This document shows positions 1 to 64,000 of a stretch of DNA of 64,000 nt, one piece after another; position 1 is the first letter of the stretch, and each line of letters begins with the position of its first letter. The translations under genes were made by a program, and so were the position numbers. The notes beneath the pieces are model-generated. The model was not told where the DNA came from and searched no databases. It saw nothing but the letters and a program-made list of their open reading frames with translations. Source of the stretch: Monocercomonoides exilis PA203 (lineage: Eukaryota > Protista > Preaxostyla); assembly GCA_001643675.2 (NCBI GenBank), contig LSRY02000032.1, forward strand, positions 248,001 to 312,000. Reading direction: 5' to 3'.

Positions 1-3000
1 TTTGTGATTACAGATGGAATATTTCAGAACTGCTCCGTTGATGCAGACAGCGCAAGTGGTGGAGGGGTGTGCATCCGTTTGAAAGAACAATGTGAATTTG
101 TGGTGAATGGTTCAGCAGCATTTGAAACATGTTGTGCTCCTGATGCAGATGTGCAAAGCGGGAAAGGCGGAGGATTGATGATGTGTGTTGAAGAATTCGA
201 TGCAACGTTTGAAGTTGCGGGCGGTGTATGCTTTTCCAATGAGAGGCCAAACAGAGCAGCATCTGGCAAAGATATGTTTGTGCAGTGTGGAAGAGAGATA
301 TCGCTCCATAAAATTGTCAGCAAAAACATATTAGGATTTGTTGATGAATTGCAGTGCTTCGAGGATCCATCCAGACTGTGTGGATCAGAAAATGCAAGTG
401 AAAATCCCATTATCCCACTTGATATCTTTATCTGTCCGTTAACAAGTACAATACATGCAGATGGAGAAAAGGGCACTGATCATCCCCATTGTGGAGCACA
501 TGCGTTTGCTTGCTCAACAATCTCATATTGTGTTGCAAACAGAATCTCTCCTCTTTTGAGCACTGTCTTGATTGAAACGAGTTCGTCAATTGGTAATGAG
601 ATGGAGATTGCTTCATGCTCATTCACTCTGTCTTCTTCCTCAACTGAACAAAAGAATATCATAGTGGCAGACGAAGGTGAATGTCTCTCAAATGTACTTG
701 TGTCATCCACTGTTGGCTGGTCAGTCTTGCAAATTTACTTTTCCCTTCCAACGACGATGAAGGCAGAACGGAAAGGATTCATCAGCTCATCGAGCTCGCT
801 TTTGATTGAGGATTGTGAAATTGCATTCACGGACAATCCGCAACATCCAATTTCCTTTTTCATTCTTTTCATTTCAGATGGCATCACAAGACTTAACAGA
901 TTCAAAATGATCACAAAACTGAAGTTTGGCTCTTCAACACCAATAGTGATGCAAAATGGCCATACGTTTGTGGTTAACAGCAGCACTGTTTCAGGAATTT
1001 CACGGATCGACGGAGATGGAGGGTGCATTAGAATTGAGGAACAAAGTGATAGCAACAGCGCTGTGCAATTGTTAAACAGCTCATTTTCTTCTTGTTGCAC
1101 TCGAGAGAGCCACCCTAAAGGCGGAGGGATGTACGTTTGGCTGGAAAGCAGCAGAGAGTTGACAATGTCAGACGTAGAGTTCAACAAGTGTTCAGCAACA
1201 AAAAATGGAGAAGAAGAGACTGAAGAGAATGGATTGGGCGGCGGAATTTTTATTGAAGAAGGGAACTATCTCATGCAATTTGAACTTCAGAATATGATTT
1301 TTGACGGATGCAACGCTTGGAAAGGCAAGAGAGTGTTTATTGCAGGAACAATGCTTGATGTTGTGGTTGATAGCATCCATTTCAATTGGAGCATGAGTAA
1401 GACTGAGATGGAGGAATTGGATGAACTGAATGGTTGGGAAAGAGCAACATCCAACGAGAAATACATAATCCCTCTTGTTGTGTATTTCTGGACCAACTTT
1501 TCTGGTAACGGATTCGTTAACGGTGCATCAGGAGCTGATTTCAGTGGATGCGGATTTGATGTTGCACCCTGTAAAACAATTGACAAAATCATAAAATTGC
1601 GATTCTCACAGGAGAAGATATCATCTCAATTAAATATCACTGTATCTTCCAACTCATCAATCTCATCATTCATCCAACTGATACAAAAATCATCAACATC
1701 TGATGCTTGCCTGAATGTTTCTGGAATCAATCAAAGCGATACAACTGTTTATGTGAATGATCCAGCAACTGAAAGCGTGCAGACATCACTTGTTGCATCG
1801 CGCATCCAGTTGCACCTCCACAACCTGGATTTCTCTCTTCCATGCTCCTTTGCTTATTGAGACACTTTTCTTGAGTCTGCTTCATCTTCAGCTTTCCTGA
1901 CTGTATGTCAGTGTTCTTTCCAATGTCAAATACAATCAATCTCAATGAATTTCGCAATTATGAGAATCGCTGGTGGAAATACAGAAATAGCTGATTGTCT
2001 TATAGGTTCATTGAATCTTGCAAAAGAATTTATTTCCATATCCTCTCAAGCATCAAATGTGCGCGTGAGGAACTCAACAGTACACTCATCAAATGTATCA
2101 TCAAACGGGTTCATCAATGTGCTCGAACAACACGATGAGTCCAACATCCCGATAAAAATATTGAATGGTAACAATTTGTGCATTACTGTTGCATCCTGCA
2201 ACTTCACAAATATCACCGCTTCAGGAAACAACTCAGTCATATTTTTCATGAGCTCGTTCCCTTCGATTGAATGTGTGTTAGATTCCTGTTTCTGGACAAA
2301 CTGTATTAGTGAAATCTCTGAAGAAGGAGGAGCAGCAAAAGTGTGCTTGAATTGTGCCGATTCTTCACTAAAGCTTGTATCATGCATGATAGTCCAGTGC
2401 GCTTGCTCGCGAACAAAGGGAAAAGGAGGCGGCCTGATGATTGATTGCGTACCCTCCAGCACTGTTATTCCATCGTCCGCTCAATTGATTCACTCATCTT
2501 CTCGCTTTCTTTCATCTTCGCAATCCAATGAGCATCAATCCTTCCACCTGGCGATTGTGAATGATCGCTTCATAGGAAATGACGCACTCATTGGAAAAGA
2601 TATTTTCATCAGATGCACCAATATCCGAGAACAGCTCAACGAAACTCAGTTTACGCTCGATTTCACACAATCATCTCTTCAGACAAACAATTCTATCTGT
2701 GCTTGTGAAGGATTAGGTCCAGCTATTGTGGATATAATTCCATTCATCACATTCTTCAAGGCTGGTCAAATTCATGCCAGTCTCAACGGAACAGATTCGA
2801 GTCAGTGCGGCTCTCTAACCACTATGTGCAAAACCATCTCAAATGCAGCCCTACATATTGACCCTGGAAGCTGGAATATGATTGTTGTTCATTCAAACTC
2901 GACATTCTCTAGTCGAACAACACTTTCCAATCTTAGCATTAAATCCATGTCAAAAGAGCAATGCAAGATCCTTCTGGCATCAGAAATGCAAACGATACAA

Positions 3001-5766
3001 AGCATTTTATCACTTGTGAACTTCGTTGATGACTGCTCACTCGAAAACTGCTTCATGCTCATCCAGCAGGGATTTGTGTGCAACTACGAGTCCATCCTCC
3101 AACAGATAAACGGAATATTGCTTGTATACTCTTGCACTTTCTTTGTAGAATCCAGTTCCCTTGTCCTCAACTCTTCGTTCATCACCGTTGCAAGTGGGCA
3201 ATTTGAAATCACAAAATGTTCATTCTCCTCAATCACCACAACAAAATGTTTGATAGAGTATAGAGATAGAAGCACTGCAAATTGTGTTGCAATAAACATT
3301 ACACGCATTTCCTCTGAAGATCACGTGTTTGCATTCAATGGCAGAGTTAAAACTGAGATCAAGGAATTAAATGTTCAGAATACTACCATTGGAAAAGCAC
3401 TTTTGAGTTGGCACCGCTTCGATGCAGTTGACGATGATGATAATTGCAAATTACAGAGAAGCAGATCTAATTCTTTCCTGAAGATTGCTGGTTTGTCTTT
3501 TGAAAATGTTAATCACACTGGAAATGGAGCATGTGCTGTGGAATGTCTCTTTATATCAGGCTCCATTGCGCAGCAGAACTGCTCTTTCAAAAATTGTTCA
3601 TCCAAATCACAAAAAGGAAAGCTTCATCACTTCAAAAACTGCGATGATATAATCGTTGAGTGGTGTTCATTCCAAGGTTGTGAAGTCGTGAGTGTATATG
3701 AGAATACAGCCAATGATGATGTCTTGTGCAAATGGAACGGTTCGCTTATTGATAGTTTGAATACAAACGCATTCATTAAAGATTCTTCAATCATGTATGC
3801 ACCCAGCGGAGGATTGTCAGTTTCAGGGGGTGTTATGCTAATAGAAATGGGATTGTTTTCGCAAAACTATTTACCAATCCCTGGATATGAATCTGCACGC
3901 AGGAATATCCTTTGTTCTCAATCTGGATTACTGGATGTTAAAAGCATACGTGACGAAGGAAATACAATAAATTCAGATGCACTATGGATTCTGAATGATG
4001 GATGCACACTTGGTGGAATAGCAGGGGAGAGAGAATCACCTTTCTTCATTCCCAAACTGGAATCTGCCCTGGTTGTGGGATCAGAAGCTGAGGAATACAA
4101 CAAAATCAGGTTCAAAGGATCATTGTTTCTGCCATGTGGTCTGTCTTTCGGTTTGACATACACAACAGGCGATGAGAAGCTGATTGAGAAGTATGATTTT
4201 AATGAAGACGGATTCATCTCGGAAGGAGAAGTCGAATGTGTAATTCATAGCAGTAATTTGACAACTGCACTCGCAGAGACAGAAGTTGCTGTGAGCATTC
4301 TGTTTGGAAATCCATCGTTTCCATCAAAAACCGAATCGTTCATATTGAAGAATAGAAGCGAGCCCAAGCAAAAAGAAGAAGAAAAATCTGTTGAAAGTGG
4401 AAAAGGAGTCAATTCATTGTGGATTATAATTGTTGTTTCTTGCATTGTATTTATCGTCTTGTTGTTGATAATTGTTGCTGTGACTATTAGGTGGAGAAAG
4501 CAAAAGAGAAGGACTGAAGAGCTGGAAGTGATTGTGAATGACACAGTGAAGAAGGATCCGAAGGCATTCGAGATGGTGACGATGGAGATGTCACCCGAGG
4601 AGCAGTGGCGGAGGGCTGAGAGGGAGGCAGAGAAGAAGAATGAGGAGAGGATCAAGAAGAGGGTGTATGAGACGAATATGGAGCATTCCGAGTCATCAGA
4701 GCACCTTCTGTCTGAGAGTGGCTCCACTGAATACATCTTGGGAAAAGACTCGGACAAGATCCCCGAATGGGTGCTGGAGAAGGTTGATGATGAGGAAGAG
4801 ACAAGAAAGAGATCGCCTTCACCATCCATCTCATCCACTTCAACCACAGACACTTCAGACACTGAATCCACGTTTGTTCGGGGGGAGGATCTGTGTCCAA
4901 CCACCTCATCCATGTCGAATCTGGTGGATGCTATGGCATGTTCATCGCCTCACGAAAAGTTGATTGTGGACTTGAGGGATTCGCTGTTCATGCTTCTTCA
5001 TGGAAGGAACAAGACAAAGGAGATGGCAATCGGATCCTTGAAAGAGAGGGAGATGACAGCTGCTCAGATCCTGTTCTGGGTGGCCAATCTCGCACTCCAT
5101 TCATTTGATGAAGAAAACGAATTGCCTTCTCTTACCAACCTCAGCCCTCACATTGTTCTCTTCTCAGAACACATGGTTATCTGCATTGCCCTCCACTCCG
5201 ACTGCTCCTCAGACTCAGACACTTCATCCATCTCTTCTTCCACCTCGACAATTGTCACCTCTTCCTCTGATGTTTCTGTGAAGAGCGAGAGATTCTCAAA
5301 ATCACCACCACCTTCGTCGGCCTTTGAGGATGAGGATGACTTCAAAAAAGAGTGTCTGCGGTGGAAGGCACCAGAGCTGCTGATCAACAAGAAGATGGGA
5401 GCAACAAAGAAGACAGTTGCGTTCTCGATTGGGATGATGCTGTGGGAGAGTCTGACGCTGGAGATCCCGTTTGGCGAGTATGAGGCAGTAATAGCTGGAG
5501 ACAAAATTACAAAAGGCGAAAGGCCAAAATTGGACGTTGTCCAATGTTCTGCTTTCTATATCCTTGTGAAGAATTGCGTGTCACAATCGCCGTCTGCACG
5601 CCCTTCTCTTTTTGAGCTCAAAAGAGACTTTATAACTCATTTCCCGTCTGGTGCTGCGATCCTCACAGTTACAGATGCAATTGGCTTTGAGAATGCCACA
5701 GACAATGTCGATGGAAGCGAGACGCTCATCGATTCGGAAATCAGAAGCACCCAAACAGAAACGTGA
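1..5766 (+). CDS. Large Cys-rich surface receptor (Pmp-like/beta-helix ectodomain repeats, TM, degenerate TK-like kinase C-lobe); 5'-truncated by the window; one in-frame TGA at 1858-1860 (possible pseudogene)
   Basis: ORFs 4..1860 and 1945..5766 are in the same frame and 1861-1944 is open (DTFLESASSSAFLTVCQC...). Repeated GGG[VLM]x[IL], GxD...CG....C.TI and GKD[MI]F motifs; TM WIIIVVSCIVFIVLLLIIVAVTI followed by RWRKQKRR; RWKAPELL...FSIGMMLWESLTLEIPF...RPS matches kinase subdomains VIII-XI. Paralog of 39886-48012. Confidence 0.8.
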
Positions 5767-7595
5767 AACCTATCTTTTGCGCCTAATTCATTTCATCTGA
5801 TAGAGTATTCTATCATTTAGCATATGTTATGCTTCCATTTTCTTTCTTGCCTTCAATTTTTCGTGTATTACTTGTCGTTTTCACTCATTTTCCGTTCATT
5901 TCCATCTCAGAATCTCAGCTGTTCTCAACGATAGAACTCTGCATATATCCTTGCTTTTCAATTTGATTATTGCGAGAAAAATCTTGCAATGAAGAAAAAA
6001 AATATCGATCGATTTTCAAAATGTTTATTTTTCCGATTCCTTTTTGGCGTTTGGATGTGAGCATTCGCATGCGTTCATCTAAATTTATTGGTGATATGGA
6101 GCGAGCTGCAGAAAATGAAATGCTTTTCCAAAGATAAATGAATGCGTTTTCCAATCAAGCAGCACAATCTTTTCGATTATCTCCTGCCTCTCTCATCAAA
6201 ACAGCAAATTTTTAGCAAATCCTTCTCGGATGTCTTTTCGTTTTTCATATGGTTCTTGTCGTGAACCCTGTAAATGCGCCAGTAAATCAAAGTTAACGCT
6301 TGCTCTGCAAATCGTGAGTTTTGCTCAAGTCGAAATCTGCTCTTCTGCCAGCCAGGAAAAATCGCAAAAGCAGCCCAGGCCCATGAAAATACATTATTTG
6401 CAATCTGTATTTGTTTTGATCCTCCGATTCTCCAACACTCACATGGAAAAGTGAGCCAACACGGAGGAATAGTATCTTCCCTAGCTTCATAGAATCCTTG
6501 CTCATTTCGTTCAAAATGCATTCCTCCAAGCAAAATAAATTAAGGAAATTCATCGTTGCGCATGGTGGCATGATCCTGCTTCCAAGCTCAAAAAAAGTGT
6601 CAAATATTCCGTTTATTGTTTCTTCACTTTTCCTCTCCAAAAAAATCCCTGAACGTGTTCCTAACAGATTGATAATCTTCCACTTTCAGATCTTATCCGT
6701 AGCAACGGTAACAATGAGATGCATGTTTGAGAGCGCGCGGAAGGAGCAGAACAAGTATTTAATAATACGCAGAACTGAAGTCTTTTTCAACCAAGAAAAA
6801 TCTTTCCAGAGCAATCACAATAATTTTTACTGCAACGCCTCTGATGTGAAATAAGTCTATTATTCATCTTCAAGTCACAGAGCGCAGGATTTTTCATTTT
6901 CATTCACCCAACATTACTTTTTATCTCAAAAAGTTAATTCCAAAATCTCTTCAAAAGAAAGTCAATGGAAAATAAAAAGTGAAACTTTGAAAAATTACAA
7001 ATGTGTATATATGAAAATTTGAACATTTGGACATTATTTTATTTTCTTAAATTTTTTCAATTTAAAATTAAAAATTTTGTAAATTCATGTGAGATGAACT
7101 GAATTTTTGGACTTGGAGAGAAACAAATATTTGGAATTCATATAATTTTTCCAGTTATCATCAATTATACAATTTTTTTATCCTGCACTATTCCTCAAAG
7201 TTGGAATTATTGAATGATTCGATAATATTTGGCTGATTTAAATTTGAGTTTTCGGTTTCCTTTTAATTCAATAAGTTCTTTCTTCAATTTGATACAAATT
7301 CATGTGAAAAATCACAAACAACATTTATCTTTTCTTTCAACATTTAAGTGAAAATTAGAGTAAAAATTGTCTTTTTTTAAGAAAAAAACAAAAAAAGATA
7401 TTGATTGGAGGAAAAGTTATATTTATACAACAAAGCATAATTTAAATTATTTGACACCAGTTTGAAACAAACTTGTGCCTCAAAAACAAAAAATATGCTC
7501 ACAAATTAACAAAAATAGAATTATTATTTCTTAAAATAGTTCAAAACGATCTTATTAATAAATGCAATTATCAATGTCTAATGAAATCTTCAAAA

Positions 7596-8739
7596 TTAGT
7601 AAGTTCTAACGAGTTCGTTTGTATATGAATACGACGAAGTAAAAGTGTTCCAAACGCGGTGAAATCTAAGTTGTGATTTATGGCAAAACACAGCATTTTT
7701 AACTTTTGTCAAAGAAGGGTTGCATACACGAATTTTTTTTGGAGTTAGAAACGGGAGAGAAACTTCTTTTTCGGAAGGTGTTTGCGTGTGAAGAATCGAA
7801 AAATAATCATTTCTTTGCTGAGTGGAAGTGTTGCTAAATGCAGTTTGATAATTTTTGAAAAGTGAATCAAAATGTTCGTTATATAACTGCAGCGAGGTGT
7901 TCGTGTATTGATGGAGTGGATGATCTGAAATTGCTCCCTGAAATGCACATATTGAAAACGCACCGAAAAATCCGAAAATTCTGGTGGGAATTGATTCTGT
8001 GATTAAAGCCAAATGTGATATGTATTCTAAATGTGGAACGCATGTCGTAAAAGGAAAATTAAGATGTTTGGTAAATAATTTCACGTTGTGACGTCTCACA
8101 AAATTTCGTGCAGCAGCAGATGCAGCTTTATGGTTTGGATGCCAAGATATACCGTTTTCATCAAATGATAAAATTGTTTGAAAAGGGTTTTTATCGTAAA
8201 CGTTTTTAATTGTATTTTCCACAACTAAACGAGACCAGACTTCTGATTTTCCATCTGCAAACATCAAACTGATTGACTTTTCTGATTGAGGAAAGCTATT
8301 ATATGGAATGGCATTTTTCCCTAGATACAAATTTGATTCTGGAATCTGGTTGTTGCAATAAATTGCATGTTAACACAAAAATAAATCTCATTCAAACTCC
8401 AAGAGCTAAGCAGCTATTTCTTAATTCGTTAATGCGCTGCAAGCCAAGTTGTAAATCTCTCTTTCCATTGCAATATTCTCCGGCTGTTAAAGTCAAAAGA
8501 GATACAACATGTCCTCGTTCATGTAAAAAGGTAATAATTGGAGTAAAAAAAACCGATTCATCATCCGGATGAGCAAGAACCAGCAAGACATGTTTACCAA
8601 ATTGGCTGTCAAGATACTGAACTAATAACGTATTGTTCGCTTTTCGACTGTAGTAAACTAAAGTGCTAAAGGCAAATAAAATCCACACAGCACAGCATAT
8701 GCTTTTAGCAGTAAAAGTTAATTTTTTCCCTATAAGCAT
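7596..8739 (-). CDS. PIGL: N-acetylglucosaminyl-phosphatidylinositol de-N-acetylase (PIG-L/GPI12), 2 exons
   Basis: N-terminal TM anchor, then VLLVLAHPDDESVFF, R..EL..SC..LG, and ILSFDENGISWHPNH (metal-binding HPDDE and HxxH motifs). Exons 8739-8398 and 8345-7596; the 52-nt GT...CAG intron at 8397-8346 restores the frame (LALG|IPESNLYL). Confidence 0.92.
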
Positions 8740-8837
8740 GCAATTGTACCAGAAATTTCAATTTTGACAGAAAAAATGCTGATCAATATCCAATATTAAT
8801 GCTAAAAGATCACAAAATCATTGAAAACTCAAAATCG
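8740..8837. promoter_or_regulatory. Putative 98-bp bidirectional promoter region between PIG-L and the USP gene
   Basis: Divergent ATGs at 8739 (-) and 8838 (+). The USP start is inferred from a spliced first exon. Confidence 0.55.
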
Positions 8838-11800
8838 ATGTGTACAACGGATTCAGAAGCAACAGAATCTTTTGACGGTTTAAAACATATTTTTATATTA
8901 TTTCATATCTCAAACGAATAATGTTGCTCGATTTTTAATTTTTGAAATTTATTTTAATTTTTGAATCGAATAATCACTTAATAACAAGATGATCTACTGA
9001 ATATTGCAGGTGAATCTACAAAAGAAAAAAAAGAAATTGCGATACCCGAAGATTCATATTTTCTGACATCCTACACACCGATATCTGAAACAGTTATTAG
9101 GAAACAAAATGTAAATGGAGTTTGTGGGCTTACAAACTTCGGAAATACATGTTTTCTTTCAGCTGCCGTTCAGGCGTTATCACATTGTGACCCTTTTCGA
9201 AACTATATTTTATCTGTACCATTTCCTTTCGATGAAGGAAGCGAAATACCATTTGATAAATCAAAATCCACACTGCTTCAAATGGAACTTGCGACAGGTT
9301 CAATTCCAACATTTTTTTTCCATAAAAAATCAAAGATTAAGATGAATGATTTTGAAGATATTGAACAATCAAATCCTGGAATTGCAATATTTTCTCAAAC
9401 AAATAAATATGAAACAAATAATCAGTCTCTTTCTCCTTCATGTTCAAGGCGTTCCACATCACCATCAACGCAATCAGAGGAAATGCATTCTCGATCCAGG
9501 TCATCGTCTCCTTCCCCTGTAGTCTCTCAATCAATCACATCTCAATCACATCGTTATACACCTCAAACAACGAATGCGCTTGTGTCAGTCCAGCTAAGGC
9601 TCCTTTTATTTCGAATGTGGAAAGTTAACATAGCAGCAGCGCAACGATCGTCAACTGGTGTATCTCGCGGCGTATCGGCAGCATCAGTTGTTTCGCGCAC
9701 CTCTAACAATTTAAATTTTATTCCTCCATCTGTTACGCCTGATGATCTGTATCATACAATATCATCTAAAGCAGCACAATTTGGCGGACATGAACAGTGC
9801 GATTGCCAAGAGCTGCTTACATTCATTCTCGGAGAAATGGACACAGAGCTAACTCCACATGAAGATATAAGCAATGATGAAGATGATGATGGAGACGATG
9901 AAGGAAACTTAAAGAGGTCACAGAAAAAAATGAAGAAAAGAAACAAATTACAACTTGCAGGAAAGAATCACACACAGAGCAGCAGTGTTCCTGAAGAAGC
10001 TGTCACTCCCCAACCAAAAGAGGCAACCCAGACAGCCTTTGAAGAGGCGAAAGCAGAGAAAGACAAGAAAGAGGAGAAGATGGATGAGAACGAGGCAGAA
10101 GACGACTCCAGCAGCCTCGCCTTCATTTCAGACGACGACGCAGAAGACAAGAGCGCAGGAGAAGACAAAGCAGACGAGCTGGACGAAGGCGAGGCGGAGA
10201 AAGAGACAGCAAAGCCGGCAGTTCAACGGAGGCGCCGCCGGAGGATGTTTGGAGGGCGAAGGCGGCAGGACGGAAGGCGCAAGAAAAACAGGCAGAACAA
10301 GGCGCCGAAGGAGGCGACTGCTAAGCCGAGCGCAGGACAGAGCAGTAATAGCAGCAGCAGTGGTAGTGGTAGTGGCAGTGGCAGTGGACAGGGCGTGCTG
10401 AGCGAGGCTGTTCCAGAGCTGGCGTCTTCTCCATCGGACGGCGACTCGTTCGATGCCCCAGGCTCACTCCGCAACTCACCGAGTCTTCCGCAGCGGCCGT
10501 CGTATCTGTCGCGCTCGCCTGCGCCATCGGGCTCTCCGTCAGGCTCCCGCTCACAATCGCCGAATGCATCGCCAGTTACAATGAGCCCAGTCACCCAGTC
10601 TCATTCATCAGCATCTGGCGATCTCTCACTCACGAAGTGCGAGTCGCTGCAGGCGCTGCGGGGAAGCAAGCGGCAAAGAGCGCTCATTTACCTGATGAGG
10701 GAGGAGGCGTCGCTGGCTGATGAGGATCTTTTGCTTCACAGTCCTGTTCAGACACCGCAGATGAAGACAACAAGCATGAGTTATGAAACAGCAGGCAATC
10801 AGAACAACAAGTTCGTTTCCGCACAGCAGTTTTCGCTGAATCTGCAGGCAAGCTCGATCTTTCGGACGTTGGAGGACACTAAGCCCAACCAAAACACTGC
10901 AGACAATGCAAAGGCAAAGAAAAGCGAAGCAAACTCTGAAGACCTCCAGTCTGCCTCACCAAAGAAGCTCCTTCAAGCGCTAAAGAAAGAACCCTCTCCG
11001 CAAATTCCTCTTTATCGCTTTCTGCCTTCTCCCTGCGCCACACACCCTGCCCTCACTGCACACAGCAGCTCCTTCACTCCCCCACTCAGCAACGACCCAG
11101 CCCCGCCTCCTCTTCCACTGCCTCTGCCTCCAAAGGCGAGTATGGTCGATCTGTCAGCTCCTCTCTCACAGCTCAGAGCATCACAGAAGCCCATCCCGCC
11201 ATCGGCACTCAGGCCGTCTTCGATCATCAGAGATGTGTTTTCGGGGTTTTTCACATCGTCGATCAGGTGCTTGAGATGCAACAGGGTGTGTTTATTGATT
11301 TTGGTATTGTGATTGTCTGATTTTTGCTTTTTTTTATTATTTGATTCTATCTTTCTTTTTTCCACCCTGTATTAAAAATAATCCATCTGATTTCTTTTCT
11401 TCAATTATATCTTTATAAACTCATTTCACACAATGCTCGCCATCTATCTCATCCCTTCCATCATCTCTATCCATCTTCCCATCTTCCCATTTCCACTCAA
11501 ATCCATCCAGTGCTCGCTCACAATGGATCCCTTCCACGACATCTCCCTCCCCATCCCCGAGCAGTCCATCCGCGACGAGCTTGTTCTGCGCTATCCGCAG
11601 CTCTTCCGCTCAGTCATGGCAAACTTCCGCCTCACTCACTCAAACGGAGACAGCAACTCCACTGCCCCACCGCCTGAACAGGCACTCCCACTCTCACAGA
11701 AGACGTCTCCGCCTCAGTCAACGCTGTTTCCTACGTCGCTTCTATCACGCCCCGCTAACTCACTTTCTCCTCTCCCCGACAACGCTATTTCTCCGGTTTC

Positions 11801-14577
11801 TTCTATTTCTCCGGTGGCTTCGATGCAGTCTGGTGGATCTTTTAATTCAAATGCTGCTGGTTCATCGTCATCATCATCATCATCTTTGCCTTCTTCTCTT
11901 TCTTCTTCAGGCATTTCATCTCGTTCTTCGTCTCCGTCTGTTACTCCTCTACTTCACCAGAACTCTTTGTCGCCCATTCAAAATGGTTCAGGTTCTAATT
12001 CTTCTTCCTCTTCCTCTTCATCCACTTCTTCTTCTTCTTCTTCAGCAGCAGCAGCTGTTAACCTCCCTTCTTCTCCATTGCTTGAGGAATGTCTTTGTCT
12101 CTTTTCTCTTCCAGAGGCGTTGGCTGGTGACGACACAGTGAAATGTCAGCACTGCGGAGCAAAAGGAGGAGAGAAAAGAATTGGCATCACAACACCCCCG
12201 GAGGTATTAATATCTTGATTTATTGGCATATTGATTCGTTGATTATTATGATAATGATAATGTTTTTTAATCTTTGCGTCTGCATTGAAAATCCATTTTC
12301 AATTATTGTTCTTTCTAAAAATTCTCAATATTTTCTCTTTTAATTTATTCGATTTATTATTCTCTATGTTTCACTTTCCTTTAGATTCTTCTGATTAATT
12401 TGAAGCGTCTGTCATTCAATTCGAAATCAACAAAGCGATACACAACTCAAACATCCAAAAAGATCAATACACACGTTCACTTTCCATTTATACTCGGTTT
12501 CTATTTCTTCTTCATCGTCACCTATTTCTTTTACATATATTTTAATGTTATTTCTTCATTTTTTTTTTCCCCACTTATGCTTTATTGTTCAAAATAACAT
12601 GACAATTTTTTTTATGCATCCTCATTTTCATCTTTCTTCGATCCACTTGAATCAACAATTTTATTCCCCTTCTCTCTCTCTCTCTTTCTCTCTCCTTCTC
12701 CCCATCAGATCTTTCCCCCTTCCTCACCAATTCCTCCTCTCCCCTCTCCATCTTCTCCACCCAAACAGTCTCCCCTCCCCGCCGAGCATCGCCCACACCC
12801 GGAACAATCCCCTCGTCTCAGTCTTCTCCTTCTCCTCCTTCTTCTTCTTCTTCTTCAGACACATTCAATCGGTCCCCTCACAAATACTCTCTTGTGGCTG
12901 TGATCATCCACGACGGCAACCACGAGAACGGGCACTACACAACTGTCGCATTCAACTCCAAGTGGAAGAAGTGGTTCTTCTTCAACGACCACAACGTGAC
13001 AGAGATCAAAGACCCCGCCGACGTGCTGAGCAAGCAGGCATACATTCTTTTCTACCAGCGCATCAACCCGACTCTGCCGGAGCGGCTGAGAAATATCAAG
13101 CTGCTGAAGCACATCACACACATCGACAGAGATGTACCCCAGCCGTCGCTATCGACACTGTCACTGGCGACTGCACCGCAGGCGATGAAGACGATGGCAA
13201 ATGCACTTCTGTTACAGCAACAACAACAGATAGAAAGTGGAAATGGAGTGGGAGAGTTGAGTGGAGGGAAGCGAAAAGGAGAGGAGGAAGAGGAAGAGGA
13301 GGAGGAGGGAAAAGAGGATGAGAGAGGAAAAGGGAAAGGAAATGAGAAAGAGCGAAGCGCTGGACAAAGCCTGTCGGAGCATTCTCAAATGAATCAGTCA
13401 AAAGTTATTAACTCAAAAACACAAAACAATAACAATCAAAAACTTTATGTCAATGTCAATGCTGCTTCTGCTAAGCAACCTCAGCTTTCCTCTTCACTTC
13501 AAAGGCAATCAGCAGAAATAAAGCGAGCAGATTCAGCCAGCATAAAAGACGAAAAACAGACAAAGAATTCATTTGCACCCAAATTAGAAGGAGATTCACT
13601 GCTGTTAAAAGCGCAACCATCGAATCAAACAACACTTTCTTCACAGAACAAGGTCAGTTCTTCCAATCAACTCAGTTCGCAAAGTGTTCAGTCAAAACAA
13701 GAAAGAAACAGCAAATTGAATGGGATGGAGGCTTCATCCATAAGCACGCCTCATTTGTCTGCTTTTTCTCCTTTTCACTCACCTGCAAGCAATAAACAGC
13801 ATGCGGCGAATGAAAACTTTTCGAATAGCACATTCACTTCAACTCAGCATTCACAAACAAAAACATCTTCTTCTTCTTCCATCAAATCAGAAGCATCCGA
13901 ACTATCTTCCAAAAGCGATGATCTATCAACCCAGCAAAGCTTATTCACTCCTTCCCTTGTTCTCTCCCATGACTCCATTCCTGTCGTCACTTCAGACACC
14001 ATCCAGGATGAGCACGTCACTTCACAGAAGAAATCAGACGGCTCGTCTTCTGAACCAGCGCTGCCCGCAAAGCCAGACTCGACAGAGCTGCTGTGTGTGT
14101 GTGAGCAGAAGTGCTCTTCTGATTCAGAGCAGCCGATGGAGGCAGAAGAGAACAACTTGCAGATGAAGTCAATCATACAGGCTGTGTCTCCCGCGTCTGG
14201 TGTGGCAGAGCCTTCTACGTCGAGCATTCCTTACTTGATGACAGCAGAGTGGATGAACAGGCTGAAGACGATGTCCAATCCAGGCCCGTTCAATAACTAC
14301 CCGCTGCTGTGTCCTCATGGAAGAGTTTGAATTATTTTATTTTATTTTATTTAAGAAACTTATCTTTCTTTCTTTTTTTTTTTTTTTAATTTATTAATTT
14401 CTTATTTCAAATGAAAATAAATAATCATATTTCATCATTCTTATAATATTCAGCCTCTTCCTCCTTCAAAGCGGAGTGTTGTTGTGTCTGAGGCTTTTGT
14501 GATTGAGTGTCTTCGTTCATTTGGCGGTGGGCCAATCATTCCTGTTCCCACAACTGAATGCACAATGTGCAAGGTTT

Positions 14578-14667
<90 letters not shown>

Positions 14668-15483
14668 AGATCAATTGACTTTCCTCTATTTATAATTTTA
14701 TTTTATTTTATTCTTAATAATGTTATTTTATTTTGAACTAATTGTTTTTATTTAATTGTTTTCCTATCAATTTATTGAATTTCCTGCGTTTCTGTGTTTG
14801 CTTTAGCTGAATATCTTGAAAAGCAATGAGCTGACTTATCTTCGGATCGTCCAGCAGCAGTCGCTGTTTGTATCTCCAATCACCGTTTCTCCCTCTGCTC
14901 TCAAATCCATTTCACAGCACCACTCACCACATCCACCACAATCACCACATAACTCACAATCACCTTCGCCTTCACTTACACAGTCATCGTCTTTAAATCC
15001 TTCTTCTTCTTCTTCTTCTTCAAATTCTCTTTCACTTTCACTGCCTCCTGCTCCTCTTCAGCAAAGCACTTCACTTCCTTCGCCATATTCACTTCAAGCA
15101 AAACTGTTTTCTACGCTTTCACTTCCAGAATTTGTGTGCATCAGCACCAAATGGCACAAGAAATGGAAGCATTACATGAGAAAAGGTTTGTAAATATTCT
15201 ATCTTTTTGTGTTTTATTTTTTATTCAAACAAATATCTTTCATATATTTTGCGATTGTTTATTTATTTCGTTTCGTTTTTGAATAGATTCCACATCACCT
15301 GCTCCAGGGCCGATAGACAACACTTCACTTCTGCCAAAGTCAGGCCAATTGGCAAAGCCTCTTTCGACTCCCAAGCATTTCCGCATCATCCACCGCGCTG
15401 TTTGGAACGTGCTTGTTACCATTTATGGAGGAGGGCCTGTTGTTGATGTTTCTATGCTCCTTCCACAAATGCAGAAAGCTTAA
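8838..15483 (+). CDS. Ubiquitin-specific protease (peptidase C19), USP20/USP33-like with two C-terminal DUSP domains; 8 exons
   Basis: Cys box GLTNFGNTCFLSAAVQALSHC (~9125-9190), Q.DCQELL, CLRC/CQHC zinc finger, His box HDGNHENGHY...WFFFND. DUSP-like motifs WMNR..PGPFNN..LCPHG..FGGGP and W.KW..PGPIDN..VW..L..IYGGGP. Predicted exons 8838-8877, 9010-11285, 11511-12203, 12385-12496, 12709-14324, 14454-14573, 14807-15185, 15287-15483, all GT-AG and frame-consistent. Confidence 0.9.
14581..14662 (+). repeat. (CT)~41 microsatellite at the 5' end of a USP intron
   Basis: Perfect dinucleotide run a few bases after the GTTTGT donor. Confidence 0.98.
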
Positions 15484-16092
15484 ACTTTGTTCACTTGTTT
15501 ATTTATTAATTTGTTTATTAATTTCTTATTTGGAGTTGGATTTATTTTATTTTTTTATTTCATATTTTGAAAGTTACGCTTCAAAGTTGCTTGCAGATTT
15601 GTTGCAATTGATATTAATTGCTGAAGCAAAGCAAGAGTAACAAAAAATGTATGCAACATTGTGGTCTAATTGATGCTAACTGTGTTTCATTTAGAAAATG
15701 AAAAAAATAATAAAAAGAATAATGAAGATATTTTGAAAAACACTAAAAATAAAGTGCAAGCGAAAAAGTTTGCAACTTCAGAGGAAAAACGATAAGTCAT
15801 CAATCAAATAATCAAAAATAAAGCAATTGTGGAAATAAATAGCAATCAGAACTAAAAAATAGTAACATGATAATATTGAAATATGATTCAAAATAAAAAT
15901 AATAAATTTTGGATAGTGCAACTGAAACGGAAGGTGTGATGTGCAAACACAATTGGATTGAATAAATGAAACAAACAGGGTTTTTTCTTTTCTTTTCTTT
16001 TTTCAAACAATTTTGTAATAACAATCATAACAACAAACATAATATATGTGGGTGAAGATAACTAATACAAAGCAAATGCTTCATGCTTTCTT

Positions 16093-19000
16093 TTAAACTT
16101 GAGAGTTGCCGTTCTTTGCAATAATCCTCTGGGCTGCTAAGTGCACTGTTGATGGCTGATGCACCAATGATGGACGCTGCTGATGTACATTGGGCATCAT
16201 TGGACCAGTATTGCGCTGCGGAACAATTGCAGGGCCCATAGCATTGCCACCTTGTGAAAAAGATGAGGAAGAGGAAGAAGAGGAAGATGATGATGATAAG
16301 GAGGAGGAGGAAGATGATGATGAGGCAGATGCCGAAGACTGCTGATTGTCTGGCCGCATCTTCACACTTTGCATTGCTCCTTTCCCTTGCCTCTGCTGCG
16401 CCATTTGGATTCCGCGCATTTGCGCCTGTTGGTTCTGCCGATGGATCTCCATCATTTCTCTCGCAAGCGCCTCTGGCGATATCTGCATCCCGTTCCCTGA
16501 GCCGTATCCTCCTCTCCTCTTCTTCTTCCGCTTCAGCTGCTCCAAAAGCGCCTCTTTCTCCTTTCGTGTGGCGCAATGGCACGAAAGAAGGCAGGTGCCA
16601 AACAGCAGCGCAACAAAGCCGAGAACGCCTGTTAAGATGTACAGGGTGTATTGAACGTAGACGCCGAGAACAAGAGACGAGTCGAAGGAATACAGAAATA
16701 TTACTCCTTTCGAATTGGACCATGTTGAGCCATCGTTTGCAACTGACACACGAACTTTGCCCGTGGTTTCTTTTATTTTGTTCATTTGGTTTTTTTAATA
16801 TGAAATAAAACAATATTAACAGTATTTGAAAAATTGAAAAAGAAATTTTTAAAAAAATGTCGAGTTTAGAATAACAGAATTATATCAATTAACAAAAAAT
16901 ATAAATGAGCAAACCTTGGACGAATGACTGGTCTATGTAGCATATAATATCTGTTTCACTTAAAGCGTCTGCAGAATAATAGCGAGCCATAACACTCGAA
17001 GCAGTTGTTTGGTTCTCATTCTCATTCTTCTTTTTCTCCTTTCCGAATTGATCGCCATCTTCCACATCTCCATTCGCAGTTGAAGTGTTAGACATCTGGG
17101 CAGAATTCACATAAATCGCAGAAGCGTCTTCCAATCGGCACGTGACATTAAAGTCGTAGAATCCAATCCCTTTCACAACAACATACGGCTTTTCTCCTTT
17201 CTTCAGCGCGGGCTGTGCCGACACATCCGACACATTCGCAGTTGGAAGCGAGGATGGATTCTGGATGTACTCCACGTCTGAAACGAGTGATGTGATGGTG
17301 CACTGATCTTCGTGAAAGCCAATCCATGCTGGTCTTTTGCCGTTTTCTGTGATGTCCATATCGTTGTTACCGAAGTCTGTGCCGTCTGCAGATATCTCGC
17401 CATACCCAGAGCAGTTAACGTTCATTCGCATCGTGGGGAAAGCAGAAGCATGGTACTTGTTCAGTTCCATCATACAGCCGTTCAATGAAATGCTTCCACG
17501 CTGCATTTGGATGCCCCCTACTTCAGAGTGGCTGATCCTCACGTTCTGCAGTGAGGTGACTGCGTTGCTCAGAGAAACAAGCCCGTGAAGCGTGCTGCGG
17601 CTGTACGGACTGATTGTCGCTGCGCTTGGCGTCTGTGGTGTGGGATCTGCGCTTGGCGGTGGAAACGGGGTAGGATTAAGATCAGAAGGAAAAGACGCGC
17701 CAGTATTAGACTGGTGATGATTAAATTCTGCTGAGTTAGTTATTGCATTGCTTAGAGATGATCTTGTTGATTGAGAAGTGCTGGGCATTATAGGAGCAGC
17801 AAACGACAAGCCGCTTTTTCCAACAATCTGAGTGTTTTCAATGCTAATAGCTAAGTCAGATGCAATAATAAGACAGCCACTGTCGCTTTCTCCAACGAAT
17901 CTGCAGTTGGAAACATTCAAATTGATGCCTTTCGCGAACAGTCCATCGCCAACACTTGCCACACAGCCAAAGAACACGCAATTGTCGAGTAAGCATTGAA
18001 CATCTGCATTTCGCGTTTTCAAACGAGATGCAGCGTTTGAAGGAGATTCAACCGTTGCAGTTTCGATGAATACAGCTCCCCCGTGAGAAGAAGCTTTAAC
18101 CTCGTCTTCACGATTTTCCAAGTAAGAGTCCCTTGAAGTTGTGTACTCATTCAGCACGCCAACAGCAGCGCATCGAAGAAACAAGCAATTACTTAAGTCG
18201 AGTTTAGCTGCTGCACTCTGTTGTGTTGAGGCAGAATGAACGATCGAAGCTCTGATTGCGCCTCCCTGTGCAGATATACAGTCGCAAAATGAACACTTAT
18301 TTATTGTGACAATTGTATGTGTTGCGATAATCCGTATCAAATAGCCAAAGTTAAAATTTGTTGAAATAAACGTATTGAGATTGTAAAACGTGCATTCACT
18401 TATGCTAAATGTATTCTGGCTATTTGCACGGCTCGACAAGAAAGTTGCAGTTGACGTCTTGTCTGATATAAGTATAAATCCTTCGGAGTTTGTTGTTAAT
18501 TCACTAAATTTGCAATTGCTTATCGATGAATGGGTACCATTAACATTTTCAATTCCTTCAAGACGAAGCAAAGGCATTTGCATATTATTGATTTTATTAA
18601 ATATCATTGACGAAAGTAAGCAGCATCCAGATGATCTTATAACGGAATCTACGCTTTGTGGGTTCGATAATAAAGAATAGTATTGCTGTTGATTTGTTAG
18701 AATTGTTTTCGAATTTGTTCCTGAAGTTAAAAATTGCACATCAATATCATTCACATATAATATTGATCCTTGTTCATTAGATGCAAGTGCAGACGTGTTT
18801 ACAGCTGTTGAAAGAAGTAAATATCGAAATGATTTTAATGATAATGTTCCTCCTTCCGCTCGAAAAAGAGCAATTGGATATGACTCTGAAACTACTTTGC
18901 GCTTCACAAATGTGCTCTCTTTTGCAGCGCCAACAACTTCCAATGTTTTTAGCTGAACCCCACTTCCTCCAACAATCATGCAATTCATAAATGAGTGCTC

Positions 19001-19324
19001 TCCAGCTGACAAAAGAAGGCGAACATCAACTAAAGTATTGTCAATAGGAAGTTCACGGCATGGTTGTTCTGCTGTTCCAGGACAGTTAAGACTATCATCT
19101 CCGTCTGGAGAAATGTATAATGTTTTCGTAGCATCATTAAGCAAAGCATTTAATTCTTCAGCTTGAATCATATCCTTCAATTCTTTCTTCCCAAATATAA
19201 GATCCATATTAATAGACTCTGTCTTCTCTTCTTTTGCATACGGATGGCTTCCTTCTTCATGACAAAAAACAGGAACTGATGTGCATTGAATTATTGTCAA
19301 AAAGAAAAAATATAAAAAAATCAT
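16093..19324 (-). CDS. Type-I membrane protein: signal peptide, pectin-lyase-like beta-helix repeats, IPT/TIG-like domain, TM, Gln/Ser-rich tail; 2 exons
   Basis: Signal MIFLYFFFLTIIQC; LYISPDGDDS..C.GT.EQPC cap; GGAI/GGAV repeats; VVVKGIGF..VTCR...SETDIICY...GKVRVSVANDG.TWS (IPT/TIG-like); TM LYILTGVLGFVALLFGTCLL. Exons 19324-16915 and 16769-16093, intron 16914-16770 (GT...AAG). Confidence 0.8.
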
Positions 19325-19786
19325 GTGATTGATTAATGTAATTATGGAACAGAAAATTTATTCTTTTCATTGAGAAATGTTTTCTTCTCATTTTTGACAT
19401 AATTTAAAGAATAAATAAGTTCTTTAATTTTTGTTCTAGAATTCAAATTGTTTCATAAATATATTCACCACAAATTAAACAAAGTCGAAAATTTTTCATT
19501 CAACGTTGAAAATGTTCATTCAAAGTCAGGGAAAAAAAATATTTCGATTTCGGAATTAATAAGTCAAAATCGATAATTAATATTTCAATTTCGAAATTCA
19601 TTTTTAACTGAAATTTTTTATTTATCAAAAGGATGGATTTCAGAAAATTTTTAGTTATTTTTTTAGCCAATCAAAAATAGAAACTCAAAGAAAACTTTTT
19701 TATTTCATTAAAATGCGAAGCCAATTAATTCTTAAGAACAGTCGTTGAACTTCAACACCTCCTTATATTGGGAGTGAGTGCCATAT

Positions 19787-20042
19787 GGGTGATTATTTTT
19801 GAATTCATGTTTTTTCATTCTAAAATTTCGGTTCGAAAATTTTTATTGAATACTGACAAAAAAACACTAAGAAATGAAAACACAAATTAAAGATATCTTC
19901 TTCTTTATTTCATCTTAAACATTAGTTTTTGAAATGGTTTTGATGAAATTTATCATGAAAATATAAATTCTCTATTCTATGACAAACAACCTTTGAAAAA
20001 TCAACACCCCGAAAAAAGTTATGATTACAAAAATAATCACCC
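19787..20042. mobile_element. 256-bp MITE (GGGTGATTATTTTTG TIR, ATAT TSD) nested just inside the DIRS left end
   Basis: atat|gggtgattatttttg ... caaaaataatcaccc|atat; a 255-bp element with the same TIR lies at 60208-60462. Confidence 0.9.
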
Positions 20043-20072
20043 ATATTAAGGGCTCAGTCGTTCAACAGGTCA

Positions 20073-21050
20073 ATGGAAATAGAAGCTACAAATTTTGGAA
20101 CCGCGTCTGAACCAAACAGTATTTTCTCTGCAGGCGTACCAACGGGCGGCTTGGATCTATCTCAATCCAACTCCGCAAGTAGCTTAACATCTCCCATCTC
20201 ACAGGCTCAATCAAGCCAAAGTCACATCGGGCCACAGGTTATTCCGTCAGCCAACAAACTTGCAACTTTATCGACGGAACTTATCGGTGAAGCTGTGTCT
20301 GCTCCTATTCTTAATTTTCAGCTTGATCACGCAGACGTTCAGGAAACCAGGAATGCATATGTCAAAATTTTTTTGAAAAGTTCCATTTGTTCAATTTTCT
20401 AAAAACCAAAAATTTCATATTTCTTTCAAATTTCTGTTTTTACTCACGAAATTACACCCAAACGGATAAAATAACTTTGACAAGGATTTATTTCAATGAC
20501 AGAAAAATTTTGTGAGTGAAAACAGAAATTTGATAGAAATACGTAATTTTTAGTTTTTTGAAAATTGAACAAATGGAACTTTTCAAAAAAATTTTGACAC
20601 ATGAATCTTTATCATTTGCCACATTCATCCCATCTCAAACGCATGTCCATTCAAGATCTTCAAATTGAATAAAGGATGCATTGGATTCAAGCGGTTGGAG
20701 AGTGGAACAATATTTATGCCCTGCTCTGAAGGCGCTGATTTCACTACACGGTGAGGGAGCTTCACAACGTGATAGACTTGCTGATGCTGTGCTTATGATC
20801 ATTGCTGCGTTGCAAGAGTCAAGATATTCCTGCATTTAGGCTAAATATGGGTTCAAAGCAGCCCGCGTTCTGAAGGACGACTCAGAAGATCCTCTGATTA
20901 CTAGTGACAAACTGGAAATTATCAAGCCTATTCTAGAAGCCAAACATTCATCACCAAAACCACAACCAAATAGAAGAATTAAAATAACAAGGTTTTTTCG
21001 CGTACATGCCCGCAGCACTGGGCCTCGACAAGGAACATTTTCCAAGAAAG
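20073..21050 (+). pseudogene. DIRS gag-like ORF remnant, interrupted by a MITE
   Basis: Lies upstream of pol; the ORF from 20073 is broken by the 20360-20599 insertion and by stops. Assignment is positional only. Confidence 0.5.
20360..20599. mobile_element. 240-bp foldback MITE with TGT...ACA ends (Ginger-like) nested in DIRS gag
   Basis: 40-bp perfect TIR tgtcaaaatttttttgaaaagttccatttgttcaattttc, extending imperfectly to ~95 bp; flanks CATA/CATG (4-bp TSD with one mismatch). Confidence 0.85.
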
Positions 21051-21051
21051 C

Positions 21052-22764
21052 TTGGGGAAAGAAGCCACAGTGGGCGGAAGAACTCGATTGTTCTTTGCGG
21101 AGTGGAAGAAAATCGGGGTCACAAATGCAATATCGGAAGGAATATGCCCGGTGTGGAAGGGAAATCAGGCAAAGGACAGACTTATGAGAGAAGTTCAAAT
21201 GAACAAGGGCTTTTTCGGAGGACCGAAGGAGGAGTCAGCCTGTTCCGCTGGATAAAATAAAGTTAAGCAACAGATGTCATATTAAAAAATGACAGGAAGA
21301 ATGTTCGTTGCCTGAGCAATATATTTTTCACACCAAACAAAGATGGAAACTTCAGAGAAATACTAGATTGCCGCCCATTAAATGAAGCTGTGAAGAACAT
21401 CCATTTCAAAATGGAAGACCACCGGACAGCAGAAAGATTATAAGAGCACAGCGATTTCGCCACAACCTTAGATTTATCCCAAGCATACTTCCTCGTCCCA
21501 GTTCACGATTCGTTCGTTCCGTTTCTCGCCTTTTCCTTTCACGAAGAAACATTCGCTTTTCGCGGAATGCCCTTCGGGTACAAAAATGCTCCACGAATCT
21601 TCACGCGACTGATGAGAAAGGTATTGCAACGCATCAGGGATCAATGGGACGTAAAATGCATGGCATACTTGGACGGCATTATCTTTATCCATCAAGATCC
21701 TATTTATCTTACAGAAGTGACAAACAAGGTGACAAAATGGTTTGCAGAGCTTGAACAAATTGTCAATGTGGAAAAGAGTAGTGTAGCTCCGAAACAAACA
21801 TTCAACTTCTTGGGATGGACTTGGAGAACAACAAAGATGATCGTTGCATTGGAAAGGAACAGATGGAAGGCATTGAGCAAGGAGTGCAAGCGGTGGATGA
21901 TAAGGGCAAAGATTGGAGCGACAGTGAAAACAAAAGACTATGCCTCATTCATCGATTCAATTGATGCAGTGCGATTTGTTTGCAAAGACGAAGGGCTTCA
22001 TATGAACATATTATACGCTCTGCAAAACAGAATCGTTCGAAAAAAAGGATGGAATGGAGAATTTGCAATGAATAACAGAGTTGTCAAGCAAATCTCATAC
22101 TGGGAATCGCGCTTGAAGAAGGAAGAAAGAAGAGATTTGGAAATTTTCTCAGCACCAGATGCGATATTAACAACAGATGCAGCTCCTCGGGCTTGTGGCG
22201 CAATCTTGGATGTCAACGGAACATGTTACCATTATCATCACCCTTTCAATCGAAAATTCATTTCGCAAAGTTCAAATTTCAAAGAAACACTTGCAGTTCT
22301 TCTTTCTTTTAATCACTTCGAGCCCTATTTTAAGAAATACAGGATGAAGAACCAGCTCCTAAGATCAGACAACTCAAGCGTTGTCTTCAACATAAACCGC
22401 TGGGCTGCAGGAAGAAACAAAATCTGCATTATAAGAAAGATCAGACGAGAAACTCTCCAGAAGGGGATCAAAGTGAAAGCGATTCACCTTCCAGGCATTC
22501 TGAAGAGTGCAGCAGATTCATTATCAAGATTGGAAAGATCAGGAGACTACCAGATCACACGGAAGGGAATGGAGGAGGTTCAGAAGTAGTTGAATGTCAA
22601 AATATAGCAAGAGGCATTCGCAAGTCTCGTGAACAACAAAGAAAAAATATAGCTAGGACCAGGAAGTCCCTTCTCAAAGGACGGATTGGCCGTAAGTTGG
22701 AAATACGCAGTGACTCTAGTGAATCCCCCTGTTCCGCTTATCCTTCCAAGTCTGAGAAAGATTT

Positions 22765-22847
<83 letters not shown>

Positions 22848-22930
22848 AAAAGCAGTTATTCTAATTACAGTCTGGAGAGATCAAAGCCGGACACCTCTGT
22901 TGAAAAGAATAATGACACGCTTCGTTTGTT
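21052..22930 (+). pseudogene. DIRS pol: reverse transcriptase, RNase H and methyltransferase-like remnant
   Basis: VGGR..F..W start; FFTPNKDGNFREILDCRPLN..FKMED; TTLDLSQAYF.VPV; MPFGYKNAPRIFTR; AYLDG (degenerate YLDD); FNFLG; RNase H TDAA..SSNFKE..RSDNSSVV..HLPG..ADSLSR; MT-like EAFAS..DGLAVSW..NPPVPLI. In-frame stops, e.g. TAA at 21441. Confidence 0.9.
22767..22846 (+). repeat. (AG)40 microsatellite expanded inside the DIRS methyltransferase-like region
   Basis: Perfect AG run between ...LRKI and AKAVILI... coding remnants. Confidence 0.98.
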
Positions 22931-23049
22931 GGAAGAATTCGCAAACCATTCTTCAACCAGGACCAGGCTTAAAGAGAACAGTAGCATCTCTTCAACCGGG
23001 AGGTTACATTGCGGGGAGACTAAATTGGTGATGGAAATTGGGGAGGAAT

Positions 23050-24239
23050 AGGGGACGCTGGGATTAAGAAGGTTCAATGTTTCTGATCTCATTATCTCTG
23101 ATTCTCGTTACAGTGTTGCTTCTACAACTTGGTCCTCATGCACGTTCGGCTTTGTGCATTTCTCACAGGCGTTAGAAGAAGAGGGATACAAAGACTTTCC
23201 GAAGGAATTCAGTGATTGGTCCCAGATCTGTGCTAACATTTTTATAAAGTTGAGAGATAAAGGTTTGCCTCACACATGCCTATGCACCACGAGATCTACG
23301 TTCTCGCTTTTTCCCAGAATCAGTTACAAAGAAAACCTGGGACAAGTCACGTTGATAGAGACATTATTCCGCTCTTTTCATCGATCTCGCATCCCAAGGA
23401 AACCTTTCTCATCCATGTGGTCTCCTTCAATTGTATTTGACTATGATAATCGCATGCCTTTAAATGAGAAATTATCTTTCTTCGATCTGACCGTTAAATG
23501 CATAATCTTGTTAATCATTTTCACAGCATGTCGCTTCCGCGAGATGGAAAGAATATCGATGAACCAATCCGTTATACAAGAGGACTCCATCCATCTATTC
23601 ACAAATTTGAAAACGACTCTCACACCCTCATAAATAACTGTTCCAATTTTGAATAGTGCTGACGAAAAGGTTTGCCCAGGAAGAGCCGTTAAGACGCTTT
23701 ACTGGAGAGTTAGGATAACTCATGAAAATAGAGACACATTTTTACTCAATACGGTGCATCATACTCCGCTTAAGACAGAAGGAATACATAAGTTAGCCCG
23801 CCTTGGAATAACTCAGATTGAAATTCCAGATGAATATCGACCTAACACACTCAAACATGCAGCAATTTCAGCACTGTTGTCCAAAGAAGTGCCAGAAGCA
23901 ATGGTGGTGAGGCACGCGCGAATGTCCCCAAACTCACACACTCCAACTGGTTCGTTCTTCAAAGCAAATTTAGCTTCAAGGATCATAGATACTTTATTGT
24001 CAACGTGCGACAACAGGAAGCTTCAAAGCCAACTGTGCTCGCAGGACAGAAAAGATTATGCTCAATCAGCAGAAACTTCATCATCAAATTTTCCAAAGGC
24101 CTCTGAAGGAGAAACAATATTCCCCAACAAGGTTGAAGAACCAGGAGAAGAAAATTGTGATAAAGAGGGTAATTTTGTGGAAAGAAATCGTGAAGGAGCG
24201 GCTGCAATTCTGGAAACTATAATTGGAGTCGGAGCTTAA
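23050..24239 (+). pseudogene. DIRS tyrosine recombinase (integrase) remnant
   Basis: W....V.DY; L..K...LL...TACRFREM; VCPGRAVK; NTLKHAAIS (decayed HxxR); no catalytic Tyr seen; stop at 23631. Confidence 0.82.
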
Positions 24240-24414
24240 TATGCAAGAAGGAAATCCCAACTATCTTACTCCCAAAATAAGGATGTTTTGAAGTTCTAAA
24301 TTGTTCTCGGCGAATTGAAACAATTAACAAAACAATTTTTAGAAAGTTTTTTCATTTTCAAATATCATCACTGTAATGATAAAAATAAAAAAAATATTTC
24401 ACACTTTTGAATAT

Positions 24415-24654
24415 AAGTAATTCTTTTTGAAAAGTCGCAAATGTTAAATTTTCAAATAAATTAAAAATTTCATATATTGATCAAATTTCGGTTCCCGCTT
24501 ATGCAACTTTACAGGAATGTGTTAAGCAGCATTGTCAAATTATATATTCTACTTTCATGAAGTAGCATGAGAGGAAAAAGAAGTTTAAGCTAAATATGTA
24601 ATTATTGGTATATTTGAAAATTAATCATTTGCGACTTTTCAAAAAGAATAACCC
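24415..24654. mobile_element. 240-bp MITE of the TTCTTTTTGAAAAGTCGC TIR family, ATAT TSD
   Basis: atat|aagtaattctttttgaaaagtcgcaaatg ... catttgcgacttttcaaaaagaataaccc|atat; the left terminal GGG has decayed. Confidence 0.82.
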
Positions 24655-25439
24655 ATATCGTAATGGAAATAGCGAATTTTCAATCTCATCTTTTGAATAA
24701 CAAAAGACGAGAATTTTTTTCCAAACAATTTTTTTGTTTCTTTTGTAATATTAAGATAAACATCAATTTCTAATATGAAAATGATTTTTTTTCTTTTCGA
24801 ATTTACAAAAAACAAAAATATTATTCTAAAAATTTATTTTTATGAAAATTCATAATAATTCAAATATTGGAAAACAAAGTGGGTCATTCTTTTTGAAAAG
24901 TCGCTGTGGATCAAAAATTTGTCCCATGAAAGTTATTTCAAAAACACTCCGTTTCCATTATTCAAATGATTATAACGAATTTTCACAGTGATGTTTGTTG
25001 GTTCATAACAAACTTCTTTTTGATAAGAAATACGTTTTCATAAAAAATTATATATCAGATTTTTTGATCAAAATTATAATATCAGTTTTTCAATGAAATA
25101 GTGTTTCGCTTGATTGAACCACTTTGCGATTGCTAATAAATACAATAAGCAAGACATGTATCGATTATTTTTCCTGATAAACTTGATTTTCAATGTTAAT
25201 TCGACTTTTCATTTGAATAGAATTTTTCATTTGCATTATGCACATAAACTTGACATAAATGCAAAAACTGAACACACATATTCGATGCATCTGAAATTAT
25301 GATAAATTTAGTGCTTTTCATTTTATTTTAACAAATATATTTTTTTTATTAATTTATTATTCAATCATGTTTTTTGAATTGAATAGTCAACAGTTGATAG
25401 CCAACAATTGTCTTTTCTATAACAACACAAATAAAGATC

Positions 25440-26100
25440 AGAATTTGGGAGCAATATCAGGATGTTGAAGTGTAAGTTCAGAGAATGGAGGATCGATGAT
25501 GCTGTGTATTGGGAATGAAAATGAAGTGAAAGTGAAAGGTGGATCTTTTGATGGGTGCTATTGCTCTGCATCCGATGGTCTTGGAGGAGGAATCTTTCTT
25601 AGATTGCTGAGTGAAAATCCCAATTTTCTGATTTCTTCTTCCTTTGGCACAAACACTGCTAAATGGGGAAGGGACATCTTCGTCATTTTACCCAATCTGG
25701 AAGAAACTGCAAAATCAGAGAAAATCACATGTGTGACAGCCTCTTTGGATTCTTTTGACAAGGTTCGAGGATATGACAATGGAAACAACAGTGTGGCCAT
25801 TCCTCTGTGCATCTATCTCCTCCCCACTCCAGAAGAAATTCATGTGAGCAACACCGAGGCATCTGACCATTCTCATTGTGGAATTGTCCAATTCACTTGT
25901 TTGACAATGAAGCATTCCATCAAACGTCAAACTGGAACAAAGAAAGTTGTTGTGAATGGAATGATTTTGATGAGCAATGAATTGGAATTTGCTGGATAGA
26001 AGCATGAAATCCGAGGAAATGATGAAATCAGTGGATGGACGGTCTCTGTTTCAAGTTCAACAATCAATTCAGCAATGATAACAACAAGAATTTAAACGGA
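25440..26100 (+). pseudogene. Captured ectodomain fragment of the surface-receptor family
   Basis: FDGC.CSASDGLGGGIFL..FGTNTAKWGRDIFV...IPLCIYL..IHVSN..SDHSHCG..F.CLT, the same repeat unit as in the receptor genes; in-frame TAG at 25997. Confidence 0.8.
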
Positions 26101-26299
26101 ATAATCAAAACTCATCTTCTTTCTTTCATCTTCCCTTCCTCTTCACTCCATTTTCAATGTCTCTTCATCATCATCTCTTCTTCCTCCTCATCCTGCTTCT
26201 CTTCTTCTTCTATTCCAAACACAAAAATATGCACATTGATCTGATAGCGAAACTTCAATACACTTGCATCCCTTTCACCATTGTTATCTCATGCATTTG

Positions 26300-29200
26300 C
26301 ACCACAGCACCGTCCCACATGCAGCCTACAGTATCAAAACCACAAGTTCAGATACACTTTTCTCCTTTAACTACCATATAATCATCATCAAGTCCATATC
26401 TTCTTTTAACAGATTCTTCGACTCCAGAAACTCAAGCAGCACTTCTTTCTCCGCATCCTGCGACATATATCCCCTGTCTCTCCACTCTACCACCTGCACC
26501 CTCCCTTCTGCTTTCACCCCACCATGAGCCCTCACTCTCAGCTGCAACACACATTCGACTATAGAATCATCAAATGCACTGGATATAGAACAAACACTTT
26601 TCTCAGCAAGAAGTGTAACGCCCAAGACTACGGAAGAGTGCCATCATGCCTCAGTGCAATACTTTATGCACTTTTCGCACTGCCACTTTGCAGCGTGATC
26701 GATTCTGGCGCTTGCATCAGCACCTCTGCGGACCTCTGCGAAGCTGTCGTTCTCATCATCACCACATCACATGCATACGTCCACACCTCATGCATCTTCT
26801 CTTACTCCACGTACTTCATCGCCTTCCGCCCTTCCTTATTCACCTCCCACTCTTCGCTCACAACATACAAAAACTCCTGCACAACCTAATGCTTTATCTC
26901 CACTCGTTTCCCCAAGCCATTCAACACCAGCCCTTGTTTCCTCTCTTTCCTATTCCTTCCTCTTCCTCTTCCTCTTCTTCTTCTTCTTCTGTTTCTTCTT
27001 CTTCATCATCATCATCTTCTTCATTTTCTTCTGTTTCTTCTTCTTCTTCTTCTCGTTGTCATTCATTTTATTCTTCTTCTTTTTCTTCTTTCTCTTCTCA
27101 TTCTCCTTCTTCTCCTCTTCCTCCTCCTTATCCAAATTCATCATCGTCTTTTTCCTCTTCCTCTTCAACATCCAACTTCTCCTCCCACTCTGCCTCTTCC
27201 CATGCTGAAGTGCTTAACAAGACTCAAACTCTTTCTTGTTCTCCATTGAAGCTGATGCAATACATATCCCCAATCAACCCTTCTTCTCTGCCCCGAGTTC
27301 CTTTGCAGCCGTCTTCTGTTCCGACCCGCTGGAATTCGAGTGAGCTTTCGTCGTCTGCATCTGTCAACCGCTTCTCTTCTGCCTCTGCTTCATTCAGCAC
27401 ATCCGAGAAGAGGCCTGTTCAGACACAAACACAGCAGACATTCGATGACGTGAGGCTGGTTGTGCAGACGAGAAAAATACTCCCAACAGCTCAGAATGCA
27501 AACTCTGTTGGTAATGCTTCGAGTAATTCCACTTATTCCTCTCAGACCTCTTCTGCTTCGAATACTCAGCTGCAGTCACCCAGGCAGCCCAATAAGACAC
27601 TAATTCATGTGCCTGCCACTCCCACTCGCATAACAATACAAACAGTTAATGAACCCTCGATCACTCCAACACGAAAAGGAGGAGAAGATATCCAGTTGCA
27701 GTCTGCGAACTCTGCGTTCAGTGTGATATTGACAAACAAGACGAAAGGATCGACAAATCTGACATTTGCAACTCAAACTACTCAAAAGCCACTTGGAAAT
27801 TTAGGGTCTTCTTCCTCCTCCTCCCCTTCTTCTTCCTCTTCTTCTTCTTCTTTTTCTTATTCTCCGACATTAATAGTTTCCGCCTTTGCCTCTGTCTCAG
27901 CCACTGCCCTCATCTTCCCTGCACCCGCCATCACTCAAACAACCACGTCAATAGCGCGCACACACTTATCAACAGCTCACCGCTCTGAGATAAGCACCTC
28001 AAACACTCCATTTTCTACCACTTTTGCGTTAGCCACGCTTCGCTCTTTCTTTGATGACACACCGTCTTCTGTTTTTGTATCACTGTTGGCTCCGACGATT
28101 GTGCTTGGGGGATCTTCAACTGCATCCATTGCATCTTCTTCTTCTTCTTCGTCTTCGTCTTTTTCCCTTTCACCTTTATCTTCCTCTGCTTCTTCTTCCT
28201 TGGGCTCTCTGACTTCTCCAAAATCTCTCGCTTCCTCCTCTTTCTCTGCCCTTCTTTCCTTCTCTCAGTCACATCGCAGCAGATGTCTTCATCCACCTCA
28301 CCTGGCCCTGCACTCACCAGATAATTTCAGCCTTTATCTCAGTCTCAGTTTCAGTTTCAATCTCAATCTCAATCACTGTCTTCCTCGCAGGACACGAACT
28401 CTTTCCTCACACGCACATCCTCAGCCACATCGCAGCAGTCTCTCACACAGGAAAGCTCTCCCTCGCGTCAGTCTCAATTGGCTCATCCAGGAAGCTTCCA
28501 ACAATCTGCTGCTGTTGCAGCCCAAACTGCCTCATCAAACTTGCCAGCTGCAGTCACTTCGTCTGCTATTATCTCCACCACTTCCTCCTCATCTCTTTCA
28601 TCAGCTATGTCTGCGCCTCTTTCCTCTTCCGCAACTTATGCGCCGCAGCTTCTCCTTGTCACATACTCTTTATCTTCACACACCTCGTCGCAGAAGCGCT
28701 TCTTCCGTTCGCCTCCTCGTCTGTCCATATCCACCACTCCTCTTGACGATGTGCCACCTCCGATGCCTTCGTCACATTCGTTGCACAAGTGCTCTTCTTC
28801 TTCGCATCAGGAGATGAGGCGGTCGATGGAGGTGCACAAACACTGTAAGGCCAATGATACAAGCACATCGATGAGCAACTTGTCAGAACACACGCATTTG
28901 ATATACTGTTCAAAGCAGGTGCTTCCAGAGATGTATGCGTTGAGGCTGATGAAGAGGGAGAAGAAGAGGAATGTGACAGATGAGATATTTGAGATGAAGA
29001 GGATGATGAGAAGAAGGAATAGACACTCAAAAAAAAAATAGAAATTGACGAAGAAAAGAAGTGGAAGAAGAAACAAAATTGTGATGCAGATCCTCTGCTG
29101 CCATCTTCAATACCATGGGAGCATCCATCGGAACAACCACTGAGAAAGCGTCGTCAGTTAGAAATGGCGTACGAAGCATCATAGCCGCGTAAACCCATCG

Positions 29201-31300
29201 TCTGTACAGCATTCGACTGTCTTCTCTAAATAAACTCCTCTTCTGTCCCAAGCCTCTTGTCTGACGTGTTGAATGAACCCGCCTCCCCTCCTTCTGCACC
29301 TCAGCCTCCATTCACTCACCCTGCCAAATCAGCTGTTTATCCGCATCAGACGCCCCATCAAACACACACTCAAACGCATGCACTGACAGTGTCGCTGAAC
29401 AATTGCTCAGAATCTCCTTCGCTTTTCCTGCTCCAGCTCCTTCTCTGCTCTGCCGTGAAGCTTCAATTCTTTTCTCCGTTGTGAACTTCACCTTCGCTGA
29501 ATCATCTGTTCTCCATCACAACAGTCGCTGTCACTCCACAGCACAGCAGCCGCGGCTTCATCTCAATGTGCGCATTCGCATGGCGGATCAGCTCATCTTG
29601 GTTATAAAAATACCACAAGCTGGCTCGTGCTCCTCTGCTTTGTACATGAAACGTTCGACAAGCGCACAAAACTTGTCTGCCAAGTCTTCTACAATCGTGT
29701 GCTTCATCCATGCCACCCCACTGTTACATATAGGACCAGAATCTCGCACAGCTCCAGAAACGACTGCTTCTTCGGTGTTGTGCTTCTGCTGTTTTTCCGT
29801 TCGTTGATTCTCGACGCTGCACGACTTCTTGGCTGCAGCATCTTCAGCTCGTCCAGCATCGTCACCGACTGCCCATCTGCAATGCACCGCTTCATTATCC
29901 AAGCGCTCCCCTTTCGCATCGGCACACAGATCATCAGCCCGCCACCAGATTAAACAGCAACGAGTTTTCAGCTCTTCTGCCTTCGCTCGACCTCTCCTCC
30001 CCTTTTCTTTTCTTCTTCTTCTTCCTTTCGTCGTCCTCTTCTTTTTTTTTCAACAAAACAAACAACTTTCTTCCCCAGCTTCCTCATCGGATTTGTCTTG
30101 TTTCTCATTCATCTCCAAACCATTTTTCGACATTTCCACCTGTACCTCATCTTTCTTAACTCCATCTGAAGTAATGCCCAAAGACCCATCTGCTGCTTCT
30201 TCTTCAACTCTCCTATTCCCTTTTTAAATGCCATTGGACGGAGAAGAACTGCACACTTCTGGTTCAACTGAATGCTGCTTGTCTGCACCCACCTCAGCAT
30301 CAGCCTTCACAAACCTCAGCCCACTCAGCCCAAGCGCCTCTACAACCAGCGGCACAATCGCTTCTTCCAGCTTCCCCTGGTTCTCTTTTATTCTCTCCAC
30401 AAACTCTCTGTGCGCTGTCAAATACCCGCCTTTCTCCTCATTCCCATCACCTCCCTCTCTCCCTCCATCTTCTTTTCCCTCTTTTTCTCCATCTTCTTCT
30501 CCCTCTTTGCCTCCCTCCTTGCCTCCCCTTTCTCCTTCCTCCGCCTCTTCTCGCTCCTCCAGCACAGCCTGCACAATCGCTGCATGAGATTGAACAATAT
30601 CCTCCATCCTCAGCTCCGCAGCATCCAGCCCTTTCTCCACAATCTCCCCCACTTCACACACTGCAACCTCTCACCCCATCACTTCGTCGTCCAGCTTCAC
30701 CATTAATTACACTTCTCCAACGGAAGCAGCAACTTGTCTAACAGATCGCAGATCGAAGGGAATGCATTCACATCTACCGCCGCAAAGATCCGCTTGCTCC
30801 CAGACTTTGTACCCGTCGACGCTGCAAGCAACGGAAGCGTCCCCACCAGCGGAACCGAAATCATCTCCGAAAGCACCACATAATAGATGCACATGCACAA
30901 CACCCCCATTCATCTCCGCAAGCCGCGCCACAACATATCACCGCAGCGTCTACAGCGCCCGAGGCGATAGCAGCAGCTGCAGCGACAGCGGCATGTGCCT
31001 CCCATACACTCCAGCCTCCTCAGGCACCACAATCTGCAGCCGACTCTCGAAGTCGTCCATCGCTGCTGCAGAAGTGTATGAAGCCATCACCGCCAAGGCA
31101 TCCGAAGGGTCAATCGCAAGCTCCGATAATGATGGCTACTCATTCTCTGAAGATTTTTTCTCTTCGCTTCTCCGCCTACTGAATGGAGAAGAAGACAAAG
31201 AAAACAAAAAGTAATGAGAGAAGATATGACTGCTGTGCTGCCCCGGACACAAGAAGGTTGATGAGAAATTTCCCATCACGTCAGCCAGAAGTTACACCAG
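26300..31300 (-). pseudogene. Degenerate acidic/low-complexity protein gene of unknown family inside the cargo element
   Basis: Broken minus-strand ORFs (30703-30909, 30224-30661, 29588-29902, 29027-29311, 26371-26625) with Glu-rich coding bias; several have homologues at 56300-59560. Confidence 0.55.
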
Positions 31301-32675
31301 AAGCACATGCAATATCTTCATTCTTATCAGAATTGTTTACTAGCAAAGAAAACACGATTTTTTATGGAATTTCAAATGTTTGAAGAAGGATATTTTTCCA
31401 TTATTTGTCAATATTAAATGAAAGGGATAAGGAAAAGGCACATACTGAGAAGTTTGAAACTTGTTGAAACAGATTGTTTGAATTAAAATATTTGAAGAGA
31501 CTGAATTTTTGTGTTTATCAAAAACGGAGATTTATTGAAAAAATTATATATCAAACTTCAATTCTTTATAATAACATAAATAATTGTCTATGTTAACAAC
31601 TTTTTGAATAACTTTCGATTGTTACGAGTGAAGTTTTGATGAATTTTTCATGTTTGATAATTTCTAATAAAAAAATTTAAGAATTCAAGCAAATTAATTT
31701 TGTTTGGTTCACAACAAAAGAAAATAATAAAAACTTAGATAGCATCCATAAATTCATAACGAATATTCGAACTTATGAAATGAAATTGAAGAAATAAAAA
31801 CTTATCTAACATTTGATTCAAATAGCTCGTAAGCAATAGCAAACAAAAGAAAATTCTATTTTATAATAAACGTTCGATATGTTATCATCAGACTTATGAA
31901 ATGTTTTTCTATGATAAGATGAAAAAACTGACAATATAAAATATTTGTCAATAAATGATGGGAACGGAATGATCACAATTTTTTGATCATTTTTGATCTG
32001 ATTTTCAGATCAGTTAAACGGTTGCGACTTTTCAAAAAGAATGACCCAAGTGTTCTGAAGAGATAAAAAATAACGAGAATTTAATCCACAAAGCACAAAC
32101 TATTCTTTCAACAAAGCAAAAAGAAATTTTTTTCGAAATCGAATTAATAAAATTCAAAATTGAATTACACTCAAGCTCGGTAATTATCGCAATCCATTTT
32201 GCTCGATTTTTTGTGATTATAAATTAACTTGGCAAAAACCAAACCATCTTTTTCATAAAAAAATTTATTTTTGATTAAAAATATGAACTCACAATTACTA
32301 TGAAAATCCACACATTTGCATCGATTTTTCAATTTATTATGTTTTAATGAAATTTATTGTTAACAATTGTGAAGAAAATAACAACTTTCTTTTTTCCAAA
32401 TATTTCAAAATTGATTGTTAAGTACCCATAATTTTTTTTTATTATTCACGAATTTTGTGCGATTAAAACTTATGAAATTACACATTAAAAATGCCAAATT
32501 TTTTGATGCACGAAAAAATATGATTATAAGCAGTCTTGATTACAATAGAAATGATTAATACAGAGCTTCATTGTATTTATTTTCGAATTCGAACTATTTT
32601 TTGTGAATTTTGCATATTCAATTGTGAAGTTTTTGGAAGTCCAACGTATTAATTAAAATATGAAGTTTCGTATTA

Positions 32676-33125
32676 CAGTCATAACCGGATATTATCACCT
32701 CAAATGTAGTCACATTCGTTTTTAGTCACATTTTCGTGTGTAAGCATATTTTTTGCTTATTTATCATTCATTTCCCATCTCATCTAATCACAGGGCTAGA
32801 TGTGTAAAATCACATTTTATTTCAATATGGTCTGTTTTTTCATTGAAAAATCGACTATATGAACAAAAATCTCAATTTTTTGATTTTTAAAAACACTGTT
32901 TAAATAAGTCAAAATAATGTGTATTTATGAAAAAAATTGTTCAAGCAAGTGAAAAAAGTGTATTTGTGTAGAATTTCCATAAATAAAAAAATCGACCCAA
33001 AATTAATTATTTCAAAAATTAAAATTTATTTTTTTCTGTGTAAAGCATCATCGTGTATAATCACAATCGGATATAGTCACAAAAAGTTGTGCAAAACCCA
33101 ATGTGTTTATATCCGGTTTTTACTG
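32676..33125. mobile_element. 450-bp pogo/Tc1-like MITE
   Basis: ta|cagtcataaccggatattatcac ... gtgtttatatccggtttttactg|tt; 23-bp imperfect CAGT-terminal TIRs, TA TSD on the left only. Confidence 0.7.
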
Positions 33126-34364
33126 TTTTTAAAAAATGAAGTGTCAAGCTGTACAATAAAGTTAAACTTTGTGAGAGGGTTTTGATATTTTATAGAAATA
33201 AGAGTATTTTTGCAATATCCATCCTGTAATTCAAAAGGAACTTTTCAAATATATTTGGAAATCGTTATTCAGGGTTTTGTCAAAACGGAAAACTTATGTA
33301 TAATTGGCTCAATTTGAGTAATGAATGGCAAAACTGTAGTTTATTTACCGTTCAGTGCAATTTTTGAATGAATAGTTAATAGAATAGGATAATAATTCAT
33401 CACATTCTTTTTCTCTTTAATTGAAGATCGAAACCATTCAGTTCTTTTTAACATTTCATCTGAATAATAAAAAAATAAGTTGTCAGACTCTTTCAGCGAG
33501 AGAATTTAATTTGCAAAAATGAATTTGATTTTTCATTTTAAAAAAAAACAGCTATCATAAAAAAAAAAAACTGTTTTTTTTTCATTGATTTATCCCATCG
33601 AACAACAAGCATCGCTTCAATTCTCTTTGTCTAAAAGGCATTTTTTCTATATTTTCACACTACAATAATGAAAACATCATGTTTCAATTTTGTTATTGAT
33701 AGAAAAACATTAAAATAATGACAATTTTTTTCCTTTTGTTTATTTTAAATGTTTATTCATATTATTATATGGTAAGATGTAACATATTGGGTCCCGATTT
33801 TTACTGTGAATTATAATCAATATTTCACCAAATTTGACACATTTGAATATCATCATTCATCGAATGATAATTTTTGTTTTGAAAATTTTTGATTTTCATT
33901 GAAAAATCCTATTTGAACGTAATTTTTTTAATCATTATCACTCAATATGTGGGACAGATCCATTCAAAAAATTTTCTGGATAATGAAAAGAAAACTTTAA
34001 AGATGATGAAATATCTACAGATTCTGTTCACAAGAATAAATTAATATTTGATTTTTTGATTAAAGTTAAATAAAGAAGAAAATACGTTGGAGAATGAAGA
34101 AAAATTTTTATGTATCTATAAATATTTAAAAACTCTGGTTTAATTTTTGGTCATGAAACTATAATTCACAACTAATTTGTTAGTCGTTGAAACATAATAA
34201 CACATTTATTAATCGAATTTTCAACAATGAAGTATATTATAGAAATAATTCAAAATGATTTCTATGAAAATTTTCGGATCCAATAAGTTAGACTTTACCA
34301 TTTTATATATTAATATCATATTTGATCAATCAAATTTAAAGGAAATGATTTGTTTAATCATGAA

Positions 34365-37300
34365 TAGATACAATGAGAATAGAAAGGCTTTATTCGAATA
34401 AAAATAACTTATTCAAATAAACAAAGTTTATTCGGTATAAATTATTTTTATTCGAATAAAAAAAATTAATTGGTATAAACTCCGGTTTTTTGGTATAACT
34501 TTTTTCGAAAAAAATTTTTTGTGGTATTCAAAAATATTCACTTGAATCACATTTTTAAAAAGCACCTAAAAATTAATTTCTTTTTATTTTATTTATTTTG
34601 GAAAAGTAATTTTATCTTCAAGATTTTGTTTAAATGAATTGTGATCAAAATACATTGAATTGTTTTTGTTAAATGAACAATGATAAAACTTTTTCTTTTA
34701 TTCACCAATGATATAAGCAATCAAAATAACTTGCAATTAGCTGCAAATAAAAATTCATTATTTCACAATGTTTTTTATTCTTTTTTTGTTTATTTTTCTA
34801 TCTGTATTTCACATTTATGATCAAATAGAAAAAAATACATCCAATTGCAAAAGGAGAAGTTATTGAATGAACTTCATTTGGCTGAAATTGTTCCAGATTC
34901 CTGATTATGCACACTATTCTCCCTTCTGCTTGAAACACTATCAATTACAGATGATGATGTTCCAGTTGTTTTTGAGTCATTCCATTTGCACGGAGAGAAG
35001 AAATTTTACTGATCGTCTGCAATCTTCCGTTTCCTTAACTTTTGCAGATACCTTTCACTTTTATTGACTACAGCACTTCGAGAGCGATAGAACCCAATGA
35101 ACGAATTGTTAGAGGAGGAAAATGAAGGAATGGACGATAAAGAAGAAGAGCTTATGTTGAATGTGCAGAGGGACTTCTGTGTGAATGAAGAGGAGTGGGT
35201 GGAAACGGGCGAAAGTGCGAGGGACTTCATTGGAGTTCCAACAAGAACAGAAGAGGCAGACAACTGGGTGTGGTGGAAGGGAGAAAAAACGGGACAATTT
35301 AGTAGGAGGCTGTGGTGCTTTGAGTGTGCAGCTGGGCAGATGAGAGTGTGCTGTTGAACGAGTAAAATGTCTGCTGTTGTTCATCTTCATCATCACCTCC
35401 TTCTACCCTTCCCCTTTCCCTCCTCCTTCTTTCTGTTGCTGCACGTGCGAGTCTTGTGTCGAAAGCATCAATTTGCGATGTGCAAAACTCGTCTTTCTCA
35501 TTCGTCTTAGTCTTTACATTTGGCTCTTCCTGCTGTCTCCCTTTCCTCTGCTCGGAGCTCAATTGGCTTCTGAAATCCACCTTCTTTGCCTCTTCCATTT
35601 GAACTCGTACTCCTCTCTCTTCGCTTCTTGGCAGAGAAATAAACGGATAGGATGAGTGCGATGTGCCTGGCAGCTCCTTCCTCTTCCCATTTTCATTCTT
35701 CGCTCAAATCACATTCACCACATTTAGCACAACCTGCGTACGGAAGCCGTCGAAGTATTGAAGAAGAGCGAAATGCTCCTCTGGGGAAGAGGAAAGCAGT
35801 TCAGAAGCACATCCAGTTATTCCACAGAAGGCTTTGACATCGATGAAAATACTGTTAAGAGTAGATAAACTGAATGAATTGATTTTTGGAGGGTATTATC
35901 AAGCTATTGATAAAACAGCTTTTGTACATTTGAGGTTCGTTGATTTGACCAATGTTAAGTCAACAAAAATGACATTGAAGAAATTGAAATGGAGCTGAAG
36001 AAGAAAATAGCCACAAAGTTGAAGATGTCACAGTTGGTGGGAAATGAAAAGACGAAGAAGAAATCAAAGACATGGAAGAAGATGAAGAAGCAGCAGATGA
36101 AAAAGAAGAAAGAGAAAAAGAGGAAGAGGTTGAAAAAGGAGAAGGAGAAGAAGGAGAAGAAGGAGAAGATGACGAAGAAGAATAAGGTGAGGAGGTGGGT
36201 GAGGAACAGTGTAATTTCAAAGGCAACAGAGAAATCTGTGGGGATTGAGTAAAACCAGATTTTCCATCTTTGGCTGCTGAAAGAAGTGTCCGTCTTGTCC
36301 TGTCCACGAAATCTGAGCGATTCTAAACATATAGCAGAAAATGAGAGAATGCTGCACAAATGAGAAAAATGGTAGATTGGAGATGAACATAAAAGCTGAG
36401 CTCGATTGCTGCATGTATCCTGCTGTTTCCAGAGTGATTCCGCAAACATATTTTGCGATGGACTTCTGATAGAGTTGTGATCGATCCCCACATGCCCCGC
36501 CTCCAGTTTACCAGAAGATATGCAAAACAGCGTTGTTGGAGACGAAGGAAGCGAACTCATCCCAATCGCACTCACCGTCTTCCCTTTCCCAACAACAGAA
36601 ATCTCCTTTTCCCCAACACTTATTGTCGCCCCTTCACTCACATGCCTCCCACCCAGCACTGTGATTGTCGAGCTCAGTTGAGCCATGCTCGACCCCACTG
36701 CATGCCCCACTGTCTTGCAAGGTGCTAACTCACTCATCCCACACAGATTGTTTGCGTCATTCCCACTCACCCCAACATATCGATCCTTCATCCCTTCCTT
36801 CAACCATTCCTTCTTTTCTGTATATTGATAACCATTATTATAACAGCACACTCTCGTATCATTGCAATTCGTTGTATATGATTCGTAGAATGGATTGTTG
36901 GATGAAAAAAGTTTATTTCCATCAGAAAAATACACATCATGACCAAATGGAGTTGAGTTAGTGCATCTGTAATCGTGGAAGAAGAAGAAATAACAATAAA
37001 TGTTGTAACTCAGAGCTATTTGTTGGTATGGATTAAAATACAATCCTCCTCCCCAAGCTACTGCATGACTTGAAATAAACTGAACGCTCCTCATAAAAAT
37101 TTTCAGGAATCGTTACACAATACATCCCTCCACCATATGAATTTGTTACTGAGCATGAAGTGAAACTACTGTCAAAAACACATGCACTCTCCCCTTTGCC
37201 ATTTTCTTCTCCAATATTGATTTCAGATTTTGATATTTCTCGAGAGGGAAAGCTTTTTCATAATCTGCTTTGAATGTTTGATTTTCTCTCAAATCTGTGA

Positions 37301-37790
37301 ATATATTCTTTGAATAATTATCTGATTTCTTTTCATTTCCTCCTTAATAATTTCTTCTTCTTTCATCGAGTTAAAATTCACCCTATTTTTAGCATATCAA
37401 CATGCCATATTCAAATCTTCAAAAACATAAAATTTGCAATTCGTTATGAATCTGTGATTTCATTCGATCTCAAATGCTGTTATTCAGGACAATATATTAA
37501 CATTTTTTTATTTGTGACCATAACTGCTAGATAAAATTTTTCAGAATTGAATTTCCATGAATATATATTGTTTATATATCATTTTGTGTTCATGTTTTTC
37601 AGCACATTCGAATTGATGAAAAGGATCATAAAAATTTTTGTAGAGGGATTAATTGGAATAAACTTGGTCTTTCTGGAATAAATTTTTTTAATTCGAATGA
37701 ACTGGTGTTTTCTGGAATAAACTTTGGTTATTCAAATTATTATTTTTATTTCAATAAAATTTACTTATTCCAATATTATCTAATACCATC
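34365..37790. mobile_element. Possible ~3.4-kb long-TIR cargo element
   Basis: ~100-bp imperfect inverted repeats built of ttattcgaataaa-like units at ~34388-34480 and ~37660-37765 bracket gene fragments. TSD not identified and boundaries approximate. Confidence 0.5.
36380..37250 (-). pseudogene. Ectodomain fragment of the surface-receptor family
   Basis: WGGGLY..YCYFFFF..GHDVYF...RYVGVSGNDANNLCG.SE.APCKTVG..TISVGEKEISVVGKGKT aligns by eye with RYVSTSGSDNESMCGKSESDACLTIG..TIEVGDKRVEIRGKGRT of the 39886 gene. Frameshifted at its 5' end and fused to unrelated low-complexity sequence. Confidence 0.8.
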
Positions 37791-39885
37791 TAAAGAAAGT
37801 TTCAAATAATACCCATAAAAATATTTTGATAATCTTTACGAAATGGAAAATAAGAAATTTGAAGGATATTTGAAGAAGATACAATAAGAAATCGGATGCC
37901 ATATAGCAATTTGGATTTTTAAGCATTTCATAAGAAAAGCATAGATTTTAGCGTGCTATGAATTATGAATTTGAATTATTCGGTATTTTTTTCATATTGC
38001 AAAAATAAAGATAATATTTCTTTTGCATACGTTTTATAATAAGAAATTTCAAGAATGCACTTTATTTGCGCTCCGTTCGATCTTGGAAGGCAGAGCTCTA
38101 CAGCTTTCTGGCAGTCTTTGCACATGCACTCCATTTCGTAGAACAGGGGTGAACACGAGGAATAGAGAATAATTTTCATTTTACTTCAATTCAATGAAAT
38201 CGTTGGAAAACAAACCGAAAAGAATATCAACAAATAGAACGAAGAAAGCCATCATCAAGCCATCACATCGCTTTTATGAGTCACAAAGCCTCATTCTCAT
38301 TCTTCACAATTCAGTTTAACATCATCACCGCCCGCATCATTATTTTCAATCAGATTGGAATATCATCTAACGCATCCGATTGACTTCGAGAACAGGCTTC
38401 CAAACATCATTTGGGGCGAAAAGAACTTCCCATCAAACGGGAAAAGACATCTGATAAGGAGCATCAGCACATCTGGAGCTAGGCAGTATCCTCTATTCTC
38501 TCTATTTGATTGCAACAAAAAGAGAAATAGGCAAAGAGATCTGAATGAAATTCCTTCTTCTGATTCGAATTGGGCATTGAAGATAAAGGGAGCTGCAGCC
38601 TTCGATTTCAGGGGATGCGAGCACATGTCTTTGGGAGAGTTTATAAAGAGAACGAGAAAGAGCAGAGCGATCTGCTGGAGAATGCTGGAAAATGGAGACA
38701 AGGAGCCTCTCTGTCTCCTTCTTAATGCACTTCATCTGGATCTTAATCAGCCACACAACCTCTCACATTCGATACGACAAGTGATCTACCAAAAGAAATG
38801 AAAGATTACAGAGGGGAAGAGAACAGCAAATTTATTGATGATGCATTTGATGCTTTTGCTCAATCAACAATTTTGCAAACACGGACAGAGTCAGGAAACA
38901 AAGGGGATGGAAATCAAGATCTACAAAAAGATAACCGCAAGACAAACCATAATGATGCCATTATCTTTGAATTCTTTATGAGGATTGAAAGATGAACCAG
39001 CGGAAAATCGACAAGAAAAAGGCCCGCAGGAAGATTTCACACAATTTCATTTGAACAACAGGTCAAATGGTTTTGTAACAGAATGCAAGTGCGATGAAAA
39101 GAAATCAGGCCAATTAAGTACGTGGATCACAACATGCCGAAGGGCAGCTCCAATCTTTTTGGAAGTCTGAAGCTGAAATGAAATTGATTCTTGTTGATGA
39201 TTTCTGCAGCTTCCAATAAGCAGAAGTTTTTCTGGCTGAAGCTAAAACGGAGCGAAGAAGAGTTAAAGATTTTGAGAAGTTATTAAAAAGACTGGTGCCA
39301 TGAAGATAAACGGAATTCGAAACAGAAAAGGGAAGAAATTATTAAACCACCTTGCTATTTTTTCGAATAGTTCTCAAAGATTTGGAGCTACAAACAGAAA
39401 AGAAGCAATGAAAAGCAGAGTGAGAATATTTTTGAAAATTGTACAAAACTTCTGGAGAGGGCATTTTGCATTGGTGAAGAAGATTAGGGCTTACCTGCAT
39501 TTCAAAAGGCTACGAATTAACAAAGTATCTGATTCATTGCTTCTTTTAATCATTATTTAAATGAATAATTGTTTGTTGCTTTTTTTTAAATAATACTTAA
39601 TTGACAGCTTTTTTATAACTCCGTTTTGATTTTGTAATTTCGCTGTGAAGAGCTTTGAAACCGAAAAAAAAAGATGAAGGATTATTGCAAACGCAGGTCT
39701 TTCAGAAAAGATTTCGCTTGAACATGAGTTGATAGTTACAAAGCTTCTTTTTTCAATTTTTATAATAAAAACAGAAACAACATAATAGTCGTCAAGCGGG
39801 AATATATGTCTTATTTTCACTTGAAAATGTTGATCAAACCCATTTCAATTTTTATTACAGGAAAATCTTGATTTTGAGAGTTCAC

Positions 39886-42800
39886 ATGAGATGGCTATGT
39901 GTTGTTCTGTTTTTTGGACAATTTTATTGCATCGCACAGCAACATCCCATTCAGTTGAATGAGCCGCTGAGTGCGCCAGGATTGTTGGAACAAGTCAAGC
40001 TCCACAAATTAACATATTCAGATGAAAGCTTTTTGGATGGAAAGAGCAACTCATTATCATTATTTTCCATGAACTCTATCTGGTGCGCAATGAATACAAG
40101 CATTAAATTAATGAATGCATCACTGGAAATCAGAAAAGGGGGTTTTATAACAAAAGAGCAAAAACACATTGTGCATCTGGAAGGAGAGTCATTACTTGTG
40201 CTGAATGACTGCAAGACCACTTTTGCTGGGCACTCGCAGAAAAGCCCAATTTGCCACCTTGGTGGGAACATCCATTTGCGCAATATGTCGTTTTGCACCA
40301 CCGATTACAAAGCATTTTCAAGACCTCCAGTTGTATGGTCGCCAAGGAATCATTCATCAGCTGCGGGGAATTGGAATCTGATTGTGGAAAATTCTGCATT
40401 TTCGTGCTTTGAACTGAAGCAAGGATCATTTTTGCACTCAGAAAGCATCTCTTCTGTTTTTCTCGTGCAAACGCTCTTCTTCAACATCTCCACCTCTACA
40501 ACCAATGAACAATCAAATATTTGCACAGAAAGTGCCTCTTCATCGAAACTAAGCGGATGTGTATTTTGCAATGTGGACGAAGCGATCTATGGGGGAATTG
40601 TTGCTTCGATGAACAGCCAACAAACACAGCTTTTCACAACCAACTGCTCATTTGTGCGATGTTCACATTCTTCGAATGCTCGCAATACATCAATTCATGC
40701 TGACATTTCAACTTCAACCTCTTTCATCTCAACAGATTTTGAGAGCTGCTCAGGAGAAAATGGTGGCGCAATAACAGCAGATAACAAGCCGTCTCTTGCC
40801 CTTTGTATAGTTGACTGCACATTCAAGAATTGCACAGCAATATCCAGAGCTGGAGCAATATTTGCCAACAACATTATGTGCGTGAACATCAAACGATCAA
40901 ACTTCTCTGGTAATTCGGCTGCAGATAGAGGCACGACTGAATTTTTAAATGTCTCGACTGAATTCTTTATTGGAGATTGCAAATTTAAATCAGGAAGAGC
41001 AACAGTTAAAAATCATGCATTTATTGTTACAACATATGTTGGAGCAACAAGCTGTGAATGTATCTGTCCCAATGAACACTCTGAAAATTGTGCAAATTCT
41101 TCAAGTTTTTTTTCAACAAATTTTGGAGGTTCATTATCAAAGCGAAAAGAAACATGGCATTCAAGGAATCAGAAAAGAAATGACGAAGAGGGAAGTTTGG
41201 TTGAGAGATGTTCATTTCAATATGGCTCGGTCGCAGGAGATGGAGGCGTTGGATCGATTCAGCATTGTAAAAGTCCTTTTTTAATGAAGGAATGCGACTT
41301 CCAGCACAACAGAGCAAATGGTACTCTTATTGGATGCATCGAATTTTTTATTAGAAATGGTTTTTTTCTTCCAAGAACATGGTTGTCTTATTGCTATTTT
41401 AACAACAATTCTGTTGTTGGGGGAGTAGGAATCGACATTTTTTTTCATTGTTCTTCAGATTATGATGTGACTTCAGAATTGCTTTTCAATTGTTTCACAT
41501 CAGAAAAATCTTCAATGAGCGTGAGCGATAGTACGAATGATTTTTCTGATTGGATTGGAGAGACTCTGATTGAAAGATATGTGAGCACATCTGGCTCAGA
41601 CAATGAGAGCATGTGCGGAAAAAGTGAATCTGATGCATGCCTGACAATTGGATATGCAACAAGCCAATTTGTGAATTGGATGGATTGCAGCATTCTGCTT
41701 CAGGGAGAGAGCTTTGAACAAGAGGATACAACAATTGAGGTGGGAGATAAGAGGGTTGAAATCAGAGGCAAAGGAAGGACAGCCACAACAATCAGCTCTC
41801 AACTTTTGGAGAATGAAAAAGAAGCGCTGTGCTTGGTGAGTGAAGGCCGAATGACGATGAAAAGTCTGACTTTGGTGAGGGTGTGCGGAGAGGAACACCA
41901 TCAGATGCAAAGCATGATTGTGCTGAAGACGGAAACAGGAGTTGGGAGAATAGATTTGAGTGATGCGAGGATTGAGGGGAAAAAAGCAACAGAATTGTTG
42001 AGTTTCAGTGCTCCTCTTCTGAAGGCAGAAGGAGGAGAGATGAGTCTAAATAATGTGGAATGCACGTTGATTCGCTCTTCCGTTCCTCTTTTGTCTCTTT
42101 CAGGTGGAGGTTCTCTGGAGATGAAGCTGTGCAACATCCACAGTATCGAGTCAGTCGGTGACTGTCCGAGTGTTATTGATGGATTATCATCAAAGGGGAT
42201 ATTATCGTGCTCGGGGTGTGGTTTTGAAGGCTGTGCAGCAAGTGTTAGCAAAAAAGGCGGATGCATGAAATTCGCTGTGGATGCAAATATTGAAGCGATT
42301 TTGCTGAATGACACTTCGTTTAACGTATGCAAAGCCTCGATAGAGGTGGATGGTGAAACAAAAAGTGGAAGAGGGGGTGGGATATATTTGGATGTCACAC
42401 TTGGATCAGGGATAAAAATTACAGAACTTCAGTTTTCTGGAAACAAGGCTATATATGGGCGAGATATCTATTTTGTGTGTGAGGATCTTCGGGTGAGTGC
42501 TACTCAAGTGTTGTTTCCGTTTTGGAGCTCGATTGAGAACAAAGAGAATTCGCTGTTCGGGAGCGATCACCAGGTGGCAAGGGGATGTGATGTTGATCTG
42601 TTTGTGTTTCTTTCAGGATTTTTGGGGAAAGAGGTGTATGTTGGGCAGAGCGGAGAGGATGCAGCATATTGTGGTCATGTGTTGTATCCGTGCAAAACAC
42701 TGAGTGAGAGCATGAAGCATTTGGACTCTGTTGAGGGAAATGGAATAATTCTTGTGAAGGAAAATGGGGTTTGTGGAAAGCAGTTGAATATTTCTGGCGT

Positions 42801-45800
42801 GGTTGTGAAAGGGATTGGATCTTCGGAAGCAGTTGGAATGGAGTTGAGCGAATCACTGAGTGGGAGTGAAAAGGATGTGTTGGTGAGTGAAGCAGACGCA
42901 ACATGGGAAAGTGTGGATTTGCTATTTCCGAGCTTGTTCATATCTCCAGAAGGAGTGGAGTCGCTGCTGAATTCACGAGATGGAGTGCTGAAGATAGATT
43001 CCTTTTCATTTTTGAGCTTGACACCTCAACAGAAGGTTGAGTTTTGTCTGGTCAAGGCCGATGATGGCAGTGTTGAAATGATGAGTGTGAAAGTGATTGG
43101 GAAGCAGGGAGTTCTATCATTTGCGAGCTCTCCGTTTGTGTGTTCATCGAGTGCTGGGGAATGGAAAATGATTGGATGTATTGTGGAAAACGTGAAAGTT
43201 GAAGGAGGGAGCGTGCTGTGCATCTCTTATTCACCTTCGCAAGGAGAATGCAAGGTCTTGATGCAGAACTGTACGATCACTTCTGTTGAAAACACTAATG
43301 GTGAAGCGTGTGCGCTGAGTGCAATGTCGAATGTCCAGACGACAATGACTATTGATCTGAATGCTGTTGTGTTTGAAGGATGCAAATCCACAAAGTCGGA
43401 AAGGGGAGGGGGGTTGGGAATGAGCATGGGGAGTGGCAGCAGCCTGAACGTGGTGAATAATTCACAATTTGGAGGATGTGAATGCAGTTCAGAGAGTGGG
43501 AAAGGAGGGGGAGTGTATGTTGAATGCAAAAGCGATGGAGAGGATTACTTCTTTTCATCAGTTGGATTTGGAAACACAAACAAAGCGAAACAAGGGAAGA
43601 ATGTTTTTGTGATGAGCGACAAGCTGAATTCGAGTGTGAGCATGCTGCACTTTGGAGAATGGATCTGTTCATGGAAGGATGAACAAAATGTGTTTGTGGG
43701 AAGTGATGAGCATTTTGGTGAGGGAGTGGATTTGACTCTGTTTTTGTTTGAGCATTTTGCACAAGTGATATGGGTATCATCAGAAAACGGATATGATGCG
43801 ATTGGCTGTGGGGACAACAGAGTGATGTGTGGGACAGTTGGGTTTGGGCTGGGAAGGCTATCAAGAGGTGAAGGCGAAGGGAGCCAGAAGACGCTCACTC
43901 TGATGGATGAGAACTGGATGAAGGAAGAAATGGAGCTTGATGGTCATTTGCTTGAATCGGGATTGGAAAATACGAAGACGACACTTATTGTGGGAGGTGA
44001 GATGATTGGGAGCAGAGTTGAAGCTGTGCTTGTGAGTGGGAAAGCGAGGTTGAAGGTGCTGAGCATATCGCTTGGAAGTGCTCTTTCCGAAAAGAAAAGT
44101 GTGCTATTTGCAGTGAATCAGCAGAAAAGTGAGTTGTGTGTTGAAGGATGTGATTTTGTGAAGCAGGATGGGGCATCGGGGATGAATTATAATCTGATTC
44201 GGCAGAGCTCAGGCAAAGTTGATATTATCGAATGTGTGATTGATGAATTAAAGATGGGAGCTTCTGCTTTTGTGGTTTGTGATGGTTCATCTGATTTTGG
44301 AATGAACAGGACAAAAGTGATGAGAGTGGAGTTTGAGGAAGGATGTGTTTTGGAGATTGAAGAAGGAAGCGAACAGAATGGAGCAGATATGCTTGGAGTT
44401 GCAATCGAAGGGTGCACTTTCTCTTCTATTCAGCAGACAGGAGTGGAAGAAAAGAGAAAGCCTTGTATTGTTGAGTCGCATGTGTTGAGAAGTGAGTATT
44501 CTTTCGTTGTGCTGAACAGCTCGTTTGAAGGATGCAGCTCTGGAGAAGAGAGAGAAGGAGGAGTGCTGCATTGTGGGTATGAGAGTGGGATGAAGTTTGA
44601 GATCAAAGACTCGAATGCAACATCGTGCAGCGCAGTGAAAGGAAAAGGAGGGTTTTTGTTCTTGGACTGTCGTGGGGAGGGAGAGCTTGGGTTTTTGCTG
44701 AACAACACGCTGTTCAGGAACAACATGGCTGTGAAGGGGAGAGATGTGTTTGTTGTGTGCCACTTGATAAGTGCACAGATCAATGAGCGGCAGTTTGAGT
44801 TCGGGATGGAGGAAGGGGTGTACAACAGGACGGATGCGCTGTATGGGAGAGACTCTTCGCTGGGGGAGGAGGACGAGGATATCAACCTGATTGGATATGT
44901 GCTGTTTTACCGATCAGACACAGTTTATGTGTCATCCACAAAGTTTGATGAAACAAGGATGTGTGGGTCTGTGTCTGCTCCTTGCCGAACAGTGGATGCT
45001 GGGAATGGGCATGTTCAGGGAGAGTATGACAGGAGGATATTTATTGAGGGATGCGTGCCGATTGAAGGGAGCATGCGAGCAGAGAATGTTGTGCTTCAGA
45101 GAAAAGGAAAAGGAGAAGGGATGATGCTGCTGAGGATAGGAGCAGAAGACGAGACAGAAAGTGTGATCAGTTGCAACGGAGATGTGACACTTCAAGGGTT
45201 GGGCGTTGTGTTTTCTGAGGAATCACTGATTGGCAAGCAGTCGAGCTTCCTGTTGTGCGAAGAGAATGGTGAATTATCTGTTGCCTCGTGTTCATTCGGG
45301 CAAATGAAAGTGAGCGAAGAGAGAAGTGACAACATGTTGAGCATTCAATTTTCGGTTGTGAAATGTGTTGGTGGAAGTGTTTCGATGAGTTCTGTGACTG
45401 TTGAAGGATTGGCATTTGAGAAGTCTGTTCTTGTGTTTTCAGATGGTTCTGCTTTGAAAGTGCAGGGTTTGAGTTGCATTGGTGCTGCGTTTTGTGGGAG
45501 TTTTCTTGCATCAAGAGAATGCAAGATAGCCCTTGATAGCATCAATCTTTCGGGAATCGTTGCTGAAGCATCCATTTTTGAGATCCAAAGAATGAAAAGT
45601 GAGTTGGCATTTGAGAAAATAGTGATCAAAGATGTTGAGCTGAGGAACGGAAGTGTTATTGATATGTTCGAAGCGAAACACGAAAGAGAGCAAGAAGAGG
45701 AGAATGATGACCCAGTTGCTGTGATAAGCGTTTCTGAATTTGCAAACATCACATCGAGTCACTCAGAATCGGCAGTCATCAAATGTGATGGGTTGAACAT

Positions 45801-48012
45801 AACAATCAAATTTGCAAACTGCTCTGTGAAGGATAACAGAATGATGAAGGAGAAGGGCGACGAGTTTTGTGTGTCATTCTGCAAAATGGTTGATTTGGAT
45901 TTATTCCTTTTTGAAGGGCAAAAGGAAAATGTTGGGGAAGAAGAAATCGAACAGGCAACAAAGAGAGAGAAACTGTGCATGTGGAATGGATCACTTGTTG
46001 ACACGACAAACAGCACGATTTGCATGAAAAACTCGGATGTTGCGAATTCGGGGAAGGGGGGAATGTCCATTTTTGGTGGAGAAATTTCCATTGAAAAAAG
46101 TGAGTTTCGAAACAACAATGCAGAGGTGCAGGATTATGGGTCAGCTCGGAGGAACGTGCTGTGCACAGGAGCAGGGGAGCTGAACGTGGTGAGTCTGAAA
46201 GGAGGGGATGGAGTGCTGCCGAATGGATCGCTGTGGATGCTGAACGATGGGTGTGGTGTTGAAGGGATTGCAACAGAGAGAGAATCGCTGTTTTTCATCC
46301 CAGTTGTGGAAGAGGCGAGGAATGCAACAACATCCGATGGGAAGACAAGCATCACGCTGACTGGGAGACTTCTTCTTCCTTGCAATGTTTCGTTGCGGAT
46401 GAGCTTCAGGAATGGAAGAGAAGAAGTGGTTGAGATTCATGGGATTGATGAAAGTGAAAGCGTGTCAGAGAATGAAATTGTTGCAGTTGTTTTTTCATCT
46501 CAGATGGCATCAGCGGAAGAGGAGACAGAAATATCCGTGAGCCTTCTGTTTGGAAATCCATCGTTTCCATCAAAAACCGACTCGTTCATATTGAAGAATA
46601 GAAGCGACCCCAAACAAAAAGATGATGAAAAATCTGTTGAAAGTGGAAAAGGAGTCAATTCATTGTGGATTATAATTGTCGTTTCTTGCATTGTATTTAT
46701 CGTCTTGTTGTTGATAATTGTTGCTGTGACTATTAGGTGGAGAAAGCAAAAGAGAAGGACTGAAGAGTTGGAAGTGATTGTGAATGACACAGTGAAGAAG
46801 GACCCGAAGGCATTCGAGATGGTGACGATGGAGATGTCACCCGAGGAGCAGTGGCGGAGGGCTGAGAGGGAGGCAGAGAAGAAGAATGAAGAGAGGATAA
46901 AGAAGAGAGTGTATGAGAAAAGCTTGGGACATTCAGAGTCATCAGAGCATTTGTTGAGTGAGAGTGGCTCAACAGAATACATCTTGGGGAAGGACTCAGA
47001 CAAGATTCCTCAATGGATGCTGGAGAAAGTTGACGAAAAAGAAGAGGAGGAAACAAGAAAGCAGACTCCATCGCCATCCATTTCATCTACTTCAACCACA
47101 GATACTTCAGACACAGACACAACATTTGTTCGAGGGGAGGATCTGTGTCCAACCACCTCATCCATGTCGAATCTGGTGGATGCTATGGCATGTTCATCGC
47201 CTCACGAAAAGTTGATTGTGGACTTGAGGGATTCACTTTTCATGCTGCTGCATGGAAGGAACAAGACAAAGGAGATGGCAATCGGATCCTTGAAAGAGAG
47301 GGAGATGACAGCTGCTCAGATCCTGTACTGGGTGGCCAATCTCGCACTCCACTCGTTTGAGGATGAGGAAGATGAACTTCCCTCTTTATCAAACCTGAGT
47401 CCTCACATAATTCTATTCTCCGAACACATGGTCATCTGCATTGCCCTCCACTCCGACTGCTCCTCAGACTCAGACACTTCATCCACTTTTTCTTCCACCT
47501 CGACAATTGTCACCTCTTCCTCTGATGTTTCTGTGAAGAGCGAGAGATTCTCAAAATCACCACCACCTTCGTCGGCCTTTGAGGATGAGGATAACTTCAA
47601 AAAAGAGTGTCTGCGGTGGAAGGCACCAGAGCTGCTGATCAACAAGAAGATGGGAGCGACAAAGGAATCAGTGGCATTCTCCATTGGCATGATGCTGTGG
47701 GAGTGTCTGACACTGGATATTCCGTTTGGCGAGCATGAGGCAGTAATAGCTGGAGACAAAATTACAAAAGGTGAGAGGCCCAGCTGTGATGCAATTCAAC
47801 GCTCCAAGCATTTGCCAGCAATTGTTTCGTGTACTTCTGGGAATTCTGGTGATAGGCCCACGTTATTTGATCTGAAGCGTCACTTTATAAAGTGCTTCCC
47901 AGCAAATGCAGTGCTGATCACAATTTCAGATGCCATTATTGATGAAGAAGAATCAGACGATAAACAAATTGCAAGCGGAAACAATGAAATTACTGGGCAA
48001 TCAGATAATTGA
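39886..48012 (+). CDS. ~2700-aa intronless surface receptor: signal peptide, tandem Pmp-like/beta-helix modules, TM, coiled coil, pseudokinase (TK-like C-lobe)
   Basis: Uninterrupted 2714-codon ORF; likely start ATG 39886 (MRWLCVVLFFGQFYCIAQ). Four V..xGxD-type...CG....C.T module caps; GGAI/GGGIY and FxxN..G[RK]D[IV][FY] motifs; TM at ~46665-46735; RWKAPELL, FSIGMMLWECLTLDIPF, DRPT; no HRD, DFG or GxGxxG. Confidence 0.92.
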   Translation: MRWLCVVLFFGQFYCIAQQHPIQLNEPLSAPGLLEQVKLHKLTYSDESFLDGKSNSLSLFSMNSIWCAMNTSIKLMNASLEIRKGGFITKEQKHIVHLEGESLLVLNDCKTTFAGHSQKSPICHLGGNIHLRNMSFCTTDYKAFSRPPVVWSPRNHSSAAGNWNLIVENSAFSCFELKQGSFLHSESISSVFLVQTLFFNISTSTTNEQSNICTESASSSKLSGCVFCNVDEAIYGGIVASMNSQQTQLFTTNCSFVRCSHSSNARNTSIHADISTSTSFISTDFESCSGENGGAITADNKPSLALCIVDCTFKNCTAISRAGAIFANNIMCVNIKRSNFSGNSAADRGTTEFLNVSTEFFIGDCKFKSGRATVKNHAFIVTTYVGATSCECICPNEHSENCANSSSFFSTNFGGSLSKRKETWHSRNQKRNDEEGSLVERCSFQYGSVAGDGGVGSIQHCKSPFLMKECDFQHNRANGTLIGCIEFFIRNGFFLPRTWLSYCYFNNNSVVGGVGIDIFFHCSSDYDVTSELLFNCFTSEKSSMSVSDSTNDFSDWIGETLIERYVSTSGSDNESMCGKSESDACLTIGYATSQFVNWMDCSILLQGESFEQEDTTIEVGDKRVEIRGKGRTATTISSQLLENEKEALCLVSEGRMTMKSLTLVRVCGEEHHQMQSMIVLKTETGVGRIDLSDARIEGKKATELLSFSAPLLKAEGGEMSLNNVECTLIRSSVPLLSLSGGGSLEMKLCNIHSIESVGDCPSVIDGLSSKGILSCSGCGFEGCAASVSKKGGCMKFAVDANIEAILLNDTSFNVCKASIEVDGETKSGRGGGIYLDVTLGSGIKITELQFSGNKAIYGRDIYFVCEDLRVSATQVLFPFWSSIENKENSLFGSDHQVARGCDVDLFVFLSGFLGKEVYVGQSGEDAAYCGHVLYPCKTLSESMKHLDSVEGNGIILVKENGVCGKQLNISGVVVKGIGSSEAVGMELSESLSGSEKDVLVSEADATWESVDLLFPSLFISPEGVESLLNSRDGVLKIDSFSFLSLTPQQKVEFCLVKADDGSVEMMSVKVIGKQGVLSFASSPFVCSSSAGEWKMIGCIVENVKVEGGSVLCISYSPSQGECKVLMQNCTITSVENTNGEACALSAMSNVQTTMTIDLNAVVFEGCKSTKSERGGGLGMSMGSGSSLNVVNNSQFGGCECSSESGKGGGVYVECKSDGEDYFFSSVGFGNTNKAKQGKNVFVMSDKLNSSVSMLHFGEWICSWKDEQNVFVGSDEHFGEGVDLTLFLFEHFAQVIWVSSENGYDAIGCGDNRVMCGTVGFGLGRLSRGEGEGSQKTLTLMDENWMKEEMELDGHLLESGLENTKTTLIVGGEMIGSRVEAVLVSGKARLKVLSISLGSALSEKKSVLFAVNQQKSELCVEGCDFVKQDGASGMNYNLIRQSSGKVDIIECVIDELKMGASAFVVCDGSSDFGMNRTKVMRVEFEEGCVLEIEEGSEQNGADMLGVAIEGCTFSSIQQTGVEEKRKPCIVESHVLRSEYSFVVLNSSFEGCSSGEEREGGVLHCGYESGMKFEIKDSNATSCSAVKGKGGFLFLDCRGEGELGFLLNNTLFRNNMAVKGRDVFVVCHLISAQINERQFEFGMEEGVYNRTDALYGRDSSLGEEDEDINLIGYVLFYRSDTVYVSSTKFDETRMCGSVSAPCRTVDAGNGHVQGEYDRRIFIEGCVPIEGSMRAENVVLQRKGKGEGMMLLRIGAEDETESVISCNGDVTLQGLGVVFSEESLIGKQSSFLLCEENGELSVASCSFGQMKVSEERSDNMLSIQFSVVKCVGGSVSMSSVTVEGLAFEKSVLVFSDGSALKVQGLSCIGAAFCGSFLASRECKIALDSINLSGIVAEASIFEIQRMKSELAFEKIVIKDVELRNGSVIDMFEAKHEREQEEENDDPVAVISVSEFANITSSHSESAVIKCDGLNITIKFANCSVKDNRMMKEKGDEFCVSFCKMVDLDLFLFEGQKENVGEEEIEQATKREKLCMWNGSLVDTTNSTICMKNSDVANSGKGGMSIFGGEISIEKSEFRNNNAEVQDYGSARRNVLCTGAGELNVVSLKGGDGVLPNGSLWMLNDGCGVEGIATERESLFFIPVVEEARNATTSDGKTSITLTGRLLLPCNVSLRMSFRNGREEVVEIHGIDESESVSENEIVAVVFSSQMASAEEETEISVSLLFGNPSFPSKTDSFILKNRSDPKQKDDEKSVESGKGVNSLWIIIVVSCIVFIVLLLIIVAVTIRWRKQKRRTEELEVIVNDTVKKDPKAFEMVTMEMSPEEQWRRAEREAEKKNEERIKKRVYEKSLGHSESSEHLLSESGSTEYILGKDSDKIPQWMLEKVDEKEEEETRKQTPSPSISSTSTTDTSDTDTTFVRGEDLCPTTSSMSNLVDAMACSSPHEKLIVDLRDSLFMLLHGRNKTKEMAIGSLKEREMTAAQILYWVANLALHSFEDEEDELPSLSNLSPHIILFSEHMVICIALHSDCSSDSDTSSTFSSTSTIVTSSSDVSVKSERFSKSPPPSSAFEDEDNFKKECLRWKAPELLINKKMGATKESVAFSIGMMLWECLTLDIPFGEHEAVIAGDKITKGERPSCDAIQRSKHLPAIVSCTSGNSGDRPTLFDLKRHFIKCFPANAVLITISDAIIDEEESDDKQIASGNNEITGQSDN

Positions 48013-49163
48013 AACAGGTTGATTTTGTAATTGCACATTTCTGGAATGACACAGTGTTTTCAAAAAGACAAAAGAATAGCATGTGCATTTATTTCAATGA
48101 TTCAACGAATAATTGATAAGATTAACCATGACGAAGTTGCTTTTCAATAAGATTGAAATCATTTTGATCATATTGAAAGAATGGGTTTTAGACAATGTGT
48201 TACATCAAAAATCAGAAAGTTCTCCATGATTGTTAGCAAAAGTGGTATTATTCCCCAATTGTTGAAAAGATATGATCACTTCTTGTTGAATATGTTCCTC
48301 ATTTTGTTTGCTCGGTGAAAATGGCATTTGTTTGCTTTTTGCCAATGAAACATCAGATATATGCAGGCTTTGCTCAAGCTCGTGTTCAAAATACAAATTC
48401 TCAAAAGTTCTGTTGTTTTCGATACACATTCCAAAACTGCTTGTCTTGATTTCTCAAGGGTGTCAAAATAAAAATTGGCATTTCTTGCTCAGTCACTTCA
48501 CATTAAACTCAATTCCAACAAAATAATAATCGAAGTTCTCAATGTTTTCAAAGGTTTTTTTTTTTTATTTAAAATAATGCTTCTTCCGTCTGTTCAACAG
48601 TCCAGATTCTTGAATGAAAATTCAATTTGTCGAAGAAAAACGTGAGTTGTTGAATAACTGAAAAGAAAATGAACTACAAGAACAAGAAAGTGCACCAAAA
48701 AGCATATTTGCAAGTGCATAACATCTCAACACCCAAAGCAGGTTGACACAAAACAACAAGAAATTGCATTGTCTGCGGTTGTATGCTAACGCTGCTTTGG
48801 TTCTGAGGCATCAGCGTTCAAGCAAGCTGAAAGAAATCATCGTACTTCGGAACCTAGATACTCACAAATGTCAAACTGCATTGCAAGCTTTGAAGAGAAA
48901 ATTGATAAACAGAAATGAAATAAAAAGGAAAGGAAAGGAGAGGAAAGATTTTTGAAACTCGTTAACAACATATTTTGTTTGGTGAATTTTCTGAATGAAG
49001 TAAAGACACATCGTTCACTAAATCCATGGCTAAACGATGTAATTCACAAAAAACAAGACAAAATGCGCTTGTAGCAACTGGAATAAAATGAATATGAGTT
49101 TATCAACTTACACCAGATTGTTTCTGTAAGACTCCAAGTTCATTGCAAGGTTGTAATAAATAG

Positions 49164-50161
49164 GGTGATTTATAAACCCGAACATTTTCATAAACCAGGT
49201 TATTTTTTTTGTTCATTGAAACAGAATAAACACAACATGAAAATATAAAAAGCAAACATTTACACGTTTATTTTTCTATTTTACGACAGAATTAAAATTT
49301 TTTTGTTTCAATTTTTGTTTTTGATGAAGATCAAATGAATTTTCAATTTATTATTGATCATTTGTTTTGCTCATTTTTAACCAACTCTCTTTCTTTGTTT
49401 ATTTTCAATTGCAATGTCATAAAACATTCATAACGAAGTTTTGTTATTCGAAATGTTTTATCTTTTCATCTATTTTTTCTATTGTTTTTCTCGTTTCATC
49501 ATTTTTGACAAAAAATATGAAAATATGAAAATTCTGAGCTGCACAATATTTTTTCTATATTTTAAGTGATGCGCATGAAAAGAAAAATATGTGCACAAAG
49601 CATTTACCATGTTAGAATTTTGTGAAATGTTGTTGCTCAAAAAATACACGTCAATTTTTGAAAATGATAAACATGCTTGTTTCATATTAAACAAAACTTA
49701 AAATGACTAATTATTAAGAATACCAATGCATTATTATCTTATTTATACGTTATTGTTTCAAATAAATCTTGATATCAAATAAAAGCATAGATATTTTCAT
49801 ATTTTCATATTTTTTGTCAAAAATGATGAAACGAGAAAAACAATAGAAAAAATAGATGAAAAGATAAAACATTTCGAATAACAAAACTTCGTTATGAATG
49901 TTTTATGACATTGCAATTGAAAATAAACAAAGAAAGAGAGTTGGTTAAAAATGAGCAAAACAAATGATCAATAATAAATTGAAAATTCATTTGATCTTCA
50001 TCAAAAACAAAAATTGAAACAAAAAAATTTTAATTCTGTCGTAAAATAGAAAAATAAACGTGTAAATGTTTGCTTTTTATATTTTCATGTTGTGTTTATT
50101 CTGTTTCAATGAACAAAAAAAATAACCTGGTTTATGAAAATGTTCGGGTTTATAAATCACC
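49164..50161. repeat. Inverted repeat with 369-bp arms and a 260-bp spacer (foldback element)
   Basis: 49164-49532 is the reverse complement of 49793-50161, with no mismatches seen by eye; termini ggtgatttataaa. Confidence 0.93.
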
Positions 50162-51074
50162 ATATTCAAATAAGACTTGCTGCTTTTGTTTGTCAACATT
50201 TATAGGGCTATGATTTTATCTTGATCTTTTTTCTTTGTCAAAACCTTATTCTTTTTTGTCATGCTTTTAGCTTTGCACAAGCCTGTTGGGGGAAAAAAAT
50301 AATAAGAAACTTTTGTAATATATTGATTTCCTTATATTGTATTTTTTTCCAATATTTCATGTGTAATAAAAAGATCGAGGATGATAATAATTTTATGTTT
50401 TGATCATCGACTTGATCCTTTTCCAGCAAATATTAGTTATCAGAAGTTTAAAGCTTCAATATCATTATGCAACATTTCTTTTTTATATGATTTAGTTGTT
50501 TTAAACTTTCTCAACTTGTTTTTTTAACATTTTTTCTCATTTCACACATTTTCCAAAAAAAGCATGATTTCCAAAATAAATGAACTTTTGTTTAGAAATT
50601 CTTTGAAACAAAATAAAAATAAATTTGTAATGAAATGATATCTCAAAGAAAAAACAACTAAACATTTGTCTATGACGAACAATTTTCAGATCATAATTTT
50701 CACGTGACATCACATTTCGCTTCAAATTCTTATTCAATTCTTTTTCATTTCAGAATTAAACAAAAATAAAAAATAAAAAACATATAGTTTTAATTTTCTA
50801 TATGCTTCTATTTAACATAAAATTAAATTGATATGTTAAAGTATGTTTTTTTTTTAACAAAAACAGTGAAATGAGAAAAAAAGGTCAAAAATTAAATTGA
50901 AAAAGTTAAAAACAAGTTAAAATGATAATATAGGAATGTCGAATTGTGATGCTGTGGCTTTTAACGTTTAGTATAAAATATTCGCTTCATGGCCAGTAAG
51001 TCTTTGATCTGAGTACTAAAATAAAAAAAAATAATAACAATTTATGTGAACAAAAAATTTTCTAAATACGAAAT

Positions 51075-51529
51075 ACACCAAAAATTATTCTAAATGAGAA
51101 TTTTTGCATTCAAAAAAATAAAATTTGCATTCAAAATAACAATTTTGCAAACAAAATGAGAACTTTTGAGTTCAAAATGGAAATTTTGCAAACAAACTAA
51201 TAATTTTTTCAAACGAAATAATAATTTTTGCATTCGAATTAATATTTGTTGAAAACCTAACAAAATTTTGTTCACTTTCTCACGAAATATTGTGAAAATC
51301 AGTTTTTAACTTTTGAATTGGAAATAATTTTGTGTTGTCATTATTTTTTCGTACGAAAGAAAAATTTTCGAAAATTTTAATTTTTTTCAAGAATATTTTT
51401 AGAATTTCATATTATTTTGATTCCTATGAAAACAGAAAATATTTTCTTTTCGAATGCAAAATTTTTTATTTCGTTTGCAAAATTATTAATTCGATTGCAA
51501 AAATTCTCATTTTGAATAATTTTTGGTGT
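51075..51529. mobile_element. Imperfect foldback/MITE with internal tandem AT-rich subrepeats
   Basis: acaccaaaaattattc[t/a]aaatgagaatttttgca... at both ends in inverted orientation; internal ttttgca[a/t]..aaa units. Confidence 0.7.
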
Positions 51530-51581
51530 CACAGAAAGTTGTAAATTATTATGATAAAATTACTTATTTATTTGACTAAAT

Positions 51582-54500
51582 TAAGCCTCTGCGACACAAA
51601 AAATAAAAGTCCAATTTGTCGGTCGAGCAGACAAGCTTGTGTCGAAAAGTTATTTTAAGTGAAAAAATTCATTTTTTTAATTAAATAGCATTTTTCACAT
51701 TTTCAACGAATTTATCAATGTAAAATTTACTGTTTATTGTTATTAAATGCACAATCAAAAATTGTTTCGCTAAATGAAAAATATTTTGTGATATTTGAAA
51801 AAGAATATTTAATTATTTGTTTCGATCAATTTGAAAACTGATTTCCTTGATGTTATTTTATTTCCATTAACAATTATTTATTCTTACGGGAAAGACATTT
51901 GAAACTTTTCACATCTCTATTACTTGCAATTTAGACATCAAAGGAATTTATTCAAATTCGCATTATATTATTAACTGGTTTGATTTTACACAGCCTTGCA
52001 CAAATGATGACTATTTCTTTAAATTTGAAATATGAATTGAGCAATGTTTTAAAAAATAGAGCAAATGGACACAACAAAAAACCAATCGTTTTCAATGCAC
52101 GAATATGTTGATTGCACAGCTCCACAAGCAGGTGCTCCTAATGTGCATGACAATGAAAATTCAACCATCACTTTCGAAAATCAGTCATTTTCAATATGCA
52201 ATACTTCGACAAGAAGTGGAACAATATATGCTGAAAATCGCTGTGCATTGATCTTCATTCTTCATTCATCAGATGTGCTGTGGCAGCTTTTTATTGAGGG
52301 GTCGGATGAATTGCAGCACAGAATATCCCCTTTCAATCAATAATAGATGGACAGTTTCAAAGAAATTGCTCATCGAAAAATGACGGAAAGGCAGACGAAC
52401 TCCTTCAAACAATAACTCAAAGGCAAAAACATGTTTCATTAATTCGCATTTCGATAAATGTCGATGCAATTGAACAGTTGATGAGGCAGGGGGAGCATTT
52501 CAACGTTGAAATCCAATTGGCAAAGTTATTATATCAAACTGTATATTCTGCGGTTGCTATTCAATGTGCGGAGGAGGTGCGGTAAGCAAATAAATGCATT
52601 CAAACAATTTGGAAGTTTTGTTTAATTACTGTTTTTTCCATAATAATATTGCTTAAAAGACGGACATAATATTTTTTCGCATAAATTAGCATAAAACAGC
52701 AATGATCAAAGTTGTTATTCAATTAGGGAAACTGAAACCATAATCAGTTTGGATTATTCAATAGTCGTGGGTAAAAGAAAATACTTAAAAACGATTTTGG
52801 AATAATAAAATTAGTTTCTTCAGCAGATTCTAAACCCAAAGGAATAGACGCATGTACATGTGGGCTTGATTAAAGCTCCATGCTGCACCATCAGCCATTG
52901 TTTGACTCCTCTTATTCCTAATTAATTGACTGATATCGAGATATTCTCACGAAAAATTACAGAGACAAAAGCGCGGGCTGTGGCAACTCGTCCTTCACGA
53001 CATACGGCCCAAGCGATTTGACAACAACAATCCAAACAAAATTTGAAAAATCAGGCATATCTCTATCTTCCTTCTCAACAGGCACATTAACTGTTTGCGA
53101 TCTAGTTGTTGTGATCAACTCGTCGAATGAAAATAATCGTGGATCAAAGATTTTTTGAGATTATGGGAGCAGGAAAGCTGAGGATAAGCCCGCTGAACAT
53201 ATCTGCTGGAAGTGAACAAACGAAGAATGCAACTTGACCAAGGCTTTTTGTGATTTTCAAAAAATTAATTCGAAATTTCATGAATGAATCAAGTAATTTC
53301 TATTGGGAAAAGAAAGAAGTTGAAGCATCCATATAGAAACGAGCTGAGCCAGATGTCTGCTGATGATACACTCTCTTCATACCTACCACCTGGTGCGGCG
53401 ATGCAGATTCGTGTGCTCCACATGTATAGCCCTGGGACAGAGCAGAGGCAGAAAGCGCAGAATCAGAGAACGGAGCACGCACATGCAAAGCATCAGTGCT
53501 TGCACGGAGCGAAAGGAGGCAGTTTGCTAACGTTCCTCCAATGTTTAAAAGAAGAAAACTTTACATCCACAAGAACAAGATGAATACACTTGCTACTCCC
53601 ACTCGTCCACAAGCGCACAATACATAACTATAAACACTCCAATCATCCCTTTCGCTTGGCACACTCGTACGATAACACAAGTCGCATTCCGCAGATCAAT
53701 TAACGGTACACTTTCCTCCGGCACAACTGCCCCAATCGCAACAAACTCGTCCATCGTCTCTCTCTGCCTGTTCGAGTTCAAATGCGACAATGCCCCTCCG
53801 ATACCAAACATCCACCCCCACCCCCGCCCCATTCTCTTCTCCTCTCTCTCCTCCCATACATCCTCTCCCCGACAAACGTTATGTTCATCATCTTATCCTG
53901 CAGAAGTCATCCCTACCGCAACAGACTTCTTCACAATCCTCCAACTCCATACGCAGTTCTTCCAGCTCCACCGACATAATCATAACTTCCAAAAAGTCCT
54001 TGAAGGTAACGTTTAAGTTCCGATTTTCTAGTGGCTCATAACTTGGATTCAATAAAATTGTTGGAAATATTCTCAACATCTTTCACTTGTTTCTTTAATT
54101 TTGTACCAACAATAATACTCTTTTCTTCCTTTCATCAAAACACACATTTTTAAATAAAAGCCATGTTATCAATTTTTTCTCCGTGTTCATATTGCAACTT
54201 TGTTTATTTTCATATGATGTGCAAGAAATTATTAAAGATCTCGTGAGCACTTCAACTGATAGCGAAATAAAATCGATAGACAAATAATCAAATTCCATTT
54301 GAGTAAATTAATTTTTCGAAGAAATTAATGACATGTTTTGTAAAAAAAAATGAAAATGAACTCAAATACACTTACTCATCTCATGCAAGAAGAAAAGCAA
54401 CAATTTTGTGTTGCTAAAAAAAAGGTTTAAAAGAAGCAAAATATTTTTTTGAAAATTTTGTTGGATCAAATAGAGAGTTTTGCGGATTTGAAGATGAGAT

Positions 54501-54892
54501 TAGATATTGAAGTTTTTAATGCCTCAATATCAAAAAGGAATTGGCAATCAAACAAAAATTGCCATTTTTTCTTTTTTCTGCAATTCGACTGATCTTTGTC
54601 AAACGACTGATCTTTGTCGTTCGACTGATCTCGACAAAGATCAGTCGATAACCCATAAAAAAAATAAGAATTTTTGAAAAAAAAGGGGAATTTTTGATTT
54701 ATCAAATTTATATAAATTTATTAATATTAATCGGCAAAAAAAAATAAAGATTAAAATTCTATTTCGTTTTTTTCTGAAAAAATATGAAAATAAAAATTAA
54801 TACTTTTTTTATAACTTACAAATTAAACTCATATGAATTGTCGGTCGACTTGTCGAGTTGTCCAAAAAATGTCGGTCGGTCGCAGAGGCTTA
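51582..54892. mobile_element. 3.3-kb non-autonomous hAT-like element with cargo (14-bp TIR TAAGCCTCTGCGAC, 8-bp TSD GACTAAAT)
   Basis: gactaaat|taagcctctgcgac ... gtcgcagaggctta|gactaaat; subterminal GTCGGTCG and cgactgatctttgtc repeats; no transposase seen. Confidence 0.92.
52065..52700 (+). pseudogene. Decayed N-terminal ectodomain fragment of the surface-receptor family inside the hAT-like element
   Basis: TFENQSFSICN...GTIYAEN; EAGGAF...VIISNCIFCGC...GGGAV...NYCFFHNN; several stops. Confidence 0.6.
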
Positions 54893-55429
54893 GACTAAAT
54901 CTTTTTGAAAAGTGACATCAGATCGAAAATTTGACCCATCGTCATTAAATAATTTTCTTTCCGTTTCCATTATTCTCATAAAAAACGAAAAAATTCACTA
55001 TAATGCTTATCAGTACATTGCAAACTTCTTTATGGAAAGAAAAATCAAAATCAAAAAAGTATACATCTGATTTATTGATCAAAATCAAAATATATGTTTT
55101 TCAAAGAAAAAGGGTTTCACTTGATTGAACTTCTTTGCAATTATTTACAAATGAAATGTCCAAGGTGTGTTTTGATTCTATTTCGTGATAAACTTGATTT
55201 TCAATGTAAATTCTAATTTTCATTTGAATAGAATTTTTCATTTGCATTATGCACATGAACTTAACATAAATGCGAAAATTGAACACACACATTCGATGCA
55301 TCTGAAAATTTGAAAAATTTAGTGGTTTGTATTTTATTTTAACAAAAATATTTTAATTACTTTTTTTTATTCAATCATGCTTTTTGATTGAAAAGTTCGC
55401 AGTTGATAGTTAACATTTGTCTCTTAAAT

Positions 55430-56130
55430 GGCATATAAGATAAAGATCTTAATTCTTGTTCATTTACAGTATGTGCAAGCACAACATCGGCTGATGGGGG
55501 ATCGATGATGCTGTGTGTAGGGAATGGAAATAAGGAAAAAGTGAAAGGCGGGACCTTTGATGGCTGCTTTTGCTCAGCATCCAATGGTCTTGGGGGAGGA
55601 ATTCTTCTTCGATTATTGACTGATGATCCCAATTTCCTGATTTTTTCTTCCTTTGACACAAACACAGCCAAGTGGAGCTGTGATATCTTTGCCATTTCAT
55701 CCAATCTGGAAGAAACAGCAAAATAAGAAAACATCGCATGTGTGACAGATTCTTTGGATTCTCTTGAGAAGGTGAGGGGATATGACAATGGAAATACAAC
55801 TTTGGCTATCCCTCTGTGCATTTATCTCCTTCCCACACCAGAAGAAATATATGTGAGTAACGCTGAGTCATATGATCATTCACATTGCGGAATTGCTCAA
55901 TTCCCTTGTTTGACCTTGAAGCACTCACTCACACATCAAACAGAAGAAAAGAAAGTTGTTGTCAGTGGAATGATACAGATGAGCAATGAATTGGAATTTG
56001 CTGGATAGAAGCATAGCATCCGTGAAAACGATGAAGTCAGCTGCTGGGCCATTTCCGATGCCAGCTCGTCATTAAGCTCTGCAATGATAACAGCAAGCGC
56101 TGAAACAGTTTTGTCAAAACTGATCTTCTT
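55430..56130 (+). pseudogene. Captured receptor ectodomain fragment (copy 2)
   Basis: GGSMMLC..FDGCFCSASNGLGGGILL...IPLCIYLLPTPEEIYVSN..DHSHCG..FPCLT; stops at 55724 and 56006. Confidence 0.8.
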
Positions 56131-58067
56131 TCTTTCATCTTCTTTTTCTTCTTCTTCTTTTTCTTCTCCTTCTTCTTCTTCCTCATCCTGTTCCTTTTCT
56201 CCTTCTTCGCCATCCGACCGCAAGAAAATCATTGCTCGCTCTCTCAGAACATCTGCCTCCATCACACTCACAAACAGCACTGTTATTGTGTCCTTGTTCC
56301 AATTCAAAGAATTACACTTTTTTCAGATTATCTCAATCATTATCTCCACACTAGCCTGTCACACACAAACGTCTGTTAACCTTTCTGCAAACACAGCTGC
56401 CACAAAATAATTAGCTTGTTTAATCGCATATACAGTCTCCAAAAAAACAACTCTCATACACTCAAATGCATCGCTGCCCGCTTTATTTCTTTGACACCCA
56501 AACAGATACAGCGTATAAACCAGGAAGAAATGGTGTTGCTCACTCAGAGCATAAAGAAAAAACGCCAAGCGTTGACATTTGTGCTCTCGGTATTTATTCG
56601 TTAACTCGACTTGCCGGAACTTCGCAACTTGTGTCATCTCTTCCTCATTTCCGCAAAGAGCAGCAGAAGCAGTTGCATTAGCAGCAGCAGCAGAAGAAGA
56701 AGATGATGATGATGATGAAGAAACAAAGTTGTATTGCACATCCTCTGCTGCCATCTTCAATACCATGGGAGCATCCATCGGAACAACCGCTGAGAATGCG
56801 TGGTCTGTTAGAAATGGCGTACGAAGCATCATAGCCGCGTAAACCCATCGTCTGTACAGCATTCGACTGTCTTTTCTAAATAAACTCCTCTTCTGTCCCA
56901 AGCCTCTTGTCTGACGTGTTGAATGAACCCGCCTCCCCTCCTTCTGCACCTCAGCCTCCATTCACTCACCCTGCCAAATCAGCTGTTTATCCGCATCAGA
57001 CACCTCATCAAACACACACTCAAACGCATGCACTGACAGTGTCGCTGAACAATTGCTCAGAATCTCCTTCGCATTTCCTGCTTCTCCTCCTTCACTGCTC
57101 TGCCGTGCAGCTTCAATTCCCTTCTCAGATGTGAATTTCACCTTCTCCAAATCATCTCTCCTCCATCACAACAGGCACTTTCACTCTACTTCACAGTAAC
57201 CATTGCTTCATCACAATTTGCACATCCGCAAGGCGGTTCAGCTCATCCTTGCTGATAAAGATACCACACTCAAACTCGTTCTCCTCTGCTTTGTGCTCAA
57301 ACTATTCAACAAAGGCGTTAAGCATAACCACAAAGTCTTCCACAATAGCCTGCTTCTTCACTGCTTCTCTCTCTGTCCCATGCTCAATGAGGATCTCGCA
57401 CTGCTCCAAAGTCAGATTCCTCTTCAACTTTGTTTCTCAGCTGTATCTACGCCATTTCATCTGAATCTTTGCACAGCTTATGGTTAGCAGCATGCACAGC
57501 TCTCCCAGCGCATCCAAAGTCTGCCCGTCTGCAATGCGCACAAGCATCATTTGCTGGTTGCCTTTAAAGTTAAAGGCACTTCTCGTAATCCTTCAACCTA
57601 ATAGAACAACCACAACATCCCGCTCTTCTATCTGCACTCCCTTTTCCCTTCCTCTTCCTCCTCTTCCTCTTTTTTTTCTTCTTCTAAAAAAACCAACAAA
57701 ATCAATTGCAACTTCAGCAAATTCAGCAAATTCAGCAATTTCAACAGCATAATCAACAAAGTCAATTGCAAAACCAACAAAACCAACAAAGTCAACAAAA
57801 TCAACTAAACCCACTGCAAAACCAACAACAATTTCAAACATTTCAATCATTTTAGTCACAATTCCCCTACCAGTATCAACTTCAGCACTTGCAACAGCTA
57901 CAAAACTGGCTTGGTAATACTTCTCCTTCTTTGCTTCCTTCTTCTTTTTCTTCTTCCTCTTCCTCTTCTTCTTCTTCTCTATCTTCTTCTTCATTTTCTT
58001 CTCCTTCCTCCTCCTTCACTTCTTCTTCTTCTTCTCTTGTTCCTCCTCTTCCTCTCTATCATCATCT

Positions 58068-58265
58068 TCTTCCTCCTCTTCCTCCTCTTCCTCCTCTTCC
58101 TCCTCTTCCTCCTCTTCCTCCTCTTCCTCCTCTTCCTCCTCTTCCTCCTCTTCCTCCTCTTCCTCCTCTTCCTCCTCTTCCTCCTCTTCCTCCTCTTCCT
58201 CCTCTTCCTCCTCTTCCTCCTCTTCCTCCTCTTCCTCCTCTTCCTCCTCTTCCTCCTCTTCCTCC
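58068..58265 (+). repeat. 9-bp tandem repeat (CTTCCTCCT)~22, poly-Glu on the minus strand
   Basis: Perfect array; no array of this kind at the corresponding position in copy 1. Confidence 0.95.
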
Positions 58266-60207
58266 TTTTCATCATCTTCATCCTTTTCATCCCTTTCCTC
58301 CTCCTCTTCCTTCTCAATATCAATCGAACTTCTCTCTCTCCCTGATTCCTCATTCATCCTCAAATCATTCGTTGGCATTTCCACCTTTTTGATATCTTTC
58401 CCCACTCCCTCTGAACTTCTATCTGAACTTATGCCCAAAGATCCATCTGCTGCTTCTTCTTCTGCTCTTGATATCTCCTGTTGGATACCATCAGATGGAG
58501 AAGAACTGCACACTTTTGGTTCCACTGAATGCTGCTTGTCTGCGCCAGCCTCAACCTCTGCCTTCACAAACCTCAGCCCACTCAGCCCAAGCGCCTCCAC
58601 AATCAACGGCGCCATCGCTTCTTCCAGCTTCCCCTGATTCTCTTTGGTTCTCTCCACAAACTCTCTGTGCGCTGTTGGATCCCCGCCTTTCTCCTCATTC
58701 CCATCACCTCCCTCTCTCCCTCCATCTTCTTTTCCCTTTTCTTCTCCCTTTTTGTCTCCCCTTTCTTCTTCCTCTGCCACTTCCCGCTCCTCTAGCACAG
58801 ACAGCGCAATCGCTGTTGGAGACAGAACCACATCCTCCATCATTAACCCCTCCGCCTCCAGCCCCTTCTCCACAATCCCCCCCACTTCACACACTGCAAT
58901 CCCTCGCCCCATCACTTCATCGTCCAGCTTCACCACCAAATTTTTCAACTGCAGCGATCGCGAAGCCAGCAGCAATGTTATGAACAGATCGTATTCACAT
59001 CTGCTGCTACAAACATTCGCTTGCCCCCCTTCTTCGTGCCCACAAACGCTGCAAGCAAAGGAAGCTACCCCACCAGCTGAACCGAAATCATCGATGAAAG
59101 CGCCACATCGTATGAACACACAACACCCCCATTCAGCACCGCCCGCCGAGCCACACCGTATTCCCGAAGCGTCTGCAGCGCCCGCAGCGACAGCAGCAGC
59201 TGCAGCGACAGCGGCATGTGCAGCCCATACACCCCAGCCGCCTCTGGCACCACAATCCGCAGCCGCCTCTCGATATCATCCATCGCTCCGGTCGATGTGT
59301 ATGACTCTGCCACAGCCGACGCATCCGAAGGGTCAATCGCAGGCGCTGATGAAGATGATGGCTGATCATCTCCTGCTGCCTTCTTCTCGTCGCTTTTCCG
59401 CCTCCGGAATGGTGAAGTTGATCGGCGTGCTGCTCCAGTTGAAGAAGACGAAGAAGACGAAGGCGCTGAGCGACGAGACGACTGCTGCGCTGCATCGGCC
59501 ACAAGAGGCTTTTTTCGATACCACTCTATGTCAATTGGCAGTTCAGCATGTGACACAAGCACAACATTTTCATTTGTTTCAGAACGGTTAACAGCAGATA
59601 AAACCTGCTTTTTTTGTGTAATTAAAAATGTTTGAAGCAGGATTTCTTTTGATAATGCGTTAATATAAAATGAAAGGGAGAAGAAAAAGGCACATTCTGA
59701 GAAGAAAGAACCAGTTGAAATAAACTGTTTGAATCTAAATTTGAGAATAATTTGTTTTTTTGAGTTTGGAGCGAATGGTGATATATTTTGAAAAATAATA
59801 ATTTATACCACAATTTTCGAGAATTGCATTAAAAATTGCTTTATGCAAACAACTTTTTGAATACATTCGATTGTTACGAGTGAAGTTTTGATGAATTTTT
59901 CATGATTGATAATTTCTTATTAAAAAATTCTAGAATTCAAGAAAATCAATTTTATTTGTTTTTCTTCATAAGAAAGTGATTAAAACTTAATTAATGTCAA
60001 TAAATTCAGAATGAATATTCTAATATATGAAATGAAAAAGAAGAAATAAGAATATGTAAATCATTTGATTCAAATAGCTGAAAATCATTTTCTTTCAAAT
60101 GAGTATTACAAAATAAGTTTACAGTTCATATGATATCAACAAAATTGTTTCTTATTTTTCAATAATAAGCTCAGAAAATAATATATATATATATATATAT
60201 ATTATAT

Positions 60208-60462
60208 GGGTGATTATTTTTGAAATCATAACTATTTTCAGGATGCTTATTATTTTGATAATTCATTGTCATTGAAAATAAATTTATCATTGAAATATGA
60301 AAATTTATTCAACTATATCAAAAGCATATGTTTGATGTGAAAAAGAGACGGAAATGTTTTTGTTGGAGTTATAATTTTTCCGTGTTCATAGAAAAATATT
60401 TCAAACATAAAGTTGAACCGAAATTCTTTTTCGAAAATATATGATTTCAAAAATAATCACCC
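60208..60462. mobile_element. 255-bp MITE (GGGTGATTATTTTTGAAATCAT TIR) next to an (AT)n tract
   Basis: atat|gggtgattatttttgaaatcata ... tatgatttcaaaaataatcaccc|acat; same TIR as 19787-20042; (AT)11 at 60181-60202. Confidence 0.9.
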
Positions 60463-60790
60463 ACATGGTCATAAAAAGTTCCGCTAATCAATAGATGAAA
60501 ATGAGGTTTTGCAAAAAAAATTAAAGTCGAGGAACTTTTTAAAAAAATTTTCCCATTTATTTTTTATTTCAAACCTTTGTTAAGCTCGAAAAAAGCTTCA
60601 GAAAGTTTCAAAAAAAAGAGTTGAGATTAATTTTTGAGGTCAAGATAAAATATCCACCCTAATAAATATCCCAATATGACACTTTTTCTTTCATCATCTT
60701 CCTCTCAAAATACATCAAATCTAATTTCTGCACAATTCCTTCAACTTCAAAATAGAAAAAAAAGCGCACAAGATTTCAGTTTTCTTCATA

Positions 60791-61190
60791 ACAGATATCG
60801 CATAAAATACCGGACATCGCACAATATACCGGACAAGATCGATTTCACAATAACTGCAAGAGGAATAATTCTGACAATTTTCCTCAAAATATATCTCATT
60901 AACACAAACTCACGTGACATACAAGACTTTCAGGACAGCTTCACTTGTGCTCAGAAAAAATTAATGATTGAAATCTCGGAGAAACTCAAAGTCCTATTTC
61001 TCCGAGATTTCAATCATTAATTTTTTCTGAGCACAAGTGAAGCTGTCCTGAAAGTCTTGTATGTCACGTGAGTTTGTGTTAATGAGATATATTTTGAGGA
61101 AAATTGTCAGAATTATTCCTCTTGCAGTTATTGTGAAATCGATCTTGTCCGGTATATTGTGCGATGTCCGGTATTTTATGCGATATCTGT
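60791..61190. repeat. Perfect 400-bp palindrome (194-bp arms, 12-nt loop)
   Basis: 60791-60984 is the reverse complement of 60997-61190; loop ctcaaagtccta. Confidence 0.96.
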
Positions 61191-62332
61191 ATCTCCATTA
61201 TTCATGAGCATTTGAGTTGAAAGAACTGTCTACAACATTTATTTTAAAAGCCCTATTCATTCTTCTTGTAAAATTTAACAGCTCTTTAATTTCAATGTGA
61301 GCTGCAACATTCTGATCGTGAGGAAAAGCGAGAAGTTGAATATTTTTCCTCAATAATAATGATTAAATTTTTTCAGTTGCATGTTGTTTAAAGAAAAATC
61401 AACAAAACAGAAAAAATGTTTACAAGTCAATCATTTTATAATTCTAAAAGTGATTTTTTGACTTTTTGGTTTATCAGATAAACTTCCAGCTTCTTGTTTG
61501 AAACTTATGTTTCATTTTTTAAACGATTTGAAAATGCAATTTCTTCTCATCTTCCTTCAACCCATTTTCCCCTAGGTTTCTTAGACTGAGAATCTTTCAC
61601 TTATCAATGATCACTGATAGGTTCAATAATTTATCGGTGCACAAAGAATTAATCGGGACCTAAATTTTCTGGCTTACCGGAGCACATTTAGAAAAAAATA
61701 AATAACAGAAAAATTTAAATATGGGACAAGATATTTGACTTCAGGTATTTTCATTGAAAAATTATGCACTTTTCATTGACTTTTTGAGACAAAAAACACA
61801 ATGAAAATGGGTCCATTTTTTCACATTCGTGAAATGTTGGAAAACTTTATGTTTTGATTTCAACGATGCCTGTGTGCAGATATGAAAATCAAATTTATTT
61901 TGAAATCTGAGAAAACGAAATAAAGTTATGAGTGAAGCAATTTTTCAATGCCTTGTGCAAAAAAAGCTTGTAAGTTTATATTTTTCCCCATATATTTTAA
62001 TCAGCTATTCCAGTAAATAATTTTTATTTTATTGATTTTAGTGAAAAGATCAGGAGTTTCTTATTTTATTTTTCGATCAAAGATTTGCTCATATTTCAAT
62101 GAGCTTTTTGTTTTGAGATTTTTAAGTGTTGTTATTGTTATTGAACATAACTTCTTTATAATTTTGGTTATTTTTCATTGTTTAACACTTCATTTTTTTA
62201 TTTCTTTTTCCATTTCACTAAATTTCGACAAATCGAAGAATACATTTGAATAAATGAGTTTTTTCGTTAATTTAAAAGAAAAAATATAGACCTGTGCGAC
62301 ACGACAAGCGATTTTTTGTTGCTGTCGGTCAC

Positions 62333-62333
<1 letters not shown>

Positions 62334-62380
<47 letters not shown>
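62334..62380 (+). repeat. Poly(A)47 tract upstream of the kinesin
   Basis: Homopolymer run. Confidence 0.97.
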
Positions 62381-62382
<2 letters not shown>

Positions 62383-62443
62383 ACATGGGTAGCATTGAAA
62401 ACAAATATCATTTCTGCATATCATTTTCGTTCAATATTAATAA

Positions 62444-64000
62444 TATGCATTTGCTAATGACGTTATATTTCCAACGGAGTTTGCTTCATCTGCTTTTGAT
62501 ATTTTCAGTACTTTTTTCTTTTTTTCTCAGCACCGAGTAAAAACTTATTTACGAAAAATCTTACAAGGCAATTGTAGATGGAGTGATGAATGGATTTAAT
62601 GGGTGTATATTTGCATACGGACAAACAGGAACAGGAAAAACATTTACAATGGCTGGAACCCCTGAACTGCCAGGCATCACACAACGTTCATTTGATCATA
62701 TCTTTGCAGCAATAAATCAAGCAGACGATACAAAAAAATTTCTTGTTACAGTTTCGTACCTTGAAATTTACAATGAGCAAGTAAAGGATTTATTGTCGAA
62801 AGCACCAGGATCAGATAACATAAAAATTCACGAATCGCCAGAACTTTAGATTCATGTTCCAGATTTGACAGCACTTTTATGCGAAAATTCCGCATCGATG
62901 CAGCAAGTGATGGATCGTGGAGCAAAAAGACGAACAGTAGCAGCGACAAAGATGAACCAAGAGTCTTCTCGTTCGCATGGTATTTTCATTATTTCGATAG
63001 AATGTGCAGATGTGGCCATTTTGGATGCTGATGGGAAGCCTCTTGTGAAAGTGGGCAGGCTGAATCTTGTTGATCTGGCTGGTTCTGAGCGTCAGTCAAA
63101 AACAGATGCTTCAGGCAAGCAGCTTGTGGAAGCTGGTAACATCAACAAGTCGCTGTCAACACTGGGAGAGGTCATCAACAAGCTGACCAGAAAGAACCCA
63201 GAATTCATTCCCCATCGAAACAGCAAACTGACGCGACTTTTGCAGGACTCGCTTGGCGGGAACAGCCGAACAGTGATGATTGCAAACATCGGCCCAGCTG
63301 AATACAACTACGAAGAGACATCCTCAACGTTGAGGTATGCAAACAGGGCAAAGCAGATTAAGAACAATCCAGTGGTGAACTGTGCTCAGGATGCGATGGT
63401 GCTGAAGATGCAGGAGGAAATAGCGAAACTGAAGAAGATGCTGGAAGAGCGCAACACAGAGAAAATTGTGGTGGCTGACGAAGAAATCATCAAGAAGCTG
63501 CAGATTGAAATGGAAGAGAAAGCGAAGGAAAAAGAAAGTGCATTGGAGAGTGAGAAGGAGCGACTGGAAGAAGAACGGAAGAAGATTGAGCAAGAATTGA
63601 GAAGGAGAGAAGAAGAGGCAGCGAAGGAAAGAGCAGAGAGAGAGATAGCAGCGCGGAAGCTGAAGCACATGGAGGAGAAAGTGATCAAAGGAGGGACACA
63701 TCTGCAGGACATGCAAGCGAAGCACAAGAGGCAGATGGAAGAGATGAAGCGGAAGATGGAGGAGCAGAAGAAAGAGGAAGAGCGGAAGAGGGTGGAAATG
63801 GAGAAGGCGAAGGAAAGAGAGCTGGAGGAGGAGCGGAAGCGGCTGCTGGCAGACAAGGAGACGCTGGAGATTGACTTGCGGCGGACGCACCAGTCGTTGG
63901 AGGAGGAAGTGGCACACAAAAACAAACAGTTGGAGAAGATTCTGCAGTCGCACAAAGAGGCGAGGCGGCAGGTGCAGGTGATGGACGAGGAGATGAACCA
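62444..64000 (+). pseudogene. Kinesin-2 (KIF3-like) motor plus coiled-coil stalk; in-frame TAA (62538) and TAG (62847); 5' exon(s) not found; runs off the window
   Basis: FANDVIFPTD|TE*KLIYE; GFNGCIFAYGQTGTGKTFTM; VSYLEIYNE; NQESSRSH; LNLVDLAGSER; INKSL; RNSKLTRLLQDSLGGNS; NIGPAEYNYEET..TLRYANRAK. Intron 62479-62530. The frame is open from 62850 to the window end. Confidence 0.85.

Follow-up and report, generated by a model that had tools for sequence, protein, structure and literature searches.

The 64,000-nucleotide stretch of the Monocercomonoides exilis PA203 genome analyzed here (the window) very probably holds three families of non-autonomous cut-and-paste transposons whose interiors are transduplicated host-gene fragments, and we regard them as Pack-type elements because the interiors of these terminal inverted repeat (TIR) transposons are copied pieces of host genes. 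Carriers of gene fragments are known as Pack-MULEs in rice and other plants, as Pack-TYPE and Pack-CACTA elements in Arabidopsis, and as Pack-TIR elements in animals. Some of the pieces within such Pack elements are transcribed and have Ka/Ks below 1. Two genome papers (PMC8767320, PMC6759080) do not describe Pack-type elements for an oxymonad host. A preliminary description of the window had proposed a candidate Pack-element system, and the Pack-type architecture is borne out: TIRs and target site duplications (TSDs) recur at many loci for families A and B, TIRs and multiple copies are found for family C, and the captured fragments have intact parental-type genes elsewhere in the genome. The window would therefore provide a protist example of Pack-type capture with at least three carrier families, together with a testable hint that one of the captured ORFs is under selection.

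Element A1 (24881-32047, forward strand) is a 7.2-kb non-autonomous TIR transposon with perfect 24-nt inverted repeats at its two termini (24881-24904 and 32024-32047), beginning with GGGTCATTC, and with the 4-bp TSD AAGT on both sides (24877-24880 and 32048-32051). The left 520 nt of A1 match at least 41 loci in a genome search, many of them beginning at base 1. Five full-length copies show 87-91% identity and about 15 further colinear copies 67-83%, which brings the colinear copies to at least 20. Allowing up to two mismatches, the 24-mer end occurs 434 times in forward and 423 times in reverse orientation across the genome (approximately 857 ends), and the reversed 24-mer, used as a control, returned no matches. 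ATAT flanks the majority of A copies, and also a 240-bp MITE (24415-24654, strand unassigned) that shares the TIR of element A. An acidic/basic low-complexity stretch of GAA type in A1 (26900-28300, reverse strand) varies or is missing among copies. The second copy reported in the window, A2 (54893 to approximately 60100, forward strand), is an old and internally deleted one: its matching sequence runs from 54900 to 60079 at 75-82% identity, and it lacks element positions 1331-4184 and has a degenerate left TIR that is split by element B; a search for its right end found none.

Element B (51582-54892, forward strand) is a 3.3-kb hAT-like non-autonomous element whose insertion split the A2 left TIR. 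Its termini are 14-nt TIRs (TAAGCCTCTGCGAC, in inverted orientation) and it is flanked by the 8-bp TSD GACTAAAT (51574-51581 and 54893-54900). Short TIRs with an 8-bp duplication are those of the hAT superfamily, in agreement with the original classification. A second copy, 98% identical, lies on contig C17 with imperfectly matching flanks, and the right end of B is found at no fewer than 15 loci in the genome. Element B resembles non-autonomous Ds-like hAT elements in its short TIRs and 8-bp duplication, in showing no transposase among the ORFs scanned, and in having a second copy that is young and nearly identical. It differs from them in containing captured gene debris where they hold a deleted transposase gene, and its terminal motif fits the hAT consensus only loosely. 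Element C (34363-37785, forward strand), previously only a possible long-TIR element, is 3.4 kb long with inverted ends of approximately 100 nt. At least six full copies exist at 74-78% identity, with boundaries corresponding to window positions 34361-34366 and 37783-37785; the copies inspected showed no clear target duplication.

DNA transposons of the Sola superfamily generate 4-bp target duplications. Since element A also has a 4-bp duplication, it possibly belongs to Sola, judging from duplication length alone; Sola elements encode a DDD transposase, whereas none was found in or linked to element A at the loci examined. More generally, neither the ORF lists nor Pfam scans of the longer ORFs revealed a transposase-size ORF or a transposase match in A, B or C, consistent with the preliminary description; this check was not exhaustive, as short exons and Sola-type enzymes, for which Pfam has no model (PMC5751038), could escape it. 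Nine other elements with A-type ends likewise contained no transposase. Two candidates were considered and rejected. The first, a DDE_Tnp_4 match (locus L036:7225-8412) and the only DDE match obtained, lies at the right edge of an A-type element, mostly outside it, and belongs to a Harbinger-type neighbor. The second, the USP/UCH ORFs at 9282-14330, was a possible 'Sola transposase with deubiquitinase'; the genome holds a single copy of the ORF, which is hence a host gene. All three families are presumably mobilized in trans by transposases encoded elsewhere.

All three families carry a piece of receptor ectodomain, as the preliminary description had stated, but the nearest relatives of these pieces are not the two receptors of the window. 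The giant beta-helix receptor/TKL-pseudokinase family is the largest gene family of M. exilis, with about 330 genes of about 7.5 kb, or roughly 3% of 82 Mb. A search with the receptor module returned 150 scored matches, more than 100 of which lie in open frames of 1,900-3,100 aa, so that intact genes of the parental type are abundant. All 114 database relatives of the family are M. exilis proteins, most of them with PF07714. One of the window's receptors (39868-48012, forward strand) is an intact gene of 2,714 aa with a beta-helix ectodomain, a transmembrane segment and a C-lobe kinase-like tail, and it shares only 25-37% identity with the cargo pieces. The nearest relatives of the A and C cargo belong to other receptor subfamilies, and the match to the ectodomains of intact receptors is colinear and of high identity. 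The ORF1 region of A1 (25412-26155, forward strand) is homologous to aa 742-1001 of receptors of approximately 2,600 aa, with 73-78% amino acid identity over 230-249 aa, and its broken remnant in A2 (55445-56134, forward strand) retains 70-73% identity to receptor modules. The piece in C (36400-37094, reverse strand, inside the ORF 35955-37094, with receptor similarity at 36441-36998) is 77-78% identical over 221 aa to giant ORFs of 1.9-4.4 thousand aa, which form a second receptor subfamily. Element B holds a decayed, frameshifted piece of an N-terminal ectodomain (52047-53231, forward strand), corresponding to aa ~277-688 of the ~2,600-aa subfamily; it shows 35-60% amino acid identity over about 400 aa and only matches receptors of a subfamily other than those of the window's own two.

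The cargo is not restricted to receptors: both A and B also hold pieces of an IQCH-like gene and A holds part of a third family. The IQCH-like gene, with IQ motifs and ATP-grasp, is represented in A1 by a fragment at 30092-31117 (reverse strand; approximately aa 488-837 of the complete ORF), in A2 at 58316-59652 (reverse strand; aa 384-844, 71-74% identity) and in B at 53342-53961 (reverse strand; about aa 966-1119). The genome contains one intact IQCH-like ORF (locus L045) of 1,553 aa, with an ATP-grasp_IQCH domain (E-value 6e-29) and IQ motifs, and more than 160 IQCH-like fragments. The composite of receptor and IQCH pieces found in B recurs at other loci without B ends or A-type sequence. 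The third piece, present in A2 at 56359-56961 (reverse strand) and in A1 near 28810-29311, has 44% amino acid identity to part of the ~2,830-aa ORFs of a further family.

We compared these families with the Pack elements of other organisms. They share the non-autonomous TIR architecture with target duplications, the interiors assembled from pieces of a single host gene or of several, which may stem from unlinked loci and lie in opposite orientations, and the many copies produced by amplification; transcribed pieces with Ka/Ks below 1 would be a further likeness. Unlike those of Pack-MULEs, the carriers are not Mutator-like, with 4-bp ATAT-type duplications in A and 8-bp hAT-like ones in B, and they differ from known Pack elements in that the same two sources, receptor and IQCH-like gene, occur in two unrelated carrier families. 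Gene pieces may have been picked up, and later swapped, through template switching during the repair of excision gaps, for which the huge paralogous receptor family would offer many templates.

A single capture, from a receptor of the ~2,600-aa subfamily, accounts for the receptor piece of A: 19 of 20 A-borne ORF1 pieces group in one clade (SH-aLRT 97), which is nested among the receptor modules. Other members of the A-TIR family, picked by TIR alone, carry at the same place a second receptor piece (aa 1577-1854); a shared repeat phase between the two pieces was considered and dropped after reading the ORFs. The A copies are recombinant mosaics, since their left part, with ORF1, and their right 4 kb have different genealogies: the two trees conflict with AU p-values of 1e-5 to 1e-89, for clades that were named after the trees were seen.

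In A1 itself ORF1 (25496-25999) is shortened to 167 aa by a stop, while intact copies encode 246 aa, and the full ORF is kept in 7 of 22 A copies. Shared variants are distributed unevenly over codon positions 1, 2 and 3 (87, 74 and 159; p 3e-9, chi-square test) and private variants evenly (64, 63 and 61). The ratio of nonsynonymous to synonymous changes is lower among shared than among private variants (171:148 and 137:52, respectively; odds ratio 0.44, p 2e-5). Neither the other frames nor the IQCH piece showed a comparable pattern, and the A1 IQCH-like fragment gave no selection signal. Base composition and CpG content were tested as causes of the third-position excess and rejected. At 70-90% DNA identity all frames seem conserved, which made an all-against-all ORF comparison between copies uninformative. 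The variant counts point to purifying selection on the 246-aa ORF in the lineages that multiplied, with omega of about 0.44 relative to private mutations. The ORF is probably expressed; RNA-library contigs with zero mismatches span 25541-30998, these being the assembled contigs of one study, unstranded and with no silent-DNA control. It counts against this reading that the 246-aa ORF lacks a signal peptide and extends across two structural units of the receptor.

Gene conversion by closely related receptor paralogs could also have produced the codon-aware pattern. Repeated conversion would have imported mostly silent differences from functional receptors, and selection on ORF1 itself would play no part; we hold this to be possible but doubtful. 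Third-position shared variation in ORF1 amounts to 159 events over 168 sites, higher than in any non-coding control of the element and about twice their level, with positions 1 and 2 at control level, as imported variation would produce. Exchange of segments among elements is demonstrated, and the more than 100 paralogs, which are 70-80% identical, could serve as donors. However, a single clade of ORF1 pieces is well supported, which conversion by diverse paralogs would break, and the full ORF has survived in almost a third of the copies. In addition, neutral divergence is probably underestimated by the gap-rich non-coding alignments, and the control values may simply be too low.

The transposon-borne receptor-module ORFs, namely the 246-aa ORF of A and that of C, which is open in 5 of 11 family-C copies, might be working genes. 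They would then be truncated ectodomain pieces that selection has kept and that transposons multiply and recombine, and they might, for instance, compete with the giant receptors in soluble form, regulate them, or give rise to regulatory RNA directed at the family. We consider this unlikely. If it were true, the largest gene family of M. exilis would co-evolve with the elements. A structure prediction for the 246-aa protein from a 46-row alignment was unusable (mean pLDDT 32).

The preliminary description had gone further, proposing that the elements form a reservoir that spreads ectodomain modules and gives them back to receptors, thus diversifying the repertoire. Several observations are in line with such a reservoir: receptor pieces sit in three transposon families, one TIR family holds two different pieces at the same place, the elements recombine with one another, and the receptor family is huge and overlaps the 'unclassified repeats' (PMC8767320). 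The return of modules to receptors found no support, though. In a tree of 20 A-borne pieces and 69 modules sampled from the 100-plus receptors, covering one module only, no receptor module fell within the element clade. The best identity between element and receptor was approximately 78-82%, not above that between receptor paralogs, which speaks for an absence of recent exchange. With the clade of element pieces free of receptors, and no donor or recipient of near-identical sequence, the idea is unsupported. Moreover, the B piece is frameshifted, and no element TIR adjoins either of the two giant receptor genes examined. The direction seen is from receptor to element, and a role of the elements in diversifying the receptor repertoire is pure conjecture that we consider improbable.

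The opposite origin, with the receptor-like ORF as the ancestral gene of the elements and the receptors having obtained the module from transposons, is more improbable still. It would account for the fixed place and orientation of ORF1 beside the left end in several subfamilies and for the ORF being open in a third of the copies. The element clade, however, lies deep within the receptor modules rather than at their base, and the 2,600-aa protein in which the piece forms a colinear internal segment shows 65-80% conservation over most of its extent. The piece also starts and stops within structural repeats, and the same elements hold plainly truncated IQCH pieces. Finally, local segmental duplication of a receptor-rich region, suggested by two receptor genes and two A copies in the same order in the window, is refuted by the exact boundaries with TIRs and target duplications, by dozens of copies on other contigs with unrelated flanks, and by the insertion of B within the A2 end with its own 8-bp duplication.

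Capture by Pack-type elements bears on the annotation of the genome. In the M. exilis assembly, 'unclassified repeat' makes up approximately 35% of the sequence and shows overlap with the tyrosine-kinase-like family (PMC8767320). Our data suggest that part of this signal comes from transposon families spreading gene pieces and not from the genes themselves, in which case counts of the receptor family are inflated by fragment copies. Several element-borne fragments are currently called genes; ORF1 copies, in particular, are annotated as genes of 239-258 aa, such as MONOS_1488c2 and MONOS_8388.

The TIR transposon that we call element A occurs at 24881-32047 (copy A1), where perfect 24-nt TIRs starting GGGTCATTC are flanked on either side by AAGT. 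We searched the genome assembly (82.3 Mb, 101 contigs) and found that ATAT lies beside the majority of copies, so the target duplication is 4 bp long with a preference for ATAT; since the window copy is flanked by AAGT, the element begins at GGG. Its 24-mer, with at most two mismatches, occurs genome-wide 434 times in forward and 423 times in reverse orientation, compared to zero in the reversed control. The first 520 nt are found at no fewer than 41 loci, many of the alignments starting at base 1, and the full 7.2 kb in 5 colinear copies at 87-91% and approximately 15 more at 67-83%. The GGG-TIR element with a 4-bp duplication proposed in the preliminary description is thus a dispersed family, and the same ends occur on a 240-bp MITE at 24415-24654. 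A second, old copy (A2, 54893 to approximately 60100) is 75-82% identical to A, with element positions 1331-4184 missing and a right end that cannot be recognised. The position expected for that end is occupied by the second of two MITEs of approximately 263 bp (19783-20046 and 60204-60466), whose ends, ATAT followed by GGGTGATT..., are related to those of A-type elements, yet distinct.

The other two carriers are also genuine elements. In element B (51582-54892), described as hAT-like, the inverted ends are 14 nt long (TAAGCCTCTGCGAC), and an exact target duplication of 8 bp, GACTAAAT, flanks the element. As the duplicated octamer belongs to the degenerate left end of A2, A2 was the target into which B inserted, and B is the younger of the two. 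Contig C17 contains a copy with 98% identity, and the right end of B recurs at 15 or more loci with approximately 80% identity. Element C, put forward as a possible long-TIR element, has inverted ends of approximately 100 nt, boundaries at 34361-34366 and 37783-37785, and at least six full-length copies with common boundaries (74-78% identity), with no clear target duplication visible. Two perfect foldbacks occur at 49159-50166 and 60791-61190, one with 374-nt arms and a 260-nt spacer, the other with 194-nt arms and a 12-nt spacer, the arms being 100% complementary in both; both could be young elements of foldback or MITE-like type, or artefacts of the assembly.

As claimed, A, B and C have no recognisable transposase: their ORF lists contain no ORF of transposase size, and the longer ORFs gave no transposase match in Pfam scans, although short exons and Sola-type enzymes, which have no Pfam model (PMC5751038), could escape such scans. 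On contig C62, an ORF with a Harbinger-type DDE_Tnp_4 transposase domain (L036:7225-8412, E 7e-20) lies directly beside an A-type element, at its right end.

All three elements do hold a receptor piece, as originally noted, but the nearest relatives of the piece in A are not the two receptors of the window (1-5766 and 39868-48012), which match it only weakly (E 6e-10 to 3e-9, 25-37% identity). Far stronger matches come from receptor ORFs at other loci. Positions 25412-26155 are 73-74% identical over 245-249 aa to two ORFs of approximately 2600 aa (residues 742-986 in L039 and 753-1001 in L042), and reach 78% identity with an annotated protein. Genome-wide, 150 matches to this module were scored, and over 100 of them lie within open frames of 1900-3100 aa. 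Because this subfamily of approximately 2600-aa receptors shares 65-80% identity over most of its length, the module that was captured does not stand out by its conservation. The frameshifted piece in B corresponds to the N-terminal ectodomain of the same subfamily (residues ~277-688, 35-60% identical). The piece in C (231 aa) shares 77-78% identity with giant ORFs from a second receptor subfamily, mostly on contig C42, and is stop-free in 5 of 11 listed copies of C type.

Receptors are not the only source of cargo. On the strand opposite to the receptor piece, A carries part of an IQCH-like gene (A1 30092-31117; A2 58316-59652), and B carries IQCH-like residues ~966-1119, also on the opposite strand. 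One intact IQCH-like ORF was found, on contig C25 (1553 aa, with IQ motifs and the IQCH ATP-grasp domain, E 6e-29), together with more than 160 fragments dispersed genome-wide. The region containing it occurs twice on C25, inverted and 24 kb apart (~2045600-2047500 and ~2069100-2071000), one copy with the intact frame and the other open over 758 aa; the pair may have arisen by inverted duplication or may represent two arms of one very large element. A third cargo piece (A2 56359-56961; A1 ~28810-29311) is 44% identical to part of ORFs of approximately 2830 aa. The recurrence of receptor pieces is real, with up to four acquisitions across three carrier families, and is not receptor-specific because the IQCH-like gene recurs too. 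The observation made in the window is confirmed, and there is good support for the Pack-type reading in TIR elements with many copies whose interiors are pieces of host genes. The text of the genome papers (PMC8767320, PMC6759080) contains no description of transposons with gene fragments.

The direction of transfer was read from a protein tree that combined 69 receptor modules with 20 pieces from elements. Nineteen of the latter form a single clade (SH-aLRT 97) well inside the receptor modules, the remaining one being a decayed copy on a long branch. None of the 69 sampled receptor modules falls inside the element clade, and the best identity between the element ORF and any receptor is approximately 78-82%, within the range seen between receptor paralogs. 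This topology and distance indicate that the sequence passed from receptor to element, in one capture that was not recent. The proposal that the elements supply modules for receptor diversification, with near-identical modules expected in intact receptors, finds no support in the data analysed here.

Further A-type elements, fetched solely by their paired ends with the interior ignored, share with A approximately 350-500 nt at the left end and approximately 500 nt at the right, and differ in their interiors. Three kinds (L030/L031, L032/L036 and L034) carry receptor residues 1577-1854 in the orientation of ORF1, the receptor-derived ORF of A, starting 505-525 nt from the left end. Of the five second-type pieces, four group in a single clade (SH-aLRT 95), and L030 and L031 each have an ORF of the same length, 251 aa, with an ATG start. 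L033 is a divergent A, and L029, L035 and L037 have no receptor piece. L032 (1435-3993) and L036 (1433-3399) also contain 1.9-2.5 kb of unbroken GAA/GAG-type trinucleotide repeat, open in all six frames, a much-expanded version of the acidic stretch of A1.

The trees of ORF1 and of the rest of the element are in strong conflict, which identifies copies of A as recombinants. L010 and L027, for instance, have near-identical ORF1 and different backbones. Imposing the ORF1 groupings on the right-hand 4 kb of the element, or the backbone groupings on ORF1, was rejected (AU P-values 1e-5 to 1e-89, for groups defined post hoc with the trees already seen). This fits gap-repair template switching or ectopic recombination between copies, and the same process would let pieces of an abundant paralogous family enter and be swapped.

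Among 21 aligned copies, three-base periodicity of variation is limited to element positions ~600-1130. In the ORF1 core, single-copy variants are even across codon positions (64, 63 and 61), whereas variants in two or more copies are not (87, 74 and 159; P-value 3e-9, chi-squared test). Amino-acid-changing to silent ratios are 171:148 for shared and 137:52 for private variants (odds ratio 0.44, P-value 2e-5, Fisher test). Equal counts at the three codon positions would be expected from base composition and CpG content, and no comparable signal was found in the other two ORF1 frames, in other parts of the element or in the six frames of the IQCH piece. Private mutations thus look neutral, as in dead copies, and older variation codon-aware. 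An ORF of at least 239 aa from ATG is retained in 7 of 22 copies, that of A1 being shortened to 167 aa. The annotation includes several copies as genes encoding 239-258 aa, MONOS_1488c2 and MONOS_8388 among them; in the range of lengths searched, no relative was found beyond M. exilis.

Third-position variation in ORF1 is approximately twice that of non-coding controls, with positions 1 and 2 at control level. Gapped non-coding alignments could understate neutral change. Alternatively, conversion could import silent variation from receptor paralogs; the single element clade speaks against diverse paralogs as donors and is compatible with short tracts from close ones. ORF1 also lacks a signal peptide and extends from the final part of one beta-helix unit into the beginning of its neighbour, which is unusual for a working protein. 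Its predicted structure is unusable (pLDDT 32).

In four RNA-library runs of one study, 72-74% of sampled A1 words were present. Contigs assembled from these runs cover 25541-30998 with zero mismatches and no splice joints, leaving 25100-25499 uncovered; they show that A1 sequence is present in the libraries, not that it forms a defined transcript, as they carry neither strand information nor a silent-DNA control.

M. exilis is the sole source of all database relatives of the receptor genes. Repeats make up 46% of its assembly, and 'unclassified' repeats, often overlapping protein tyrosine kinases, 35% of the genome (PMC8767320). Such kinases form the largest gene family (332 genes, 320 of them tyrosine-kinase-like; PMC6759080). 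We estimate from the 332 genes that the receptor family occupies approximately 3% of the genome, and a larger share of repeat-rich regions. The TM-plus-kinase-like tails of the two receptors in the window (4276-5406 and 46522-47661) share 92-96% nucleotide identity and their ectodomains only ~37-46% amino-acid identity, which looks like gene conversion or 3'-end cassette exchange. A USP/UCH deubiquitinase gene is spread over several ORFs at 9282-14330; its first ORF, of 676 aa, is single-copy in the genome, hence a host gene and not a Sola transposase carrying a deubiquitinase. The ORF at 21567-22589, with a reverse-transcriptase domain (RVT_1, E 2.5e-14), is probably a retroelement remnant.
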